From the IMG/VR virus record IMGVR_UViG_3300042673_002246: a DNA stretch of 64,000 nt; one strand, written 5' to 3'. Within the stretch, counting starts at the first letter, position 1. Every line of letters begins with the position of its first letter. The notes under the pieces were generated by a model that saw nothing but the letters and a program-made list of their open reading frames with translations, made no database searches and was not told the origin of the DNA. This stretch comes from a virus. Position numbers and translations under genes: made by a program. This document shows, piece by piece, positions 1-64,000 of this stretch.

Positions 1-55
1 GCCCATCTTCCACCACCGTCATCTTTCTAGTAACTTTTTTAAATTGCTTTTTTAT

Positions 56-724
56 TTATACCGTGAGCTCGAGGTTAAACCAACCTCGTTCCCACATAAT
101 TCCAATTGCTGAGTAGCCGACAATATCGGTGTATGTGTCTGAGATTGATTCGTTGTTAGGCGCAGCAGACTGCAGCATTAAGTTCTTTAATCTTGCAATT
201 TTGTCATGCACGCGCACGAGGAGACCATGGCGTCCAAATCTTGAAATATTATGGTGACCGTAGTCGTGCTGCTTGCGAATCAAAGTTTCGGTTATTTGTT
301 CCCGAATCATCCAGCTGTCGAAGACTTCGGTACCGCTAGCACTCAAATTTTCCATTTTTTTGTATTTGCTGCCGGCCGCAGCATCTGGCAAAAAACTTCC
401 ATTTTTCATTCCTCCAGAAGCAGCAATCGCCCCCAGCATTTTCCACTCTTCTGCCCAATACATCTGGTCAGCTTCGAACCATTTCGAAGTATTAATCATT
501 CCCTCGAATTGGATGTCGAGGTGACCTTGGAAAAGGAGGAACGTCTCGAGCTCGGAATTCAATTTTTCATAATTTTCTGAGGAGATTAGTGTGATTCTGG
601 ATTCTCCGCGGTCGGCCATGATGGCTGCCGTTGAGTCAAAAATCGAAGAAACACAAACCTTGGCAGCATCTTGCCATCTTCTGGGTTCAAATGGTCCCTC
701 GGTATCAACAGCTGTGATTTGCAT
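56..724 (-). CDS. DUF1599 / nucleotide-modification-associated domain protein (MazG-like all-alpha)
   Basis: C-terminal RKQHDYG...GLLVRVHDKIARLKNL...ESISDTYTDIVGY pattern; SD AAGGGA upstream. Confidence 0.6.
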   Translation of the reverse strand: MQITAVDTEGPFEPRRWQDAAKVCVSSIFDSTAAIMADRGESRITLISSENYEKLNSELETFLLFQGHLDIQFEGMINTSKWFEADQMYWAEEWKMLGAIAASGGMKNGSFLPDAAAGSKYKKMENLSASGTEVFDSWMIREQITETLIRKQHDYGHHNISRFGRHGLLVRVHDKIARLKNLMLQSAAPNNESISDTYTDIVGYSAIGIMWERGWFNLELTV

Positions 725-770
725 AATTTCCCTTTTCTTTTAATTTAAAACCAGGCGTCTTCCACCACCG

Positions 771-1247
771 TCATTCAGATTCATTGGAATCCAGCAATGA
801 TTCCCATTTATCTGGTGGGTTGGCTGCCAGCTCCAGCCTAACAATTTCCACTAGCTTTTCCAATTCGTTCATCCAGGCAACATCACCGATACCAGTGAGC
901 CCCGCGTTTTCTTCCAACAAATCAACTGTTTTAATCTTCGAGCGAATGAATTCATCAGAAAATGCCGCAATGATGTTCTTGTCATTTGCTCCCGGCATGA
1001 GGACAGGACCTTCCCGTCCATCGAGTGATGACTTTGGTGCATGAATTGCGGTAATTGCATATGTGCCCTCAGTGAAGACGAAGATGACATTGTGTTGATT
1101 TTTTGTTGTTTCTTGGATTTGAGTCTGGAGCTCTTTGGCTAGCTCTGGGTCGACATTGTTTTTGGACAATACTTCGGCCAGCTCTTTCTTGCCCTTGTCC
1201 CCGTGTCCTAGTTCAATCCATTCCTTTTGATTCTTTTTCTCTTCCAT
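771..1247 (-). CDS. hypothetical protein
   Basis: ORF; start moved to ATG 1247 behind AAGGGG SD; stop TGA lies inside a TGACGGTGGTGGAA box. Confidence 0.6.
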   Translation of the reverse strand: MEEKKNQKEWIELGHGDKGKKELAEVLSKNNVDPELAKELQTQIQETTKNQHNVIFVFTEGTYAITAIHAPKSSLDGREGPVLMPGANDKNIIAAFSDEFIRSKIKTVDLLEENAGLTGIGDVAWMNELEKLVEIVRLELAANPPDKWESLLDSNESE

Positions 1248-1511
1248 GGTGATGCACCCCTTGCTTGTTTGGTGCGTCAATGACATCGCAGGTTGCCATG
1301 GCGCTTTATATACAATTGTAGATATGGAAAAATTTGCCTGATTTGCTCATGCATTTATCCACGTCGTATACGTTAGCCGCCACGTGGGATAAAAGCAAAT
1401 CTATTTAAAAATATTTCCAAGATAAAAAAATCTTTTTTCTTCCACCACCGCGGCCGGCTGCAGCTCCGCGTTAATTGTAAAAAAATCAATTTATTTACTT
1501 GTCACCCCTGG

Positions 1512-1525
1512 CGAACATATGTTCG
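1512..1525. promoter_or_regulatory. LexA (SOS/Cheo-type) box CGAACATATGTTCG
   Basis: Perfect CGAAC-N4-GTTCG palindrome just upstream of a TATCGT -10 (1528-1533) and ATG 1541. Confidence 0.7.
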
Positions 1526-1540
1526 TCTATCGTTACAAGT

Positions 1541-1915
1541 ATGGACAACAACACCAAATTCAATACCTACATCAAGGCACTTGAGCAATACATTGCACGA
1601 GAAGGAAATTCAAAAGTTCCGGCAATTCATGTTGAAAATTTTGAAGAAAAAGATGTAACTCTTGGAGCTTGGGCTGGATACATTCGCCAGAGATTTCGCA
1701 AAGGTCAATTGAGTCAGGAAAGAATTGACATAATTTCACAAATTTCCCAGTGGCAGTGGGGCCCGTTTCAACCGGGTCCAGCAACTGACTCAAAAAGAAA
1801 TGAAGTAATTCGCAACATGCGGACCGAGGGTAAGTCCCTTCGGGAAATTGCAGATGAGTTTGATTTGAGCCGGCAGCGGGTCCATCAAATTGTTAAAAAA
1901 TTAAAGATTTCTTAA
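1541..1915 (+). CDS. helicase-associated (HA) domain + sigma-70 region-4-like HTH regulator
   Basis: LEQYIAREGNSKVP...LGAWAGYIRQ...LSQERI (HA repeat); KSLREIADEFDLSRQRVHQI (HTH); probably leaderless. Confidence 0.65.
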   Translation: MDNNTKFNTYIKALEQYIAREGNSKVPAIHVENFEEKDVTLGAWAGYIRQRFRKGQLSQERIDIISQISQWQWGPFQPGPATDSKRNEVIRNMRTEGKSLREIADEFDLSRQRVHQIVKKLKIS

Positions 1916-2058
1916 ATCCAGGAAAGTCTTCCACCACCGTCAAGTTCCTAGGAGCTCAGAAGAACATGCCTTCCAAAAATACTCAAAAAATTGGAAATTC
2001 TTTTCCTCGTCCGCTGCCGAACCCAATTTCTGGCGGGGCTCCAACGGTAAATGGGGGC

Positions 2059-2259
2059 ATGAAGGCAATTCTTGCGATTCTGAATCTTGTGTTTGTGTCG
2101 GTCATGCTCGGCTCGGTTCTGTATCTTGCTCTGCGTGTCGTGAGCGTGGACGGCAGTGGAGTGAGTATCACACTCTCTCTGTGGCGTTGCGTAGTGCTGG
2201 CGTTGTTCTACACGCTGTGGCGACTTGTCGTTACTGCACTCTTGCGTGTGCGTGACTAA
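2059..2259 (+). CDS. small membrane protein
   Basis: Two hydrophobic segments; start uncertain. Confidence 0.35.
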   Translation: MKAILAILNLVFVSVMLGSVLYLALRVVSVDGSGVSITLSLWRCVVLALFYTLWRLVVTALLRVRD

Positions 2260-2421
2260 CAACTTATCTAGTAAGTAGATACGAGCGAATCGCATGCACT
2301 TATCTAGTTCATGTGTATTGACTAGATAAGTACCAGTGGTGATACTGACTAGATAAGTACCGAGTGTGATACACGCAATACAAGTAAGCAGAATCATTAT
2401 CAGCACTTATCTAGTCCTTTC

Positions 2422-2643
2422 TCAAACAATTTCTAAGTCAAGTTCAGCGAGTGAACTCAACTGCGAAATGAAGTCAATACCTTCGTTCCACAGTAGATTC
2501 TCGTAGTCCTCACTTGCTTTCTTTGGTGTGTACGAGCCTGTCGTAATTTCGTCCAGTATTCCAGTCAAATAATGAATCGCATGTTTCAGGCTGTCTTGCA
2601 GTTCGCTCAATGCTTCCTGCACTGCTTCATCGGGTGTGTCCAC
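2422..2643 (-). CDS. hypothetical protein
   Basis: GTG start embedded in GAAAGG-ACTAGATAA-GTG. Confidence 0.6.
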   Translation of the reverse strand: MDTPDEAVQEALSELQDSLKHAIHYLTGILDEITTGSYTPKKASEDYENLLWNEGIDFISQLSSLAELDLEIV

Positions 2644-2853
2644 TTATCTAGTCCTTTCACTTATCTAGTAGGTATTGGGAGTGCCTAGCCCTCTCGTAGA
2701 GCGTTAGAAACGGAAAGTGTATCGCTTGGTATTCAGAGCGACACACGCTCGCCGAGAGAGCGTAGGCAAGTCGTACACGGTTCTCCCCAACTGTGTACGC
2801 CAAGAGTGGGGGCTGGCTCTCACCAACCCCCACCCGAGGACTTATCTAGTCAC

Positions 2854-4395
2854 TCAAGCGAGTGGGATTTTGCCCATGTGTCTGCGCCACACATCACGGA
2901 ACATCGCTGGATAGACACTCCGTGCCGTTCCACCGTTGCTCAATGACTTGAGTTGCTTTATCGCTTCCTCAACATGAGGAACAACGATGTAGTTGTTCTT
3001 GCGAGCGTAGGTGAGACACTGCATGGCGAGTGAATCGTGGAAATTGTCGTTCACGCCACACACTCCACCGTCTGTTACCCAAACAAGAGGAGTGCGAGAA
3101 TCTTTGCGATTCTTTACGCCCCACTGAATTGCTGGATAGTCCACGCCGTTGCCGTGTCCGTAGTCAATTCCTTCCACTGTCTCAACCATGCGTCCTTTGT
3201 CGCCAACGACCCATGCGTTATGACCACGACTACCTCTGTCGGAGTAGAGCAACACAGTAGCCCCAGGGGCATGCTCAATAATTTCGGCAATTTGTTCTGT
3301 CGTGAACGACATAGAACCACTTGCGTCAATAACGACCATGCCACCACTGCCACGCACCTTTCGGTCAAACACTCGCATAGCAGGGTCGGTCATCATGCGT
3401 TGCATACGGCGAGGTCTGCGACCTGCGTTCGTTGCAATACGCTTCTTACCGATACCACCTTTGCTGTAGCGAGGCATTGGCATACGCTCAAGACGAAGTT
3501 CGCCCCATTTCGGAGTGCCAGTGGTGATAGCAGACGGAGTTATGTCCTTGAGTGGATTTCCGTCCTTGTCGCCTTCACCTTCCTTGCCTTCACCTTCGTT
3601 GCTGTGGGCTTTGGACTTATCTAGTGAGTTACCTTCGCCCTCGCCACCAGCCTTGCTCTTGCTCGGCTTTGGTTGCTTCCGTTCCTTTGGTGGTGGGAAC
3701 GAAGCGAGCCTGTCCACCCACTCGGCGAGTTGTTCCGTGTAGGTGAATCCGAACGGCGCAAGTCCGTTGTGAACTGTCGTGTTAGCCAAGTGACCAGTGC
3801 GATGAGCCTTCTTCATCTCACGCACGGCTCGCTTGCCAATGTCTAGCAGTTGGTCGCCCCATGCACGATTCACTCTGCGAACGCCGTTGAGAAATTGCTT
3901 GTGTCCAGCACTTCCAGCAGTTCCAACGCACATAGCAACTGCCATTGCCCAGTCGTTAGTTTCTGCGCAACGCTGTCCACTTGCGAGTTCGCTTCCGTCA
4001 GCAAGGTGTTTCTTTACATCTATCCCTGCCTGTTGGCAGAGAAAGTTCACACGAAGTTCCTCAACGACAGTGAGTGCTGTAGCCGAAGCCATTTCACGCT
4101 TGACCCACTCTGCCATTTGTGCCGAATCAGGCGACACCTTTGCGTGCATGAGTTCGTGCGCACGAATCGCCCGAGCCTTGTCGTCATTGTCCGTTGGTGC
4201 GAACATGATTTTGTTAGTCACATCGGTCATTGGCTCGCCACGCACGGCTTGGCAGTGTTCTACTGTCCAAACTCCGTGTGCTTGGTCACGCCGACCGAGA
4301 AGGGTTGCCTCGGCTTTGGCGTTACCCCGAGTGGACTTATCTAGTCCACTCGGGAACGCCTTGCCAGCAACATGCTTGCCAGCAGGTTGAGACAT
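2854..4395 (-). CDS. VWA-domain protein with N-terminal HExxH metallopeptidase-like region (MoxR partner)
   Basis: AHELMH...EELRVN; MIDAS motif VIDASGSM and WVTDGG; translationally coupled to AAA+ gene. Confidence 0.8.
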   Translation of the reverse strand: MSQPAGKHVAGKAFPSGLDKSTRGNAKAEATLLGRRDQAHGVWTVEHCQAVRGEPMTDVTNKIMFAPTDNDDKARAIRAHELMHAKVSPDSAQMAEWVKREMASATALTVVEELRVNFLCQQAGIDVKKHLADGSELASGQRCAETNDWAMAVAMCVGTAGSAGHKQFLNGVRRVNRAWGDQLLDIGKRAVREMKKAHRTGHLANTTVHNGLAPFGFTYTEQLAEWVDRLASFPPPKERKQPKPSKSKAGGEGEGNSLDKSKAHSNEGEGKEGEGDKDGNPLKDITPSAITTGTPKWGELRLERMPMPRYSKGGIGKKRIATNAGRRPRRMQRMMTDPAMRVFDRKVRGSGGMVVIDASGSMSFTTEQIAEIIEHAPGATVLLYSDRGSRGHNAWVVGDKGRMVETVEGIDYGHGNGVDYPAIQWGVKNRKDSRTPLVWVTDGGVCGVNDNFHDSLAMQCLTYARKNNYIVVPHVEEAIKQLKSLSNGGTARSVYPAMFRDVWRRHMGKIPLA

Positions 4396-5123
4396 TATTT
4401 CACCCCGTCAATGGCGAGTGCGTCAAGAATCTGACGGGAACGGTCGCCGAAAGTGAGTGAGCATGCTCGTTCCATGCCAACGCTCGCACGGAGTTTGTCC
4501 AATGCGATGAACGCACGAAGTGAGATACGGTCGTCACCAGCGTCAGCCATGCGAACGGCGTACTTGCGCAAGTCAGGAGACAAGCGAAGCAGTGCGCTCG
4601 GGTGTGGCTCGTTGATACGAATACGAATCGGGAAACGGTCAGCGAGTGCTGTTGGCAACTCACCCATGTTCTCAATGTTCGTGGTCATAATTGCCGAGAA
4701 TCCACCGAGAGGACGAATCACTTCGCCAGTTTCAGGATGCTCAAACGAAGCAGATTCAGGTGAATCCAACATCGCCAAGAGTGTTGCGAACACATCGCCC
4801 GAAGCCTTATCTACTTCGTCCACGATGAGTCGTCCACCCTCTGTTCCGTTGCCCTTCCATGCCTTGAGAGCCGAACCGTCCAGCCACATGAAGCCACCTT
4901 TGCCGTTCGGCATGAAGCCACCTGTAACATCCATGTTCGTCATGTCCTCGGTGCAGACCAGTCGGAACGCACCAGCGTCCACTTTGCCGAGCGTCATGCC
5001 AGCGTAGGTCTTTCCGATACCTGATGGACCGTAGAGGATTACTCGGTCTATCCCTGCGTTGAGGCAGTCCTCAAGTGCTTTCCAGCACTCGGGGAGAGCC
5101 GTTGTTTCTGTCTGTGCAACCAT
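4395..5123 (-). CDS. MoxR/CbbQ-like AAA+ ATPase
   Basis: Walker A GPSGIGKT, Walker B LIVDEVD, sensor TTN, ALADRF arginine finger. Confidence 0.85.
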   Translation of the reverse strand: MVAQTETTALPECWKALEDCLNAGIDRVILYGPSGIGKTYAGMTLGKVDAGAFRLVCTEDMTNMDVTGGFMPNGKGGFMWLDGSALKAWKGNGTEGGRLIVDEVDKASGDVFATLLAMLDSPESASFEHPETGEVIRPLGGFSAIMTTNIENMGELPTALADRFPIRIRINEPHPSALLRLSPDLRKYAVRMADAGDDRISLRAFIALDKLRASVGMERACSLTFGDRSRQILDALAIDGVK

Positions 5124-5167
5124 TGGTATTTCTCCGTTTCTAGTAGTTGGGTTGGTTGTCGTGTACC

Positions 5168-5196
5168 ACTGTAGCGACCCGACAGCAGATTTATCT
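5168..5196 (-). promoter_or_regulatory. phage promoter AGATAAATCTGC-N11-TACAGT
   Basis: Member of 20-copy fixed-spacing class; upstream of AAA+ gene. Confidence 0.7.
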
Positions 5197-5311
5197 CGCC
5201 ACTTATCTAGTTAGTTCATACCACTTATCTAGTCAGTCCACTTATCTAGTTAGTTTCACTCGGACACTTATCTAGTTGGTTCCAGCCACTCGGTAATCGT
5301 TCGGCAACTTG

Positions 5312-5381
5312 CACCCGACCACCCCGAGCCTCGCCAACTTACACCCGACCACCCCGAGCCTCGCTTCCTTTGGAAGCCCCG
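5312..5381. repeat. boundary element: 2x CACCCGACCACCCCGAGCCTCGC then AGCCCCG
   Basis: 23-bp direct repeat at 5312 and 5342; AGCCCCG at 5375. Confidence 0.8.
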
Positions 5382-5430
5382 CGGACTTATCTAGTTAGAT
5401 ACAGAATTATTAGATTTTTGACTTATCTAG

Positions 5431-5910
5431 TTAGTCAGGTCGCTTGGCGATAGAGATTCGGTACAAGCCACGCTTGACCTTGATGAACTCTGGAGTTTCG
5501 TTCACGAACCCGAGTGTCGTCTGATACGAGAATCCACACTGCTCAACCAGTTGCTCGGTGGTGAACTCTTTACCGTCTTGGGTCTTTGCCCACTCCATAA
5601 ACGCACCCCATTTGTCCTTGCGTTTTTCAGGCTTCTGCATTGCTTCCCTCTGGACTTCCTTGCCACAGTATGTCTGAATAATGTGGTCGGCGATGTGGGG
5701 AAGCACGGAGTAAGAGTTCAGGTAAGAAAGCACATTTTTGCTTCCACCTTCCCTTTGCCATAATTGCAGTACATGTAGCCCACGAATCAGTTCGCTGGCA
5801 TTGGACGCTTGTTCTTTGGGAATCCGATACATCGTTCCGAATTCTTTTTCCATTTCCTTCCACATCTCTTTGTGGATTCCGTCAATGAATTCATCAGTCA
5901 GTTTTTTCAT
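5431..5910 (-). CDS. hypothetical protein with C-terminal winged-helix-like segment
   Basis: EFTTEQLVEQCGFSYQT...FIKVKRGLYRI; class promoter at 5956-5984. Confidence 0.6.
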   Translation of the reverse strand: MKKLTDEFIDGIHKEMWKEMEKEFGTMYRIPKEQASNASELIRGLHVLQLWQREGGSKNVLSYLNSYSVLPHIADHIIQTYCGKEVQREAMQKPEKRKDKWGAFMEWAKTQDGKEFTTEQLVEQCGFSYQTTLGFVNETPEFIKVKRGLYRISIAKRPD

Positions 5911-6274
5911 GGCTACCTTTCTAGCGGAACTTTATCCCGACTTGCCCGTCACTCCAGATTATCTTTTGGTAGGCAGACTTATCTGGTACGGCAACGCAAG
6001 AAAGTTATTTTTTTGACCACCTGACATCGAGGGCACTTCCTTTCCACCACCGTCAATTAGATTCACCACCCCCCGGGAATTAAATTTGTCAAATTTTTCA
6101 TTTTTTTGCACGTTCTGGCGGCCGGCTGCGGCGGCTCTGGATTTCTGGATTTTTTGGCAGCGAAACGCGGGGCTTACATGGTGAATCGGGTGCATAAAGA
6201 AAGAGGGTGGGTTTGACCCCACCCCCTGACTTATCTAGTTAGTTATCGGACTTATCTAGTAACTAGATAAGTGG

Positions 6275-6673
6275 CTACTGGTTCTTGAGAAAATCCTCAA
6301 TGTCGGGAATCGTCTCTTTGGCTATTTCCCGTGCTTCCGAATAAGCCATAGCGTCCATAATCAAGTCGTCCAGCATGTCTGCCAATGCACGGTCGTCCTC
6401 TGTGAGCAATGGTCCATCAGGACTTGGCACAAGAAACTTTAGCGCCTCATCCTTCTCCTTGTCGGGGAGTTGTGCAATTTCTTGCACCTGCGAGAAACTG
6501 AATCCCATTCGGTGACCATGATTCTGATAAACAAACAGTGCCTCGGTCAATGTCTGCAATGCGTCAAATCCGAATCTGATAAACGGATTCTCGGTGGGAA
6601 ACTCGGTGTTATCAGAGAACACTTTTTTCATTATTTCTTGCATTTCTTCATCATGGTTTTGTTGTTCGCTCAT
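6275..6673 (-). CDS. hypothetical protein
   Basis: ORF with GAGG SD. Confidence 0.65.
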   Translation of the reverse strand: MSEQQNHDEEMQEIMKKVFSDNTEFPTENPFIRFGFDALQTLTEALFVYQNHGHRMGFSFSQVQEIAQLPDKEKDEALKFLVPSPDGPLLTEDDRALADMLDDLIMDAMAYSEAREIAKETIPDIEDFLKNQ

Positions 6674-6822
6674 TTCACTTCCTCTTTCTGTTTGTCGTTG
6701 GTTATTAGCGAACGCAGGTCAAGCAACATGTCGGTCATTTCCGATGAAGCAACTAAGTCTCTGCCCGAGCAGTGACGAATCATTGTGTCCACCAGTTCGG
6801 TTGCTGTAAGTGTTTGGGTCAC
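6670..6822 (-). CDS. small hypothetical protein (50 aa, below ORF-track cutoff)
   Basis: GTG start inside ACTAGATAAGTG; MTQTLTATELVDTMIRHCSGRDLVASSEMTDMLLDLRSLITNDKQKEEVK; ATGA overlap with next gene. Confidence 0.65.
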   Translation of the reverse strand: MTQTLTATELVDTMIRHCSGRDLVASSEMTDMLLDLRSLITNDKQKEEVK

Positions 6823-6826
6823 TTAT

Positions 6827-7531
6827 CTAGTTCCCTTCTTTGTCGTTGTCGGCTTCGGTGAGCAAGGTGTGAAACGCCTTTGCCTTTATTGCCATTTTCA
6901 GGTATGAAATCGTCTGAAGCATGGCATTGGTGAAACGAGCCTCAGCCATTTCGCTGTTCTCATCTGTCAGGTGAACAATGTCAGTGTCCACATCATCAAA
7001 CATCGGTACACCTTGGTCGTCATAGGTGTAGGTGCTTGCGCTCATGTAAATCTTGTCCTGTTCCCAGTCCACGCCACTTACTACAAGACCCTCACGAACA
7101 TCGGTGAAAGGGTTGTTTTGGAACTCATCTTTCAGCGATTCTCTTTCACTGTCACGGTCGGCTGGAGTCGTCAGGTCTGTGAAGCGACGCATGTAACCCT
7201 CAACAGCAACAAAGATGAAGTTCACTGGTGCTGTAGGCAAGTGACCAACAGCGTCAATGTAAGCGTCGTATGGGTCGCCTTTGTGAATCAGTGGAAGCAT
7301 GGCAACATCGTATTGGCGTTCCAAGCCCAACTGCTTTGTGTATTGACTTGCTGATTCAGCCAATTCATCATCTGTATCATCAGACTGGTGAATACGACCA
7401 ATGATGAGCATTGGTGGGGTGTCGCTCATCGCAACCTCTTTGCACATTTCTTTTTTTGCATACTTGTTTCGGCGCATTACATCGCCGAGAATCTTTAGTA
7501 TGTCGTTTGAGATTACTTGCTGTTCGCTCAT
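6827..7531 (-). CDS. hypothetical protein
   Basis: AAGGAG SD; class promoter at 7562-7590. Confidence 0.7.
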   Translation of the reverse strand: MSEQQVISNDILKILGDVMRRNKYAKKEMCKEVAMSDTPPMLIIGRIHQSDDTDDELAESASQYTKQLGLERQYDVAMLPLIHKGDPYDAYIDAVGHLPTAPVNFIFVAVEGYMRRFTDLTTPADRDSERESLKDEFQNNPFTDVREGLVVSGVDWEQDKIYMSASTYTYDDQGVPMFDDVDTDIVHLTDENSEMAEARFTNAMLQTISYLKMAIKAKAFHTLLTEADNDKEGN

Positions 7532-7561
7532 GGCGTTTCTCCTTTGGTGGTAAGTACCAAC

Positions 7562-7590
7562 ACTGTATCTATTAGTAAGCAGACTTATCT
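7562..7590 (-). promoter_or_regulatory. phage promoter AGATAAGTCTGC-N11-TACAGT
   Basis: Fixed-spacing class member. Confidence 0.7.
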
Positions 7591-7638
7591 AGTGAGTATG
7601 GGTGGGGTGTCCACTCCCCACCCATTTCACATCAGGCA

Positions 7639-7863
7639 TTATTTTGCAATAATGTCTTGGGCGTTCACTTTCATCGCTTCGCACAACAATAGAAATGTCG
7701 TCATGCTTGGCGAGAAATGTCCGTTCTCAATGCGATTCACCGTTTTACGGTCAATGCCAGCCTTATTCGCCAGCGTTTCTTGTGACCACTCACGCTCAAG
7801 TCTTTCGTTCTTGAGTCGCTCTGCGATTCGCATTGTCTTTTTCTCAATGGCTGTAAGTGCCAT
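7639..7863 (-). CDS. XRE/Cro-C1 family HTH transcriptional regulator
   Basis: LKNERLEREWSQETLANKAGIDRKTVNRIENGHFSPS. Confidence 0.85.
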   Translation of the reverse strand: MALTAIEKKTMRIAERLKNERLEREWSQETLANKAGIDRKTVNRIENGHFSPSMTTFLLLCEAMKVNAQDIIAK

Positions 7864-7897
7864 GTCTTTCTCCTTTGTTTCTTGGTTGATTTTGGGT

Positions 7898-8665
7898 TTA
7901 GGACTTATCTAGTAAGTAATCGTCATACTGACTGAACGATAGTTTCTCCTTTCGCCTCTGATTAGAACGAATCCACGACACGATGAGTTGCATCGCCTTG
8001 TCGCACGAATCAACCATTTCATCGTCACGGTTTGCTCGCCACTCACTCTGTGCTTCCCAGTATTCGTCCATTTGTTCATCGGTATCTTGGGGCATGCCCT
8101 CTATCTCCGAATCCATTTCGGTTACACCTTCGCCCTCAACAATGAGTTCGCCATTGTGGATTACAACCCAACCAGCAAAGAACTCGGCTTCTTCCGTGAA
8201 CACGACACCGAATACAAGTTTCGGGAACTGCTTTGAGATACGAGCGATAAGACCGTTACACGGCGACCATGCTGACTGGTAATACATTGAGACAGAACCC
8301 TTGTTGTAGTCGTCATCAGATACGCCAACATCACCTGCGCCCCACTTGCTTCCCCATACGGCGTTGGCATAGTCGTACCAGTCCTTGTAGCCGTACTTAT
8401 CTAGGTTGTCTTGCATTTGCTTTTTGTGTTCAGCCTGTTTGTCCTCGGGAACTGAACCCGAAACCGTGTTCATCAACGCCTCGGGAATCGGGTCAAGGTG
8501 GTTGAGTGAATCAACTTCTACTTCTTTTTCACCAGTGGCTACCCATTTGCCGTCTTGGATTTCTCCAGTCTTTTGCAATTCCTTTATCTTGAGTGATTTC
8601 AGGAATCGCTTGAGTTCAGGTTTCGGACCTGACACCTTCATTGTGTTACTGCACCAGTTTGGCAT
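7898..8665 (-). CDS. DUF1281 / YubB ferredoxin-like family protein
   Basis: MPNWCSN start; DWYD...WGSKWGA...SAWSP motifs; class promoter at 8698-8726. Confidence 0.7.
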   Translation of the reverse strand: MPNWCSNTMKVSGPKPELKRFLKSLKIKELQKTGEIQDGKWVATGEKEVEVDSLNHLDPIPEALMNTVSGSVPEDKQAEHKKQMQDNLDKYGYKDWYDYANAVWGSKWGAGDVGVSDDDYNKGSVSMYYQSAWSPCNGLIARISKQFPKLVFGVVFTEEAEFFAGWVVIHNGELIVEGEGVTEMDSEIEGMPQDTDEQMDEYWEAQSEWRANRDDEMVDSCDKAMQLIVSWIRSNQRRKEKLSFSQYDDYLLDKS

Positions 8666-8943
8666 GCTCGCCCTTTCGTCTAGTAGTGGTACGACCCACT
8701 CTAGCCCCACACCAGCAGATTTATCAACCTGACTTATCTAGTCAGCATGTTCTTCCACCACCGTCAATGTCTTGATGTGTTCTCAACCCGACCCGACTTT
8801 CACCCGACCCACCCGTGAGCCGACCCAACTTCTTGCCGACCACCCCGAACCAGCCCCACCCCATCACTTACCGTGTAAGCCCCGCGTCCCACTGTTTAGC
8901 CGGGGCTCAAAGGGTCGAGCTGGTTTAATTTGGTTGGACTTAT

Positions 8944-9273
8944 CTAGTCAGTAATGATTTCGTCTGCGTAAACGAGTTGTGTTTCGCTGACACGCCAGCC
9001 GTTCTGATGGTCCGTCCATGCGTACTTGATAAGTGCCGTCCACTTATCTAGGTAGTCATAAATCTCATCATCGGGAATCCCATAGTCGTCAAAATACGAA
9101 GTGTCGTTCGGGTCTGGCGAGAAAGAGAAATAGACAAATGAGCGACCCTCTGGAAACTCCACTCTGCACTTGCTGCCGATGAGAATCAGACCACGAGCCT
9201 TTATTGCGAGCATGGTCAGAAAGAGCCGAATCGTAACCCATAGGGGAACGAAGAACTTATCTAGTAGGTTCAT
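8944..9273 (-). CDS. hypothetical protein
   Basis: ORF in coupled operon. Confidence 0.55.
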   Translation of the reverse strand: MNLLDKFFVPLWVTIRLFLTMLAIKARGLILIGSKCRVEFPEGRSFVYFSFSPDPNDTSYFDDYGIPDDEIYDYLDKWTALIKYAWTDHQNGWRVSETQLVYADEIITD

Positions 9274-9499
9274 ACGCCATCTCGTTTACGTCTTTGCCGA
9301 GAAGTTGGTCTGTAGTCAGCCGAATTATTGAGCGCACAATGTCGTCACTTGTTATGCCCCACGAATCAAGAGCCCACGCCAATAAAGTTCCATTTGCTAA
9401 ATCACCACAAATTGCTTCTATTGCTTGAGCCCGTGTCGTGGCAAGGAAGTAGTAGTTCTCCCACAAAATCTTGTCTAAATCTTCAGGCGTCAGAACCAT
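9257..9499 (-). CDS. hypothetical protein
   Basis: AAGGAG SD, overlaps neighbours. Confidence 0.6.
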   Translation of the reverse strand: MVLTPEDLDKILWENYYFLATTRAQAIEAICGDLANGTLLAWALDSWGITSDDIVRSIIRLTTDQLLGKDVNEMAYEPTR

Positions 9500-9765
9500 T
9501 TCTCTCCTTTCACGGAAACAGTAGTCCGTACCACCCCAGTTTCGGTAGCAGAAACCACGACTGGAGTCAGCACCTTGTATGCGTTTATCCAGTACTTAGA
9601 CCGTTCAGCAGACCTGACCCATTTCGCCCTTTCTTCATCGGTCATGTATTCCCACTCATCGGGCATTTCATTGGTGGGGATACTCCACTCCTCAATTATT
9701 TCTTCTTCTTCGTGTTTCACAATTTGTGCGCTCGCACGGACTGTGATGTGAACATGGGCAGTCAC
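9490..9765 (-). CDS. hypothetical protein
   Basis: GTG start in GAAAGG-ACTAGATAA-GTG. Confidence 0.6.
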   Translation of the reverse strand: MTAHVHITVRASAQIVKHEEEEIIEEWSIPTNEMPDEWEYMTDEERAKWVRSAERSKYWINAYKVLTPVVVSATETGVVRTTVSVKGEKWF

Positions 9766-9778
9766 TTATCTAGTCCTT

Positions 9779-10279
9779 TCAGTACCAGCAGGTAGAGCCG
9801 TCTGCCTCATCGGCAGTCCAACGAAGCCACCAAATCGCATAACGAATCTGAGGAATCAAATCCTCACCGTTCACGATGAACTCTGGAGAATCCTGAATCT
9901 TTTCGTTCAGAAACCATTCCATTTGGTTGGCAGTTGCTCGGCAACTCTCTGGAGACTTCTCCGTACCTTCCTCATTGTCGCCATAGAAATCGTATTCGCT
10001 AATGCCAAGAGCGTCAATGAGGTAGTTCCCCCACTTACCCCGATACCAGCACGGAGTTCCGAACATGCCGTACACAGCACCTTCGGTCATGCCACTTGCC
10101 TTGACTGCTGTCTGATACGGGCATGCGTTGCGATTAGCAGTTTCCTCACAGGAAATGCTTTCCACGAACTCACCGTCTTGTCCACGAATCGGCTGACCTT
10201 CCTTGTCCAGTCGCCTCACCATTACTGCCGTGCCTTTGGACTTGCACGGGTAGTTCTTCGGTATGTTGTCTAATCCCAT
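9779..10279 (-). CDS. hypothetical protein
   Basis: MGLD start, SD, class promoter at 10311-10339. Confidence 0.7.
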   Translation of the reverse strand: MGLDNIPKNYPCKSKGTAVMVRRLDKEGQPIRGQDGEFVESISCEETANRNACPYQTAVKASGMTEGAVYGMFGTPCWYRGKWGNYLIDALGISEYDFYGDNEEGTEKSPESCRATANQMEWFLNEKIQDSPEFIVNGEDLIPQIRYAIWWLRWTADEADGSTCWY

Positions 10280-10615
10280 TTTCTTCCCCTTTGGTTTAGT
10301 AGGTGATTACACGATACATGTGTACGAGCAGACTTATCTAGTAATCCTTTCCACCACCGTCAAACAGTTAGAGCCAGCAAACGACATTCCCCCGACACGC
10401 CCGAACTTTGCGCACTTTTCCCCGACCACCCCCGTTGCTCGCAAAAAAATCCATTTTTTATCACTTCCCGTGTGAGCCCCGGCTCATGGTCGGGGCGCGG
10501 GGCTTCCATCGTCGGAAGCGAACTTATCTAGTAAGTATTCGGGTCGGCACTTATCTAGTAAGTATCCAGCCAGCCCGACCCACCGTTGGCAAGTGGGTCA
10601 GACTGACTAGATAAG

Positions 10616-10927
10616 TCACTCGGCTTCGGCGATACCAGCCCTGCCCTCGTAGCCACGAACAGCGTTAGAGATTTGCCCGTAATAGTCACCGTTCTCGCAG
10701 TACCAGCCTTCGGGTCGTGCGATGAGTGTCCACACCACGAACGGCGAGTAGGTGTCGTTCGGCAAGTGGCACAGCACTGTCCACGAAGCGTACAGACCGT
10801 CACCAGCGACATTACGCAAGTGATACGCAAGCACCAAACCGTCATTGGCGTTAGTAAGCACCAGCCCCACTTTGGGGGCTGGTGACTTATCTAGTGAGTT
10901 GATGTGGTGAATAGTTGCTTCACTCAT
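10616..10927 (-). CDS. hypothetical protein
   Basis: Start moved to ATG overlapping upstream gene end. Confidence 0.6.
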   Translation of the reverse strand: MSEATIHHINSLDKSPAPKVGLVLTNANDGLVLAYHLRNVAGDGLYASWTVLCHLPNDTYSPFVVWTLIARPEGWYCENGDYYGQISNAVRGYEGRAGIAEAE

Positions 10928-11390
10928 TGGGAAGTTCACCGTTGGCGAAGTAGTTATCCATTTGCTCATCGGTCATACCGATTACCTTTGGTGCGAAGTT
11001 CTCATCATCGCTCGCCCAGTCGGTGAGCCAATTTGCGTACTCACCGTCAGTGCGAACGGTCTTGACGAGATTTGCGAATTGCTCACTCCATACGAACGCA
11101 GGAACATCGTGGTTCTCTCCGTCATACTCGCCCTGCTCGTTGAGCGCACCGATTACCACGCAGTCACCTGCCAGTGGTCTGCCGAACAGTGCCGAAGCGA
11201 CTGCGTTCATTGGCAAGCCGATGAGCAAGCCTTCATCGTTGATGTAACCAACAATGCCCAAGTTTCCCTCGTTCACGCTGTCAAACCAACCACCTACGAT
11301 TTCGTTGATGGCGATGTGAGCCGTGTCCTCGTCAAGAAAGAGTGGCAAGCACTCTCCCTCGCTTGTGATGTGTAATGCCTTTGTTGCCAT
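10920..11390 (-). CDS. DUF3846-like protein
   Basis: IVGGW...YINDEGLLIGLPMN...LAGDCVV; class promoter at 11431-11459. Confidence 0.65.
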   Translation of the reverse strand: MATKALHITSEGECLPLFLDEDTAHIAINEIVGGWFDSVNEGNLGIVGYINDEGLLIGLPMNAVASALFGRPLAGDCVVIGALNEQGEYDGENHDVPAFVWSEQFANLVKTVRTDGEYANWLTDWASDDENFAPKVIGMTDEQMDNYFANGELPNE

Positions 11391-11485
11391 TGTTCTACCC
11401 CCTTCGGGTCTAGGTATTTATTACGATTTCATCGTAATAGTGGGTGGGCAGACTTATCTAGTAAGTCCACCCACCCACTGAACGA

Positions 11486-11896
11486 CTAAGCGACTTTGCT
11501 CGCCTTGCTTGCTGGCTTGACTGCGCCCTTCGCTGGCTTCACCAGCACTCGGACATAGTTCGTGATTTCCACGACTGACTTGATTACCTTGTTTGGTATT
11601 TCGCCCTTGTCCACTGCGCTATCCCACGCCTTCGTGTCCACGCTTGGCTTCGTCACCTTACGGAACAGAGCAGGACTGACTGACTTGCGCAACTTATCTA
11701 GTGAGAAAGACCTGCGCTCGCTCGGCGTGACCGAGAGAGTGATTTCGTCTTGCGTGAAGTCGTTGATGCCGTTCTCGGCGAACACTGCGACAAGAGTTTC
11801 TCTTGCCACTTCGTGCGCCTGCTCGGCTTGTTCTTTCGCTGTGAGAGCGTTTAGGAACGCTTCCACTGCTTGCTTGACTTGGGTTTCTGTAGCCAT
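11486..11896 (-). CDS. hypothetical protein
   Basis: AAGGAG SD; class promoter at 11937-11965. Confidence 0.65.
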   Translation of the reverse strand: MATETQVKQAVEAFLNALTAKEQAEQAHEVARETLVAVFAENGINDFTQDEITLSVTPSERRSFSLDKLRKSVSPALFRKVTKPSVDTKAWDSAVDKGEIPNKVIKSVVEITNYVRVLVKPAKGAVKPASKASKVA

Positions 11897-12327
11897 TGGT
11901 TTAGTCTCCTTTGTGTTGGGTGGTGGCTTGCGCACCACCCTACACCCGTGAGAGCAGATTTACCAACATCGCTAGACAGATTTCTGAACTTGCCCCCGAC
12001 ACGCCCGATTTCCACTTGCCCCCGACCACCCCGTGCGCCCATTATTCTTGCCCTATGCGCCCTTTCCTTGTAAGCCCCGGCAGCCAGCCCTTCCAACGGG
12101 GCTCAGAAGGTTGGATAGAGGAAAGGCTGGCACTTATCTATGAAATGACAGCCGAAGCGAACAGACTGATAGCAATAGCCGAAGCAAGCAACGCCGAAGC
12201 GAAAGCCCTGCTCGCTCGTAGTCGCTTCTCGCTCGTCAGGGACTTATCTAGTTAGATAAGTGAAACGGGTGGCTCACCATTTCTGGCAAGCCACCCGTTA
12301 CTTTCGGTGGTTTAGTGGGAAAGGGGG

Positions 12328-12753
12328 TTAGAGATACTTCGCCACCGAGTTGTAGGTGCTTGCGCTCACCAACTGCTCGTCTGTGAGTTTCAGCACACGA
12401 ATTGCCTGTGAGATTTCCTCTTTTTCACGCTTGAACTCGTGTTCGCTGTAACCCGTAGGGCGTTCAGGCTCGGCTGGGAGTGCGCCTGCTGGAAGCAGAA
12501 CGCTGACGCTGAACGATACTTTGCCCTTGTGCTTGCGGTCACGGGAGTACCAATAGTTCTTGCTGGCTTCCTCAATTTCGCCTTTTCCTGCTTTGATGAG
12601 TTTCAGGACAGCGAGGTTGTACGCCTCAACTGCCTTTTCGTAGGCAAGTTCCTCTTTCTCTTGGTTCTTGTACCGAGCCTCACGCTCGGCAAGAGCCTTC
12701 TCTAAGTGAGAGATGAGAACACTCACCTTCACCTTGACTTTGACTGTGGACAT
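12328..12753 (-). CDS. hypothetical protein
   Basis: AAGGAG SD; class promoter at 12800-12828; hairpin 12264-12299 downstream. Confidence 0.65.
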   Translation of the reverse strand: MSTVKVKVKVSVLISHLEKALAEREARYKNQEKEELAYEKAVEAYNLAVLKLIKAGKGEIEEASKNYWYSRDRKHKGKVSFSVSVLLPAGALPAEPERPTGYSEHEFKREKEEISQAIRVLKLTDEQLVSASTYNSVAKYL

Positions 12754-13076
12754 TATTGCTCTCCTTGTTCGGGGTCTAGTTGGTATCCGAACACCACCCA
12801 CGCTACGAACACGACAGCAGACTTATCTCCACTTATCTAGTCAGTTCAGTTTCCTTTCCACCACCGTCAATAAGTTGAGGACAGATGTTGGTCGCCGTTT
12901 CTTTCAGCGCAAACTTTCGCCCGACCACCCCGAAGCGCACTCACTTCGCTTCACTCGCCTGCTTACCGTGTAAGCCCCGTGGTTTTTTGTTTTATTGAGC
13001 GAAGCGGGGCTCAAACCGTTGAGTGAGTGTTTGGCAACTTATCTAGTGAGTGTGTGTGGACTTCGGACTTATCTAG

Positions 13077-13376
13077 TTAGTTATCGTCTATCGGCAGGTC
13101 TATCGCCTGTCCTGCGTGTATAGTCGTGCCGTACTTATCTACTAAGTAATCGGCAACCTGCGTGATTTCGCCAGTACACTCTGTCTCTGCGATACTCCAT
13201 AGCGTGTCACCCTCTCTAACGATTATCGTTGCTTCCGAGCAAGCGTAATCGGGCTGATTTGCTGTGTGAGTGGCAAGCAACGCAATGATAATAACTGCGA
13301 TTATTGCGAACGCTCTGAACTTACGAGCAAGCATACGGTAGTGCTGGTCATACTTATCTAGTTCATTATTTCTCAT
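13077..13376 (-). CDS. membrane-anchored LysM-domain protein
   Basis: N-terminal TM helix; IIVREGDTLWSIA...IHAGQAIDLP; class promoter at 13405-13433. Confidence 0.75.
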   Translation of the reverse strand: MRNNELDKYDQHYRMLARKFRAFAIIAVIIIALLATHTANQPDYACSEATIIVREGDTLWSIAETECTGEITQVADYLVDKYGTTIHAGQAIDLPIDDN

Positions 13377-13637
13377 CAGTAACCCCCTGTATTTGGTTTC
13401 TCCAACTCTAACTCGTATCGGGCAGATTTATCTGACTTTCTCCCGACCACCCCGACGCTCCAATAAACGCAATAAACGCAACGCTACGCAGGGAGCCCCG
13501 GCTCCTCGCAGGCCGTGCTCGCCACCATGCTCGCAGGACTTATCTAGTTAGATAGATAAGTGTCGGCAATGGAATAAGCCCGACACACTCTCGCAAGTAT
13601 GTCGGGCTCGTCCGTGTCGGATGAGACGTGCTAGGTA

Positions 13638-13934
13638 CTACTCGTTATCCTCGCCGTACAGTTCCAAGTGTGCTTGCCAGTCAATGAATTGGCTTAGGTG
13701 CAATCCCTCTACAAGCGCATGAGTTGGGCAGGTTGCCTGCCCACGCCATAGGATGCCTGCAGGCAGGTCAATCTCCACGTCCCAGTCGGCTTGCTGTGCG
13801 TTTGCGATTGCAACCTTGCACGGCTCCACCATGACGGCTGGAATTGCTGGATAGTGATTGCTTGCTAGGTGCCAGCGAAGTGCAGTATCCATGTCTGCCA
13901 CTTCTAGCATCCCTTCTAGTGAGTATCGTCCCAT
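13638..13934 (-). CDS. hypothetical protein
   Basis: SD; class promoter at 13974-14002. Confidence 0.65.
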   Translation of the reverse strand: MGRYSLEGMLEVADMDTALRWHLASNHYPAIPAVMVEPCKVAIANAQQADWDVEIDLPAGILWRGQATCPTHALVEGLHLSQFIDWQAHLELYGEDNE

Positions 13935-14004
13935 TAGTAACCCCCTGTGTGTTGTGTGATTAGGACAAGTACCACGATAGTACCTGCCGTGCAGACTTAT
14001 CTAG

Positions 14005-14286
14005 TTAGTCTGGCAGTCCGTAATAAGTCTCGTACTGTGGCTCGCATACTGCCTGCCAGCAATCGTTGCACCATTCACGCTCGCCATCCTCGTCTATGCG
14101 CCAGTACGTGATTAGCGACATACCTTCACGCCAACCTATCTCCGTACTGCAACGCTCGCAGGTACGTTCACCTACTCGCAAGTCTTTACCCTCGTAGTCG
14201 GCGTAGTTCAGTTCGCTGATAAGTACGGGCTCGTATTCAGGGATACGTGTTATCCAGTTATCCAGTGCCTGTGTATCTAGTCTCAT
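14005..14286 (-). CDS. hypothetical Zn-ribbon protein
   Basis: CERC...CNDC; class promoter at 14329-14357. Confidence 0.6.
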   Translation of the reverse strand: MRLDTQALDNWITRIPEYEPVLISELNYADYEGKDLRVGERTCERCSTEIGWREGMSLITYWRIDEDGEREWCNDCWQAVCEPQYETYYGLPD

Positions 14287-14737
14287 AACTCTTACCTCGC
14301 TTAGTGATTGGATTAGTTCCTACTGATTACGGTATGGCGCAGTGGGCAGACTTATCTAATTAGTTCCACCCTCACTCTCGGCACTTGCCCCCGACCACCC
14401 CGACGCTCCACACCTGCTCGCTTGCGTTGGAAGCCCCGGGTTTCGCCGACTTCTGCGGGGCTTACAAGGTGCGAGCCGTTGGCTGGCATACGGGTATGTC
14501 GGGGGGAAGTTCGGCTCTTGCTCGGAGTGACTTCGTGGCTAGCGCACACGGCTATCGCCGTGCTTGCTCTCGGAGTGAACGCCTGACCGTCACGGTGGAG
14601 TTCGGTGCTTGCGTGAACTGACTAGATAAGTCGTATCGCTTGCGTGACGATGAACTAACTAGATAAGTCCATAAACGACTAAGCCCACCACGCAGGGGGT
14701 GCGTGGTGGGCTAGTCGGCTTGACCGAACGAACTTAT

Positions 14738-15178
14738 CTAGTTCGTATTCTTTCGTGCCTTGGCGAACAAGTTGTGTACTGCGTCAGCGAGCGAGCCTCT
14801 CGCTTGACCTTCATCGGTAACAACGCTGTCTGGCTCATCGGAGAAACGAAGCACACTCGCCACACTTTGACGGCTTGCCAAGACGAACAAGCGAACACGC
14901 CTACGCTGTGGGTGCTGGCTCGGTGCTACTTCCTCATCATCGTCATCGGTGATAGGTGAAGCCCAACCACAAGTGACCAATGCGATGAAGTCCGAAGCAT
15001 TGGCTACTGCCACGCTTTCGTCACTTTCTAGGAGTTCATACACATCGCCGTGTGTTCCAGCAATAGCGTACTCGCCGTACTTCGTGACGGAGTAAAGTTG
15101 GGCTTGACTAATCTCATAGCCAAGTTTGGTGTCGTTGAGACTTTGCTCAACTTCGGTGGCTAGGTCTATGGCTTTCAT
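14738..15178 (-). CDS. hypothetical protein
   Basis: AAAGGGG SD; class promoter at 15214-15242. Confidence 0.65.
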   Translation of the reverse strand: MKAIDLATEVEQSLNDTKLGYEISQAQLYSVTKYGEYAIAGTHGDVYELLESDESVAVANASDFIALVTCGWASPITDDDDEEVAPSQHPQRRRVRLFVLASRQSVASVLRFSDEPDSVVTDEGQARGSLADAVHNLFAKARKNTN

Positions 15179-15688
15179 TGAGTTCCCCTTTCGTGGGATT
15201 AGTAGATACTCATACGATAACGGTGGGTGGGCAGACTTATCTAGTGAGTTCACACTTATCTAGTTATTCCACACGCCACGAAGCCATTGACCGTTTGCGT
15301 TGCCTGCCACTTCCACCCGACCTACCCGTTGCGCCACGCCCACCCCACCCCCCCGACGCTGGAAGCCCCGCAGGGGCTGACGCCCCCCGGGGCTCCCAAA
15401 GGGAGCGAGGGCTGGGTGGTCACGGGGTAGTCGGCGCGAAGTTCGCTTTCGGTTGCTCTCTCGTGGTCTATGCTTCGCTTCGTGGTGGGCAACATACGGC
15501 TCGTTGCGAGTGGGGCTTCTTATCCTTTCTGACCCTACCCTGCTCAACCGTAATGGGTCTTTCGCTCGTAACGGAGTGGTTTACCGAGACAGCCGAGACT
15601 GCTCACCACAACTAACTAGATAAGTGACTAGATAAGTGGGGGCGTGGTCTTATCTAGTCAGTCATAGAACTAACTAGATAAGTGTCGC

Positions 15689-15991
15689 TCACTCGCTCTC
15701 GCAAGCACCACACAGAATGTCAGCACCTGCCCAGTCACCGACATAAGTACCGTGCTTGCAGTACAGGCTTTCCTCGTAGTCGTGTTGCAAGCGCACACGG
15801 GCTTCGTAGTTCGCTTCGTACTCGTCATAGTGCTTGTCACAACGGGCGAACATAATCGCCGTGCCGTTGCTACGGAAACGCATGGGCAACGCATAGCGAA
15901 ACTCAACGACACCTTCGCACGGGCTATTTGGGTGTTCGCCGAGACAGTCAAGGTGAGTGAGTTCAGGCGTGGTTACTTCGTGTTCGCTCAT
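15689..15991 (-). CDS. hypothetical Cys-rich protein
   Basis: Coupled to upstream ORF; AAGGAG SD. Confidence 0.6.
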   Translation of the reverse strand: MSEHEVTTPELTHLDCLGEHPNSPCEGVVEFRYALPMRFRSNGTAIMFARCDKHYDEYEANYEARVRLQHDYEESLYCKHGTYVGDWAGADILCGACESE

Positions 15992-16314
15992 TAGTAGTCG
16001 TCTCCTTCGTATGGGTTGTCGTCATAATTTGGCTCGCTGTAATAATCTGCGTACCTATCCTCATACGCTTTGATAATTGGTGCTTCCTCGTTCCAATGCG
16101 AGTAGTCGCTAAGTGATGAATGACGCTCATTACTACGACCACTGCTTTGCTTGCGCTCCTCGTAGTAGCACTTCTCGCACCACAGGTTGTCGTGCTTGTC
16201 CACAATGAAACCAAACGGCAAATCAGTTCGCTCATTCAGTTCTGACCAGTTTGCAGGCTCGTCACAATGCACACACTCGGTCATGCAGGTATCGGCTTCG
16301 TATTCAGTACTCAT
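15991..16314 (-). CDS. hypothetical Zn-finger protein
   Basis: CVHC...CEKC; class promoter at 16340-16368. Confidence 0.6.
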   Translation of the reverse strand: MSTEYEADTCMTECVHCDEPANWSELNERTDLPFGFIVDKHDNLWCEKCYYEERKQSSGRSNERHSSLSDYSHWNEEAPIIKAYEDRYADYYSEPNYDDNPYEGDDY

Positions 16315-16374
16315 AGTTCCCCTTTCGTTGGTACTGGTAATGGTATCGGCGTGTTGGCAGACTTATCTAGTTAG

Positions 16375-16857
16375 TTAGACACGCTTGGCGCACACGCTCC
16401 CGATACCTGCTCGCACGGACTTCTCGTTCGTTAGGTCTGCTCCACACACACAGCACACACCTGCGAGTGCCCCTATCTCTTGCGCTTGCTCAATGGTCAT
16501 ACGGTCACTTGCAGATAGTTCGTAAATAGCACCTGCTTCGTACACGAAACGCTCGGACTTCGTGCTTGCTTCGGGAACGAAACGCATAGCGTAGAAACTT
16601 CCACGCTTGGACTGCTTCACACGAAACACACCTTGCGAATTGCGATACATACCGACTTCAGTTACAGGGTTCACACTTGCTCGCTTACCTGACTTGTCTT
16701 GCTCTATCTGTCGCAATACTGCCGAGAGTTGCTTCTCGGTAATCACTCCGTGTCGCTCCCAGTAATTGAGAACGCTCGCAAGAAATTGGCTCTTATGCGA
16801 ATTAGCAACAAGGTAATCCCTTGCTCTATCTGTATCGGTTGTTGGCACTTGGCTCAT
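16375..16857 (-). CDS. DUF6011-like Zn-finger protein
   Basis: C-terminal CCVCGADLTNEKSVRAGIGSVC; class promoter at 16888-16916. Confidence 0.65.
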   Translation of the reverse strand: MSQVPTTDTDRARDYLVANSHKSQFLASVLNYWERHGVITEKQLSAVLRQIEQDKSGKRASVNPVTEVGMYRNSQGVFRVKQSKRGSFYAMRFVPEASTKSERFVYEAGAIYELSASDRMTIEQAQEIGALAGVCCVCGADLTNEKSVRAGIGSVCAKRV

Positions 16858-17196
16858 CAGTATCCCTTTCGTAGTATCCCTGTAATCAGCATAACCCACA
16901 TCACGCAGACTTATCTAGTATCTATTTACGCTTGCTCGCTCGCTGGACTTATCTAGTAAGTTCACGCCACCTTCACCTTGCGCCCTTCGCCTTCTCTCCC
17001 AGTCGCACTTCTCGCCCGACCCCACCCGACCCACCCACTTGCGCCCGACCCACCCGTTGCGCCTTCACTTCTCCCCCGACCCACCCCGTGTGGGAGCCCC
17101 GCTACCCGACCGGTCTTCCGGGTGACCTGACCGGTTTATACCGGGGCTTCTGTGGGCCATGGCCCGCAGGGGACTGAACCCCTGCGAGCTGCTGGC

Positions 17197-17421
17197 TCAG
17201 CGAGCCTTGGCCTTCCGGCGTGTGTCGCTGTCGAGATACCACCACAGCGAGCCATCGCTGTAGCCGAGCTGCTCAAGCTCTGCAGCAACTAAAGCCGAAT
17301 TGGCCCGATGCCGCTGCAGCTCTTCGTCACCATCGCCGACTTGTGTCGGGCAGAAAATGATTGCTCGAAGGATTGCCTCTTTCTGAGCTTCTGTCAGCCT
17401 CCACACAATCTCTCTTTTCAC
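17197..17421 (-). CDS. hypothetical protein
   Basis: AAAGGGG SD; variant class promoter at 17457-17485. Confidence 0.55.
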   Translation of the reverse strand: MKREIVWRLTEAQKEAILRAIIFCPTQVGDGDEELQRHRANSALVAAELEQLGYSDGSLWWYLDSDTRRKAKAR

Positions 17422-17656
17422 ATTGTCCCCTTTCGTTCGTGGCTTGCGCCAAGCGAAGCCTAGTAACAGGAGGGCAGAGTTATCTCGCGCGCAGCAGGAG
17501 CCCCGTGTTTTGTGTCTCGGTTATTCTCAACGGGGCTTCTTTGATGCGAGGAATGTTTTTCGCATCGGGGTGGTCGGCAAAAAGTTTGGCTGTTGTTGGA
17601 ATGATGTTTGCTCTCGCTACGATGTTTGCAACCTACTAGAAACGGAGAAATTGATA

Positions 17657-18076
17657 ATGACCAAAACCACGACTTCGCTAATTGGAAAGCGTATTCGTCT
17701 TGTCCGAACGAATGACCCGTACACGAAACTTGTTGCTGGCGACCTCGGAGTGATTACGAATGTGCGTGACGATTTATGGGGCGCCAGCATCGTGAGTGTT
17801 GATTGGGATAGTGGAAGCAGTCTCTCGCTAATTGAGGGTGAGGATTCTTTCACGATTATTAGTGAGCGTGAACAATTCGCAACAGCGTTAGAGAACTTCG
17901 TGCAATCCACACTGGAACTCTCGCTCGCTTGGGAGCGTCTTGACGAACAATTCGCCGAGTATCTGAACACTTTGGACTGGGGTTTCACTTCATCGCTTGA
18001 TGAGTATGTCCACGAACTCTCGCATCTGCGCCACAAGGTGCTGGACGCTATTCGTCAGTCTGCCAAAGAGAACTAG
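17657..18076 (+). CDS. DUF4314-like protein
   Basis: GKRIRLVRTNDPY...GVITNV...VDWDSGSSLSLIEGED. Confidence 0.65.
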   Translation: MTKTTTSLIGKRIRLVRTNDPYTKLVAGDLGVITNVRDDLWGASIVSVDWDSGSSLSLIEGEDSFTIISEREQFATALENFVQSTLELSLAWERLDEQFAEYLNTLDWGFTSSLDEYVHELSHLRHKVLDAIRQSAKEN

Positions 18077-18097
18077 ATAAGTCGGCAGAACAATAGT

Positions 18098-18124
18098 TCT
18101 CCCCCCGATTTCTCGGGGGGAGAG
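18098..18124. terminator. hairpin between convergent genes
   Basis: TCTCCCCCCGA-TTTC-TCGGGGGGAGA. Confidence 0.6.
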
Positions 18125-18138
18125 ACTAACTAGATAAG

Positions 18139-18600
18139 TCAGTCACCAGAGTAATTTTTGGACTCTGTGGTTTCTCCATCTAGACCACACTTGGAGCACT
18201 TGTGGTAGTTCGTTGCCGAAAAAGTGCCCAACACCGTGTTGTAGTGATGGACGATGAAGCCGACTTGTTGCCAATTGTGACCAAGCAATGCTTGGCGTAG
18301 CCAGTAGTTCTTATCGGAGTATTTCCGATAGAGCCGACCTACATACCACAATTGCTTTTGACTTAGTTCGCCTTTCTTGGCGTACTGGTCGGCAAGGCTT
18401 TTGACGAACTCAGCGTCATTCCCCTCTATCGTTGAGAGACGAACCAATTGCTCATCAAGTGTCGCTGACTGTGACCAAGCCTCTGGCGCTTCCACAGCGT
18501 GGCAATAGGTGTGTCTTGCCGAACGGCGTTGCTCGCTCGCTTGGTCGGAAAGGTCGGCAGGAATTTCCCCCGACCATCTGTCTGTAATGGTGCTCATCAT
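18139..18600 (-). CDS. hypothetical protein
   Basis: Class promoter at 18640-18668; shares F..S......G.L+.KQL segment with 16375 ORF. Confidence 0.6.
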   Translation of the reverse strand: MMSTITDRWSGEIPADLSDQASEQRRSARHTYCHAVEAPEAWSQSATLDEQLVRLSTIEGNDAEFVKSLADQYAKKGELSQKQLWYVGRLYRKYSDKNYWLRQALLGHNWQQVGFIVHHYNTVLGTFSATNYHKCSKCGLDGETTESKNYSGD

Positions 18601-18957
18601 GCTCCCCCTCTGGGGGAGACCATCTCCCCCGACAGAACCATCGTACCCAATGTGGGGCAGACTTATCTAGTCAGTTTAGATTTTGCTCACACTTATCTAG
18701 TCGGTTCATGGAACGACACGACACCGACAAAAGAACAGACAGAGAGAGCAGGTGCTCGGTCGGCAGACTTGCCCCCGACCCACCCGAACAGAAGGCGCAG
18801 CACACACTGTGTGAGCCCCGGCTAGGAACGCTTGCAGCGAAAGCTGCGGGGCTTACAGCGTTTTGGTGGCTGTCGAAACAGCCATGCCATCGGGGTAGTC
18901 GGCAGAAAGTGGAAAAAAGATTTGCTTTTTTATTGCAGTACCAGTAATGTGAAGAAC

Positions 18958-19584
18958 ATGATTACTGAACTAAACCCTGAACTACTGGAATACACCGAGA
19001 CGCATGATGTATTCGGAACGATTATTCGTCACCCATTGGTGATGTGGATAGGACCAGTAACAGACATTGACCTAATAAATAATCTTCTTGATAACAAGCG
19101 CAAGGCAACGGAAGAAGCACTAGATAAGTGTGAATGGTCACGATTTATTTATTTGCATGAGCGTCCATATCGTTTTGATGCTTTACACTTTGTTCTCAAC
19201 ACTTTTGATGAAATTACTGATGATGAGTATTGGTCACTTGTTTCGGATGTATGGATAGACACGGAGAACGCTTGGCAGAATGTTGGTTCGTGGACAGAAC
19301 TATTCGGAAGTGACCGTGCTTCACAACACTCGCTGATGAATGAAGAAGAACTGAAACTATTCGCATCGCTTGACGACACGCTGACAATTTATCGTGGATG
19401 CCGTAAGGATGTAAACGAAGAAGGTTTATCGTGGACGCTTGACAGAAGTAGGGCGAAGTGGTTCGCTGACCGTCACGGTCACGATGATAGGACGTTGCTT
19501 ACGAGAGAGATAAGCAAGAGTGAAGTAATCGCAGTGTTTACACGCAGAGGCGAAGAAGAAGTAATCGTACTTCCGTATTACTAA
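18958..19584 (+). CDS. putative ADP-ribosyltransferase-fold protein
   Basis: IYRG...LSWT...EEEVIV resembles the R-S-E triad. Confidence 0.5.
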   Translation: MITELNPELLEYTETHDVFGTIIRHPLVMWIGPVTDIDLINNLLDNKRKATEEALDKCEWSRFIYLHERPYRFDALHFVLNTFDEITDDEYWSLVSDVWIDTENAWQNVGSWTELFGSDRASQHSLMNEEELKLFASLDDTLTIYRGCRKDVNEEGLSWTLDRSRAKWFADRHGHDDRTLLTREISKSEVIAVFTRRGEEEVIVLPYY

Positions 19585-19598
19585 CTAGATAAGTGTCC

Positions 19599-19627
19599 AG
19601 ATAAATCTGCTCGTCATTTATTACCAT
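19599..19627 (+). promoter_or_regulatory. phage promoter AGATAAATCTGC-N11-TACCAT
   Basis: Plus-strand class member before a plus-strand gene. Confidence 0.7.
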
Positions 19628-19658
19628 TATTAGTACCTACTACCGAAAAGGGGAAAAT

Positions 19659-20081
19659 ATGTTGGTAACAGATGTAATCGTGAGAAGCAGGGGAACAGCG
19701 TTCTCAATAGCGCACAAATTTCAGCAAGGCGAAAAAATTGCCTTTCGCCAAGAAGGCGACAAAGATGTATTTCTCGTAGATACCGTACTTGTTTCTAATG
19801 ACGGCAATTCGGTTTATGTTGACGGCACTTGGCTTGATGCAGAGAACGATTATGAATTCGGTGGAGAGTGGGATAACGAATTTGATTCCCGTGATGCAAT
19901 TTTTGTTTCGTTCGTAGAAGTAGTAAAGCGTGAGCCTCGCAATTGGACGGAGTGCTTGCCTGCTGAATACAACAATGGCACTTACGCTTGGACGGAAGAA
20001 GTGGTCTGGGATGCAATTGCAGAATTTCACGGAGTAGATGTTTCCGAAATTGCTGACGGTGACCTTGCTTCTTATCTATGA
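19659..20081 (+). CDS. hypothetical protein
   Basis: AAAGGGG SD. Confidence 0.65.
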   Translation: MLVTDVIVRSRGTAFSIAHKFQQGEKIAFRQEGDKDVFLVDTVLVSNDGNSVYVDGTWLDAENDYEFGGEWDNEFDSRDAIFVSFVEVVKREPRNWTECLPAEYNNGTYAWTEEVVWDAIAEFHGVDVSEIADGDLASYL

Positions 20082-20096
20082 ACTAGATAAGTAATG

Positions 20097-20140
20097 AAAG
20101 ACCCACTTATCTAGTGAATAACTAGGTGAGTGGGTTTTTT
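20097..20140 (+). terminator. intrinsic terminator built from two inverted motif copies
   Basis: ACCCACTTATCTAGT-GAATA-ACTAGGTGAGTGGGT followed by a T run. Confidence 0.65.
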
Positions 20141-20320
20141 CGTATGCGTAACTAACTAGATAAGTGCATTGAGTTGGTTACTGCTACCGCAGCCCCGCCT
20201 TTCGTCGGTTTTTATGACATTGACTTATCTAGTAAATAGAAAAGCCCCCATCAGTTCCTGCGAGGACCGATGGGGGCGATTCGTACTGGGTGGAAATCGG
20301 GGGAAATCACCCAGCGAGCT

Positions 20321-21247
20321 TTAGAGACGTATGTATCCAGTCTCTGCCGGCTGTGTAACTGGCTTGATTGCTGCAACTGTCGTGTTCGTAACACTCTCGC
20401 GACGCAGCTTCATTGAGTCACGCACCTGACGCTTCTGTTCGAGCACATCGACGAGAGCAGCGAGCGATGCGTTCATCTCGCCCTTGCTAGTCGGGGTGTA
20501 CTGTCCGTAGAGGTTAAAGGTGCCGTCCGGCAAGGCTTCCTGGCTCGTAGTGAACTGCGAGAGGTCAAACCCGTAGCGAGTACTCCATTTCCAACGGAAC
20601 GTAAAGAACTCCTCGTTAGCCTTTGCTCCACTGCGCAACAAGACGCGAGAATTTGGGTGCTTGAGGACTTCGAGGAACAGCTCTTCAGTCTCGTTCATTG
20701 GGTACTTGATGACGTGATTCAGAGAGCCAGGCTTTGTTTTGGTTGCCTTCCCCATCCTGGTTGAGGTGACTGTCAACCCTGATTCGACAGCAGACTTGAT
20801 GGTTTGCAGCTTCTCACGAATTTGCTTAACCTTGCGGCCACCAGGGATTGTCAGTGCTCCACCCGTGAAGCGTGCATAGTGCTCAATCTCGCCAGCCTCA
20901 TTAGCGCGTGTGACGATTTCGATGCCTTTTGCAATGCTTCGCAGTGGGCCATTGCCACCACGCTTCTTTGACTTCTTGACGAGGAACCACTCATTCGGAG
21001 AATCGAGAAGTGTCATAATAACAACTTCGATGTTCGTCAATCGTGGGACTGCCTTGCTTGAGGTGCGACCAGTGGCCGACGATGGTGGTGCCATCTTTAC
21101 TGGTAGTGGTGCCATCCCACTAATAACCTTTGCCATTTTGACAATGGTTTGCTGGTCTACGTTAGAGGCACTCGATGTAAGTGTCTCAATGAGTTGTGCC
21201 TGTCCGGCACCGGACGGGGACTTACCCCGATGCTTTGTTGTCGCCAT
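20321..21247 (-). CDS. hypothetical protein
   Basis: 308-aa ORF with AAGGAG SD. Confidence 0.7.
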   Translation of the reverse strand: MATTKHRGKSPSGAGQAQLIETLTSSASNVDQQTIVKMAKVISGMAPLPVKMAPPSSATGRTSSKAVPRLTNIEVVIMTLLDSPNEWFLVKKSKKRGGNGPLRSIAKGIEIVTRANEAGEIEHYARFTGGALTIPGGRKVKQIREKLQTIKSAVESGLTVTSTRMGKATKTKPGSLNHVIKYPMNETEELFLEVLKHPNSRVLLRSGAKANEEFFTFRWKWSTRYGFDLSQFTTSQEALPDGTFNLYGQYTPTSKGEMNASLAALVDVLEQKRQVRDSMKLRRESVTNTTVAAIKPVTQPAETGYIRL

Positions 21248-21440
21248 GGTTGGCTCCTTCTAGTTACTTGTCTCAGGTGGCTTATTGCCACTTGGGGACA
21301 GACTAGGGCTTGCCAATACGAGTTCACAACCTCCAACAAAGATTTTTTTTATGTTGCATGGTGGCGTAAAGATGACTAATATTGCCTCCGACCGATGTGA
21401 AGCGCTCACAAAGGCAAACAAACAACTAGGAGATAGCTAA

Positions 21441-21719
21441 ATGGCTACAAAGAAAAAAGCTGCACCAAAGAAAGCAGCAAAGAAAAAGCCGGCCAAGAAA
21501 ACTGCAAAGAAAGCAGTAAAGAAAGCAGTAAAGAAGAAGCCAGCAAAGAAAGCCGTCAAGAAGGCAACCAAGAAGACAGCAAAGAAAGCAAAGACGGTCA
21601 AGAAGGCTGCCAAGAAGGCAGTTCGGATGCCAGCTCCTGCTCGCAAGAAGCTAAAGAAAGCTATTGCTAATAACTCATCAATTATCGACGGTCCAATCGT
21701 CGACAACGCGCAGAAGTAA
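21441..21719 (+). CDS. histone H1-like Lys/Ala-rich DNA-binding protein
   Basis: KKAA/KKPA/KKAV repeats; AGGAG SD. Confidence 0.7.
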   Translation: MATKKKAAPKKAAKKKPAKKTAKKAVKKAVKKKPAKKAVKKATKKTAKKAKTVKKAAKKAVRMPAPARKKLKKAIANNSSIIDGPIVDNAQK

Positions 21720-21725
21720 TTACGC

Positions 21726-22031
21726 ATGTCTCGCCTGCGAATAGAAAGAACAGAGATGTCTCAAATCGGTGAGCCCTCACAGCCTTCGTCAAAGGCGAAG
21801 ACAAGCACAATCAGCTTCGACGAGTGGCTCCACATCGGTCTAGAAAATGACTGGTGTGGACCACCCGTATGCTCAATACATGACGGTATCCCAATGAGCG
21901 AAGCTGAAGAAGAGGAATTTCAGGAAGGTGACCCGTGTGTGCACATCATTCGTTTGTACGAAGATGAAGAGCAAAAGAAGTTGGTAGAAGACTTCCACTC
22001 GCCATCCAATTGGCGTAAACCACTTATCTAG
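21726..22031 (+). CDS. hypothetical protein
   Basis: ORF; start uncertain. Confidence 0.55.
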   Translation: MSRLRIERTEMSQIGEPSQPSSKAKTSTISFDEWLHIGLENDWCGPPVCSIHDGIPMSEAEEEEFQEGDPCVHIIRLYEDEEQKKLVEDFHSPSNWRKPLI

Positions 22032-22208
22032 TTAAGTTCACCCACAGCACTTATAACGGCCACGACGAGGTGGTCTTTGGCTTGTTTTGGCTTCTGATAC
22101 AGGAACAGCACGACGAGTGAAATTTGGTGCTTCTGTTTCCTGCTCTTGTTTTTTCTTTTTAGCCATACCCTATTTTCTCATAGGGAAGCAGCTCTATGGT
22201 GGAAGCGC

Positions 22209-22415
22209 CTAGAACAGGGCTATTTGGATACCACCAGTATCTTCTACTTGTTTGCAGTAGTTGTGCTTGTATTCGTGAAGCTCGTCAATAACTTCGGAAA
22301 TTGTTGTCCCCTTGGCTTTAAGCCAAACAACAGCTTTACGTTCGCTAATCGAATCTTGTGGGCGCAACGGTAGACCACATACGCAACACGTGAACAACGG
22401 TGGGAGTGAAGCCAT
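22209..22415 (-). CDS. hypothetical Zn-binding protein
   Basis: CCVC...HNYC. Confidence 0.5.
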   Translation of the reverse strand: MASLPPLFTCCVCGLPLRPQDSISERKAVVWLKAKGTTISEVIDELHEYKHNYCKQVEDTGGIQIALF

Positions 22416-22421
22416 AATCTA

Positions 22422-22619
22422 TTACCACTTTCCTACTGGGCATTCAGCCTCAATTAGTCTTGTTTTTAAATGCATGAAGCAACCACACACAGCGCACTGC
22501 TGCGTTTGGCGCAAGAATTCAGGGCATGCCTTGCAGATAGCGAAGCGCTCCTGTTGTTTCTTTTCGGTCGTGTAATTCTGTCGGCGCAGCAAGTGCCAGG
22601 GCATGTTTCGTCGTCTCAT
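22422..22619 (-). CDS. small Cys-rich protein (DUF6171-like)
   Basis: RFAICKACP...CAVCGCFM..KT...AECPVGKW. Confidence 0.55.
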   Translation of the reverse strand: MRRRNMPWHLLRRQNYTTEKKQQERFAICKACPEFLRQTQQCAVCGCFMHLKTRLIEAECPVGKW

Positions 22620-22873
22620 AACTTAATCCCGACCACCCCGTGCCTTGCTATCAAATTTTAAAAATCCGTACAGAACTAGCAAGAGCAGCACGGAAACAAT
22701 AACGCTGTTGGTATCCATGGACCCATGATAGCGATTTTCTCGCTTTTCATCAAGCTCACTGATAAACCTGCTTTCCTCGACTTAGGATTCACATCGCAGA
22801 CCGGCAGGGCTCACACTCTCCTTTCGGTATCCAACACACGTGAGCCTTGTCGGTCCTCATTTTTATCTGTACA

Positions 22874-24811
22874 ATGTCCATCGTGAAGTTATTTTTAGAC
22901 CACAACGAAATAATTCTTGATTTTCCATTTGATGCCGGCCAGGTTGAGGAAATAAAACGCATATCAGGTGCAAGGTGGGACAAGATTGGCCGTGTGTGGC
23001 GCTTACCAATTACGGCTATCAATGAAGGTCGTGAGTTTGCATTGCGTCATAACTTTGAGGTCACTGTCGATGCTCTAAAGTTCTCCGTACCAATACCTGC
23101 TATAGGGCGCACCGGTGCTCGTGTGTATGTCGATAATGGTATGGCGGTTATCCGTGTGCCTTATGAGCGAGTAATCATTAAGGCTATTAAACAAATACCT
23201 GGCATTACATGGGATAGCAAAATGCTTGCATGGAAAGCCCCCCTTACATCGATTACAAATATCATTACGTGGGCCAAATCTTTCGGCGTTACCGTAGACA
23301 ATGAGCTAATGGACATGGCTGTACAAGTAGAGACAGAGATGACTGAATTGATACAGGCATCACGCTCGGTAGACGCAGAGATACAGATACCTGAACTACA
23401 AGGCGCACTGCTGCCGTATCAGAAAGCTGGAGTTTCGTACGCTGCAAGAGCCCGTAGGACATTTATCGCTGACGACATGGGTCTCGGAAAGACACTGCAG
23501 GCGATGTCCACGCTCGAATACGTTCACGACAGTTACCCAGCAGTCGTTGTATGTCCACCAAGTCTCGTGCTTAACTGGGCGAGTGAATATTCGAAGTGGT
23601 ATCCACATCGCAAGGTGGCCACTGTGACGAACCGTAAGTCATTCCCTGACGCAGGCACATATGACGTTGTGGTAGTTGGATACAGCAATATCGCTACATG
23701 GGAGAAGCAACTATCCAAACATCGCTCGTACGTATGGGATGAAAGCCACTATCTAAAAACGCCCACCTCGCAGAGAACGAAAGCAGCAGTCAAGATAGCT
23801 CGTAGCGCACCAAAAGAAGGTCTCGTATTGTGTCTCACGGGAACACCCGTAACGAACAGGCCGAACGAATACGCAAGCCAACTTGATGTACTGGGTCGCC
23901 TCAAGGACTTTGGTGGGTTGTGGGGTTTCTATCGACGCTATTGCGCTGCATACCAAGACAGTTTTGGTCAGTGGAATATCAGTGGACACTCACACCTAGA
24001 CGAACTCAATGACAGGCTTCGTGGCACTTGCTACATACGCCGTACGAAAGACCAAGTGTTATCGGAGTTGCCACCCGTAGTCCATAGCAAATTGCTGGTA
24101 GAGGGCTCATCACAAGCGATGAAAGAATACAAGAAAGCAGAGAACGACATTATTCTCTACATCGCAGAGCGAGCCCGACAACTCGCCATAGAGCAGGGCA
24201 AGTCACAGCACGGCGCTGCCATATCAGCAATGATTAGGGCAGAAGCGAACGAACATTTAGTCCGTCTGTCGGTGCTTCGCCGTCTTGCTGCGAAAGCAAA
24301 GATGGAAGTCGCTCATGAGTGGATTACTGAACGTATAGAGGCCGGCCGTAAGGTCGTTGTCGCTGCACACCATCGAGACATCGTTGACGAAATCGCCCGT
24401 AAGTATGGAGACCTACGTATTCAGGGTGGAATGAAGGTTGAGGAAGTAGAGGAGAATAAACGCAAGTTTCAGCAGTTAACCGTAGATAAAGCACCCGTAA
24501 TCGTGTTATCTATCCAGGCTGCCAAAACTGGACACACACTCACTGCGTCAGAGGAGTGTTTATTCATAGAACTTCCGTGGACACCAGCAGACGTAGACCA
24601 GACATACTCACGCCTACATCGCATCGGACAACAAGGAAGCGTGACGGCAACTTATCTATTAACTAAAGACACCATTGATGAGGAGATTTATCAACTCATC
24701 GAGCGAAAGCGTTCGGTGGTAAATGCGTCAGTAGAAGGTGGGGAGTTCGCTAACGAGGATAGTGCCGTGCAACTTATTCTGAATTTACTCGGTAAAGCAG
24801 AACAGAACTAA
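22874..24811 (+). CDS. SNF2-family helicase with tandem HARP-like N-terminal domains
   Basis: DDMGLGKT, WDESH, LTGTP, SRLHRIGQ; two FPFD/VPYE...IPG..WD....W repeats. Confidence 0.85.
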   Translation: MSIVKLFLDHNEIILDFPFDAGQVEEIKRISGARWDKIGRVWRLPITAINEGREFALRHNFEVTVDALKFSVPIPAIGRTGARVYVDNGMAVIRVPYERVIIKAIKQIPGITWDSKMLAWKAPLTSITNIITWAKSFGVTVDNELMDMAVQVETEMTELIQASRSVDAEIQIPELQGALLPYQKAGVSYAARARRTFIADDMGLGKTLQAMSTLEYVHDSYPAVVVCPPSLVLNWASEYSKWYPHRKVATVTNRKSFPDAGTYDVVVVGYSNIATWEKQLSKHRSYVWDESHYLKTPTSQRTKAAVKIARSAPKEGLVLCLTGTPVTNRPNEYASQLDVLGRLKDFGGLWGFYRRYCAAYQDSFGQWNISGHSHLDELNDRLRGTCYIRRTKDQVLSELPPVVHSKLLVEGSSQAMKEYKKAENDIILYIAERARQLAIEQGKSQHGAAISAMIRAEANEHLVRLSVLRRLAAKAKMEVAHEWITERIEAGRKVVVAAHHRDIVDEIARKYGDLRIQGGMKVEEVEENKRKFQQLTVDKAPVIVLSIQAAKTGHTLTASEECLFIELPWTPADVDQTYSRLHRIGQQGSVTATYLLTKDTIDEEIYQLIERKRSVVNASVEGGEFANEDSAVQLILNLLGKAEQN

Positions 24812-25275
24812 TCGGTTTCGGAACTTGTTTCCGACTTACCCGTGGCACCCTGGGTGCGACCGTAAAATATTTCCTCTGCAATTAGTTTGGAATATTTCTT
24901 ACGCAAGCGCCATATTTTCTTGTTCATTTCAGTCATCTCTTGGCTCATTCGAGCTTTGATTATTGCTTTGTCGTCATACACGCCGTGCCCATTAAATAGT
25001 GCGTCATGGATATCTGCGTCCTCAATGATGATGTCTGATATCCAACCGGCACGTTTGTCTATTGCCATCATTAATTCACACAAACCCTCTACGCCGAATT
25101 CATCGTGAATTCGATTTGCGATTATTGAGCAGAAGTGTGAACGATACATATTTCTCGCTTTCTGCGAGTTAGACATGAACTCGGATATGAACAGCGCAAG
25201 TTCTTCCTTTGTCGGCATTTCTTCGCCATCATCACCGGCAAATTCGTAAAAATCGTCTGCGCCGTCGTTATTCAT
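24808..25275 (-). CDS. hypothetical protein
   Basis: ORF with GAGG SD. Confidence 0.6.
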   Translation of the reverse strand: MNNDGADDFYEFAGDDGEEMPTKEELALFISEFMSNSQKARNMYRSHFCSIIANRIHDEFGVEGLCELMMAIDKRAGWISDIIIEDADIHDALFNGHGVYDDKAIIKARMSQEMTEMNKKIWRLRKKYSKLIAEEIFYGRTQGATGKSETSSETD

Positions 25276-25323
25276 CTTGCCTCACTTTTCTATGGGCTTG
25301 ACTAATAATACCCGTACTAGAAG

Positions 25324-26349
25324 TCAGACATTTGTTAATAGATAAGTTTGAGTTTTTAGTTTTGTTCTCGTCACCCATGAGTTGTTGTCCATGGACGCGA
25401 GCGCGCGTTCATCGCGAGAAGCATCTCGGTAGTGGTCGAGATATTCGCCGATGGCGTTATAGATTGACCAGCCGTTGTACCCGTAGTTCTTTGCGTTGTT
25501 TTCGTTTTCATAAATAGCGCGAACTAGCGACAACACGTCATCACGGTTCTTTCTCTGACGCTCTGTGCTATTTGGCTCTATCGGAAATGCTGTATTTAGG
25601 ACTTTGTCAAGAACTTGTGTGCGTGCTGGAACTTTCACTGCCAGTAGTCGTTCGGCAGTAGCAGCAAAGTTGTTTGCCCATTCATTAGATATCGCAAGAA
25701 CTTCATTCGCTTGCTCTATCGCTCTGTCTGCATTACGAGTGTGACGAGCAGTAAATACCCGTCGAGCGCTTTCTATGCCAAGCGTTACGGTATTTTGACA
25801 TACGGCACGAATAGAAGTGTTGGCGAATGTAATTGCCGTCTTTCCATCGTGTCCATTGCGAACAAGTAAGTAGCGCGCTATTTGGTCATTCACGCCAGCA
25901 GGGTCTACGACTATCGCGCCCAAGTCAAGTGAAGCAAAGAAACCTTTTCCATCGTGTAGAACACCGGCGGTATCTACAACTGCGTCTCCTTCGGAAGCAC
26001 CCACGATGCTTAGCGCATAATCCAAACACTCTTTATTCTGCTGAACTACATAACGCGTTCCAACGGTGGCCAAACCGGTGAATGTGCCGTCAATGTTGAC
26101 CCGTACGGTTGCACGACTGTCCGGCACGAGAATAGTTGTGCCATCAGGGTTCCGTAGTGGTTCGCCATTGTCATCGCAAATTGCCACCCGTGTTGTGACT
26201 ACATCGAAGTTCGCCTGTGAAGCTTCGAGCATTGCCTCTGCCGTTTGTAGCCCCTTCATTGGCGTTCCAAGCCTGTGCCACGGGATTTCTCTGTCGGCGT
26301 ATGCCATTCTCGCTGTGCCGTCTTTATTGATTTCTAGTCCGTGTGCCAT
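25324..26349 (-). CDS. DUF932 family phage/plasmid protein
   Basis: MAHGLE...PWHRLG...YLLVRNGHDG...IRAVCQNT...RHT. Confidence 0.85.
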   Translation of the reverse strand: MAHGLEINKDGTARMAYADREIPWHRLGTPMKGLQTAEAMLEASQANFDVVTTRVAICDDNGEPLRNPDGTTILVPDSRATVRVNIDGTFTGLATVGTRYVVQQNKECLDYALSIVGASEGDAVVDTAGVLHDGKGFFASLDLGAIVVDPAGVNDQIARYLLVRNGHDGKTAITFANTSIRAVCQNTVTLGIESARRVFTARHTRNADRAIEQANEVLAISNEWANNFAATAERLLAVKVPARTQVLDKVLNTAFPIEPNSTERQRKNRDDVLSLVRAIYENENNAKNYGYNGWSIYNAIGEYLDHYRDASRDERALASMDNNSWVTRTKLKTQTYLLTNV

Positions 26350-26489
26350 TTCGTGTCTTTCCTTCTCTCTCTTTTAGATAAATCTAACCGAGTATTGCCT
26401 GGTTCATTGTACACCGGGGCTCCAGAGGCAGGGGCAGTGGTTGGGGTTCGGTCTGTGGCGAGGGCGCACGGGTGGGTCGGCAGAAAGTC

Positions 26490-26518
26490 GGATAATTCTG
26501 CTCGTCAATGGTTATGAT
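26490..26518 (+). promoter_or_regulatory. phage promoter GGATAATTCTGC-N11-TATGAT
   Basis: Variant class member. Confidence 0.6.
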
Positions 26519-26554
26519 TTATTCAGGAACTAACGCTCGTGAAAGGGGCAACTA

Positions 26555-26833
26555 ATGAAGTTACTAGATAAGTGCGAAAACTGGTGTCAGGAACATTATC
26601 TCGGAACGATGAAGGCTCTGCTCGGCATTATCTCTGCCGTGCCGACTATCGGACTGTTCGGAGTGGTTCAGGCGTACTACAACAGCAACATCGGCGACCT
26701 GCTGACCTGTTTGTTCATCGTGGTAGGTGGAACGGTGATTACCACCCTATTCGCTCTGACCGTGTACAACGAACATCAAGACGAACGCTACGGCTCTATT
26801 CGCCGTCACCCAGTCACGAAGCGAGTGCGCTAA
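26555..26833 (+). CDS. small membrane protein
   Basis: Two TM segments; AAAGGGG SD. Confidence 0.6.
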   Translation: MKLLDKCENWCQEHYLGTMKALLGIISAVPTIGLFGVVQAYYNSNIGDLLTCLFIVVGGTVITTLFALTVYNEHQDERYGSIRRHPVTKRVR

Positions 26834-27534
26834 TGACTACGACAGCACTGGACACCCGTAGCGTGTTAGCAGAAATGCTAACAGAAAACACTGGAACGCA
26901 CATCTTGGACAGTGGTGGCGCATACGGCAGGAACTGGGAACGAAACAATGGCAAGACGCTTGCCGATTTTGAGAACGAACCGACTGCGTGGGCTGACGGT
27001 TATGGCGTAGTGCTTTCAGTTTTTCACTTTCTTGCGAACCGTGTGGAGTTTCTGCCGAGTATCCAAGCCGAGTTAGATGATTTGGCACGGTGTATGCCTG
27101 ATGAGGGCTGGTTGGCTATCGCCGAGACACTGGCTGAACGCTACGACCCTAAGCCTCGTACTTGGAACACTTACAACGGCGAGGACAGTCTTTCGCAAAC
27201 ACTACAAGGCGTATCGTTCACCCGTAATGACGGTGAGACTGTGAGCCTTATTCAGATACACGGGGGCTGTGATGTTCGTGGTGGATACACGAAGCCTCGT
27301 GCTTTCCGTGTGACGGTGGAAATGGCTGACTGTTTCCCATACGACCACAACTCTTATGAGTTGGAGTGTCCGACTGATAACGAACACTCTCTCTCGTATT
27401 TGGGTGAGTACATCGGTTGGCACGGGTCAAGCATTGACGCTGATGAGTATCCGACATACGACAGCGAGAAGCGAACAGCGAACTGTGTGAAGTGTGGTTC
27501 GCCATTCATCGTTCACGCCTCTGAACCGTACTAG
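26833..27534 (+). CDS. hypothetical protein
   Basis: Start at TAATG overlap; ENTGTHILDSGGAYGRNW, IHGGCDVRGGY. Confidence 0.7.
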   Translation: MTTTALDTRSVLAEMLTENTGTHILDSGGAYGRNWERNNGKTLADFENEPTAWADGYGVVLSVFHFLANRVEFLPSIQAELDDLARCMPDEGWLAIAETLAERYDPKPRTWNTYNGEDSLSQTLQGVSFTRNDGETVSLIQIHGGCDVRGGYTKPRAFRVTVEMADCFPYDHNSYELECPTDNEHSLSYLGEYIGWHGSSIDADEYPTYDSEKRTANCVKCGSPFIVHASEPY

Positions 27535-27767
27535 ATAAGTCTCAACGGTCACCCGTAGCCTCTGCGCTCTTATCCCCAACCCCCTTTCATCAAGGGCGTA
27601 GGGGTTACGGGGTTTCACTTATCTAGTGAGCATTACTCTGCTACGGCGAGACTATGACTTACTAGATAAGTGTTCATCACAAGTGAGGGCAAAGTGCGAA
27701 GCACTGCGCCAGCCGGGGCTCCGAGCGTTTGAGTGTGGTTTGTGTTGTAACTAGATAAGATGATGAG

Positions 27768-28100
27768 ATGAACGAGAACACCTATCGAACAGCAAAGACA
27801 ATTCTCATCGCTATCGCAATAACACTTGCGTCAGTATTCGCATTTGGGTATTTGGAAAGACAGCAAGCAAGAGACAGTGAGTTCTTTTGTGATGGCACAC
27901 CAGTCACTATCAAAGAAGGCGACACTCTCTATTGGATAGCCCGAACAAAGTGTGAAGGCAACACTATGGAAGTGGTGGACAGACTTGTCGCCCTGTACGG
28001 CACGACATTGACTATCGGTGACACCATCTATCTGCCGACACACAACTCCTGTGAGTTGCGTATGACAGACGGTGGTCAAGTAATGGAAGAGTGTGCGTGA
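27768..28100 (+). CDS. membrane-anchored LysM-domain protein (paralog of 13077-13376)
   Basis: TM helix; TIKEGDTLYWIA...LTIGDTIYLP. Confidence 0.75.
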   Translation: MNENTYRTAKTILIAIAITLASVFAFGYLERQQARDSEFFCDGTPVTIKEGDTLYWIARTKCEGNTMEVVDRLVALYGTTLTIGDTIYLPTHNSCELRMTDGGQVMEECA

Positions 28101-28109
28101 TGAACTTAT

Positions 28110-28313
28110 CTAGTTCAGTATCTGTCCAACACTGACAACGAAAACTTCTCCACAGTAAAGCACACGGGCGTACTGTTTATCTGTGTCGTGGTATGAGATG
28201 AACTCTGCTTCCACAGCACCCGTAGTCATTCGGCGTGCCTTGTCTGAAACGATGTGACCGAACGACACTGGTATCAACAGCGTCTGACCTACGGTAAGTC
28301 CTTTGGTAATCAC
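28110..28313 (-). CDS. hypothetical protein
   Basis: Coupled ORF. Confidence 0.5.
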   Translation of the reverse strand: MITKGLTVGQTLLIPVSFGHIVSDKARRMTTGAVEAEFISYHDTDKQYARVLYCGEVFVVSVGQILN

Positions 28314-28498
28314 TAGATGCCGTATGTTCCGAGTTGAGTGCGCTCTGCTTGGCGCAAGACTTCGTAGATTTCGGAAACATGCGCTTCCGTGTGTTCATCA
28401 TCAGCGAACAACCTGACTATCTGTAAGACACACTCCAAGCGAGCAACCTGCTGTGCCGTAAGTGTGATAGTGAGTTCTGCGTTTCGTGCTATTCCCAT
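28313..28498 (-). CDS. hypothetical protein
   Basis: SD; class promoter at 28520-28548. Confidence 0.55.
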   Translation of the reverse strand: MGIARNAELTITLTAQQVARLECVLQIVRLFADDEHTEAHVSEIYEVLRQAERTQLGTYGI

Positions 28499-28546
28499 TG
28501 TGTTCCCCTTTCGGTATTGACCTTAGGGTAGGGCGAGCAGACTTAT

Positions 28547-28954
28547 CTATTTACTATCTGTGACATCACGCCACTGACCATCAACGACCACCTGATAGTG
28601 CGCCCCCGACACTGGCACGAGTTCGCCATTAGCATTGCGTTCATACTTGCCGAAGTTCTCAGTGGAACGCCATGCCCACTCACAGCACGGTGTTTCACTA
28701 TCGCAGGGGTGTGTCCCCTTACCTATCGTCTCTGCCAATGCTGGGAACAGAGTAAGGAACTTCACTATGCAGTCGTGACACAGTATCCAACTACGGCTAC
28801 GGCGATTACTAAACAGTACATCTACCTCATCAGTGAAGCCACCATAGTAACCAAATAGGTCAAATGGTAAATCCCAACCGTTACTAGGTAGGTGCTTTTG
28901 TTCATCGCACTGGACATCGTAGTCACAACCTGAACAGCGAACATGGTTACTCAT
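28547..28954 (-). CDS. hypothetical Cys-rich protein
   Basis: Class promoter at 28964-28992, near-leaderless. Confidence 0.6.
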   Translation of the reverse strand: MSNHVRCSGCDYDVQCDEQKHLPSNGWDLPFDLFGYYGGFTDEVDVLFSNRRSRSWILCHDCIVKFLTLFPALAETIGKGTHPCDSETPCCEWAWRSTENFGKYERNANGELVPVSGAHYQVVVDGQWRDVTDSK

Positions 28955-29016
28955 AACATCTCAACGATAGTCGTATGCGAGCAGACTTATCTAGTACCCG
29001 TAGCACTTGGCGACTT

Positions 29017-29430
29017 CTATGACTGGCGTGTGTTGAGGCGAAGGTAGGCAGAGTAGGCGTAGTTGCGTTGGCGTTGGCGTTCGGCGTGTGCCCTCTCTGC
29101 GTCTGCTGGGGGCATACGGTCTATCTCATCATCAGTGGGTGCGAAGCCTATCTCCCTCTCTGCTTCTAGCATCAGTGACACAAGGCTAAGCGTGTGGGTG
29201 TCTGCGTACTCACCCGTAGCGATGTGGCAACCTTGTTCATCTAAGTCAAGTGCCAACAGTTCGCTTGCTACCTTTGAGATGAATACACCTGTGAGTTTCA
29301 TCTGCGACAGGCGTTGGTGTGTGGTCAGGTGTTCGTTCGCTGTCCTCTTAGACCGAAGCAACTGTGTGTACATACTGTTGCTTGGAACGAAAGCGACAAA
29401 CTCTGATGGGGTTGGCTCTTGTGTTGTCAT
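29017..29430 (-). CDS. hypothetical protein
   Basis: ORF. Confidence 0.5.
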   Translation of the reverse strand: MTTQEPTPSEFVAFVPSNSMYTQLLRSKRTANEHLTTHQRLSQMKLTGVFISKVASELLALDLDEQGCHIATGEYADTHTLSLVSLMLEAEREIGFAPTDDEIDRMPPADAERAHAERQRQRNYAYSAYLRLNTRQS

Positions 29431-30135
29431 CTCATCTCTCTCTTGTGTTTGTGTGTGTCGTGTGTATGCGATGTGTATGAGCGAGGCTCTGCGTGGCTAA
29501 GCCCACACCAGACCCGAAACCCGACAGACCCGACAGTGCTGTTGGTTTTGTTGGCGTGTCGTGTTGCGTGTTGGATTACATCGGGTGTGTGGTCTCTCTC
29601 TCGGCGTGTGTCTTACTGAAACACTTGGATAAATCGTCTTGCTGTTTTTTGGGGTGTCGTATTCGGGTCGTGACTTATCTAGTGAGTTGTGTCGTTTTGT
29701 AATCAGCCAGAAACCATCGGCACACACTGCGAGAGACTGCTGTGTGTCCTCTGCGTGTGTGGACTTGTTGCCGACTACCCCGAGTACCGACACAAATTGC
29801 GAAAAATTGTTCGCAGTGTCGCCTCGCAGCACCTGTCTCTTGTAGCCCCGCGAAACTTTCTCGGTTGAGGCAGGGTGGGTGGGGGAGCAAAATCGCAAAA
29901 AATTCATCCCAGGTTTTTCACTTAAATTTATCCAATGCATACAGCTCGGCCGCCAGTTTGCGGACTTTCTTCCAGTGTCTTGATTGTCTCCCATTTGCCC
30001 CCAGACAGCATGGGATGAGCCCTGTGAAGGACAAATGCATGAATGCCCTGTCTTCGTATGCTTCAATCACGTCCGGTGAATCCGAGTACAAAGCGTCCTG
30101 TGTTTCTTTCACGGTTCAAGCGTATACTGAAATTC

Positions 30136-30366
30136 ATGCAAACCCAATACCTGTCGTTTAATGATTTTCTTGCTGATGTCAGCATTAAGTATGAGCACCA
30201 GAAGAACGATAAATACCCACTTCGCTATGGGCAAATGTACTTCAACCTTCTGGAAGAATTCAGGCCGGCACTTGCTATCAAACTACGGGAATCACCATAT
30301 GACCCGTACTACTCAGTACATGAGGAGATTCCAGAGACTCACGCATTTGTTGAGTCGAACTGGTAA
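30136..30366 (+). CDS. hypothetical protein
   Basis: TATACT -10 at 30123, leaderless ATG. Confidence 0.55.
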   Translation: MQTQYLSFNDFLADVSIKYEHQKNDKYPLRYGQMYFNLLEEFRPALAIKLRESPYDPYYSVHEEIPETHAFVESNW

Positions 30367-30653
30367 CTAGCTGTTTGATTTCTTTTTTGCTAGTTGTGTT
30401 ATTTGTATAACCTCAAACATTGAGCCCTTTTCCAGCAGCGACTTAATCAGCGACTCACTAGAGAATCGTGCTATGTCGCCTCCTGTTGACTTCCTTACTG
30501 AAATCATAAAGCTCTCTTCGTTATTGGTTGTCACTTCTACTGTTCCTCCTATTAGTTCTCCGTGAATGGAGATTATTAAAGAGTGCCGGCATTTTTATTA
30601 GCATTTTCGGCACCCTAGATATATATAAAACATGTTCCGCATTTAGGATAAAT

Positions 30654-31121
30654 TTATCTAATAAATATGTCAGCGCAGCATTTTTCACCGACATTAATTG
30701 TGAGTAATCCATAACCAATTGGTATTGATATCTCTACAAATTCCCGGGAAATTATTCCGCACAAATCACAGTCTGTGCTTTTCATCTGCTCGTGCAGCAG
30801 GGGCATGAAGTCCGGCAAACACATTGAACAGCATGCAACCTGAATTGCTGGCAGCAGTAAATGGTCAATTGTTGGTGGCACCGTATTGATGTGCGGACAG
30901 AATTTTTCTATTCTTTGGAGTAAGTCATCTAGTGCTTCGGCAACTGCATCAGGCACATTGTCTCTTTGTACTGATTGGAATCCTCTTGGCAGCAGTTCTT
31001 CGTTGAGTTTGTCGGCTTGTTCAGCCTGTTTCTGTGTCAGCTCGGAGATGAATTTGTTCATTTCCTTTTCGCTGTCGAAATGTTTTCCATCGGGTGCGGA
31101 TTTTCTAAAACGTGGGTCCAT
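30654..31121 (-). CDS. hypothetical Cys-rich protein
   Basis: ORF. Confidence 0.55.
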   Translation of the reverse strand: MDPRFRKSAPDGKHFDSEKEMNKFISELTQKQAEQADKLNEELLPRGFQSVQRDNVPDAVAEALDDLLQRIEKFCPHINTVPPTIDHLLLPAIQVACCSMCLPDFMPLLHEQMKSTDCDLCGIISREFVEISIPIGYGLLTINVGEKCCADIFIR

Positions 31122-31260
31122 TAGTGGATAAATCTATCTGAAGTAAATGCCATTTTCAAAAAAAAATTTTGGAGTGTTGCTATAGCAGTGATTGTATTTT
31201 TCATTACTTTTTGTTGGAAGTACCCGCGCCGGTCGCTCATATTTTGAGTTTTCTTTGGCG

Positions 31261-31333
31261 TGCGCCCTCTGGGGTTCGAACCCAGGACCAACGGATTAAA
31301 AGTCCGGTGCTCTACCGGCTGAGCTAAAGGCGC
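31261..31333 (-). tRNA. tRNA-Lys(TTT)
   Basis: Cloverleaf GCGCCTT...CTTTTAA loop...GTTCGAACC. Confidence 0.9.
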
Positions 31334-31814
31334 GAAAAACACGCTATTTATTTCTTTTTCTTTTTCTTTTTTGATTGTTTCTGTATCTTGCGCGTAACAG
31401 AAAAAATATACACCCACATAGCAAAGCTCAAAACGAGCACAATCTGCCAAGCTATAAAAAGAAAATTAGGCATTACTTCTCCAGTTTTTTAAGTTGGTTT
31501 TCCCTCAGCAGTCTATATGTGTCTGGGGATATGTCAAGCACCCATTTTCTTGTCGGATACTTGCGTGTCAGCCACGCCTTGTAGTCGGCCAGGGTTGGCG
31601 GAATGTCTGGGTGGGTGTTCATTTTTCTCCATTTATAAATGATGCGTTGTATTCAGCATTTTTGTGGCGCCTTTGATACGAACAGTCTTCATGTTCGAGC
31701 TCGCAGTAACAGTCATAGTACGGAAACTTGGTTAAACACGTATTACATACGGTCACATTTCCGTAATACGTGAATCCAGGTGGCTTTGTGGCGCTACAGC
31801 AGTAGTCGTCCTGT

Positions 31815-32144
31815 TCAGTAGTCATGTCCCTCTAGGTCTATGTTGAATGCTTCATTTTCAAACGCTGTATAAGCATCTTTCCAAGTCTGCGGAACAGCGA
31901 AGTCTGGGTTTATCCTATCGCTGATTTGATTATTGTACAAACATTCTTCGGCGTAGTAGTTCCTGATTATCTTCTTTAGTCTATGTATTTCGTACGCCTG
32001 TTCAGCGATAATTCCCATAAGTTCATCGTTGACAGAGTCATTTGCTTTTATCACTTCTGCGGCTTTGGAGATTATTGACCCACCTCTACCATGTTGGAGT
32101 TTGCGAGCAATTGACTCAAGCTGTTCGATTATTTCATTAGCCAT
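31815..32144 (-). CDS. hypothetical protein
   Basis: ORF. Confidence 0.55.
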   Translation of the reverse strand: MANEIIEQLESIARKLQHGRGGSIISKAAEVIKANDSVNDELMGIIAEQAYEIHRLKKIIRNYYAEECLYNNQISDRINPDFAVPQTWKDAYTAFENEAFNIDLEGHDY

Positions 32145-32278
32145 TAGCGGCTTTCTTTTCGTCCAGAATTTTTCCGCATACAGAACAGAAGATTACACCG
32201 CCTTTTTCGTTGCCAAGAAAGTGTTGCCAATTACCGCAGCGATGAGGCATGCGAGATGTCAGCCAAATCCAGAAGTAT

Positions 32279-32554
32279 CTAATTTGTTCCATCTTCCCCC
32301 CAGTGTTGCTTGTCCAGCGTGGACATTAACTCATCGATTGCACGCCACAGCTCTGGCCAGTCTCTGCGGAGCTTGGCCATCATGCGCCTGTGTCGCCTCG
32401 TATCATCGTCAATCCATGTGATTGCCATGCGAAATGCAAATACTTTATGCAATAGCTCATGGTATTTTTCCTCAAGGTCGTCATACGCGAACATCAGAAG
32501 CTCATGTTCTGACTCAAACCCCTTGATTATGTTTTTCATTTTTTCTTTTTTCAT
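32279..32554 (-). CDS. hypothetical protein
   Basis: GAGGAGG SD. Confidence 0.55.
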   Translation of the reverse strand: MKKEKMKNIIKGFESEHELLMFAYDDLEEKYHELLHKVFAFRMAITWIDDDTRRHRRMMAKLRRDWPELWRAIDELMSTLDKQHWGEDGTN

Positions 32555-32566
32555 TTTTCCTCCTCG

Positions 32567-32639
<73 letters not shown>

Positions 32640-32644
32640 TTTGA

Positions 32645-32926
32645 TTATAAATCTCTTGGCGGTATCGGTATTCCGCCTCCAGCCATTCTGAGGAATGTTT
32701 TTTCGTCAATAACCTCAAACGACCATGCGTCTTGAGTGAATCCATTATTTATTTCGTGCGGTCTTCTGTCAATCAACGAAATCAGTCTGCACCTAGCGAT
32801 ATTCCCGTCAATTTTAGTGTTTACGTACCATGTTTTTACTGGGTCTCTTGTTTGCCAAATAACATAAATGCAGTCATCGGTTTGGCCTGTTTTTGTTATT
32901 TTTCCAATTGTCCCTTTTTGTGACAT
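32645..32926 (-). CDS. hypothetical protein
   Basis: ORF. Confidence 0.5.
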   Translation of the reverse strand: MSQKGTIGKITKTGQTDDCIYVIWQTRDPVKTWYVNTKIDGNIARCRLISLIDRRPHEINNGFTQDAWSFEVIDEKTFLRMAGGGIPIPPRDL

Positions 32927-32939
32927 GTTATTACCATTC

Positions 32940-33329
32940 TTATTTCTCGACTACTTTATATTTTGCATAGTGCAGACTTTTTTCAGCATACTCGGGATTT
33001 AGCGTTTTACGCCATCCGCCGATAGATTCCATGAGCACACCAGGCTGTCCTGTTGCCTCGCACGTGCGAGCCGCAATCTCCTCATGTTTGGTGATTATTT
33101 CACTAAGCCTGACTGGCTCATGACATGACTCCGACACCTCGATGTAATATCTCAACCCACCAAATTTTTGTTTCACTTGAAGGATTGTGTAATTTGGGTC
33201 TATCGCGAGAAGTTCTTTGTCGCAGTCAAGGACAATCTTGTACCACCCCTCATCGACGTCGATGTTCTTCCACCACCCATCTTTTATTCTTTGGGCTAGT
33301 TCTCTTATTTCTATGCTTATGTTGTTCAT
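32940..33329 (-). CDS. conserved phage hypothetical protein
   Basis: GW..IV...QVKQKFGGLRYY...TCEATG motif. Confidence 0.65.
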   Translation of the reverse strand: MNNISIEIRELAQRIKDGWWKNIDVDEGWYKIVLDCDKELLAIDPNYTILQVKQKFGGLRYYIEVSESCHEPVRLSEIITKHEEIAARTCEATGQPGVLMESIGGWRKTLNPEYAEKSLHYAKYKVVEK

Positions 33330-33331
33330 AG

Positions 33332-33403
33332 TGGGAGCCGAGGGTCTCGAACCCTCCGCCTACTCGATGTAAACGAGTTGCTCTACCGCTGAGCTAGGCA
33401 CCC
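33332..33403 (-). tRNA. tRNA-Val(TAC)
   Basis: Cloverleaf; ACTCG-TTTACAT-CGAGT arm. Confidence 0.85.
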
Positions 33404-33419
33404 TGCGTGTTCACCTTAG

Positions 33420-33494
33420 TGCCCCTGGTTGGAATTGAACCAACGTGGACCGCTACGGTTTCTACACCTTATAAGAGTGAGCCGATACAGGGGC
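33420..33494 (-). ncRNA. D-armless tRNA-like RNA, TAT anticodon
   Basis: Perfect 7-bp acceptor and T-arm, anticodon loop CTTATAA, extra hairpin, no D-stem. Confidence 0.65.
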
Positions 33495-33499
33495 CAGTT

Positions 33500-33826
33500 T
33501 CACTTGAATAGCTCCACTGCCTCGGTTATTCGTTCACGCAAAGCACTCACGCTTCCAGACGACGACATTTTCCCTTGGAAAACACCTTTGTGGAAAAGAA
33601 GCAATGAAGGAATAGACATAATTTCGAAGTCCTTCGCTGTCGCCATATTGTCGTCTGTGTTGATTTTAACAAAATCTACTTTCTCACTGAATTCACCAGA
33701 TAGTTCATCAAGAATTGGGGAAAGTTTTAAGCACGGTCCGCACCATGGTGCCCAAAAATCTACAAGAACCAGCTTGTCTGATGAGTTGATAAATTCACTA
33801 AATGTTTGGTCGGTAAGTTCTAACAT
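33500..33826 (-). CDS. trxA: thioredoxin
   Basis: VDFWAPWCGPC, IMSIP. Confidence 0.9.
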   Translation of the reverse strand: MLELTDQTFSEFINSSDKLVLVDFWAPWCGPCLKLSPILDELSGEFSEKVDFVKINTDDNMATAKDFEIMSIPSLLLFHKGVFQGKMSSSGSVSALRERITEAVELFK

Positions 33827-33836
33827 GATTTAAATA

Positions 33837-34295
33837 CTACTCCGTTTCATCGTAATTTTTGTCGTACATCATCTTAATTACATCTTCTGGGTAGATAAGA
33901 AAACCCTTTGCCGGGTTGTCATCTCCACCAAAATTTCTTTTTGTCTCAGGATTGAATTTATCAGGATGTTTCCTGAGAAAACGCTTTAGACGGGCTACCG
34001 ATATTATTACGAACGAACCGTCCATTGCGTAAATGTATACCCACCATTTTGCGGTTGTTACATTTATTCCGCTTGCTACCCAAACTTGCTCACCGTTTTC
34101 ATCACGCGCACCGCGTGGATTTTGTTGCGTTTCCACAACCATTCTGCCATTGCGATATCTATCGCTTTTTACTTCAAATTCCCCACCGGAGAGTGATTCA
34201 AGAAACTGAGAAATCAGTTTCTCTCCTTCCTGCCCATACGCCAGGTCGGATTTAAAATCAAATGTTCTAGCTGGTAAATCCCAAGAGTCTTTCAT
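33837..34295 (-). CDS. hypothetical protein, possible PD-(D/E)XK nuclease fold
   Basis: FEVKSD...MVVE...SGINVTTAKWW. Confidence 0.5.
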   Translation of the reverse strand: MKDSWDLPARTFDFKSDLAYGQEGEKLISQFLESLSGGEFEVKSDRYRNGRMVVETQQNPRGARDENGEQVWVASGINVTTAKWWVYIYAMDGSFVIISVARLKRFLRKHPDKFNPETKRNFGGDDNPAKGFLIYPEDVIKMMYDKNYDETE

Positions 34296-34337
34296 TCCTG
34301 AAAGAATACTAATTCAGCGATGGAATAACAACCGTTA

Positions 34338-34940
34338 CTACATTCTCCAGTTGGCTAATCCGCCCTTACTATTGTTCATAATGTAACGAGCCATCATTAA
34401 ATTGCAGTGCACTGTCTTAAGCCCTTGCATTCGGTTTTCGACAGCATTGTCCCCGCATACATTTTTTACTGCCGAGTACCAACTGGAATTGATTTGCAAC
34501 AATCCCGTATCGTATGAGCCGTCCTTGTTTAGAGCGTAGGTCATGTTGCCAGCGGCATCCCACTTCGCATTTTGTGCTTTCGGGCGACAACCCGACTCCC
34601 TCCACGCAATGTATGACCATGTTTGTATTGGGTAAAGACCATAAGCTTCGAAAACTGGCTCAAGCTTTGGGCAGCGCTTACTCGGGTCGCTTGGAACTTC
34701 TTTCCTGTGCCCCTCGTGGTCGCTTTTCACTGGTGGGAACTGCGGCAAGCTTCGCTTGGCCCTAAACCCTGGGTCGGCTTCCCTGACCTCTTGGTTTGCG
34801 GCCCACACCGGATTTTCAACTAACACCTCCTCAACCGATAAATTGACCGAAGTGTTTGCTGTTTCCGTTGTGTTTGTCGGAATTCCAACTCCAGCTATAA
34901 AAAGGAGTATAGAAAATCCCCATCCAATAAATGTGTTCAA
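34338..34940 (-). CDS. SLT-type lytic transglycosylase
   Basis: Signal anchor; IAWRESG, DTGLLQINS. Confidence 0.8.
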   Translation of the reverse strand: MNTFIGWGFSILLFIAGVGIPTNTTETANTSVNLSVEEVLVENPVWAANQEVREADPGFRAKRSLPQFPPVKSDHEGHRKEVPSDPSKRCPKLEPVFEAYGLYPIQTWSYIAWRESGCRPKAQNAKWDAAGNMTYALNKDGSYDTGLLQINSSWYSAVKNVCGDNAVENRMQGLKTVHCNLMMARYIMNNSKGGLANWRM

Positions 34941-35094
34941 TTGCTTCTCCTGTTGTCGGCGGATAAGACGTGGCGTTTAGTAAAAAGCCAATATTTGGTT
35001 TGCTTTGGTCACCCCGCCAGGGGCACTATTAATTATAACAGTTTGATTACGCCAGCTGCAACCGCGTAGCAACCAATAAAAATAAGGGTTTTAT

Positions 35095-35328
35095 CTATTG
35101 AAAGTTATCTGGTCCAAGAATCTCAAAAACAGCAAGCACTTTACCCTGTGGCGTCGGACCGATAATAATTTCAAATTGCATTGACCGAAGTATCAGTTCG
35201 GCTATGTCTTCCGCTTGTCGTTTTGCGTCTGCAGCATCTTGCTCATCATTTTGTTTAACGGAAATATAATTTAAAATCACTTCCGCTAAATGGTCAATGA
35301 CCGTGAGTCTAGATACTGGTTCTGACAT
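35095..35328 (-). CDS. hypothetical protein
   Basis: ORF. Confidence 0.5.
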   Translation of the reverse strand: MSEPVSRLTVIDHLAEVILNYISVKQNDEQDAADAKRQAEDIAELILRSMQFEIIIGPTPQGKVLAVFEILGPDNFQ

Positions 35329-35390
35329 GGTTGACAGGCTACACCAGTTGGGCTAGGGTGACACGCAATATCAACCCAGTAGGAGAAGAA

Positions 35391-35873
35391 ATGAACCTAG
35401 CGCCAATAACAGTAATTGGGAACGTCACGGCGGACCCAGAGCTCACCTACACGCAAAGCGAGCAGGCCCGCCTGTCGTTTTCTGTAGCAGTTAACCACAT
35501 CTGGTACGACCAGAAAAACGAAAAGCAGGAAAAGGTCAGCTACCACAACGTAACAGCGTGGAGATACCTTGCTGAAAACACTGCACGAGTAATCGAAAAG
35601 GGCATCGGCGTCGTTGTTTATGGACGACTAGAGCAGCGCTCATATGATGACAAGGACGGCAACAAGCGTTCAATCACGGAGATTGTCGCAGAAGACATTG
35701 GCGTACTGACTCGCTCAATTGAGACGATTACTCGTCGTGTTGGAAAGAATTCTGGTGAGGGCCAGCCTCAGCAGTCTGGCTCGCGTCAGTCGTCTCAGCA
35801 GACTGGAGCACGTCGCGCGCGACCAGCAACCGCCGCAGTGGGCGCCCCATCGGACGAACCAGAGCCATTCTGA
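35391..35873 (+). CDS. ssb: single-stranded DNA-binding protein
   Basis: IGNVTADPEL...GRLEQRSY...acidic tail DEPEPF; AGGAG SD. Confidence 0.92.
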   Translation: MNLAPITVIGNVTADPELTYTQSEQARLSFSVAVNHIWYDQKNEKQEKVSYHNVTAWRYLAENTARVIEKGIGVVVYGRLEQRSYDDKDGNKRSITEIVAEDIGVLTRSIETITRRVGKNSGEGQPQQSGSRQSSQQTGARRARPATAAVGAPSDEPEPF

Positions 35874-35903
35874 GCCCAACCCCGAGATTCGGGGAAAAGT
35901 TTA

Positions 35904-35949
35904 AGCGCCTGTTAATTTGCGCCAGGGAGCGTAAAACAGGCGCTTTTTC
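35904..35949 (+). terminator. intrinsic terminator after ssb
   Basis: AGCGCCTGTT...AACAGGCGCT followed by a T run. Confidence 0.5.
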
Positions 35950-36062
35950 TATGCCCAAAATCAGTTTCTGACTCTAGAAAAAATAGTCAGAAAAAGGTTG
36001 CAATCTTAAAAATCAGACATTAAGTTTGTTGCCACCTAGACCACAGCCAAGGAGGTAGTGGA

Positions 36063-36302
36063 ATGTCAGAATACAGCAAGCTCAAAGAAAAAGGAATGGG
36101 ACGCGGTCGTCCACGTCACACAGAAGAGCAGAAAGTTCAGTCAGCAGCATTGAATACAATGCGTCAGGAAGCACGTCGACGTGCGCATTTGGTTCTCAAA
36201 AGTCGTCATATCGATGAATATAACGATATCTACGAGGCTGAATTGGGCGCGATGCAGTCAACTGAAACTACATCACGTCGCGTAAAGCGCACGCGCAAAT
36301 AA
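36063..36302 (+). CDS. small basic protein with AT-hook-like GRGRPR
   Basis: AAGGAGGT SD. Confidence 0.65.
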   Translation: MSEYSKLKEKGMGRGRPRHTEEQKVQSAALNTMRQEARRRAHLVLKSRHIDEYNDIYEAELGAMQSTETTSRRVKRTRK

Positions 36303-36866
36303 GTTTGAGCTGAGTTGGTGGGGCTAAATTTGCTCGTCCAACTCAGCTTTTCTTATTCTTTTTTCAGCGTTTGGACTAAGGTCAAGTAGAAACCTTCTTG
36401 CCCAGGTTCTTTTTTCGTTATCAGTCATTTCCCAGAAGTTCTCTGGCAACTTTTTAATTCGTTGAAGAGGTGCATCAGCCATTATCTTCTTCGCCTTTAT
36501 CGTCATTGACTAATTCGCCAGTTTTAAAACGCTTGTTTTTTGACATATGTTCCATGATTGCTACAAGGTCCATGTGGTTTTCATAACTTGATGTCCTCAT
36601 GCGGCCGTCAGCGTCTGCTATTTGGGCAAGCTGCTCTATCGATGCTTCAAATCCAGGTGTCGTCATTTATCTTCCATCCCTAATCTTGTTAATCCTAGTT
36701 GATGAATGTTTATGTGTTTTTTTCTTTGCTGAACCATACTCTATTTCTAGCCATTCATCAAAATCTTCGTACGCACCGGGGGTGTCCCTGATGTAGCGCT
36801 CGTACTCTTTAAGCAATTCGACGTATTCATCGTCGTCTTCATCAAATCTTCTACCCATAACTAAAA

Positions 36867-37370
36867 TCAATCAGCCTTCGATGACCTTGCGCGTTTTCCC
36901 GCAGATGAAGCGGCTTCTGTGTTTTTTACAAATTGTCGGCCAGAACGACTGCCTAATAGCTTTTTTCTATTTGTTGCTGCTCGCTGAGCTGGGGTAAGTC
37001 TTGACCACGCTTTTGCTGGGAGATATCTACGCATTCCACCAGGACGATTTGCTGGTTTTCCGTCTGATGTTCTCCATTTTTCTTTAGTCCATTTCTTTAG
37101 AGAGCGTTGACGTTTTTTAAGTCCACCCCTGTATCCGCCACCGGCTTTTTCATACTCAATGGCAAGTAGTTGGGCTTTACGCGCAGACCACTGTCCTGGT
37201 TTCCCGCCTTTTGAGCCGGCCATAATTCTGTTTTTTATTTTTTCGCGGAGTTGCGGTTTTGTGTAAGACATGTTTGCAGCCTTAGCCAAGATGACAGGAG
37301 CTTCGCCGACAAATGTATTGATTGACTCTTCCACCCACGCAGCTGTTGAATCTGAATTTCGCGTTCTCAT
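36867..37370 (-). CDS. DUF5872-like basic protein
   Basis: YTKPQLRE...GGKPGQWSARKAQLL...YEKAGGGY. Confidence 0.65.
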   Translation of the reverse strand: MRTRNSDSTAAWVEESINTFVGEAPVILAKAANMSYTKPQLREKIKNRIMAGSKGGKPGQWSARKAQLLAIEYEKAGGGYRGGLKKRQRSLKKWTKEKWRTSDGKPANRPGGMRRYLPAKAWSRLTPAQRAATNRKKLLGSRSGRQFVKNTEAASSAGKRARSSKAD

Positions 37371-37395
37371 ATCGATACCTATATTATTGCACTTT

Positions 37396-40300
37396 TTATG
37401 AAGATTTTTTCTTAGTGTTTTTTATGGGCAATCGTGGCTGTCCTTCATCGCCTGACTCAAAAGCAAGTAGGGCCTTTCTGAACCGTTCAATTGTTTCCCT
37501 AGTAATTGTTTGGCCGCCATCGCCGCCGGTATCAATAAAGGCAGGACTCAGGTCATCTGCCCCAGACTCGAGCAACTCCCACAGAACGTTCAGGTTGGTT
37601 ACGGCTTTTTGGTTTTCCTGCCCACCCAAATCCCTGGCTCGCGGAAGGAATTGCGCTGTTGGGTAAATATCGGTTACATCAAGATAAAGAGTTCCGTCAT
37701 CCACCCATCCGCCGATAGCGACTCTTTCTGCTCCATCCGATGGGTTGTTGAATACTTCAGGTCCGTGAAAGTCCAGCCATGCAACGAATGTGTCAATAAG
37801 TTCTTCTGTTGGCTCTCCATCCGGAGTGAAGTCTGCAGAAGCTGGAAAAATCATTCCTTTTTTATTTCTTGCTACTGCTATACCATTTTTTATGTCGTCC
37901 ATTGTGTCTAGCTCGACAGTAAAACCGCCTTGGAATCCTTTTTGCAGAGTCTTTCTTGCCAGTAGGCGTTTCTCTGGGGTTTCAGCATATTTGACCTCAA
38001 CCTGTGATGCTATTTGCCGTATCTGCTCTGGAGAGTACTTAACTCTTTTTTTCTTCACAGTAGCTCCAGATGAAAGGCGTGGCGCACTGCTTGAATTTCG
38101 TTCCTGAGATTTTTCTGCCAGATTTCCCCACGGTTCTGTATTGCCGTCAACAAACAGTATTGAATAAACATCTTCACGCAGTTTTTTATTTAGCGCATAT
38201 GTCTTCAACTTATCATTTGGGTGAAGTATCGCAACTACTGCCTCAGCAAATGCTTCAGCTTTATTTGTATTACCGTAAGAAGAGAGCGTCATCGGACTAT
38301 CTGTAACCGAATTTATGTCAACCCCGTCAGAGAATCTGGCCATCATGTCAGGATTCATAATTACATCGTTATACTCGGACGCAACCTGCAGCGCTTGCGC
38401 GTAACGCTTATCCTGAGGGTCACCAGAACCAAAATAATGGCGATTTTTTGGCTTGCCAGCTAGTTCGACGTCTTTTAGTGCTCGGAAATGCAACCAATGT
38501 CCCCACTCATGGGTTATGACTCCAGCTATTGATTTGTCAATAGTGTTATCACGGCTCGTTACGAGTCTCGTCGGGTCCATGGTCACGTTTTCGCGTGCTG
38601 TGTCTAGCGAATTTGATTCCCTGTCGATAATCAGTCTTCGGTTAAAGGATACGGAATTAAGGAATGGAGTTGTCCTGGCGCGAACATATGGGTCTTTTGA
38701 ACCGATTCCGCGAACACTCTTTATTTGTTCAAGTTTTGACGAAACCTGAGGCAAGCTTTCATACGCCCTCGAAGCATCAGCTGTTTGCATGTAGAAAACG
38801 GGAGCACCGTGTGTCTCAAATGCCCACTTTAGTTTTGGATTTGATTCGACAGCTTGCTCAACAGCGTTACGCACAGCTTCAACTGCTTCGGGGGAGAAAT
38901 CTATATCATCCCATGGATTGTTTTTAAAATACTCGTCATGGACGGCGTTGAATTTTTTTACGTATTCTTCAGAGTCTCGTCCTCCTGGCGCAAAATCATC
39001 AATAAGCATTTCAAAGTATTGCTCTTTTGATGTTGGGACGAGCAATTCAGACATTTGTCTTGGAGTCATGCCCTTTAGCCAGTTCGACTTGCTTCTGCGA
39101 ACATTTCCGCCAAGTTCACTTTGGTCTCCGTATTTATATTTTTTCAATTGATGCGCTTTTATATCTGGCTGATTCATTTTGAGTATTGGACGCTCGCCTC
39201 CAGACGAAAGACGGTTAGAGGTTCGTCTATTTTTCCTGCCACCACGCGATAGGAGGCGATTAACCACAGTCCTTGGAGCTGACTGCTGGCTCTTGCGCTT
39301 GATGTCACGCTTCATTAAAATAGTGACGCCTTCTCCGGCTCTAAATAGCTCATCGGCTTCTTCAAAATCAACAAGCTGTTCTGCTGTTGCATTTGTTTTG
39401 AATTTTCCGTTTTTTGATTTTTCGTAGAGCGATGTTATTCTCTTCTTTTCTTCGTCCGTAAACCAGTTTCGTGATGAATCATTTACCGCATTATCTATTA
39501 CTTCTATAAATTTTTGCTGCTCGCCCTGCGACGCCCATGTAAAGCCATTTCTAGCCCAGTGTGTTGCGCCCATATAGTCGCCTTGTTTCCCAGACTGAGC
39601 GGAAGCCAATATTGTTTCTGCATCAATCTCTCTGTAAACAGCCTCGTTTCTGGCGTTGAAAATGCTCGCTATTCCATTGCCTCGAGCTGGGGCACCGACG
39701 GATAGTGAATCATGGACAATTATCTTATTTCTTCCATTGATTACAATTGTTCTGATTGAATCAGCAATTACCAGTTGGCCTTCGTTTTGCCCTTTTTCGA
39801 AGTCCTCCATATCTCCAATTCCGTCCCAACGTTCCCGCCGTGGAATTCCTGCTTGAGTAAGTCGTTTTACCGCGTCCTTGTCTTTTGTTTCAATGGTGAA
39901 TTTCAAGCTCACGCTTGTGGATGGCCGCTTTTTCACGCCTTCCATAATTCCATCGACCCCAAGGGCTTCACTTGCTTCTTCGAATTCTTCTTCGTCCATT
40001 TTCTGTACGACGACGTCTGTCGGTGAAACAACAACATCAAATGTTCTACCAAGATTTATTTTTTCTCCGTTTGTTGCCGTGACTATAACGTCGTTTCTTG
40101 TCGTTATTTCACCAGAAAACATATCTTTCGCTGCTGACTTTATTGATTCTTTGAGGGCTTTTCTTTCTTCGCTATCCGCGAGAACCTCTTCTTCGAATAC
40201 ATCGTATTCAATACCCTGAATTTTCTGAAATGAGGAATATCTTGGGTCATCTTTGGTAATCCACTCATCTTCTTTTTGGAGTTCGTCATTCAGCATCAGC

Positions 40301-43300
40301 GCAGAGAAACTCTCTACTCCTGCTCGCTGTTCGTTTGATAGGTAATTTTCCTCACTTACGACTGAATCGTAAATTTTACCTGAAGACAAACCGCGTATTT
40401 CATTAATTCTTTCCAACAAGCGATTATCTTCATTGATGTCATATTCTTCTGCAAGAATTTTACGAATTTTTCGTGCGTAGTTGTATCTCCTTCTAAATAA
40501 AGCACGAAGTTGTTTATCTTTTTCTTCATCACTTCTTCTAAGTGAGTTCGTACTAATATCCCGTATTGAGTCATATGCCAAAATAGGATTGTGAACTTCT
40601 ATTTCATAAGAATAAGTTGTACGCGTATTGCCATCTCTGTCTTTGACTTCTTTTTGTATATCCCTGAGTACGTATCCAAATTCTTTAATTGAATCATCAT
40701 CGCTAATCGCTTGAAATAAAATCCCACTGTCAGGTTTGAGTGAGGTCTCAATCCGCCCGCCATCATATTCAACTGCAGCTTTTGGAAGTTTGAATGTTTT
40801 TGGCTGAATTGCTCCGTCTTGCCCAGATGACAAGGAGTTGCGTTTATCTGGGTCATAACCCCACTCGAGCCATGAGTCACCGTTGGTGTAGATGTCTTTT
40901 GCTTTGACGCGTTTTTTGATTATTTCATAGTCCCCACGAAGAACTCCCTCACCGTGCTCAACTGCATACTGTCGTACGGGGGTCACCCAGTCACCTGGAT
41001 TTATTGATACAAGCTCAGATTCTTCCTGATTGCGTAGAGCATCTAGCTCAGATGCAAGTTTGTCGTAATAGTCGCTGTGATGGAGGTTTGTTGATACACC
41101 ACGAGGTACCCGACCATATTGGAGAATGTATTTCTGCTGTTTTTCGAGTCTTAGTATTTGCTCATCCCTCGATATCGGAACAGCCCTATACACGGTCACA
41201 TCGGCATTCGGTTTATTTCTGAAACGACGAACCACATCTACTGCGGCTGCGTCAAAACTGTCATTACCCGTTCCGTAGTAGCGGATACTTGAGGAGGAAT
41301 AAACATCATCTGGGTAAACACCAGTCAAATTGTGAAGTGGTGCTCCAGAATCTGCATCTGGGGCCATATGCATTCCTCTGTAGTCGCCATCATCTCCAGA
41401 TGAAAGACGGCGATACTCAGCGACATCTTGTTCGAATTTATCTACCGCTGCTGCAAATTTTGCATTATTTGAATTGAACTTTGCATCCCTTTTGTCTTTG
41501 TCCAAAACGTCAGTTGACCAACCATTAATGATGGCTCCATCGATAATCGCCGACATGACAAGACCGGTTGCTTCAGCATCTGCATCTGCCGTATGGTGTT
41601 TTTCACCTAAATCAACATTGAGGTATTTGGTTATGGCGGCAAGTCCATTGGACGGCTTCTTGTTCCCGTCTGCATCAAGAACGAATGGGCCGTCGTCTGT
41701 TTCTGGCGTCCAACGAGGAAGGGCCATATCTGAAATTTCTTTAGTGTCTAGGTAGCCCTTGGGTCTCCATGTAATGCCTGATTGAGATAGTGCCAGTTCG
41801 AGGACGTCTTTGTCAAATGATGCGTTTTGTACGCCGAATATTGCATCATCTCCAGCAAACTCGGCAAGTCGTTCATGTGCCTTTTTGATAGATGTTTGGG
41901 TTTTTAACCACTCATCTGTCAGCGGATTGCCATCTATGTCCTTGAGGTTCGCGCGAGACCATTCACCAAGAGATTCTTCTGGGTCCATGAAAATATTGAT
42001 GCTGTCAATTATTTTTCCGTCTTTCATCTTCACAGCACCAAACTGTGTTGGTTGGCCATTGGAAGAAGGTTTGCGGAATTCATCAAATACCAGACCAGTC
42101 GTCTCGTAATCAAAGAAAATTATTTCTCGATTTTTGTACTTGTCCTTAAATTCCTGCCATGTTTTAGCATCGCCAAATTCTTGCTCTGCTCCGCCAATAA
42201 AAGCACCGTATGTTGGTTTTCTAGGATAAGAAGGCCTGTCTGAGCCGCTAGACAAACGCTTTGAGTAGTCAATCGGTTCGTTTATGTCAGCTAGAAGCTC
42301 ATCAATGTCTACATATCCCCTTTCATCATGCATTTTGACAATTCTTGGAGTCATCGCAAACAATATGTCGTCATAATCAGTCTGGCTGAAACCCTGAGGC
42401 TTCGAGAGTCCGGCAATCGGCTTGTTTTTTCCTAGTACTTGCCACTCCCCACCAGGACCAAGGATGTCGGTAATGTCATGACCCCATTTTCCTACACCAA
42501 ACCATGATGTGCCTCTACGATGTCGTGCTGTTGCTAAATCCTGCAACCATAATGTGCGTATTTCCTTTATCATCGAGGAAAAGGCTTCAGTTGGATATCT
42601 GTCGAGATATCCAGAATATTTTGTAGCAGCTTGATACAGACCAGAGTGAGTAGACATAAAGTTCTTGTCATCACCAAGTGCAGCCAATACCGACTGCATC
42701 TCTGATGCTGCTTTTTCTTCGACTCCTAGATTTAACTCGACCTCACTGATAATCCCGTCAAGATTAAATGCATTGCCTTTTCTGGCATTTATGTCAGATA
42801 TTCTCAGGCTGTCACCAACTTCCCAGCCTTTTGTAAATTTATCGTCAGAAGCAAATGCCACGTACGGACTACCAATGATGTTCGCAATAGCTCTAACTTC
42901 GTCTTGATTCTCAATTACTGAAGACTCATCATTTGCGCGAAGCTTTTGCAATAATGAGCGATATGCTTTGACTTTGACTGACGTTGAAGCAAAATCACGG
43001 CGTAAATTTCGTGACTGTGTCTCATTTAGCTCGCGTGTATTACCTAGTATCTGTCCAGAGCCAATTCCTCCACCTTTTGTGCGTTCAGGTATGAATATTC
43101 CATCATCTAGTTCTGCTACTCCATGATGAATAAAGTACGCGTTAGTTGGTGTTGGTGAAATAAAAAGGTTATCTTGTTCTTGCTGACTCAGAGACCTTAT
43201 CGAATCAGCTTCGCTTTTAAGAACTGCAATTTTTTCTTTTGGTATTTCTTCAACATCTAGAACATTTTGTTCATCTCGTATTTTTTTGCGATTTTCTTCA

Positions 43301-44013
43301 AATTCTTGAATTCGTAGGCTTTCTTCAGCAAGATAAAGTTTTTCTTTTGCTTCCGTAACCCTACTTGACAGGGCTTTTTTAATTTCGCTTTCCCGTTGCG
43401 CAGGGTCGTTAATGTTTCTACTATCGAGGTCTTGCTCGATGAGTGCTACGTGTTCTTCACGTGTTTGATTTGCTGGATTTATTCCAGGTTTATCAATATC
43501 GATGGTGTCGACTGGCTCGTTGCTTCTTGAATTACCGCTAAGAACGACACCGTTATCTTTTCCTGTCCAATTCCCGGACCGCTCTAATTCGGCAATTGCA
43601 GCCCTTAGCCCTTCAACTCTTTTACGAGCCACAGCAACTCTTTCTTCTACTGGGCTGGTTTGTTCTGTTGTGTTTGCCTGCCCAGAAGAGAGTCGCACGG
43701 CTTGTCGAACCGCCTGGGTTTCATCGTTTGTGCCTATAAACCTTGGACGCGTTGTGCCCTCATCGACCCACCCGTCTGCATCCGGGTCGAAATTACTGCC
43801 GGTTGGTTTTCTGCTTCCTGGCACCCCTCCTGTTGGAACATCAATGTCTCCACGACGACGCCTACGTCCGCCTCCAACATTTGGCCTATCAATAAGACGA
43901 CTGCCCACATACGAGGCAAGGCGACGACCAATGGCCTTGGTTTCCTGCTCTAGCTCTCTACCTTTTCGGGAAAGCTCAAACGGAATCTCAAATTCCTCAT
44001 CTGCGTTAGACAT
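37396..44013 (-). CDS. large polyvalent protein (DEDDh exonuclease, GNAT-like, HExxH zincin and other domains)
   Basis: FFDYETTG...QNASFD...HTADAD; ARGNGIAS...WARNGF; THEWGH...AEAFAE; seven LSSG linkers. Confidence 0.8.
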   Translation of the reverse strand: MSNADEEFEIPFELSRKGRELEQETKAIGRRLASYVGSRLIDRPNVGGGRRRRRGDIDVPTGGVPGSRKPTGSNFDPDADGWVDEGTTRPRFIGTNDETQAVRQAVRLSSGQANTTEQTSPVEERVAVARKRVEGLRAAIAELERSGNWTGKDNGVVLSGNSRSNEPVDTIDIDKPGINPANQTREEHVALIEQDLDSRNINDPAQRESEIKKALSSRVTEAKEKLYLAEESLRIQEFEENRKKIRDEQNVLDVEEIPKEKIAVLKSEADSIRSLSQQEQDNLFISPTPTNAYFIHHGVAELDDGIFIPERTKGGGIGSGQILGNTRELNETQSRNLRRDFASTSVKVKAYRSLLQKLRANDESSVIENQDEVRAIANIIGSPYVAFASDDKFTKGWEVGDSLRISDINARKGNAFNLDGIISEVELNLGVEEKAASEMQSVLAALGDDKNFMSTHSGLYQAATKYSGYLDRYPTEAFSSMIKEIRTLWLQDLATARHRRGTSWFGVGKWGHDITDILGPGGEWQVLGKNKPIAGLSKPQGFSQTDYDDILFAMTPRIVKMHDERGYVDIDELLADINEPIDYSKRLSSGSDRPSYPRKPTYGAFIGGAEQEFGDAKTWQEFKDKYKNREIIFFDYETTGLVFDEFRKPSSNGQPTQFGAVKMKDGKIIDSINIFMDPEESLGEWSRANLKDIDGNPLTDEWLKTQTSIKKAHERLAEFAGDDAIFGVQNASFDKDVLELALSQSGITWRPKGYLDTKEISDMALPRWTPETDDGPFVLDADGNKKPSNGLAAITKYLNVDLGEKHHTADADAEATGLVMSAIIDGAIINGWSTDVLDKDKRDAKFNSNNAKFAAAVDKFEQDVAEYRRLSSGDDGDYRGMHMAPDADSGAPLHNLTGVYPDDVYSSSSIRYYGTGNDSFDAAAVDVVRRFRNKPNADVTVYRAVPISRDEQILRLEKQQKYILQYGRVPRGVSTNLHHSDYYDKLASELDALRNQEESELVSINPGDWVTPVRQYAVEHGEGVLRGDYEIIKKRVKAKDIYTNGDSWLEWGYDPDKRNSLSSGQDGAIQPKTFKLPKAAVEYDGGRIETSLKPDSGILFQAISDDDSIKEFGYVLRDIQKEVKDRDGNTRTTYSYEIEVHNPILAYDSIRDISTNSLRRSDEEKDKQLRALFRRRYNYARKIRKILAEEYDINEDNRLLERINEIRGLSSGKIYDSVVSEENYLSNEQRAGVESFSALMLNDELQKEDEWITKDDPRYSSFQKIQGIEYDVFEEEVLADSEERKALKESIKSAAKDMFSGEITTRNDVIVTATNGEKINLGRTFDVVVSPTDVVVQKMDEEEFEEASEALGVDGIMEGVKKRPSTSVSLKFTIETKDKDAVKRLTQAGIPRRERWDGIGDMEDFEKGQNEGQLVIADSIRTIVINGRNKIIVHDSLSVGAPARGNGIASIFNARNEAVYREIDAETILASAQSGKQGDYMGATHWARNGFTWASQGEQQKFIEVIDNAVNDSSRNWFTDEEKKRITSLYEKSKNGKFKTNATAEQLVDFEEADELFRAGEGVTILMKRDIKRKSQQSAPRTVVNRLLSRGGRKNRRTSNRLSSGGERPILKMNQPDIKAHQLKKYKYGDQSELGGNVRRSKSNWLKGMTPRQMSELLVPTSKEQYFEMLIDDFAPGGRDSEEYVKKFNAVHDEYFKNNPWDDIDFSPEAVEAVRNAVEQAVESNPKLKWAFETHGAPVFYMQTADASRAYESLPQVSSKLEQIKSVRGIGSKDPYVRARTTPFLNSVSFNRRLIIDRESNSLDTARENVTMDPTRLVTSRDNTIDKSIAGVITHEWGHWLHFRALKDVELAGKPKNRHYFGSGDPQDKRYAQALQVASEYNDVIMNPDMMARFSDGVDINSVTDSPMTLSSYGNTNKAEAFAEAVVAILHPNDKLKTYALNKKLREDVYSILFVDGNTEPWGNLAEKSQERNSSSAPRLSSGATVKKKRVKYSPEQIRQIASQVEVKYAETPEKRLLARKTLQKGFQGGFTVELDTMDDIKNGIAVARNKKGMIFPASADFTPDGEPTEELIDTFVAWLDFHGPEVFNNPSDGAERVAIGGWVDDGTLYLDVTDIYPTAQFLPRARDLGGQENQKAVTNLNVLWELLESGADDLSPAFIDTGGDGGQTITRETIERFRKALLAFESGDEGQPRLPIKNTKKKSS

Positions 44014-44074
44014 CTACAAAATGATACCACTTACATAAAACTCAATAAAAATGAATTTACGTGGTGTTAAGACT

Positions 44075-44437
44075 TTACTGAAGTCTTGTGTTGCATTTTG
44101 TGCAGGTTACGGACCATGGATACCGCTTAACCATACTTGGCGGGTGCTGGCAATCCAGGGCTCGTGTGGCGCGCTCGTTAAGGCAGTTTCGTATCCACGC
44201 AGAAAGGGATAGTTGCTCCTCGGATGAGGCTTGTTTCCAGCGCTCTCTTTCTGCTTCTGTGGTTCGGATGAGAACGGACTTATCGATTGGGGCGTCGTCT
44301 TCTTTTGCAACAGGAGCAATAGTTGGACTGATTGTGTCAGCAACTTTTTTCATTGCCGCCATCATATTTGAAGCGCTTATATCTTCACTCGTCAAAATCT
44401 TTATCTGCTTCTTCACCGTAATCCTCCTCGGATTCAT
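44075..44437 (-). CDS. ribbon-helix-helix-like DNA-binding protein
   Basis: VLIRTTEAERERWKQAS...LSLSAWIR; start uncertain. Confidence 0.5.
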   Translation of the reverse strand: MNPRRITVKKQIKILTSEDISASNMMAAMKKVADTISPTIAPVAKEDDAPIDKSVLIRTTEAERERWKQASSEEQLSLSAWIRNCLNERATRALDCQHPPSMVKRYPWSVTCTKCNTRLQ

Positions 44438-45053
44438 CCAGACCTGAAAGCTCGACTAATTCGGCATCAATTATGTCCGAACTATCTGTCCCTAGAAGAG
44501 ACTTTACTGTACTTTCGGGCAACACGCCGGATATAGCCATCAGTTCCAAAAGTTTTTTTGCTTCGGACTCTGGGTCAAAACCAATCGCCGGTCTTTCAAC
44601 TCCTGGCTGGCCGGCAATAACTGCTCGTATATTCGTATTGTTGTTGACATCCATTTGCACATTGACGTTCGTCTGTTCCATGCCAAGGAGTTTTGTCCTC
44701 CTGTCCATGATTGATAAAACCTGCTGAATAGCCTTGAGGTCTGGCTCAATTTGAATTTCCGTGCCATCCTCCTGAACCTCCCTGCGATGTTGCGTCATTG
44801 GCCAAATCGCCTGCTGTAGGTTGTCCAGCCGCTCGAGCTCAAGCCGAAGAACTTCGGGGTAAGCAAGAATTGCTTCCTTGTTCATTTTTTCCAATTGGCG
44901 CTGAACTGAACGAGTGACAGATGATGTGGATACCCCGAATCTTCTGGCTATTTCCTGCACTGACGTTCCAGCCTGGCGCATCTTAAAGATGCGTATATCG
45001 CGCTCGTTCAGAAATTCACGAGTCGTTATCGGCTTTGTTTTATCATCACTCAT
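44385..45053 (-). CDS. HTH protein, terminase-small-subunit-like
   Basis: MRQAGTSVQEIARRFGVS; LELERLD...W...AI..VL.IMDRR.KLLG. Confidence 0.6.
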   Translation of the reverse strand: MSDDKTKPITTREFLNERDIRIFKMRQAGTSVQEIARRFGVSTSSVTRSVQRQLEKMNKEAILAYPEVLRLELERLDNLQQAIWPMTQHRREVQEDGTEIQIEPDLKAIQQVLSIMDRRTKLLGMEQTNVNVQMDVNNNTNIRAVIAGQPGVERPAIGFDPESEAKKLLELMAISGVLPESTVKSLLGTDSSDIIDAELVELSGLDESEEDYGEEADKDFDE

Positions 45054-46846
45054 GTTGTTGTCTTCATCCACTCTATCACTTCGAATGGGAAGCGTTTTCC
45101 GCGTTTCATCTTCAGCGGCCAGTGGCGTTCATCGCGAGCACCTCTAAAGTGCTTAACGTCATAGACGTAATCGCCACCAGCAGTTGGGTCTGGTTGCAGG
45201 GACAAGCCAAATTCTGGCCAGCGCGACCAAACTGCAGAACCGAATGGACGCAAATCCCTTGACGTAGAACTTGTACCAAGTGGGGCATGGTGCTCAATCC
45301 ATAGAGCGCAACCATAAACAACGCGAATTGTGTCCAAGTATTTAGCCACTTCAATGGCGATTGATTCAGAAGTTCTCCCACCTGGGTCAAGAAATGCCTT
45401 ATATAGCGGCCCTATCACGAGAAGCTGTGGCCTAACTTGGTCTAGCGCATCTTCAAGGATTGCCCTGTCTGCTGCCTTGAGCAAGTCCATTCCTGATGGT
45501 TTGGAAAGCAGGTGTGCGTCGATGCTGTCAGTTCCTGCGTGGGACATGGCCTGGAGAGCAATTGAGCGTGATGTTCTTCGGATGATTCGTTCTGGGTTTT
45601 CTAGGTCAACGGTAAGCGTTGTGATTCTTGGCATTTGCTGAAAAGAAAAAGGATTTATTCCAGCAGCCGTAAGAATTCCAACCTGACGTGCAAGCATGGT
45701 TTTACCAACACCTTCTGCGGCTACGACTATCACTCTTTCGCTTTTTTCTAATAACCCAGGAATAACCCATTCATATGTGTCGCCAGTGGTTTCACTAAGA
45801 AATTCATTCCACTGAACAAGACGACCAGTATCCAGAACAAAGGACACAGTTGAAGAAGCAATGATTAGATTGCTCTTTGCAATTTTTTGTTTTGCATTTA
45901 GGTCGGTTCGCGCAATCAGTTCGCTTAGCTTCTCAATTGCGGCATCTTCTGGAGTTTGGGGCGACTCAACTTCAACCTCTTCAAAATCAATTTGCTCAAA
46001 ATCTTGATTTTCCGCGTCCTCGAAAATTGGCAGCAATCCATCGATTGAGCCACCACTCGACATGTGGTCAGTAATATCCTTGTGTGATGGGCAAACCCAT
46101 GCCTGCGCGCTGCATCCAGCTGCAGAAAGTGTCTCCACTACTTCATTGGCGTGTTTTACCCCAATTTCATCATTGTCGGCGATGACCTCTACAACGGCTC
46201 CAGCCAGTGCCTCTGTGTGGATGTCGAGCCATTTACCAGCACCGCCAGGCATTGTTGTTGCAACAATCCCCATGTCAATGAGCGTGTTGGCATCCTTTTC
46301 CCCCTCAACAACCCAAATTGGCACACCATTTTTCTTGGCTTCAAGAACTGCTGGCAAATTGTAAAGAACTTTCGGCGTATCGCCGAGAGCATAAACCCAG
46401 CCATTTCGCCCATCTGGCTTTCTCTGACTGAATGACTTCTTGCCATTTTCATCGACGTATCTAACTTTTTGAAATAGCAACTGATGATTTTCATCAACAA
46501 AGTCATACGACTCGACAAAAGTCAACTTCGGTTTCTGTGTGGGTATTGGTTTTTTTTCTGTCTTTATTGGCTTGTCTGTTGCAGCATTTCTGATGACGGG
46601 TTTTGAATCCTGCGGCATTAAGTCCGAAACGCGCAAACCAACCGAACTGCAAATTTCATCAACATTGCACGACATTGCGCGGTGGCAAGTAACTAGAACA
46701 CGGCCGTCGTTCCCCTCCGAGACAGATAAGGACGGGTTTGAGTCGTCGTTTCTGCACGGACAGCGAGCAACCCATCCGGTGCTTGTTTTACGGACGCCAT
46801 CAAGCAGTCCGAGAAAATTTTCTACTGGGTCGGATATTTGGGTCAT
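45050..46846 (-). CDS. DNA primase-helicase (Zn finger + TOPRIM + RecA-like AAA)
   Basis: ARCPC...CHR; VVEGEKD, IADND; AAEGVGKT. Confidence 0.85.
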   Translation of the reverse strand: MTQISDPVENFLGLLDGVRKTSTGWVARCPCRNDDSNPSLSVSEGNDGRVLVTCHRAMSCNVDEICSSVGLRVSDLMPQDSKPVIRNAATDKPIKTEKKPIPTQKPKLTFVESYDFVDENHQLLFQKVRYVDENGKKSFSQRKPDGRNGWVYALGDTPKVLYNLPAVLEAKKNGVPIWVVEGEKDANTLIDMGIVATTMPGGAGKWLDIHTEALAGAVVEVIADNDEIGVKHANEVVETLSAAGCSAQAWVCPSHKDITDHMSSGGSIDGLLPIFEDAENQDFEQIDFEEVEVESPQTPEDAAIEKLSELIARTDLNAKQKIAKSNLIIASSTVSFVLDTGRLVQWNEFLSETTGDTYEWVIPGLLEKSERVIVVAAEGVGKTMLARQVGILTAAGINPFSFQQMPRITTLTVDLENPERIIRRTSRSIALQAMSHAGTDSIDAHLLSKPSGMDLLKAADRAILEDALDQVRPQLLVIGPLYKAFLDPGGRTSESIAIEVAKYLDTIRVVYGCALWIEHHAPLGTSSTSRDLRPFGSAVWSRWPEFGLSLQPDPTAGGDYVYDVKHFRGARDERHWPLKMKRGKRFPFEVIEWMKTTT

Positions 46847-46850
46847 TTGG

Positions 46851-47219
46851 TCACTTGAGATTCATTCCTGGAATAAGAATTATCGGTTCACGCGGAACCA
46901 ATTGTATTTTCATTCTACGTCGCAAAGTCTTCCGTTGTCGCTCGGTTGTACCAGCCCAGATACCGTACTTTTCGTGGTAAATGCTGTATGCAAAACACTG
47001 TTCTATTTTTGCGCATTCATTGCAAATTTCAATAGCGAGCTTGGTGTTGTCTCGAGACTCGATATAGCTTTCCTTGAAATCATCGCTCTCTCGGTCAGCG
47101 TGTGGAAAGAAAATGTTTGGGCTGTAATTTTTGCATGCGCCATCAGTCGGCGGTCTATCCACTCGTACTGGAATTTCACTTTGCGTATATGGATAGCTTG
47201 GCACTGTTCCCCCAATCAT
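46851..47219 (-). CDS. whiB: WhiB-family transcription factor
   Basis: C...FFP...CNEC...C...YGIWAGT. Confidence 0.85.
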   Translation of the reverse strand: MIGGTVPSYPYTQSEIPVRVDRPPTDGACKNYSPNIFFPHADRESDDFKESYIESRDNTKLAIEICNECAKIEQCFAYSIYHEKYGIWAGTTERQRKTLRRRMKIQLVPREPIILIPGMNLK

Positions 47220-47244
47220 GAACTATAAATTGATGGGAGTGATG

Positions 47245-47655
47245 TTAGCGGGTGTCAACCAATCTTGTCACGTCTCTGGCGGAAAGAAATATTGTCGCAC
47301 TGCGAATAACCAGTTGACCAGATATATCTTCTGAAAGAACATCTACAGCGTCTACGGGAATCGAGAATCTTGTTGCTAGCGCGGCTCGCGTGCGTTCAAT
47401 TTTTACTTCGTCGTCAGCAAGGGCTTCATCTTCGGTTCTTATCACCCGAGGTCCGACGAGCGCGCGAATCTCACTGGCTTTTTGTTCAGCGCGCAAACAC
47501 CACGCACAAGCTAATTCTCCAGTTGATGCTGCACGTTTACGTATCTCAGTATGACCACATACTAGGACGTGATGATACGAAACATGACCCCAAGCACCGA
47601 CTCTTTTTATTTCGGCTATTTTGCGTCTTGGTGAGCGCCTACGCTCGGATGTCAT
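47245..47655 (-). CDS. hypothetical protein
   Basis: ORF. Confidence 0.6.
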   Translation of the reverse strand: MTSERRRSPRRKIAEIKRVGAWGHVSYHHVLVCGHTEIRKRAASTGELACAWCLRAEQKASEIRALVGPRVIRTEDEALADDEVKIERTRAALATRFSIPVDAVDVLSEDISGQLVIRSATIFLSARDVTRLVDTR

Positions 47656-47673
47656 TAAGACTCGGTCTGAAAA

Positions 47674-47961
47674 TTATTTAAAAAGCTTTCGCAAGAAGCT
47701 CTTTAGCCAATTTTTTGCCTTAGTTGTATCGACTTCAACCTTGTCTGGAACTGACTGTTCAATTTTTTCTTCAATGGCATCCCATGCCTTCATGAATTCA
47801 TCTGTGTCAGCAAGATACGAGGAGGCAGAATCCTTTATCTTGACTGCAGCTTTCGATGCTGACGTCTTTTTCGCCGCAGGCTTTTTGGCTGCTGGCTTTT
47901 TCTTGGCCGGAGCCTTCTTAGCTGCGGCTTTTTTTGCTGTTGGTTTTTTGTTCGTTGTCAT
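47674..47961 (-). CDS. Lys/Ala-rich histone-like protein
   Basis: KKPAAKKPAAKK repeats. Confidence 0.6.
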   Translation of the reverse strand: MTTNKKPTAKKAAAKKAPAKKKPAAKKPAAKKTSASKAAVKIKDSASSYLADTDEFMKAWDAIEEKIEQSVPDKVEVDTTKAKNWLKSFLRKLFK

Positions 47962-48063
47962 GGAACAGACTCTAGTGCATAAATCGAGTCCGCGGTGAAA
48001 GGGGTATTTTATTCAAAAAACATATTTACGGTTCAACTTTTTAATAATGATTAGTATTTCGAT

Positions 48064-48702
48064 GTGGAGCAATACGTTGACGATTTCGGCAAGATGGCCT
48101 TAGCCCTGACGTCGGCCCAGTTGGCTAAAGATGTTGCCATTTCCGAGCACGGAATCGGAGAGGACGTGGCTACACACTTTCTTGGATGGTCTCCAAAGTA
48201 CTTAATGCTTATTGCCCAGATGAAGCAGTCTGTCACCAATCTCCCACACGAAATAAAATTTGAAAAGTGTAAAGAATTATGCGAGTTAATGCGAAAATAC
48301 TGGGGTATTGCGTCGCTGACGATGGTGGCTGAGGGGTACTGCTCCTACGACGCAGCACAGACCAAAGGGTCCAGTCTTGCAGCCGCATTCGTGGACAGGG
48401 ACAACTCTGTGTCTGAGTGCATAACGATAAGCCATGCCTCTATTGACGATTCAGACTCGGTAACGCCGGTTTCGATGGTCGCCGCACCATATTCCGTTTC
48501 AATAGGTAAAAAAGTTGATTGGGCAGAAATGCTCTTTTACCCAGAAAAAGCAGACAAATACCTAAAACAGGCGAAATATCCGCAGATGATAAGAAATTCG
48601 TTAATGGGGAACGTGGTCGATGAAGTGAGCCAGGGGCAAATCATGCGGGTTAGGGATGAAATAGACGAACTTGGCTTTTTAATTCAAGATTTTACTGTTT
48701 AA
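48064..48702 (+). CDS. hypothetical protein
   Basis: ORF. Confidence 0.6.
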   Translation: MEQYVDDFGKMALALTSAQLAKDVAISEHGIGEDVATHFLGWSPKYLMLIAQMKQSVTNLPHEIKFEKCKELCELMRKYWGIASLTMVAEGYCSYDAAQTKGSSLAAAFVDRDNSVSECITISHASIDDSDSVTPVSMVAAPYSVSIGKKVDWAEMLFYPEKADKYLKQAKYPQMIRNSLMGNVVDEVSQGQIMRVRDEIDELGFLIQDFTV

Positions 48703-48724
48703 ATATTAGGTATAATTAAATATT

Positions 48725-49054
48725 ATGGGAGCTTTTTACGATAGTCCTGCATTTGGAGACGGCTCCAAGGGGGAAGTAGAAATAATTGCAGGCGTAAAGA
48801 TTCACCGAGCGAGCCGTCAACCATGCCCAGTTTGTGGTCATCCGACCGGTGATTGTAGTGGAGAATCTGGGCCACCAAAAACTATTTTTGGTTACAACAC
48901 GAATTCATCACTAGATGACAATTTGACTTTTTATGTTGAAGAAGATTATGTTGAGGAACACGAAATAGCACCAGGCGTTACAACGAAAACAATAATTTAT
49001 CGAGCTGGACAACACATTCCATTAAATACAGCAAAAGAGCTCGGACTAATTTAA
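48725..49054 (+). CDS. hypothetical protein
   Basis: TATAAT just upstream (leaderless); CPVCGHPTGDC. Confidence 0.6.
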   Translation: MGAFYDSPAFGDGSKGEVEIIAGVKIHRASRQPCPVCGHPTGDCSGESGPPKTIFGYNTNSSLDDNLTFYVEEDYVEEHEIAPGVTTKTIIYRAGQHIPLNTAKELGLI

Positions 49055-49152
49055 TTTTTTCCACGACGCTGGACCATTTCAGTATTTTTTTTTCGGCTAC
49101 ACTCTTTTCTCTTATACGCTCACCGCACCACACAGTAAGGAATTAAATTAAA

Positions 49153-51081
49153 ATGTCTATTCTTGACCCATCTTTCATCGCAAGTTACGCAGATAAAAAA
49201 ACACCATGGGGTTTCGGTGGTTTGGGCGAGGTTGTATACCTGCGCACATACAGCCGCCCAGTCGATGGAACTGGTCGCAATGAGACGTGGACCGAAACAA
49301 TTACCCGCGCAATTAATGGCGCAATTGAAATTGGCGTTCCATTTACGCCAGAGGAAGCAGAAAAGCTTTTTGACCACATGTTCAACCTGCGTTGCTCGCT
49401 TTCTGGGCGTGCTCTTTGGCAACTTGGCACACCGCTTGTCAAGAAGTTCAATGCAACTTCTTTGAATAATTGTTACTTCACAAATATTGAATCGATTGAA
49501 GATTTTGAATTGCTGTTTGAATACCTGATGCTGGGTGGCGGCGTTGGATTCTCGGTAGAGCGCTCGAAGATTCACGAGCTACCAAAAGTTAAGCCAGGCG
49601 TCGTCATCACTCACGAGCGGTCAAATGACGCAGACATTATCGTTCCTGACTCTCGTCAAGGATGGAAGCGACTCCTTCATGCAGTTCTTAAGTCATACTT
49701 TGATACTGGCAAGTCTTTTTCATACTCGACAATTTTAATTCGTGAATATGGCGCGCCATTGAAGACGTTCGGCGGTACCGCATCTGGTCCAGGCGCATTA
49801 ATTGACGGAGTTGCCGACATATGCAAGGTAATGCAGAATCGCGAGGGCAAGAAGCTTCGTTCAATTGACGTGCTCGACATTTGCAACATCATTGGTCGCA
49901 TCGTTGTTTCTGGTTCATCACGTCGTTCAGCACAGATTGCAATTGGTGACCCAGACGACGTTCTGTTTATTCGAGCAAAGAACTGGTCAACTGGCAGCGT
50001 TCCAGCGTGGCGTGCTAACTCCAACAACTCCATCTATGCAGATGCGTACGAAGAAATCATGACAGAACTCTGGAAGGGTTACGACGGCTCAGGCGAGCCA
50101 TACGGTCTTGTTAATCGCAAGCTTGCAAGGAATTATGGCCGACTAGGCGAAAGAATGGTCGACAATAGCATTGAGGGCTTCAATCCGTGTGCGGAAATTG
50201 CCCTCGCAGATGGCGAGTCATGCAATCTAGCCACAATATTTTTGCCAAATGTCGAATCACTTGAACAGCTAAAAGAAATATCAATGTTGCTATACAAGGT
50301 GCAGAAACAGATAACCAGGCTTGACTACCCATACGCAAAGACAACCGAGATTGTTCGCAAGAACGCAAGACTCGGCCAGAGCGTCACTGGAATCTTGCAG
50401 GTGGAGCAGGAAAAGATTGAGTGGCTTGATAAGGCGTATATAAATCTCCGTGAATTTGATAAAAAGTACTCGGCAGAAAATAATTGGCCAGAATCGGTTC
50501 GCCTTACAACAGTTCAGCCATCTGGTACCTTGGCGCTGCTCCCAGGCAACACGCCTGGTATACATCCAGGATTTGCGCAGTACTACATCCGACGTGTGCG
50601 CTTTGGTTCATCAGACCCATTGGTCGATGGTTGCCGTAAGCGCGGTTATAAAGTTCAGTGGGATATCGGAATTGACGGTCGCGAAGACCACACTAAATAT
50701 GTGGTTGATTTTCCGTGCGAATCGCCAGAGGGCGCAGTTCTTGCCGCAAGCATGACAGCAGTTGAGCAGCTTGAATGGGTGAAGAAGATGCAAACCGTAT
50801 GGGCAGACAACGCTGTGTCCGTAACCGTCTACTATCGCAAGGAAGAGCTCGATTCAATCAAAGAATGGTTATCCAAGAACTACGACAAGGGCGTCAAATC
50901 GGTGTCGTTTCTTTTGCACAGCGACCACAACTTCCCGCTTCCGCCATACGAAGAAATCACCAAAGAGGAATACCAAAAACTGATATCAAAAATAGATTTT
51001 TCAATTCCTTTGGTGCAAAATTCCTTTGACGGACTGCTTGCGCTTGATGATTGTGCTACTGGTGCTTGTCCTGTAAAGTAA
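49153..51081 (+). CDS. nrdJ: class II (adenosylcobalamin) ribonucleotide reductase, monomeric type
   Basis: RTYSR, NNC, GGGVG, NPCAEI, TTVQPSGT, C-terminal CATGAC. Confidence 0.9.
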   Translation: MSILDPSFIASYADKKTPWGFGGLGEVVYLRTYSRPVDGTGRNETWTETITRAINGAIEIGVPFTPEEAEKLFDHMFNLRCSLSGRALWQLGTPLVKKFNATSLNNCYFTNIESIEDFELLFEYLMLGGGVGFSVERSKIHELPKVKPGVVITHERSNDADIIVPDSRQGWKRLLHAVLKSYFDTGKSFSYSTILIREYGAPLKTFGGTASGPGALIDGVADICKVMQNREGKKLRSIDVLDICNIIGRIVVSGSSRRSAQIAIGDPDDVLFIRAKNWSTGSVPAWRANSNNSIYADAYEEIMTELWKGYDGSGEPYGLVNRKLARNYGRLGERMVDNSIEGFNPCAEIALADGESCNLATIFLPNVESLEQLKEISMLLYKVQKQITRLDYPYAKTTEIVRKNARLGQSVTGILQVEQEKIEWLDKAYINLREFDKKYSAENNWPESVRLTTVQPSGTLALLPGNTPGIHPGFAQYYIRRVRFGSSDPLVDGCRKRGYKVQWDIGIDGREDHTKYVVDFPCESPEGAVLAASMTAVEQLEWVKKMQTVWADNAVSVTVYYRKEELDSIKEWLSKNYDKGVKSVSFLLHSDHNFPLPPYEEITKEEYQKLISKIDFSIPLVQNSFDGLLALDDCATGACPVK

Positions 51082-51093
51082 TAGGCCACGCAG

Positions 51094-51170
51094 GCGTTGG
51101 TAGCTCAATCGGATAGAGCAACAGACTTCTAATCTGTAGGTTGTAGGTTCGAGTCCTACCCGACGCGCCA
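51094..51170 (+). tRNA. tRNA-Arg(TCT)
   Basis: Cloverleaf with encoded CCA. Confidence 0.92.
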
Positions 51171-51185
51171 TCAAACACATCAATC

Positions 51186-51884
51186 ATGGAGGCTGCAATG
51201 GAAGTGAAAGAAAGAAAAATTGATGAGTTTGGGTTTGTGCGTCTAGACGCACATATGGCCGACGATATGTCGGTTGTCAATGCAGCACGTGTATCTTTTG
51301 CACGACACCAAGAGGAGCTTGATGAAGCAGCAAAAGGATTGATAAATTTCTTAATGCGCGAAAGACATGGCACTCCTTTTGAGCACAATGCATTTAGATT
51401 CCATATTAAGTGTCCAATATTTGTTGCTAGGGAATGGTTTAGGCACAGAATAGGTTCATTTAATGAATTTTCAGCTCGATACAGTATGGTCAACGATGAG
51501 TTTTTCGTTCCTGCAGAGCACGATGTGAGAACTCAGGTTGGAAAACCGGGCGCATACCACTTTGACCCCGTTGAAAAAGATGTCGCCGATAGAACTATTG
51601 AAAGAATTAAAAATATAAACGAAATGGCGTACGGCACCTACAAGGAATTGATTAATGACGGCGTTGCAAAAGAGCTTGCACGAACAGTTTTGCCAATGGG
51701 AATGTACACACAGTTTTATTGGACGGTAAATGCTCGCTCGTTAATGAATTTTTTATCTCTTCGTCTAGACAAGTCTGCACAGGTGGACATTCGCCGATAT
51801 GCAACATGTGTTGAAATTGTTTTGGCTCAAACTATGCCTGTCACGTATAAGGCATGGGTTGAAAATGGAATGGTATGTCCATAG
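51186..51884 (+). CDS. thyX: flavin-dependent thymidylate synthase
   Basis: HGTPFEH, RHRIGSFNEFSARY. Confidence 0.95.
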   Translation: MEAAMEVKERKIDEFGFVRLDAHMADDMSVVNAARVSFARHQEELDEAAKGLINFLMRERHGTPFEHNAFRFHIKCPIFVAREWFRHRIGSFNEFSARYSMVNDEFFVPAEHDVRTQVGKPGAYHFDPVEKDVADRTIERIKNINEMAYGTYKELINDGVAKELARTVLPMGMYTQFYWTVNARSLMNFLSLRLDKSAQVDIRRYATCVEIVLAQTMPVTYKAWVENGMVCP

Positions 51885-51916
51885 TTGATTGAAGGTGTAA
51901 AAATTAACCATATTTT

Positions 51917-51992
51917 TGGCGAGTAGCTCAGTTGGCAGAGCAAGGGACTGTTAATCCCTGGGTCGTAGGTTCGAGCCCTACCTCGCCAGCCA
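51917..51992 (+). tRNA. tRNA-Asn(GTT)
   Basis: Cloverleaf with CCA. Confidence 0.92.
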
Positions 51993-52055
51993 TTATGTGG
52001 ATTATTTAATTGTTTCCGATAGGGTACATCTAAACCACAAATTTAAAGGAAAATC

Positions 52056-52832
52056 ATGAGAAACATGAAGAAGATAGTTGTAGTTGCCGCCCTTTTGTTT
52101 GCAACGCTCGGCTCTAGTGAGGCAACCGCTCAAGATTGCGGCGAATACACAGAAGCTCCATCATCATTGGCCCCCTCAATGATTACGATTATTGATACAG
52201 AAGTTGGAACCGATGCATATCAACGATTGGTTGCTTACAGTAATGGTGGGCACAAGGCTCTGGGAATGGCGATTGCTGGTTTCTATAACTACCTTGATAA
52301 GTGCCAGTACGTAGGCATTGGCATCGGAGACGGAAGTGGTGGTAATGGCTTTCGCCCGAATTACACACTAGCTATTTGGTACGAAGGTATTGATTTGTCC
52401 GTGGCTCGTTCTGCTATTTACTCCCTTATTGGAGCCAGCGCGAATCCAGTTGTGAGTAATGGTGATTGCAATATCTCATGTGACGGAACGACTGGTCGTC
52501 AGTTTGATGGCACCATTGCTACTTCCACCACTACGACGAACATTCCCGAGACGACCACCACTACGACGACAATTATTCCGCAAGTTATTGTGCCCGTTGC
52601 TCCTCCAAGGCCAGCAGAAGAATTAGATGTTGCTCCAGTTGAAGTACCAACAGTCCCAAGTGAAGCACCAGTAATCGTTGAAACAACGACAACCACCTCC
52701 CTTGCTTCCATGCAAGTAATTGAGTCTGTTTCATTGAGTGTTGCTACTGCAAACAAGGAAGTTGCCAGCAATAAGAAGACTTTGCCCCCTAAGAAGAAGG
52801 CAAAGAAGGTGGTTGTTCAGCGCCGAAAATAA
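52056..52832 (+). CDS. secreted protein with Thr/Pro-rich stalk
   Basis: Signal peptide; poly-Thr runs; basic tail. Confidence 0.65.
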   Translation: MRNMKKIVVVAALLFATLGSSEATAQDCGEYTEAPSSLAPSMITIIDTEVGTDAYQRLVAYSNGGHKALGMAIAGFYNYLDKCQYVGIGIGDGSGGNGFRPNYTLAIWYEGIDLSVARSAIYSLIGASANPVVSNGDCNISCDGTTGRQFDGTIATSTTTTNIPETTTTTTTIIPQVIVPVAPPRPAEELDVAPVEVPTVPSEAPVIVETTTTTSLASMQVIESVSLSVATANKEVASNKKTLPPKKKAKKVVVQRRK

Positions 52833-52842
52833 CATAGGCGTC

Positions 52843-52932
52843 GGAGCGGTGGCAGAGAGGCTTATTGCACCTGTCTTGAAAACAGGAGTCCGTTTGCGCG
52901 GACCGGGGGTTCAAATCCCTCCCGCTCCTCCA
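52843..52932 (+). tRNA. tRNA-Ser(TGA)
   Basis: Long variable arm, CCA. Confidence 0.92.
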
Positions 52933-52938
52933 TATCCA

Positions 52939-53011
52939 GTCTGGGTAGCCCAATGGCAGAGGCACGGCGCTTAGGACGCCGCCAGTGAGAGTTCGAGTCT
53001 CTCTCCAGACA
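52939..53011 (+). tRNA. tRNA-Leu(TAG), short variable loop
   Basis: CGGCG-CTTAGGA-CGCCG arm. Confidence 0.8.
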
Positions 53012-53028
53012 CTATATTTTTAAGGGCT

Positions 53029-53100
53029 GCCCTTGTAGCTCAGTGGTAGAGCACCTCACTTGTAATGAGGTGGCCGTGGGTTCGACTCCCACCGAGGGCT
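53029..53100 (+). tRNA. tRNA-Thr(TGT)
   Basis: Cloverleaf. Confidence 0.9.
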
Positions 53101-53123
53101 CTACTTTTTGCTAGGTTCTATTT

Positions 53124-53906
53124 ATGTCCGTAAAAATCATCAAAAATGTCGATATCGGCAATATTCCGCCTACCCCGGCGATTCCGATTATTGATGATGC
53201 TCGGACCCCGGAAGCCACATCCAACCTTATTGAAATCGCTGGATTCCACGGATATCCAGTAAGTTACCGACAAGAACAGGGTGGGCGACTGATTCAGAAT
53301 ATTGTCCCTGTGCATAAAAACGAAAACCAACAAATATCTACGTCGTCAAAAGTTGAATTATATCTTCATACCGAGACGGCTTTTCACCCGTATAAGCCAA
53401 CACATGTAATTTTGATGTGTTTACGCGGCGACGAAACAGCACTGACAACATACTCCTCCCTTGACGACATAGTCTCCGAGCTTTCTGAAGAGCAGATAAA
53501 TGTTCTCCGAACTCCAAACTTCACAACTTCATTGGATGACAGCTTCATGATGGATGGGGAACCGGATTTTACTCTCGGAATAACTCCTCTTTCTCGCGAC
53601 AAAGCCGGCCATGATGTATTCACATTTGATTGGGCGTTAATGAGAGGTAAGACCACAGAAGCGCAATCGACTCTTTCCGCTGTTCGTGATGCAATATCAA
53701 AGACCACAAAAGAAGTGGCGCTCAAGTCTGGTGAAGTTATGGTTATAGACAACAGAGTTGCTGTACATGGCAGAAAGCCGTTTCAACCAAAATATGATGG
53801 GAGCGATAGGTGGGTGAAGCGAATCCTAACCATAGATAGACTTCCGCCAAGAAAATACATGGACGAACATGTAATTGATTTCGATTTTGAAGAGGAGGCG
53901 ATGTGA
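53124..53906 (+). CDS. TauD/clavaminate-synthase-like Fe(II)/2OG dioxygenase
   Basis: LHTETAF (HxE), IDNRVAVHGR, DRWVKR. Confidence 0.85.
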   Translation: MSVKIIKNVDIGNIPPTPAIPIIDDARTPEATSNLIEIAGFHGYPVSYRQEQGGRLIQNIVPVHKNENQQISTSSKVELYLHTETAFHPYKPTHVILMCLRGDETALTTYSSLDDIVSELSEEQINVLRTPNFTTSLDDSFMMDGEPDFTLGITPLSRDKAGHDVFTFDWALMRGKTTEAQSTLSAVRDAISKTTKEVALKSGEVMVIDNRVAVHGRKPFQPKYDGSDRWVKRILTIDRLPPRKYMDEHVIDFDFEEEAM

Positions 53907-53964
53907 GCCTTAAAGAAATAGGTCTCTCCGAAGATTTCGATTTTTTGCGCACACGTTTTTCAGC

Positions 53965-54267
53965 ATGGACCAGAAGACTACGGGTTTATTAGTGCATCCA
54001 CAATATACCACTAGCATGTATCCAATAACGATAAGGCAATCTCGTTATGGTGGGACATATGAGGGCGGCGAGTGGTATGCGTATCACGGAGACATAGAGC
54101 TCGCACAGGGGTATTACGACTACATTGACGGCGATGACTGCGACGCTCTGGATTTTTGGGATTCGGACGACTCAAAATTTTTTGGTATTGGCGACACGCC
54201 GAACCAGGCACTCGAGGATATGTTGGACAGAAATCCAGTTATTCGTACATCTCCCGATTGGGAATAG
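53965..54267 (+). CDS. hypothetical protein
   Basis: ORF; start uncertain. Confidence 0.55.
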   Translation: MDQKTTGLLVHPQYTTSMYPITIRQSRYGGTYEGGEWYAYHGDIELAQGYYDYIDGDDCDALDFWDSDDSKFFGIGDTPNQALEDMLDRNPVIRTSPDWE

Positions 54268-54369
54268 ACAGGTCTTTTCTCATTCTGAGAAATGTTTTTA
54301 GCATTACCGCGACTATTACCGGAGCAAATACAACTGCAGAAACAAACCGGCAGCCCTTCTTGATGTCAA

Positions 54370-54696
54370 TCACCTAAAATCACCACTCCCACTTATCGCC
54401 CCACGCTCTTTCCTGTCGGCAAGTTTCGCAAGATTCTCATGAGCTACATTATCCAGCGTGACATTTAGCTCAAGCGCTAATTGAGAAACATACCAAAGAA
54501 CATCCCCTAGCTCTGATGCTAATTCAAACCGCTTTTCTTCCGTCAGGTGTGAATCATAATCACGAATGACTTTCTTTAGTTTTCCCGCTACTTCCCCAGC
54601 CTCGGAGCAGAGACCAAGAGCTAAGTATTCGAGTGCTTTGCCCTTTGGGTAGATTGCAGTAGAGCTGGTTCGATGTTGGTAGTCGTTAAAATCCAT
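54370..54696 (-). CDS. mazG: MazG-like nucleotide pyrophosphohydrolase
   Basis: LCSEAGEV...ELGDVLWY...NLAKL. Confidence 0.88.
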   Translation of the reverse strand: MDFNDYQHRTSSTAIYPKGKALEYLALGLCSEAGEVAGKLKKVIRDYDSHLTEEKRFELASELGDVLWYVSQLALELNVTLDNVAHENLAKLADRKERGAISGSGDFR

Positions 54697-54926
54697 GATG
54701 GGGCCTATCTATTTTTATGATACTTAACTTTGTTGTATTCATTTTAGTGATTGCAATGCAATAATGATTGCCATGACAGCACTAATAATACTTGGGTTTT
54801 TGGGCATTGTTGCCGGAATATTTCACCTTTTTCTAGTTAGGTCGGTAGACCAGTACACCGCCTATGGTCAGGGCGGCACATTCCGCGAGTGGAATGAATT
54901 CGAGCGACAGAAGCTCAATTTCTAGA

Positions 54927-55535
54927 CTACTTAACGTATATTCCAAGTCTTTCCAGCTCTGTGCCCTCATCGCTAATAAACCTATAACCATCTGGCTTTG
55001 GGTCTGGCTCGTCTTTCCATACAGGAATCATTGAATTGTTCCCATATGCAAAGTCCGGATTTTCTCGCAGGTGAATTTCGATTAGTTTGCCGCCAATAAA
55101 CTCGCAGTTGATTGTTCTGTACTGAAGCGGGATTAACCCTATGAACTGCGGCAGAGGGTGCCATTTATCTGTTTTTTCCCATTTGGTGAATCTCTGATAG
55201 GGGCGCTCTGAATGCTTTGTCCCAACTGTTTTGAGGATTGGCTGATATCCCTTGTAGTCGATGCTTAGATGTTCTCCCTCAAAAACCTCACACCAGAACT
55301 CGCCTGGATGAAGAAGTTCTGTGGTTTTTTCTTCTATGTATATTTTTCTTGCTTTTTCGCCCATACCCTCGATGTTCATCACGGGCTTCACGAAGTACTC
55401 ACCCGGCTTCGGAACGGGGGTTCCACGTGGGCCACAGATATGTCCGGAGAGCCTGGAAACAATTAACTTGTCAAATACCCAGAGGTGTTTTGGGTCGCAG
55501 TTAAGCCATGCTTTTGCTTCTAGTGATTGCTCCAC
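54927..55535 (-). CDS. ATP-grasp-like phage protein
   Basis: YFVKPV.N..GMG; FEGEHLSIDY; INCEFIGGKLIEIHLR. Confidence 0.55.
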   Translation of the reverse strand: MEQSLEAKAWLNCDPKHLWVFDKLIVSRLSGHICGPRGTPVPKPGEYFVKPVMNIEGMGEKARKIYIEEKTTELLHPGEFWCEVFEGEHLSIDYKGYQPILKTVGTKHSERPYQRFTKWEKTDKWHPLPQFIGLIPLQYRTINCEFIGGKLIEIHLRENPDFAYGNNSMIPVWKDEPDPKPDGYRFISDEGTELERLGIYVK

Positions 55536-55537
55536 AT

Positions 55538-55783
55538 TTACGGCTCAATAAAGATGCACTCACCAGGGCACTCTTCGGCAGCTTCAATTACGTCAGATAG
55601 TCTTTCGTCTGCGAAAGAAGCCATTCCTTCCGCTCCTTCCGGGTTCCCCACAGCGGCCGCATAAATCTTGTCCCCTTCGCGCACATACGCAAGACCGTCT
55701 GGCATCATGTGAAAAACATCTGGGGCTATCTCTGCGCATAGTCCATCTCCAGTACATAGGTCTTGGTCAATCCATACTCTCAT
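55538..55783 (-). CDS. fdx: ferredoxin (single cluster, actinobacterial type)
   Basis: IDQDLCTGDGLC...APDVF...AAEECPGECI. Confidence 0.9.
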   Translation of the reverse strand: MRVWIDQDLCTGDGLCAEIAPDVFHMMPDGLAYVREGDKIYAAAVGNPEGAEGMASFADERLSDVIEAAEECPGECIFIEP

Positions 55784-56112
55784 TGCGCAGTTTCTTGTCC
55801 GCAGTAAATCTTTGCTTCATGGAGAACTTCGAACCACTTCTCATCTATGTTCGCGCCGAATTGACTCAGTTCCATGAACAGTCGGTCACCAAGGCCCTTG
55901 TCTGACATGTCCTTAAACAATGCAAAGAACTCATGACTCTTCGTGCTTAGGTGTATATCCTTGCGCGTGAATGGATGTGTAATTCTTATGTGCGCAGCAT
56001 TAAGCATTGGAGTGCAAATGTTGTATTCAGAGTTTTTTGCAGTTGTAAATGCAATCTCTTCGCTGTTCTTTTCCTCACGAACAACTTTTTTCTTCGGGGG
56101 TGCTCCAGCCAT
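55780..56112 (-). CDS. hypothetical protein
   Basis: ORF in operon. Confidence 0.55.
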   Translation of the reverse strand: MAGAPPKKKVVREEKNSEEIAFTTAKNSEYNICTPMLNAAHIRITHPFTRKDIHLSTKSHEFFALFKDMSDKGLGDRLFMELSQFGANIDEKWFEVLHEAKIYCGQETAQ

Positions 56113-56170
56113 TACTTATCCTCCGTAATCGGTCCGCCGGTAACCCATGCCCGGCATGATGTTTCACTTT

Positions 56171-56458
56171 TCACAGTTGCTCCTCGCTATCTGGGATGCC
56201 ATTGCCGTTTTTGTCTTCAGCATTTCTTCCAGTGGAAATCATCAGTCCTGCAAGTGTTCCAGTTATGAAAGTCGCGACGCTCGAAAGCACGCTAAAAAAC
56301 ATTTTATCGTTTTCTGCTTGAGCTCCTATCGGCTGCGTAACGAATACGAGAGCGTACAAAACACCTATAGTTGTTAGTGTTAAAACTGCAGCAAGTACGC
56401 ACCCAACAACAAACTTAAGACGAGCATCAAGGTCCGCTGGTGTGAGTCGTGGTTTCAT
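56171..56458 (-). CDS. two-TM membrane protein (holin-like)
   Basis: Two hydrophobic helices; GGAGG SD. Confidence 0.55.
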   Translation of the reverse strand: MKPRLTPADLDARLKFVVGCVLAAVLTLTTIGVLYALVFVTQPIGAQAENDKMFFSVLSSVATFITGTLAGLMISTGRNAEDKNGNGIPDSEEQL

Positions 56459-56478
56459 ATTTTAATTAACCCTCCTGA

Positions 56479-57009
56479 TTAATCAAGGTTGGAAAAAGAA
56501 CGGACTGGGCGCACAAAGTACAATTGGTCCTTACTAACGTTGTAGCCACTAGACCCACTAGCACCAAAAATCTGCACATGTGCGGTTTCGTATGTGAAGT
56601 TCATTCCTGGAACACCTTGGGTTGAACTCCAGTATGCGCTACCATCATCAAAGCCTCCAACCATGTCTCGATGGGCGTATAGCTGGGCCATCTCGTCATC
56701 GGAAGGCAGGAACCAATCTGTAAATCCATTCCATGAATAACTAGTGCAATATGCTGCTGCGCAGTTGTCCTTTGTATTTCCACTCATTGACGCAATAAGT
56801 TTTGTATTGCTTTCTCCTGTGCCAATTTTGTTTCCCGAAGCACCAGAATCTCCGTATCCAGAAGACCAGGGTATTTGGACGAAATCGGGATTTCTGCATG
56901 GACCTGCTTCAAACCACAAACCAGTAGTATTTCCATGTGTGGTCGGATTGATAAAAATAACTCCACCCGCAGGTCCTTTATCACCGATTCTTAAATGTTC
57001 TATTTTCAT
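56479..57009 (-). CDS. DUF1566 (Lcl C-terminal-like) protein
   Basis: IGDKGPAGGVIF; DWFLPS..E; YWSST; VRPVRSF. Confidence 0.7.
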   Translation of the reverse strand: MKIEHLRIGDKGPAGGVIFINPTTHGNTTGLWFEAGPCRNPDFVQIPWSSGYGDSGASGNKIGTGESNTKLIASMSGNTKDNCAAAYCTSYSWNGFTDWFLPSDDEMAQLYAHRDMVGGFDDGSAYWSSTQGVPGMNFTYETAHVQIFGASGSSGYNVSKDQLYFVRPVRSFSNLD

Positions 57010-57224
57010 GGCGCCGTTGTTACCTCTGGTGAAATCGTATCTACGCTTATTTCGTTCGGGTCCCATCCAAGCAGCGTTTTTGTGCACGCTCCATCTACCT
57101 CGCATATTGGCGGCTTACATTCACTCTTGCCCCAGTTTTCAGGGTCTTGACATTCATATCGGTACTTACCGTCATAGCCGCAAGAAGCAATAAGAAGTGC
57201 AGAAACAAGAATTAACCTTTTCAT
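57006..57224 (-). CDS. small lipoprotein
   Basis: Lipobox LIASC. Confidence 0.65.
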   Translation of the reverse strand: MKRLILVSALLIASCGYDGKYRYECQDPENWGKSECKPPICEVDGACTKTLLGWDPNEISVDTISPEVTTAP

Positions 57225-57622
57225 TTTGTCTTGAATTCATTCCAGGTTTTGTCACCCACACCAAAATATTCACGAGCAAAACCAGATTGGATAATGTCTT
57301 TGTTTAAACAAGCAGTTGTGGGGTCATCTATTTTGTCTGATGAGTAAATTCTTGCCAAAACTCTTCCATATTTATCATTTTTGTCTGGAATAGTGTTTAC
57401 AAAAACCCATTTATGACCATCAAGCCAGTCCTTGGTAAAAGACTTTGCCTTAAGCCCAAGTTCTTTTTCCTTGAGGTCTTTGGTGCGTGACTCTGGTGTA
57501 TTAACGCCATATAGACGAACACGAATTTTATGATGGACACTAAATCCAAGGTCAATCATTAGGTCGACCGTGTCTCCATCAACTACATTGAGTACCGTTG
57601 CCCCATACCAGAATCGTTCCAC
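57221..57622 (-). CDS. thermonuclease (SNase-like)
   Basis: VVDGDTV, VRLYGVNTPE, DKYGRVLA. Confidence 0.85.
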   Translation of the reverse strand: MERFWYGATVLNVVDGDTVDLMIDLGFSVHHKIRVRLYGVNTPESRTKDLKEKELGLKAKSFTKDWLDGHKWVFVNTIPDKNDKYGRVLARIYSSDKIDDPTTACLNKDIIQSGFAREYFGVGDKTWNEFKTK

Positions 57623-57634
57623 GACAAGTTATCC

Positions 57635-59050
57635 CTACTTGCTGTTCTTTGGATTTAGGCGATTCATTATCGCATCTTGGCCCGGAAACTTGGGACCCAT
57701 AACGCGTCCTGTTTCTGGCTTCTTTTCTACTCGCGGACCTGGTGCGATTGTTGGTGGCTGTGGCCTATCAGCTCCTGGTCTTTTTGATGAAGGAGTTCCA
57801 GGATTTGGTTTTTGTCCTGGTGGGTACTTCTTTCCAGGACTCGGAATACGGTCTGCTGGCTTGCTTGGTTGAGGCCTACTTGGGCTTGGGTATCTGTCGG
57901 CTGGCTTGGTGTCTTTTGGCTCCGGTTTTTGCCCAGGAGGATACTTTTTCCCTGGACTTGGATATCTGTCGGCAGGCTTCTGGTCCCTTGGTTTGGATGG
58001 TGACGGCTTTTGCCCTGGTGGGTATTTCTTTGGCGGGTCTGGATACCTATCTGCAGGCTTCTGGTCACGTGGTTTTGAAGGAGATGGCTTCTGTCCCGGA
58101 GGTGATGATGGTCCCTTTGGAAGACCGTCAGCAGATGGCTTACCATCTGCCCCTCTTAGAACCTTGTCGAAAGCTGCTCTAGCTCTTGCACGAGCATCTC
58201 TTTCTTCCTTGCTTCTATCCTCAACACGTCGATTCATTTTTATTCCCTGAAGCTTTAGCTGCTGACGAACAAATTTTCTTCTCTGCGCTTCATAGTTCGC
58301 ATCGCTTGAGCGTTGATATGGTTTTCTTTGCTCTTGTGGAGTGCCATCGAAAATCATTCCATCGCTGTCGTGGTCTACGGCTTCCGCTGGATTTGTTCCG
58401 GTAGGAGCAGCGCCGCCAGCGCGTTGGCCAATTGACATTCCAAGAGCGGCTTTGTACTCATAATCTTCAAGTTCATCTGACTTCTTCTTTGAGTTTTGGT
58501 AACGCTCAAGAAGTCTTTTCCCTTTTGCAGCAAGCGCTGCTGCATCTTCCATATTTTTGGGAACTGGTTCCCCCCATGCTGCAGCAGAAAGAGCAAGTCT
58601 TGTTGCTCTTCCTTTTTCGTCTTTCATTGGTCCACGTGGGTTGGTGAAAAATCTAGTAAGGAATGAACCCTTGCGACGCATTTTTTCCGGTGTATCAGCT
58701 GGGCCTCTTACTCCTGGCTTTAGATTTGCGCCTTCTGTTCTCTTGAAGAACGCTCTACCAGCAGCTGTCAAACCACCCTTTGGGTCTTTGAGTGGTTTTT
58801 TCCCGCCCTTTGTTTTTATGTATTCAGGAATTGCCGAGATTTGTTCCTCGGATGGGAATTCGAATTGACCGACACGATTAGAACCGTAATACTCATCGAA
58901 TATCGGCATGAAATCTTCTGATTTAAGTTCGATTAGCGTTTCATCAATTAGCTGCTCGAGCTCATCTTGTTCTTGGATATTGTTCGCTATTTGCTCTAAT
59001 TCGGCAAAAAGCTCTTCATCGCTTTTGATTTGTGACATCGCATCTTCCAT
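57635..59050 (-). CDS. putative head-associated protein with Pro/Lys-rich repeats
   Basis: Next to MCP; KDPKGGLTAAGR domain; KPADRYP/KKYPPGQKP repeats. Confidence 0.6.
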   Translation of the reverse strand: MEDAMSQIKSDEELFAELEQIANNIQEQDELEQLIDETLIELKSEDFMPIFDEYYGSNRVGQFEFPSEEQISAIPEYIKTKGGKKPLKDPKGGLTAAGRAFFKRTEGANLKPGVRGPADTPEKMRRKGSFLTRFFTNPRGPMKDEKGRATRLALSAAAWGEPVPKNMEDAAALAAKGKRLLERYQNSKKKSDELEDYEYKAALGMSIGQRAGGAAPTGTNPAEAVDHDSDGMIFDGTPQEQRKPYQRSSDANYEAQRRKFVRQQLKLQGIKMNRRVEDRSKEERDARARARAAFDKVLRGADGKPSADGLPKGPSSPPGQKPSPSKPRDQKPADRYPDPPKKYPPGQKPSPSKPRDQKPADRYPSPGKKYPPGQKPEPKDTKPADRYPSPSRPQPSKPADRIPSPGKKYPPGQKPNPGTPSSKRPGADRPQPPTIAPGPRVEKKPETGRVMGPKFPGQDAIMNRLNPKNSK

Positions 59051-59086
59051 GGTTCAATTTTCGCACAGATATGAAACTATAAAAGA

Positions 59087-59134
59087 AACAACCCCCGGTT
59101 TCACCGTTTTCACGATTACTCCCGGGGGTTATTT
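59087..59134 (-). terminator. intrinsic terminator after major capsid gene
   Basis: AACCCCCGG...CCGGGGGTT followed by a T-rich tail on the minus strand. Confidence 0.6.
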
Positions 59135-59167
59135 CAACTCAAACTGGATAACCAGTTATTGGATTAA

Positions 59168-60517
59168 TCAGCTTGGCTCGTTGTCGAAGTCAACTTTGAC
59201 GAATGCTTCTGGACGCTTGACAGCAAGGGCGAGTCTCTGCTCGGCCAAGATGACGATTGCGTTGCGCACGAAGAAGTCTGAGTGCTGTTCCGAAATTCGG
59301 ATTGAAGCCTCTTCTCTGTCGTACAGCTGAGCACCGGTACCGAATGCACCGACCAGGGCTGTTCCCTCAGCGATTGCCGGGGTGTCAACGACTGGCATTC
59401 TCCAAACGCGTGGCTCGCCACCCATTGCCACTGACACAGCGACCAAGTACTGGCCGTTTGTATCCTTGGTCAATTCGATGTCTTCCCAGTCGTTCGGGTG
59501 CAACACGATGCCGGATGGCTCGTAGTAAGCAAGGAACGAGAGGGTTGCGGCACGACGAATTGCATCAGCCTTTGTGTCTGGAACTGGTGTGTCTGCACCG
59601 TCTGACCATGCGTACTCCTGAATGTTTGGAGTCTGAAGAACACCAAGAAGGTTTTCGCCAGTTCCATCGCCATTCAAAATCTGCGAGTCTTCTAGGAGAC
59701 GCAGACCGTACATGAGTTCGTTGTCGATGATTGAACGTAGCTGTGGCTCATCGGCGAGGACGTTGCGGTGTGCAGCTTCCCAGTGTGCCAATGTGCGAAC
59801 AGGAGCCTGCTCACCAACGAATGCGAACGATGACTGCGGCTTGATACCGAAGTTGCCACCAGAACGCTCAGCAACTGAAGATGCCGAGTTAACACCATGG
59901 CCAGCCTGAAGGGTTGTGAAACCGAGCTGACGGAAGTATTCGATTACTGCTGCAGATGTTCTGCGAACTGGGAACAGGTCGCGAACACGCTTTGTACGCA
60001 TTGGAGGAAGAACCATGGCATCGCGCTGAACGTTTCCGAAGCTGCCGAGGCGGCTGTCTGTAACTAGCGTTGTTGGCAATGCTGAGTAAACGTCCTTTAC
60101 GTTGTAAGCGGTCAATGAAGCAGCGACTTGCCATGGTGCAACCATGTTTGCGCCGTTACGGCCACCATTGAGTGTCTTGAACTCAGGTGACTCGATAAAC
60201 ATTTGACCGATTGACTTGATTTCGCGTGAGCTCAATTGACTGAGGTCTGCAGCTGCTGCAGCATAGCTTGAAGCTACTGCTTCTCCCTGTGGCTGTGATG
60301 ACCATGAGTCAACATCGCCCATTGTCTGAAGGTCAGCGAGCAGTGACTTAATTGACTTAATGTCCTGCATGTTCTTGTCGAATGCTGACTTCTGCTCAGA
60401 AGAAACAACTACTGTGCCTTCCTCGATTTTGAATGAGTCCGCAATGGCTTTATTGTCTGCCATTTTGGTGCGAAGAGCTGACTGCAGCTCTTCAATTCTT
60501 GCTTTGTCTTGTGACAT
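59168..60517 (-). CDS. major capsid protein, HK97 fold
   Basis: N-terminal coiled delta domain; ILNGDGTGENLLG, VLHPNDW, FVRN...AEQRLALAVKRPEAF. Confidence 0.93.
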   Translation of the reverse strand: MSQDKARIEELQSALRTKMADNKAIADSFKIEEGTVVVSSEQKSAFDKNMQDIKSIKSLLADLQTMGDVDSWSSQPQGEAVASSYAAAAADLSQLSSREIKSIGQMFIESPEFKTLNGGRNGANMVAPWQVAASLTAYNVKDVYSALPTTLVTDSRLGSFGNVQRDAMVLPPMRTKRVRDLFPVRRTSAAVIEYFRQLGFTTLQAGHGVNSASSVAERSGGNFGIKPQSSFAFVGEQAPVRTLAHWEAAHRNVLADEPQLRSIIDNELMYGLRLLEDSQILNGDGTGENLLGVLQTPNIQEYAWSDGADTPVPDTKADAIRRAATLSFLAYYEPSGIVLHPNDWEDIELTKDTNGQYLVAVSVAMGGEPRVWRMPVVDTPAIAEGTALVGAFGTGAQLYDREEASIRISEQHSDFFVRNAIVILAEQRLALAVKRPEAFVKVDFDNEPS

Positions 60518-60675
60518 GATTTGCTCCGTATTGGAATTTGAAGGGTTGAATTACTGCTTACGTCGTGGCTTAGGTAAGCACCCAGCCCTCGTAATATCAA
60601 AAATAACAGATGGTTTACATTCTTTAGTGCAACTAATAAAGTTTTATACAAAAGTGTGTAAATAGTAATTGCTAT

Positions 60676-61416
60676 TTATTTTTGACTGAGTTCCTCAGAA
60701 ATTGCGTGCTTTTTCTTTAGGTTGCTCTTGCCACCGGAACGAAAAACAGTACGAACGGCGTTCATTATTTCTCGGCTTCTGGTTCTCTCCGCATTTCTTC
60801 TTCCCAGCGAAGTTGAGCCGGTTCTATTTGCGTAATCGGTCATATTTGTGCAAGGCATCCAAACTGTTCTTCCGTTTTTGCTAACTCTCCTGCTTACGCC
60901 AATGCAACCGATTTGCCTAGCTCTTGACCGAGCTGAGTCTGGGTCCATGAACACATCTGTGTCATCTTCCCTTACGTATTGAGGGCCCTGAAGAGCTTTG
61001 CCGCTTACCGGGACACAGTTTGGGACCATGCTCCCATTTTTCCCAGGTTTCATTCCAACCTGTTTGTATCCAGGCCAACATGGACTGGATTCCGCTTTTC
61101 CAGCAAAATTCCCAGACACCAATCCACCGCCGTCGATTGTTTCTATTCCTCGAATCGGCATCTCGTTCAAGTTTTCCCAATTATCTATTCTTCGTTTTTT
61201 CTTTTTCTTTCCAGTGCTTCTTCCGGCAGCTTTTCTTTCTCCGGCAACAACGGTTCTCCATTTACTTGTTTCAGCAATATCTGATAGACGCTCAAGCTCA
61301 CCCATTGATGCACATGGCATCCAGTTGCCATCTTTATCCTTGTGCGCCCCAAAGCAACCCATTTCACGCGCAATTGCAAGTGCGTCAAGCTTCTTGACCA
61401 AGTCTGGTTTTTTCAT
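60676..61416 (-). CDS. hypothetical head-module protein
   Basis: Duplicated AR.(M/I)GC.G......WMPC unit; CWPGYKQVG...VPNCVP. Confidence 0.6.
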   Translation of the reverse strand: MKKPDLVKKLDALAIAREMGCFGAHKDKDGNWMPCASMGELERLSDIAETSKWRTVVAGERKAAGRSTGKKKKKRRIDNWENLNEMPIRGIETIDGGGLVSGNFAGKAESSPCWPGYKQVGMKPGKNGSMVPNCVPVSGKALQGPQYVREDDTDVFMDPDSARSRARQIGCIGVSRRVSKNGRTVWMPCTNMTDYANRTGSTSLGRRNAERTRSREIMNAVRTVFRSGGKSNLKKKHAISEELSQK

Positions 61417-62156
61417 ATCTTCCTGCCAAGTTTTGACTGCAGTGCAGCGATGAGTCTTTGATTTCCCTCTGGGACTATTGGCTCGCGCTTTGATTCAACA
61501 AGGAATTCAGCGTGCCTATTTGCGCGCCGTGAAGGTGATTCTGGATTTGCCGTTTTTTCGGCAACGTGTGCTCTCACTATTGCTTTTTGTCCGATTCTTT
61601 CAACTATCCGATTGATTGCAATAGACGCAAGACTATTAGCCTCTCTTGAAATTAGTTGTCCAGATTTTTTATCAAATCCAATTTTTTGATTATTTTTTAT
61701 AGAACTAAATACTTCTGAGCGCCTAGCTGAAGATGAGAACAACCTTGCCTTGAAGTCAACTATGTTGATTTTTTCAATAGGGCTCTTGAATTTATCAATC
61801 CCCCTGCTAGACGGGGAACGAAATCCATTGGTTTTTGTCTCTGATGGAAATCTTGAAGCGTTCAGTATTTTCTTCTGTGATGTCACGATTGGGGTAGATG
61901 GAACGATTACTTCTGGAGAATCAAAATTTATTCCATCAACTATTCTCTGTACCGAAGAGTTAATTTCCTTGAAATCAGTTGCAACAAATCCAGCAGGAAG
62001 TGATTTTGTTGCGTACGACTCACGCGAAACAACACCATCTATTAGGCTGTTTCCGAATTCGGTTAGTGATTTAACAATAAACTTTGAATCATCATCAATA
62101 GCTATGGCATGCGGCATATTGCGCAGCGCATCTTTTATTATGGAAATACGTTTCAC
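61413..62156 (-). CDS. hypothetical protein
   Basis: Coupled ORF. Confidence 0.6.
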   Translation of the reverse strand: MKRISIIKDALRNMPHAIAIDDDSKFIVKSLTEFGNSLIDGVVSRESYATKSLPAGFVATDFKEINSSVQRIVDGINFDSPEVIVPSTPIVTSQKKILNASRFPSETKTNGFRSPSSRGIDKFKSPIEKINIVDFKARLFSSSARRSEVFSSIKNNQKIGFDKKSGQLISREANSLASIAINRIVERIGQKAIVRAHVAEKTANPESPSRRANRHAEFLVESKREPIVPEGNQRLIAALQSKLGRKI

Positions 62157-63985
62157 TTGCCACCTCCGGAAATGAGACTTCGAAGTACTTGTTTTTGATT
62201 TTGTAGTACGTCAAGTCTTGAATTGAACAGTTTAGAAATAATGTTTAAGTGAATTTTTTCCCCATCAGACATCCCATACCCATTCATGTCGGATACAAAT
62301 TTTTTTGAGTTAAAACTTCTTGCCCGATTAATCATTTGTGACAAAAGTTTCATAAAAAGAACTCTTTGCTCTGCTCTTAGTTTTTGATAATAGTCAGAAT
62401 ATGCTGGAGTGAGTTGTGCGCCATAAAAATCATTGAGACGCATCTTCATTCTTTTTGTTATTTCTATTTTTGAGAGGTCAATCAATCCTGATGTGGTGTT
62501 ATCTGCCAATACCGCCCTGGTTCCATCAGCTGTATCTATTGGATAAATTGAGGATGCTGGTCTTGAGCGCTGGTCTGTCAAGAAGTCGCTTACAAGCATT
62601 CTTGCAACATCCGCAATATCAAGGTTTTCAAATTTTTGATTCGGGTTGAATACGCCACCAGGCACAGCAGACTCCACGTCCTGTCTCAGATACATTCTTT
62701 TATCGTTTGGTTTTCCAACAAATATCACATCCGGAGACTCCATGCCCAGATGCTGCTGGAGGTCTGACGCAAATCTCTCCGCTAGGTGCTGATAGTTTTT
62801 TGGCTTTTCGTAAACGAAATACTTTTGAGCCCCAGACTCAACCGCTGATATTGAATTTGATATTTTCTCCTTGCGGACTAATTGTTGATTTGCTAGAAGT
62901 TTTGCGAGAACGATAGGTGTAATTCGTGAAAAACTACCTCCGTCTGCAATGAAACTTATTGCATCATCAAGATTGTTTATTAGCTTTCCTCTCCCGGAAA
63001 GTGAAACCGTAGTTCGCGAGGTGCCCTGTTCTTCTTTTGGCAATTTCTGTAGTTTTCGCTTACCAAATAGCTTCTTTGCCCAGGCTGTTGTCCCATCAAT
63101 TATTTCATTAGGATTTTTGATTCCATCAAACGATTCGGAATACTGAATACCATCGCCTATTTCGTCGGCAACATTTCTCAGCCTTGCTCCTGGGTCTTTG
63201 CTGTTATTTATTTTTTGTGCTGAATTGACTACTCTTCCAAGTTTTCTTCTCTCGCCAACAGAGAGATTTCTGGCCTTAGACAGGCTTATTGTTGAACCAC
63301 CAGGTAGAACATAAATCAAACTTTTAATTCCAGTATTGGAAAGAAGTCCAAGCTCTTCTCCGCCGAGGTCGGATGAAGAAAGAGTCGACATAAGGTAGTA
63401 GGCGCCTTCCATGTCCCTGTTATCCGGGATAGCTCTCAGCACCTTCGTTGGAACTACTGGTTCCAGAACGAATCCATCACGCCTAACCATTCTCCTGGCT
63501 TTAGTGTTGGACGACAGGTTGAATTGACCGATTTCTTTTATGAGCGCTTTCACCTTGTCTGATGACGCTCTTCTGTTTTCGTTTCCAACGCGGGTAATTT
63601 GTGGTTTCCTGCTTGCAATAAGAGAGCTGTCGATTGGTCCGCCAGTAACAGTGCGACCCTGAACAGTGGATGGAAGTCCTGATGTGCCAGCTCCTCGTAT
63701 TGCTCTAATTGTTGCTCCGAGAGCGGAAGGAATATCAAAAAGTTTTGCACCGCACGTAGAAAGTCTGTTGTCAGTGAATCGCCCGCCGTACTGGTACCCT
63801 TCCGGACACCTGTAACCACGATTCTGACCCGGCCTTGAGCCACCCCTGCTCCCACCAAATCCAGGAGTTATTGTTCTGTATGTTGCAGAACGAATAGGGG
63901 AACGAATTGGTCCTGTATCTCCTGGCAGAAATGTGCTGAGCAATGTGCTTCCGAGTTGGCGGCCAAATTTTGCCTTAGTGCTCAT
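62153..63985 (-). CDS. hypothetical head-module protein, C-terminal degenerate kinase-like region
   Basis: YRCPEG..YGGRFTD...TCG; LAERFAS.L...LG...P...SDFLTDQRSR...LADN. Confidence 0.6.
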   Translation of the reverse strand: MSTKAKFGRQLGSTLLSTFLPGDTGPIRSPIRSATYRTITPGFGGSRGGSRPGQNRGYRCPEGYQYGGRFTDNRLSTCGAKLFDIPSALGATIRAIRGAGTSGLPSTVQGRTVTGGPIDSSLIASRKPQITRVGNENRRASSDKVKALIKEIGQFNLSSNTKARRMVRRDGFVLEPVVPTKVLRAIPDNRDMEGAYYLMSTLSSSDLGGEELGLLSNTGIKSLIYVLPGGSTISLSKARNLSVGERRKLGRVVNSAQKINNSKDPGARLRNVADEIGDGIQYSESFDGIKNPNEIIDGTTAWAKKLFGKRKLQKLPKEEQGTSRTTVSLSGRGKLINNLDDAISFIADGGSFSRITPIVLAKLLANQQLVRKEKISNSISAVESGAQKYFVYEKPKNYQHLAERFASDLQQHLGMESPDVIFVGKPNDKRMYLRQDVESAVPGGVFNPNQKFENLDIADVARMLVSDFLTDQRSRPASSIYPIDTADGTRAVLADNTTSGLIDLSKIEITKRMKMRLNDFYGAQLTPAYSDYYQKLRAEQRVLFMKLLSQMINRARSFNSKKFVSDMNGYGMSDGEKIHLNIISKLFNSRLDVLQNQKQVLRSLISGGGK

Positions 63986-64000
63986 GATTCCATTTGAATC

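Follow-up and report, generated by a model that had tools for sequence, protein, structure and literature searches.

The window analysed here is a 64,000-nt stretch of a 133.9-kb record (89% complete) from an uncultured phage of low-GC freshwater Actinobacteria, whose genome is of about 155-160 kb, and it carries a series of short gene cassettes within a roughly 30-kb arm, presumed to be early or accessory. The hosts are abundant and hard to culture, and to our knowledge no transcription programmes are known for phages of freshwater Actinobacteria. That the host is actinobacterial, as a preliminary description of this DNA had supposed, is supported at the sequence level by two WhiB genes, a conserved LexA/Cheo box, capsid relatives and a link to Ca. 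Nanopelagicales. One of the WhiB genes and the 20 sites that head the cassettes are as follows.

46851-47204, minus strand: WhiB-like gene, which marks the host as actinobacterial and may encode a regulator that binds sigma-A
5168-5196, minus strand: cassette promoter (box, 11 nt, TACAGT) driving an AAA_5 ATPase gene (Pfam) and a 513-aa gene
5956-5984, minus strand: cassette promoter, exact box
7562-7590, minus strand: cassette promoter, exact box fused to the 11-mer (see below)
8698-8726, minus strand: cassette promoter, variant box from TTGATA, which is spaced by 18 nt and has 5/6 TTGACA matches; the genes driven are a DUF1281_C gene and the XRE gene (see below)
10311-10339, minus strand: cassette promoter, exact box, 11-mer-fused
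11431-11459, minus strand: cassette promoter, exact box, 11-mer-fused; drives a DUF3846 gene (Pfam)
11937-11965, minus strand: cassette promoter, variant box from TTGGTA, 2 bases off
12800-12828, minus strand: cassette promoter, exact box
13405-13433, minus strand: cassette promoter, exact box, with a G-rich repeat ending in AAGT immediately before it
13974-14002, minus strand: cassette promoter, exact box, 11-mer-fused
14329-14357, minus strand: cassette promoter, exact box
15214-15242, minus strand: cassette promoter, exact box, 11-mer-fused
16340-16368, minus strand: cassette promoter, exact box, 11-mer-fused
16888-16916, minus strand: cassette promoter, exact box, 11-mer-fused; drives a DUF6011 gene (Pfam)
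17457-17485, minus strand: cassette promoter, variant box with C at position 7, 1 base off
18640-18668, minus strand: last leftward cassette promoter, exact box, 11-mer-fused
19599-19627, plus strand: first rightward cassette promoter, exact box
26490-26518, plus strand: rightward cassette promoter, variant box (GGATAAT...), 2 bases off
28520-28548, minus strand: cassette promoter, exact box
28964-28992, minus strand: cassette promoter, exact box, 11-mer-fused; start codon 9 nt past the -10

The exact AGATAA-R-TCTGC box, AGATAARTCTGC, is present in 16 copies in the window compared with 0.02 expected from shuffles, all the copies of the 133.9-kb record fall between 5 and 29 kb of the window, and each of the 16 is followed after exactly 11 nt by TAnnnT. 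The other four sites carry variant boxes with changes in the AGATAA-R part only, one base off at 8715-8726 and 17474-17485 and two bases off at 11954-11965 and 26490-26501, and TCTGC-N11-TAnnnT is common to all 20. Because the chance of a TAnnnT at a fixed offset is about 0.015-0.018 per site, its presence at 20 of 20 sites is far above chance. Every site has a purine-rich ribosome-binding site downstream and then a start codon, 21-46 nt from the hexamer except at the nearly leaderless 28992 site, and the leftward promoters are spaced by 355-1613 bp (mean of about 900 bp, calculated from the coordinates). The twenty sites of the preliminary description, each with TCTGC, an 11-nt spacer, TAnnnT and a gene start, were thus all recovered, 16 exact and four with variant boxes, and every one of its coordinates was correct; the geometry that it had proposed, with the box spanning about -35 to -24 upstream of a sigma-A type -10, was also found.

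The -35 position of the cassette promoters is occupied by TAGATA, CAGATA or GAGATA. TAGATA, found in the 11-mer-fused copies, lies 18 nt from the -10 and has four of six matches to TTGACA; the copies lacking the ACT of the 11-mer have CAGATA or GAGATA, with three of six matches and no TTG, which judged by sequence should be a poor target for sigma region 4. Canonical TTGACA-N16-18-TATAAT-like sites were not enriched in the first 20 kb of the window (13 versus 16.5 expected). In mycobacteria, many of the promoters used by sigma-A carry a -10 as their sole element (PMC8635444).

Comparison with a 90.6%-identical relative revealed changes at 3 of 156 box positions (1.9%) and at 15 of 143 spacer positions (10.5%), while the flanks differed by 7-9% and the -10 hexamer at 3 of 78 positions, all of them n positions. 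This pattern shows purifying selection on the box. Moreover, in five lineages with protein identities of 30-83%, 10 orthologous genes have a promoter at the matching place upstream, and each of the four diverged relatives compared with this phage (protein identities of 30-80%) has one at those places. The idea that about 20 short cassettes form one regulon was borne out to the extent that the signals are selected, promoter-like and located at the same places in relatives, and these comparisons support the view that the 20 sites behave as functional promoter-like signals heading short cassettes as one set.

The same relatives split the box. The pooled consensus of 85 promoters of the compared lineages was AAGTCTG..CC....gtGgTAc..T, in which the AAGTCTG block (about -31 to -25) is family-wide, and the hexamer at 18 or 17 nt from the -10 was TAGATA in this phage, TTGGGA in relative G003, and TTGTAA or TTGTAG in relatives G001 and G004. 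AGATAA is part of a lineage-specific 11-mer, in whose place the other related lineages carry their own version, and the overlap of this repeat with the AAGTCTG block is confined to this lineage, apart from a partial overlap in one other. Hence the 12-mer did not hold up as the single new element that had been proposed, and the 12-base box is instead composed of two overlapping signals, one family-wide and one lineage-specific, which points to a regulated phage promoter family rather than to a proven new route of redirecting the host polymerase.

2262-29683, unstranded: field of the lineage-specific repeat ACTAGATAAGT, with 71 copies of its 10-mer core

Nine copies of the 10-mer core are fused to promoters and 11 lie within 120 nt upstream of one; the others are at gene 3' ends (13), inside genes (9) or otherwise intergenic (29), and 57 copies are in sense and 14 in antisense orientation. 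The numerous non-promoter copies that had been taken as additional sites for the same or a competing factor do exist, but they belong to this related yet separable 11-mer. Each lineage has its own abundant 11-13-mer, in at least nine different versions, and the repeat changes from phage to phage in the manner of immunity or specificity sites. The operator/stoperator sites of Cluster A mycobacteriophages are short, asymmetric and located in promoters and short intergenic spaces (PMC9283540, PMC6550527), and the 11-mer resembles them in having more than 20 sites, mostly oriented with transcription (57/71), and a sequence that varies with the lineage; it differs in that its 71 copies are confined to one 30-kb arm and in that some form inverted pairs or arrays. 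In the Cluster A phages, which are temperate, the sites have a cognate monomeric repressor of two domains; here no L5-type repressor and no sign of lysogeny were identified.

The 11-mer carries stop codons in two frames, TAG and TAA, and a further TAA or TGA often directly precedes it. Nine GCCCCG...CGGGGC stem-loops are located 15-180 nt upstream of 10 cassette promoters. Small genes, many of them specific to one lineage, alternate with a recurring unit of stem-loop, repeats and promoter, an arrangement reminiscent of the PeSL of T4-type phages, in which small genes are framed by a stem-loop terminator and a strong canonical sigma-70 early promoter (PMC2839356, PMC4122927). The likeness extends to the small and mostly unknown genes, the conserved stem-loop with an early-type promoter and the tens of repeats in one region; in contrast to PeSL, there is no TTGACA, a family-wide block is added, the 11-mer is separate and most cassettes are syntenic between lineages. 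On this precedent (PMC2839356) it could be argued that no dedicated factor binds the box, recombination or gene conversion at the borders of cassettes keeping the promoters alike, as in the 'mobile regulatory cassettes' of PeSL, and the 11-mer serving mainly as a joint for recombination and as a stop signal in several frames. The recurrence of the unit, the uniform version that each lineage has of its -35 hexamer and of the bases that follow TCTG, and the two-frame stops of an 11-mer found on 13 gene ends would all agree with this proposal. However, gene conversion alone leaves unexplained both the maintenance of AAGTCTG at an exact distance from the -10 across lineages with 30-50% protein identity and the identity of the box between two lineages differing at 10% of neighbouring bases; furthermore, most cassette genes are syntenic orthologues between lineages and seem not to have been shuffled, and several are lineage-specific. 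We regard this explanation as quite unlikely.

In the relatives, AAGTCTG belongs to a palindrome, of which it makes up the left arm and the extended -10 together with the -10 the right arm. In 45 kb of relative G004 there are eight perfect and 14 one-mismatch copies of GTACC-N6-GGTAC, and in this phage a candidate binder is encoded inside the regulon.

7639-7863, minus strand: 74-aa XRE/Cro-type HTH_3 protein (HTH_3, 52.6 bits), candidate binder of GTACC-N6-GGTAC

Orthologues of this protein are present in all related lineages, and the recognition helix is nearly invariant across phages and hosts. A genome-wide scan for the pattern returned a Ca. Nanopelagicales match about 30 nt upstream of an XRE gene whose product is 41% identical to that of 7639-7863; the palindrome is the sole such copy in that genome, and it or a variant of it precedes the orthologous host XRE gene in five of six genomes. 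This shared operator and regulator pair links the phage to its likely host order, Ca. Nanopelagicales. As with Cro/CI-type (XRE, HTH_3) repressors, a 74-aa HTH_3 protein lies in the regulon and a palindrome lies over the promoters of the relatives; unlike Cro/CI-type operators, the palindrome has been lost through decay from each of the 20 promoters here, and the protein is a candidate binder only. No perfect copy of GTACC-N6-GGTAC was found in this phage, and near copies in the cassette arm are located only at window positions 2330 and 2357. Since the palindrome is lost here yet TCTGC is invariant and selected, assignment of the block as an XRE operator fits the relatives better than this genome.

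Because the box decomposes into AAGTCTG with its palindrome and the 11-mer, it is best seen as DNA that regulators bind, superimposed on a promoter driven by the -10, and from these patterns we infer which protein would bind which element, the sign of the regulation and its timing. In the explanation that we tentatively prefer, and to which as a whole we give slightly less than an even chance, the 20 sites would be host sigma-A promoters driven by their -10, with overlaid sites for phage regulators. The housekeeping (sigma-A type) RNA polymerase of the host would read them through TAnnnT; the palindrome into which AAGTCTG extends in the relatives (...TACC-N6-GGTAC...) would most likely be the operator of the conserved phage XRE/Cro-like protein; AGATAA, the 3' part of the 11-mer, would have moved in this lineage onto the -35 position; and phage proteins would switch the roughly 20 cassettes together, most plausibly as a shut-off after the early phase. 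The relatives combine an extended -10 (TGG) with TTG-type hexamers 17-18 nt upstream of the -10, and therefore their promoters look competent for sigma-A. The conserved block there makes up one half of a palindrome resembling an operator, which speaks for repression as much as for activation.

The main rival, a possible but doubtful one that sharpens the model of the preliminary description, is that the cassette promoters are inactive with the host RNA polymerase alone and that a phage activator would bind the box at about -31 to -24, adapting sigma-A region 4 or taking its place in the way of MotA/AsiA or PafBC. Its best candidate is encoded at one end of the window.

1541-1915, plus strand: 124-aa protein with an HA domain and a sigma-70 region-4-like HTH, candidate box-binding factor
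1512-1525, plus strand: LexA/Cheo-type SOS box CGAAC-N4-GTTCG, immediately before the -10 that belongs to the HA/sigma-4 gene, which is leaderless

In agreement with an activator, the asymmetric 12-mer, 11 nt from the -10, matches the positions of the MotA box and of the PafBC -26 element, and the unfused copies have no TTG at -35. The T4 middle promoters, of which there are dozens, combine a host -10 with an asymmetric phage box near -30 used in sigma appropriation by AsiA/MotA, about half of them having TGn (PMC2988021, PMC6755090), and the MotA box, (a/t)(a/t)(a/t)TGCTTtA, lies 12 +/- 1 bp from the -10 (PMC2988021). The cassette promoters share with them a host-type -10 and a phage box near -30 replacing a good -35, a likeness of geometry only, as well as the TGn, here in the relatives; unlike the MotA system, AGATAA-R-TCTGC is unrelated to the MotA consensus, the box of the relatives is half of a palindrome overlapping the -10, and neither MotA (PF09114) nor AsiA (PF09010) was matched at E <= 1 in the 133.9-kb record (89% complete). 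The PafBC promoters have a canonical -10, no -35 and a TGTCGG-type -26 element with a GTC read-out at -23 to -28 (PMC8635444). The actinobacterial host and the hybrid of a canonical -10 with an element at about -28 to -23, with a GTC triplet inside, recall this mycobacterial system, but here positions -28 to -23 are TCTGC-n in all 20 sites rather than TGTCGG, the GTC lies 2 bp further upstream and no WYL/PafBC-type protein (PF13280) was found in the phage.

AGTCTG-N12-TAnnnT was not enriched in 41 candidate host genomes (125 matches versus 216 in the reversed control) and is thus not a general host signal, which also favours an activator. The HTH of the 124-aa protein and AAGTCTG are both invariant across lineages, the HA/sigma-4 gene is kept in every lineage examined, and it has a promoter of a different type (SOS box, -10, leaderless). 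The gene was absent from the 41 host-family genomes and the cultured phages searched, and it was encoded by five of nine fragmentary contigs chosen only by the promoter pattern, two of the other contigs ending at its expected place. On the other hand, no MotA, AsiA, WYL or sigma region 2 homologue turned up in the window, the fold of the candidate had no significant match to any activator (best E of 0.3), and co-occurrence within the family cannot set it apart from the XRE or other conserved genes. The TTG-type -35 and extended -10 of the relatives usually make activators unnecessary, an SOS-repressed activator is awkward for early genes, and immediate-early genes cannot await a phage-made factor unless it is injected. 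In a more specific version, which seems unlikely, AAGTCTG (at about -28) would be where the HA/sigma-4-like protein docks. The protein would stand in for sigma-A region 4 or act as its adaptor and reprogram the host polymerase onto the roughly 20 cassette promoters, and its own timing would be set by the SOS repressor of the host via the LexA box conserved at its gene; this would be an actinophage system of sigma appropriation with no relation to MotA/AsiA or PafBC.

A phage-encoded or virion-delivered polymerase or sigma factor recognising the whole 29-nt signal is highly improbable. The strict 12-mer and the fixed spacing do resemble phage-specific sigma signals; nevertheless, the ordinary actinobacterial TAnnnT -10 and the TGn of the relatives are hallmarks of housekeeping sigma factors, and neither sigma region 2 nor a T7-type RNA polymerase was matched in the window or in the extra 29 kb of a near-identical complete record, the polymerase result being weak evidence because that search had no positive control.

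The locus offers a clean regulon, with about 20 promoters of one fixed architecture and a family-wide block at -28, and the XRE protein, the HA/sigma-4-like protein, two WhiB proteins and a winged-helix protein as candidate regulators. An activator would make it a third independent case of re-aiming the housekeeping sigma factor, and a repressor would make it a compact early shut-off circuit; the promoter set might also provide orthogonal parts for actinobacterial synthetic biology. A different kind of promoter was found between the two cassette arms.

18922-19584, plus strand: canonical promoter TTGCTT-N17-TAATGT and 208-aa lineage-specific gene, with 7 nt from the -10 to the leaderless ATG (18958)

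This gene sits where the two cassette arms diverge. TTGC-type -35 hexamers are present in other promoters of the same phage genome, which shows a different promoter class and, as a point against the preferred explanation, allows a hierarchy in which a phage factor is required by the cassette promoters.

Motif scans confirmed all 20 cassette promoters of the preliminary description, with every coordinate and the geometry that it had assigned to them, i.e. a 12-nt box (AGATAA-R-TCTGC), a spacer of 11 nt and a TAnnnT -10 hexamer. The AGATAARTCTGC pattern gave 16 matches in the window versus 0.02 expected from shuffled sequences, and when the whole 133,891-bp virus record was searched, all 16 exact copies of the box were confined to window positions 5-29 kb and were followed after exactly 11 nt by TAnnnT, whose chance of occurring at a fixed offset is about 0.015-0.018 per site. 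The remaining four sites deviate solely in AGATAA-R, two by one base and two by two, and TCTGC-N11-TAnnnT is common to the 20 promoters. Downstream of each lies a purine-rich ribosome-binding site and then a start codon, 21-46 nt from the hexamer (9 nt at one site). As -10 elements, the hexamers (TAC-AGT, TAT-CGT, TAG-AGT) belong to the actinobacterial type. Canonical promoters of the TTGACA type were not enriched in the cassette region (13 found versus 16.5 expected), no dyad symmetry was found between the 12-mer and the -10 region in the window phage, and a literature search with the motif string returned unrelated matches only. Selection on the box was analyzed by comparing the 13 promoters shared with a relative of 90.6% identity.

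Changes at 13 shared promoters relative to the 90.6%-identical relative
Box: 3/156 (1.9%)
11-nt spacer: 15/143 (10.5%)
-10 hexamer: 3/78 (3.8%), all at n positions
Upstream flank: 45/520 (8.7%)
Downstream flank: 36/533 (6.8%)

With the small protein encoded at window 1541-1915, 31 related IMG/VR loci were gathered (67-99% identity), several of them on complete 145-159 kb genomes. In five of five lineages a promoter was present at the same place upstream of ten orthologous genes, whose products are 30-83% identical. The consensus of 85 pooled family promoters was AAGTCTG..CC....gtGgTAc..T, the TCTG core being part of the pattern by which the pool was selected; an orthologue-anchored comparison that did not use TCTG for selection yielded that block again, TCTG being replaced now and then by CCTG, TTTG or TCCG. 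AAGTCTG occupies positions -31 to -25, and most lineages show an extended -10 TGG. Lineages differ in the hexamer that precedes the -10 by 17-18 nt.

Hexamer 17-18 nt upstream of the -10
Related contig G003: TTGGGA
Related contig G001: TTGTAA or TTTGTA; TAGATA in half of the promoters
Related contig G004: TTGTAG
Window phage: TAGATA

TAGATA agrees with TTGACA at 4 of 6 positions, at a spacing of 18 nt, and the two most deviant boxes of the window phage have TTGATA and TTGGTA. The AGATAA part of the box is overlapped by a separate abundant repeat, the 11-mer ACTAGATAAGT, which occurs in 69 copies, all within the first 31 kb of the record; its 10-mer core occurs in 71.

Distribution of the 10-mer core
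Fused to a promoter box: 9 copies
Up to 120 nt upstream of a promoter: 11 copies
On gene 3' ends: 13 copies
Inside genes: 9 copies
Otherwise intergenic: 29 copies
Orientation: 57 sense, 14 antisense

The ACT of the repeat is missing in 8 of the 20 promoters, which retain AGATAA-n-TCTGC, and position 7 is free in the promoters and a fixed G in the repeat. Because ACT is not shared by all promoters and position 7 differs, promoter box and repeat are related but distinct signals. The corresponding region of every related lineage is rich in a repeat of its own, e.g. AATAGATAAGT, GGTAGATAAGT, GAGTAGATAAGT, GTGTAGGTAAGT, GGGGGATAAGT and AAGGATAATGT, located a few bases upstream of the hexamer at 17-18 nt from the -10. 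In the window phage the repeat has slid onto the hexamer position, so that AGATAA is the 3' part of a lineage-specific repeat and AAGTCTG the family-wide element. In our view the comparisons show that the sites are functional promoters under common regulation, with a -10 of the sigma-A type, and that their box is composite. The 11-mer is like the operators and stoperators of Cluster A phages (PMC9283540) in its number of copies, its asymmetry, its bias of orientation and a sequence that differs by lineage.

With slightly less than even confidence, we favor the view that the cassette promoters are -10-driven promoters of host sigma-A; many mycobacterial promoters have a -10 alone (PMC8635444). 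The upper spacer and the -35 region would then hold binding sites for phage regulators, which would allow coordinated control, most plausibly the shut-off of the early arm. Reading by a phage sigma factor or polymerase appears very improbable. The record gave no matches to sigma-70 region 2, MotA, AsiA or WYL, and none to a T7-type RNA polymerase in a weak search run without a positive control.

Window features of the regulators, the palindrome, the second promoter class and the histone-H1-like proteins
1512-1525: perfect CGAAC-N4-GTTCG, also at 21 related loci (e.g. L133, L146, L149)
1541-1915 (+): 124-aa HA/sigma-4-like protein, HA domain (48.8 bits) plus sigma-70 region-4 HTH (27.5 bits, above the cut-off)
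2318-2373 (+): two tandem units of the 11-mer followed by GTACC-N6-GATAC
7639-7863 (-): 74-aa XRE protein, HTH_3 (52.6 bits)
18922-18960: canonical promoter TTGCTT-N17-TAATGT, then 7 nt and the ATG of a leaderless 208-aa gene
21441-21719 (+): small lysine/alanine-rich, histone-H1-like protein, encoded by tandem GCTTTCTTTGC-type repeats
47674-47961 (-): second small lysine/alanine-rich, histone-H1-like protein

In the related contigs G001-G004 the block extends as CTG-TACC, 6 nt, GGTAC-AG; this is a palindrome, and the extended -10 together with the -10 forms its right arm. In 45 kb of G004, GTACC-N6-GGTAC occurs 8 times without a mismatch and 14 times with one. When 185,579 species genomes were scanned with the family promoter pattern, one of the 14 matches fell in a Ca. 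Nanopelagicales genome, amid ordinary host genes; it is followed after about 30 nt by an XRE gene of 86 aa, whose product is 41% identical (E 7e-12) to the XRE protein of the phage cassette. At this host locus (L171/L181; MAG JAYPCW010000037.1, 5063-5080 and 5114-5374) the palindrome and then the XRE gene lie downstream of serC. That genome has no second palindrome of this kind. Of six genomes of the order, three show GTACC-N6-GGTAC ahead of the orthologous XRE gene and two show ATACC-N6-GGTAT. Every phage lineage, like the host copies most similar to the phage protein, has almost the same recognition helix, DRKT-V/I-N/S-R-I/L-ENG. The palindrome before the host orthologues and the near-invariant helix make the XRE/Cro-like protein the likely palindrome binder; the comparison also suggests Nanopelagicales as the host order, and the palindrome common to the host XRE gene and the promoters of related phage lineages may allow regulatory cross-talk between phage and host.

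In the window phage the palindrome is gone from all 20 promoters; for this genome the XRE reading accounts for the origin of the block, not for its present conservation. The two units at 2318-2373 are the only near copies left in the cassette arm of the window phage, and they form TTGACT-N17-GATACT-like promoters directed against the neighbouring genes. In 41 genomes of the Nanopelagicales family AGTCTG-N12-TAnnnT was not enriched (125 matches versus 216 for the reversed control); it was rejected as a general host promoter feature, and the block is therefore phage-specific.

The preliminary description had proposed an activator that adapts sigma-A, for which the HA/sigma-4-like protein is the candidate. 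In favor of this model, the box of the window lineage is asymmetric and palindrome-free and lacks TTG at -35; against it, the relatives have TTG-type hexamers and an extended -10, the known adaptor families are absent, and the candidate gene carries an SOS box. We consider this activator possible but doubtful; the co-regulated promoter set of that description stands, and its activator is kept as the main rival. The HTH of the HA/sigma-4-like protein is invariant across 16 diverse homologues. Its gene is leaderless and is preceded in 22 of 22 sequences by CGAAC-N4-GTTCG, with invariant arms and a free N4, just upstream of the -10 in every lineage compared. We take this site to be the LexA/Cheo SOS box of Gram-positive bacteria, which may place a conserved phage regulator under the SOS control of the host.

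The HA/sigma-4-like protein was not found in the 41 host-family genomes or in cultured phages. With its AlphaFold model (pLDDT 85), Foldseek against the PDB gave nothing better than E 0.3, the phage Mu Mor/C activators appearing in insignificant rows only, and a sequence search of the PDB gave generic HTH matches only. Among nine fragmentary contigs selected solely by at least two family promoters, five encode both the HA/sigma-4-like and the XRE protein; in two others XRE lies at the contig end and the HA/sigma-4-like gene would fall beyond it, and the last two (71% and 21% complete) encode neither.

The 208-aa gene behind the canonical promoter is lineage-specific (phrog_4776) and occupies the very point where the leftward and rightward cassette arms part. 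TTGC-type promoters are also present in the AT-richer part of the genome; together with the cassette class, this makes at least two classes of promoter in the phage, which would permit, and do not prove, a promoter hierarchy.

The window corresponds to positions 459-64458 of the IMG/VR record, which was judged 89% complete; a near-identical contig (G005) spans 153.9 kb. The phage encodes an HK97-type capsid protein, for which the nearest cultured relatives are Brevibacterium and Gordonia phages (about 49% identity), as well as giant multi-domain proteins and eight tRNA genes. Near-identity DNA searches against 50,697 phage records gave a tRNA match only. One WhiB gene lies in the record and a second in the part missing from it, and the WhiB protein as query against genome contigs for the host gave no match. 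The missing part, about 29 kb (L192/L193, G005:116000-146000), encodes, besides the second WhiB, MarR/TrmB-like winged-helix, HicB-like, VanY-type endolysin and proteasome-subunit-like proteins, and cassette-class promoters are absent from it. The histone-H1-like proteins of the window phage may coat DNA.

The GC content is 50-54% in the first 30 kb or so and about 44-47% elsewhere, and because independent contigs span the junction at about 30 kb, an assembly chimera was rejected as the cause of the step. The cassette genes are small, with Pfam matches to AAA_5, DUF932, DUF3846, DUF1281_C, DUF6011, DUF4314 and SNF2 helicase, and several such families are frequent where mobile elements have accessory or anti-defence regions. 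Ten of the cassette promoters have a GCCCCG...CGGGGC stem-loop 15-180 nt upstream (nine stem-loops in all), and the unit is therefore stem-loop, repeats, promoter and then 1-3 genes; the 16 leftward promoters are spaced 355-1613 bp apart (mean about 900 bp, from the coordinates). This layout is like that of PeSLs (PMC2839356), and it is improbable that the promoters are explained by PeSL-like cassette joints evolving in concert, with no factor dedicated to them. The geometry resembles that of T4 middle promoters, with a MotA box centred at -30 and 12 +/- 1 bp from the -10 (PMC2988021), and of PafBC promoters, with a -26 element at -23 to -28 (PMC8635444), but the sequence differs from both, and MotA/AsiA and a WYL protein, respectively, are absent. 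The window phage lacks the full set of defining features of each of these systems and of Cluster A, and a new mechanism at the cassette promoters is so far no more than a possibility. It can be tested directly by way of the comparative decomposition, the link between XRE and host, and the candidate sigma-4-like factor.

Two further motifs were observed near the promoters.

Window 20, 772, 1941, 6054, 8765, 10361, 12868 (minus): (T/A)TGACGGTGGTGGAA, 13-15 nt, also in nearly all related loci
Window 5325, 5355, 10432, 12032, 12931, 13453, 14401, 17036-17086, 18785, 22639, 26470: G-rich repeat, GGGGTGGTCGGG or GGGTGGGTCGG, 3-5 nt, AAGT

The first is conserved at the nucleotide level across lineages whose flanking proteins are just 30-40% identical, and its copies are often placed 10-30 nt ahead of a cassette promoter or directly behind a stop codon. 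The 5' leaders of many cassettes contain a CCACCA(A)C element to which the GGTGGTGG core of this motif is complementary. As a -35, the conserved TTGACGGTGGTGGAA motif was rejected, its distance to any -10-like hexamer varying from 17 to 25 nt. TGTCGG-like strings within the G-rich repeats were rejected as PafBC boxes, with no TAnnnT at 10 nt. The G-rich repeat itself is present in at least 14 copies, often in tandem, and its AAGT directly abuts the promoter box in two cases (13433 and 26490).

Follow-up and report, generated by a model that had tools for sequence, protein, structure and literature searches.

T4 gp21 and phiKZ gp175 remove targeting propeptides from internal head proteins (in T4, IPI-III and Alt), and proteases of the T4 gp21 family (T4, phiKZ) cut after Glu. 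Polyvalent proteins are giant phage proteins with 2-15 anti-host or DNA-handling domains, among which zincin peptidases are hubs (Iyer et al. 2017, PMC5512222). The same work expected embedded peptidases to process these chains but gave no site. Some of them are reported to be moved or packaged uncut, such as N4 vRNAP, ArdC and TraC1, which counts against cleavage (Iyer et al. 2017, PMC5512222). Here we describe a giant phage protein whose modules are joined by one repeated peptide, and compare it with these systems.

The window, the whole stretch of 64,000 nucleotides that was analysed, comes from the 134-kb (133,891-bp) genome of an uncultured, actinophage-like virus. Giant ORF A is a single 2205-aa frame at 37396-44013 on the minus strand (Table 1). 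A motif scan finds seven LSSG motifs in it, exactly where the first-pass annotation of the sequence had placed them (Leu at aa 108, 587, 870, 1061, 1209, 1602 and 1980): five as RLSSG and one each as SLSSG and GLSSG. A's own composition predicts 0.065 copies, and none of 20,000 shuffles of ORF A reached seven (shuffle maximum, 3). The copies indeed differ in their codons, as had also been claimed (Leu CTC/TTG/CTT, Ser TCT/TCA/TCG/AGC, Gly GGG/GGC/GGA/GGT), so it is the protein sequence that is conserved. In the genome, four ORFs reach 1,500 aa or more (9,187 aa together); they hold 15 LSSG, all in giants A, B and C and none in the fourth, tape-measure-like ORF. The remaining ORFs hold one in 30,794 aa, and the density in the giant ORFs is about 50-fold higher than in the rest of the proteome. 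The joints of the sister giants B and C carry the same LSSG code as those of A.

Table 1. Modules and LSSG sites of ORF A, with the major capsid protein as context (window coordinates; slash, putative cleavage position)
Feature	Residues	Coordinates	Strand	Remarks
Leader S0	1-107	43693..44013	-	core D-x-D-x-D-G-W-x-[DE]-E-G-T
Site 1 RLSSG	107-111	43681..43695	-	leader/cargo joint
Module S1	112-585	42259..43680	-	23-38% identity kept across several lineages
Site 2 RLSSG	586-590	42244..42258	-	3 residues ahead of conserved P-x-Y-P-R-K-P exonuclease start
Module S2	591-868	41410..42243	-	DEDDh 3'-5' exonuclease, RNase_T family; PF00929, phrog_192
Site 3 RLSSG	869-873	41395..41409	-	
Module S3	874-1059	40837..41394	-	phrog_2579 family
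Site 4 SLSSG	1060-1064	40822..40836	-	
Module S4	1065-1207	40393..40821	-	cassette missing from otherwise 97-99% identical relatives
Site 5 GLSSG	1208-1212	40378..40392	-	coil and first turn ahead of first helix of S5
Module S5	1213-1600	39214..40377	-	C-terminal half GNAT-fold acetyltransferase-like, R-x-x-G-x-A motif
Site 6 RLSSG	1601-1605	39199..39213	-	low-confidence linker in both AlphaFold models
Module S6	1606-1978	38080..39198	-	zincin metallopeptidase; HEWGH at 38497-38511, invariant Glu residues downstream
Site 7 RLSSG	1979-1983	38065..38079	-	low-confidence linker
Module S7	1984-2205	37399..38064	-	conserved GGW..DG..YLDV
Major capsid protein	94-104 (motif)	59168..60517	-	Q-L-S-S/R-E-I-K-S-I-G

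All seven LSSG motifs of A lie at module boundaries. When A was compared with 45 giant homologues, 58% of 253 BLAST block ends fell within 10 aa of a site, as against 6% for random positions. Module order differs between A and its homologues, and P0005, P0006, P0008 and P0009 are without exactly aa 1066-1208, the S4 cassette of 143 aa. The AlphaFold model of S6 has a pLDDT of 85 in its core and a pTM of 0.83, with both flanking sites below 50 (for site 7, model residues 387-408). In the S5 model (pLDDT 73), the tail that holds site 6 is below 50, and site 5 forms a coil or helix cap. Site 5 abuts a helix at the domain edge and is not part of an extended disordered region, which counts against a cleavage reading. 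Motifs inside folded domains had been named as the finding that would overturn the hypothesis; in the models, linkers hold sites 6 and 7, and site 5 is found at the edge of a domain, so the hypothesis was not refuted. Across 246 non-redundant sites, hydrophobic residues are scarce between -7 and +7; R, S or K stands at -1, and A, R or K follows the Gly. The motifs bracket real modules, separately shuffled in homologues, and the sites fall within disordered linkers or at their borders. The five modules listed in the first-pass annotation are bracketed as described, but the chain has seven of them plus an N-terminal leader, S1 (475 aa) and S4 (143 aa) having gone unnamed.

Linker sequences are a concept of the modular theory of phage evolution, and the motif could be nothing else than a DNA-level recombination linker for module exchange, without protein function. 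Modules are exchanged exactly at the motifs, and the crossover by which S4 was gained or lost lies inside TTGTC, five nucleotides common to two LSSG codon sets. However, the codons of the copies differ widely and therefore offer little DNA identity for recombination, conservation is of the peptide including its flanking residue preferences, and selection sparing only junction-preserving recombinants may give the same picture. We regard the chance of a purely DNA-level role as close to negligible.

Several modules can be assigned. S2 matches Pfam RNase_T (PF00929) with 34.8 bits (cut-off 24) over aa 632-816 and model positions 1-160 of 164, which confirms the DEDDh exonuclease call. Every Foldseek match listed for S5 is to an acetyltransferase, in most cases a GNAT (NatD, E 5.7e-4, prob 1.0), and its acetyl-CoA motif (Q/R)-x-x-G-x-(G/A) reads R-G-N-G-I-A in A and Q-G-Q-G-I-G in the consensus. 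Pfam GNAT models matched neither A nor nine S5 homologues, and the Pfam GNAT matches of P0010 and P0026 fall in other modules; the GNAT-like call is supported by the fold matches and the RxxGxA motif. S1 has no match in Pfam, PDB or Atlas. The possible ART fold suggested for S3 is not supported by the searches: S3 has no Pfam match at E up to 5 and no PDB profile match, the Atlas lead reached only 0.75, and the homologous stretch of P0048 (1059-1196) adjoins its ART-PolyVal domain (1213-1364) and does not lie within it. Pfam searches of A itself gave no match to ART-PolyVal, MPTase-PolyVal, LPD or ArdC-N domains; polyvalent family domains were found in P0045 and P0048, two of the homologues, as well as in giant C. 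With several unrelated enzymatic domains in one chain (exonuclease, GNAT fold, zincin) and seven modules in all, A belongs with the phage polyvalent proteins, as the first-pass annotation had suggested.

About 30 homologous giants have LSSG as their most frequent 4-mer, present up to 11 times. Other giants carry GSKS(T/S)T (8 copies), GMRS (15 copies), SG(K/R)MST, LSGS(MS), GL(A/K/R)S(S/R)T or L(A/T/R)SG. These alternative peptides occupy the same joint, 3-7 residues ahead of the exonuclease start, and each recurs throughout the giant proteins of its own phage. The capsid proteins of the compared phages are 68-80% identical, so the phages probably infect related hosts, yet their junction motifs are unrelated. 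No comparable junction code was found in the literature searched. Since related phages have a different peptide at the same joints, LSSG most likely tells a phage protease where to cut; other repeated peptides at these joints are what the dedicated protease site postulated earlier predicts. At the level of sequence, the lineage-wise replacement of the motif suggests co-evolution with a trans-acting reader, which is probably, and most simply, a protease. A peptidase specific to the non-LSSG motif classes was not identified.

The reader could also be a host protease that cuts the sites once the protein has been injected or within the infected cell, in which case the motif classes would track host lineages. 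There is a precedent in staphylococcal phage 80alpha, where Prp, a protease of the host, cleaves capsid and scaffold proteins at a motif common to both, and the S78 protease of the phages is constant across motif classes. The motifs are unrelated, however, among phages whose hosts are probably related, as judged from their capsid proteins, and several peptidases are encoded by the phages inside the same proteins; we hold a host protease to be very improbable. Less far-fetched, though still improbable, is a motif that stays uncut and acts as a linker element for docking to a packaging or unfolding factor, for Ser modification, or as a hinge for threading the tail as beads on a string. Every motif class is Ser/Gly-rich with an adjacent basic residue, as in kinase consensus sites, and transfer of some polyvalent proteins in uncut form has been reported (Iyer et al. 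2017, PMC5512222). Against this, one docking tag per chain would be enough, yet all joints including the leader/cargo joint carry one; a plain hinge could do without four to six invariant residues and would not call for all copies to switch together; and each giant or genome encodes peptidases. Weighing these points, we think it reasonably likely that A is a cargo polyprotein of the polyvalent kind and that LSSG is the recognition site of a phage-encoded endopeptidase.

Two phage enzymes deserve closer consideration. The first is the S78 prohead protease, which is linked to A through the leader. Leader S0 is always N-terminal in stand-alone homologues, and in A it is directly followed by site 1. 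Its HMM matches only A and C in the genome (E 2e-45 and 1e-36), and aa 22-102 of A are 69% identical to aa 537-619 of C. Giant C begins with Peptidase_S78, and its leader-like segment closes the protease/scaffold part just ahead of C's first site. Judged by their capsid proteins, the closest cultured phages, Brevibacterium phage Cantare and Gordonia phage GMA6 (49%), are only distantly related, and the GMA6 head module contains no such giant.

The same cleavage might thus be done solely by the S78 protease in the procapsid, into which the leader would bring A, with the cut after L-S-S. The fusion of Peptidase_S78 to cargo in C, the shared leader and the position of site 1 are consistent with this, and so is the capsid protein, which has Q-L-S-S/R at the predicted boundary where its N-terminal delta-like domain would meet the N-arm; the Ser of this putative site is kept in five of six lineages. 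Moreover, ejection proteins are substrates of SPN3US gp245, which recognises a consensus motif and cleaves a propeptide in several places (PMC10052503). But the S78 catalytic domain is nearly invariant among LSSG, GSKSTT, GMRS and SGxMST phages (76-82% identity, conserved blocks identical), and the putative capsid site keeps the form [L/A/R]-[S/T]-S whichever class the cargo motif belongs to, with no co-variation in five other lineages. This constancy of both enzyme and capsid site weakens S78 as the specific reader. In phage G001 the protease is encoded on its own, as a 468-aa protein that has neither leader nor motif. The class motif of G001 also occurs in a tape-measure-like protein, which is no prohead component and should never meet a prohead-confined protease; this occurrence counts for the S6 zincin over S78. 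We consider cleavage by S78 alone unlikely, an estimate that is nested within that for the preferred phage-endopeptidase explanation and equals the S78 share of it.

The second enzyme is the zincin within A. The HEWGH zincin call is upheld by the AlphaFold model of S6 and its fold matches to anthrax LF and PPEPs. Residues H251, E252, H255, E336 and E340 are invariant in 22 sequences, which gives the HExxH and the conserved downstream Glu, as third-ligand candidate, that are expected of an LF/PPEP-like zincin. Among 48,161 chains the top matches of the model are LF (Z 8.6, 182 aa aligned) and PPEP-2 and PPEP-3 (Z 7.0), values near the tool's stated noise level, a Z under about 8 possibly meaning the general zincin fold only. 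Foldseek gave an E of 0.02, and a profile search matched the LF catalytic centre weakly (E 0.007). LF and PPEPs are strict linear-motif endopeptidases. S6 resembles MEROPS M34 (LF, PPEP-1, PPEP-2, PPEP-3) in its HExxH and downstream Glu candidates and in its best structural matches, but differs from it by a sequence identity of 12-15% to the LF/PPEP structures, by the lack of a Pfam M34/ATLF match, and by an additional N-terminal helical half. Peptidase_Mx was touched by only four of the scanned S6 homologues. S6 was found in 31 of 31 LSSG-class homologues and in 0 of 14 others, a co-occurrence confounded by shared descent and taken from records that are 57-91% complete; GSKSTT, GMRS and SGxMST records of that completeness gave no S6. 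Among the records here the S6 zincin accompanies only LxSG-type motifs. In the LSSG/FSSG phage G004 it has an ORF of its own (357 aa), which carries neither leader nor sites.

In the explanation that we prefer, cutting by a phage endopeptidase, the chain would consist of an 80-100-aa N-terminal leader and seven separately folding, exchangeable modules, each joint being a short hydrophobic-poor linker with [R/S/K]-L-S-S-G-[A/R/K]. The endopeptidase would cut A at LSSG into the leader and seven separate proteins; this cleavage we infer from the sequence pattern. The leader, common to the prohead-protease-fused giant C, would take A into the capsid, and the A-derived cargo would presumably be delivered into the host. 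Given cleavage, a tentative but plausible candidate for the cutting enzyme is the S6 zincin within A, whether it works in cis or in trans. It is slightly favoured over the S78 prohead protease inside the procapsid, which ranks second as a possible one, whereas another phage zincin (B-type HEFxH, ArdC MPTase) or a host enzyme seems doubtful. The interpretation in the first-pass annotation is partly upheld, namely in the bracketed modules, the protease-site-like motif pattern, the polyvalent class, the exonuclease, the GNAT-like module and the zincin; its ART module is unsupported, and its cleavage and injection stand as predictions.

Among known systems, A can be compared with the polyvalent proteins; its homologues carry ART-PolyVal, LPD22, MPTase-PolyVal, ArdcN and GNATs. 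However, no junction motif is described for these proteins and the word 'linker' is absent (PMC5512222), whereas A has one peptide per joint, switched as a set between lineages, and modules that behave as motif-bounded cassettes. A also has a conserved N-terminal leader in place of a MuF-type virion-targeting domain, and the assemblin-like peptidase is N-terminal in C but C-terminal in the examples of Iyer et al. (PMC5512222). With processing by prohead proteases (T4 gp21, phiKZ gp175, SPN3US gp245, PMC10052503) the locus would share an N-terminal targeting propeptide removed at a short consensus motif, several substrates with one motif and multiple cuts per chain. In T4 gp21-type systems, the substrates are single proteins with one propeptide and the enzymes belong to the gp21 family; A is a chain of seven enzymes, the candidate proteases are an HK97-type S78 or a zincin, and close relatives differ in their motif. 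[quoted passage not shown] It has no sequence or fold relation to them, comes from a dsDNA tailed phage, and its cleavage is predicted; moreover, A is one of about 140 gene products and probably cargo rather than replication machinery.

Protein A is a giant encoded by one uninterrupted frame in a virus genome of 133,891 bp, a single contig that includes the window. It carries seven LSSG motifs (sites 1-7). From its composition 0.065 copies are expected, seven or more appeared in 0 of 20,000 shuffles (shuffle maximum, three copies) and no other 4-mer in A exceeds three copies. All seven lie at exactly the nucleotide positions claimed for them by the first-pass annotation, which had also held that conservation is at the protein level. 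This is borne out: the codons for all four residues vary among the copies, so it is the peptide that is conserved. In the whole genome, 15 LSSG motifs are found in the 9,187 aa of ORFs of at least 1,500 aa, against one in the 30,794 aa of the remainder. All 15 are confined to three minus-strand giants, namely A and its sisters B (2458 aa) and C (2954 aa). B, in the head-gene block, is the nearest sister giant to A, at a distance of about 21 kb, yet both have the same junction code.

Among the products of the genome are a major head protein, a WhiB-like regulator and a primase; the genes for the latter two lie directly upstream of A, together with a 228-aa ORF labelled HTH/'RNase E'. The nearest cultured capsid proteins are those of Brevibacterium and Gordonia phages (49% identity), and an actinobacterial host is therefore likely. 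Hosts of this phage group are probably freshwater or soil actinobacteria. Megablast of the gene for A against cultured phages gave no match, and tblastn of A retrieved isolated exonuclease and S3 modules only.

A search of 5.8 billion proteins yielded 45 giants of 1856-3781 aa sharing parts of A. Local alignments of A to these giants break at the LSSG motifs: 58% of the 253 block ends fall within 10 aa of a site (6% at random) and 78% within 20 aa (13%). Block order varies among the homologues (leader-S3-S5-S2-S6...S7 in P0012), and the leader of about 100 aa is the only block with a fixed place, at the N-terminus. Structures were predicted for two modules of A together with flanking residues: S6 (aa 1585-2000, from a 22-row alignment) and S5 (aa 1200-1615). 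The S6 model has a mean pLDDT of 85 and a pTM of 0.83; pLDDT is below 50 only at residues 1-18 and 387-408, and these stretches contain sites 6 and 7. In the S5 model (pLDDT 73), site 6 is in a tail below 50 and site 5 in a coil and first turn preceding the first helix. The Pfam exonuclease match includes neither site 2 nor site 3, which lie at the two ends of the conserved S2 block (aa 588-867), and homology-block ends put sites 1-4 at module boundaries. Thus no motif was seen to fall within a folded domain, the outcome that the first-pass annotation had named as a refutation of its reading. A set of 246 non-redundant LSSG sites drawn from all giants shows a shortage of hydrophobic residues from position -7 to +7; position -1 is R in 35%, S in 28% and K in 11%, and A, R or K follows the Gly in 63%.

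Coordinates and sequences of protein A, its junctions and related features
Feature	Location	Details
Protein A (leader S0, modules S1-S7)	window 37396-44013 (-)	2205 codons
LSSG sites 1-7	Leu at A aa 108, 587, 870, 1061, 1209, 1602, 1980	preceded by Arg (five), Ser (one), Gly (one)
Module S2	A aa 591-868	Pfam exonuclease match, aa 632-816
Module S3	A aa 874-1059	counterpart in P0048, 1059-1196; ART-PolyVal of P0048, 1213-1364
Module S4	A aa 1065-1207	cassette, aa 1066-1208 (143 aa)
Module S5	A aa 1213-1600	
Module S6	A aa 1606-1978	
Module S7	A aa 1984-2205	
S4 crossover	L007 13157-13216 vs window 40378-40836	
ORFs directly upstream of A	window 44385-47219 (-)	WhiB-like regulator, 46851-47219; primase, 45050-46846
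Giant B	L001:1331-8707 (-)	
S78 protease domain of giant C	C aa 31-174	
Leader match	A aa 22-102 vs C aa 537-619	69% identical
S78 protease ORF, GSKSTT phage	L014 8571-9977	468 aa
Leader-bearing giant, GSKSTT phage	L014 10001-21079	3693 aa
471-aa ORF	window 57635-59050 (-)	
Candidate maturation site, capsid protein	window 60227-60235	capsid protein aa 95-97
Stand-alone S6-type zincin	L108:6384-7454; record G004 92383-93453	357 aa
Tape-measure-like protein, GSKSTT phage	L033:10576-15183	
Tape-measure-like ORF, this genome	genome 101817-106529	1570 aa
Largest family member seen	L078:8828-30433	7202 aa
Class peptide GSKS(T/S)T	P0045	8 copies
Other class peptides	distant homologues	GMRS; SG(K/R)MST; LSGS(MS); GL(A/K/R)S(S/R)T
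Pre-exonuclease junction, by lineage	before exonuclease-module start	RLSSG-SDR; GSKS-TTK; GMRS-QSGPKP; SGKMS-TGASPVR; LSGSMS-TSEK; GLASST-TDGPTK; RLASG-RIDENEK

The modules thus delimited were compared with the identities that the first-pass annotation had given them. For S2 a DEDDh exonuclease had been called, and a PF00929 match over the cut-off upholds this assignment. S6 had been called an HEWGH zincin. HEWGH and a pair of Glu downstream of it show no variation across 22 sequences, and the nearest folds are anthrax lethal factor (LF) and the Pro-Pro endopeptidases (PPEPs, MEROPS M34). The S6 profile touches the LF catalytic centre (E 0.007), the best Foldseek matches are LF and PPEP-1 (E 0.02), and an exhaustive structural scan places LF first (Z 8.6, 182 aa), followed by PPEP-3 and PPEP-2 (Z 7.0), values near the tool's stated noise level. 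S6 is a zincin, then, and we read it as an LF/PPEP-like endopeptidase, a candidate member of M34. The GNAT-like fold proposed for S5 agrees with its model, since the Foldseek matches listed are all acetyltransferases, mostly GNATs (NatD, 5.7e-4), and an R-x-x-G-x-A motif is present, though Pfam GNAT models gave no match to S5. Pfam GNAT matches of the homologues P0010 and P0026 belong to other modules. The ART fold suggested for S3 is putative: no ART model matched, and the S3 counterpart in the homologue P0048 adjoins the ART-PolyVal domain of that protein. S3 is a member of phrog_2579, a family labelled 'ParB C-terminal domain', and occurs by itself in relatives from Vibrio and Rhodococcus phages. 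S1, S4 and S7 remained without any match. Profiles of S1, S3 and S7 gave nothing credible against PDB sequences, where a match of S1 to TRAP1 (E 0.004, a helical stretch) was judged due to chance, and S1 gave no usable match in the Atlas. Homologues of A carry ART-PolyVal, LPD22, ArdcN and MPTase-PolyVal domains, which places the family among the polyvalent proteins (Iyer et al. 2017).

Relatives of A that are 97-99% identical elsewhere lack exactly the 143-aa S4 cassette. In one of them (L007) the crossover falls inside the 5-nt TTGTC that sites 4 and 5 have in common in their Leu-Ser codons, and leaves a single hybrid LSSG. The largest family member seen is a single open frame on an IMG/VR contig, with two S6-type zincins and 17 L(S/A)SG motifs.

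LSSG outnumbers every other 4-mer in about 30 of the homologues and reaches 11 copies, and further IMG/VR giants carry variants such as LASG, LTSG and FSSG. More distant homologues have no LSSG and another repeated peptide instead. Only one junction is alignable between all motif classes; 3-7 residues separate it from the conserved P-x-Y-P-R-K-P that opens the exonuclease module, and each lineage has its own peptide there. In the GMRS phage, a 3658-aa giant fused to the protease has 15 GMRS motifs and three more proteins have 11, 11 and 4; six proteins of the GSKSTT phage carry 8, 5, 3, 2, 2 and 1 copies of their class peptide. Within a genome the joints of all giants agree, and between lineages the entire set is replaced, a pattern that co-evolution with one trans-acting reader would produce. 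The giants of L100 and L101 have an S6-like zincin and no clear repeated motif, and so were uninformative here.

Giant C begins with a Peptidase_S78 prohead protease, followed by ArdC-N, MPTase-PolyVal and a UvrD helicase. It also has a leader like that of A, and both leaders end just before the first SSG site; a leader HMM finds these two places only in the genome (E 2e-45 in A, 1e-36 in C). In the GSKSTT phage a separate S78 protease ORF lies directly upstream of a leader-bearing giant, with 24 nt between the protease end and the giant's start. Protease and cargo, separate there and fused as C here, are thus fused or split between relatives. Given both arrangements, the leader appears to be a cargo tag linked to the head-assembly module, and by analogy with T4 capsid-targeting sequences it would target the procapsid. 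Immediately after the capsid gene comes an ORF of 471 aa that contains D-H-D-S-D-G-M-I-F-D-G-T, like the leader core, and whose C-terminal half consists of repeats of about 20 aa (PGQKPSPSKPRDQKPADRYP). Residues 1-1229 of B have neither leader nor junction motif; near aa 590 they show the zincin motif HEFSH. This N-terminal block of B, zincin included, is shared by giants of all motif classes (L014, L016, L084, L086, L091, L093, L100).

Two enzymes may be considered for cutting the junctions. The S78 prohead protease is universal and physically linked to the cargo, and the capsid protein here reads Q-L-S-S|R-E-I-K-S-I-G at the point where an N-terminal helical delta-like domain of about 100 aa would give way to the N-arm. 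In five related phages the residues there are L-T-S-R, A-T-S-F or G-R-T-S-F, or Ser is absent. However, this position keeps the form (L/A/R)-(S/T)-S in five of six lineages regardless of the cargo motif. Nor does the enzyme follow the code: the S78 domain is 76-82% identical across motif classes, a divergence no greater than within the LSSG class, and a comparison for class-specific substitutions, with too few sequences per class for any position to be called, found all conserved blocks, the catalytic ones included, identical. In addition, the class motif occurs twice in the tape-measure-like homologue of the GSKSTT phage, which should not meet a prohead-confined enzyme. These two copies are in the variable middle of that protein, which gives weak glycine-zipper and M15 signals; the homologous tape-measure-like ORF here has no LSSG or SSG.

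The S6 zincin is flanked by its own sites, like the embedded proteases of viral polyproteins, and its catalytic residues are intact throughout the 22 sequences. LF/PPEP-type enzymes, its nearest folds, cut defined linear peptides. S6 is present in 31 of 31 LSSG-class homologues and 0 of 14 others, and a search of the GSKSTT, GMRS and SGxMST records (57-84% complete) did not reveal it. In an LSSG/FSSG phage an S6-type zincin forms a stand-alone gene among small genes, with neither leader nor sites, an arrangement more in keeping with a processing enzyme acting in trans than with an injected effector. However, the co-occurrence of S6 and motif is confounded by descent, no counterpart enzyme turned up in the other motif classes, and other zincins are present too, a B-type HEFxH enzyme in every lineage and an ArdC MPTase in many. 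We therefore rank S6 only slightly ahead of S78 as the candidate enzyme. A reading that we consider possible but rather unlikely is a self-contained polyprotein system, in which S6, as a cargo-borne sequence-specific endopeptidase, would read a code of 4-6 residues. All copies of this code would have changed together on at least five occasions among phages whose capsid and head-protease proteins are still 70-80% identical, and the code would also be an exchange point for enzyme cassettes.

Few phage proteins are larger or less well understood than the polyvalent proteins. Their definition came with the prediction that domains are released by embedded zincins or, rarely, assemblin-like peptidases; no cleavage site was given and the word 'linker' is absent (Iyer et al. 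2017, PMC5512222). The literature searched yielded no defined site for this processing and no account of a junction peptide repeated along phage giants. What is new is the code at the junctions, its replacement from lineage to lineage and the cassette behaviour, whereas polyvalent proteins and virion-protein processing are known. A repeated, lineage-specific junction peptide would allow a cheap and concrete test, for which one reporter linker and a pair of candidate proteases suffice. It would show exactly where constructs of the orphan modules S1, S3, S4 and S7 should begin and end, and make the module limits of hundreds of metagenomic giants readable from sequence alone. If cleavage is real, it would offer orthogonal protease/site pairs and a natural case of fast co-evolution between a protease and all its sites.

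It is established for T4 and phiKZ that the prohead protease cuts ejection proteins at a consensus motif; proteases of this type cut after Glu. The same processing is established for SPN3US (PMC10052503). The substrates in these phages are single proteins with one propeptide, whereas A is a chain of seven modules. The proposed S6 system would rather resemble the polyproteins of RNA viruses, where the endopeptidase lies inside the chain and is flanked by its own sites.
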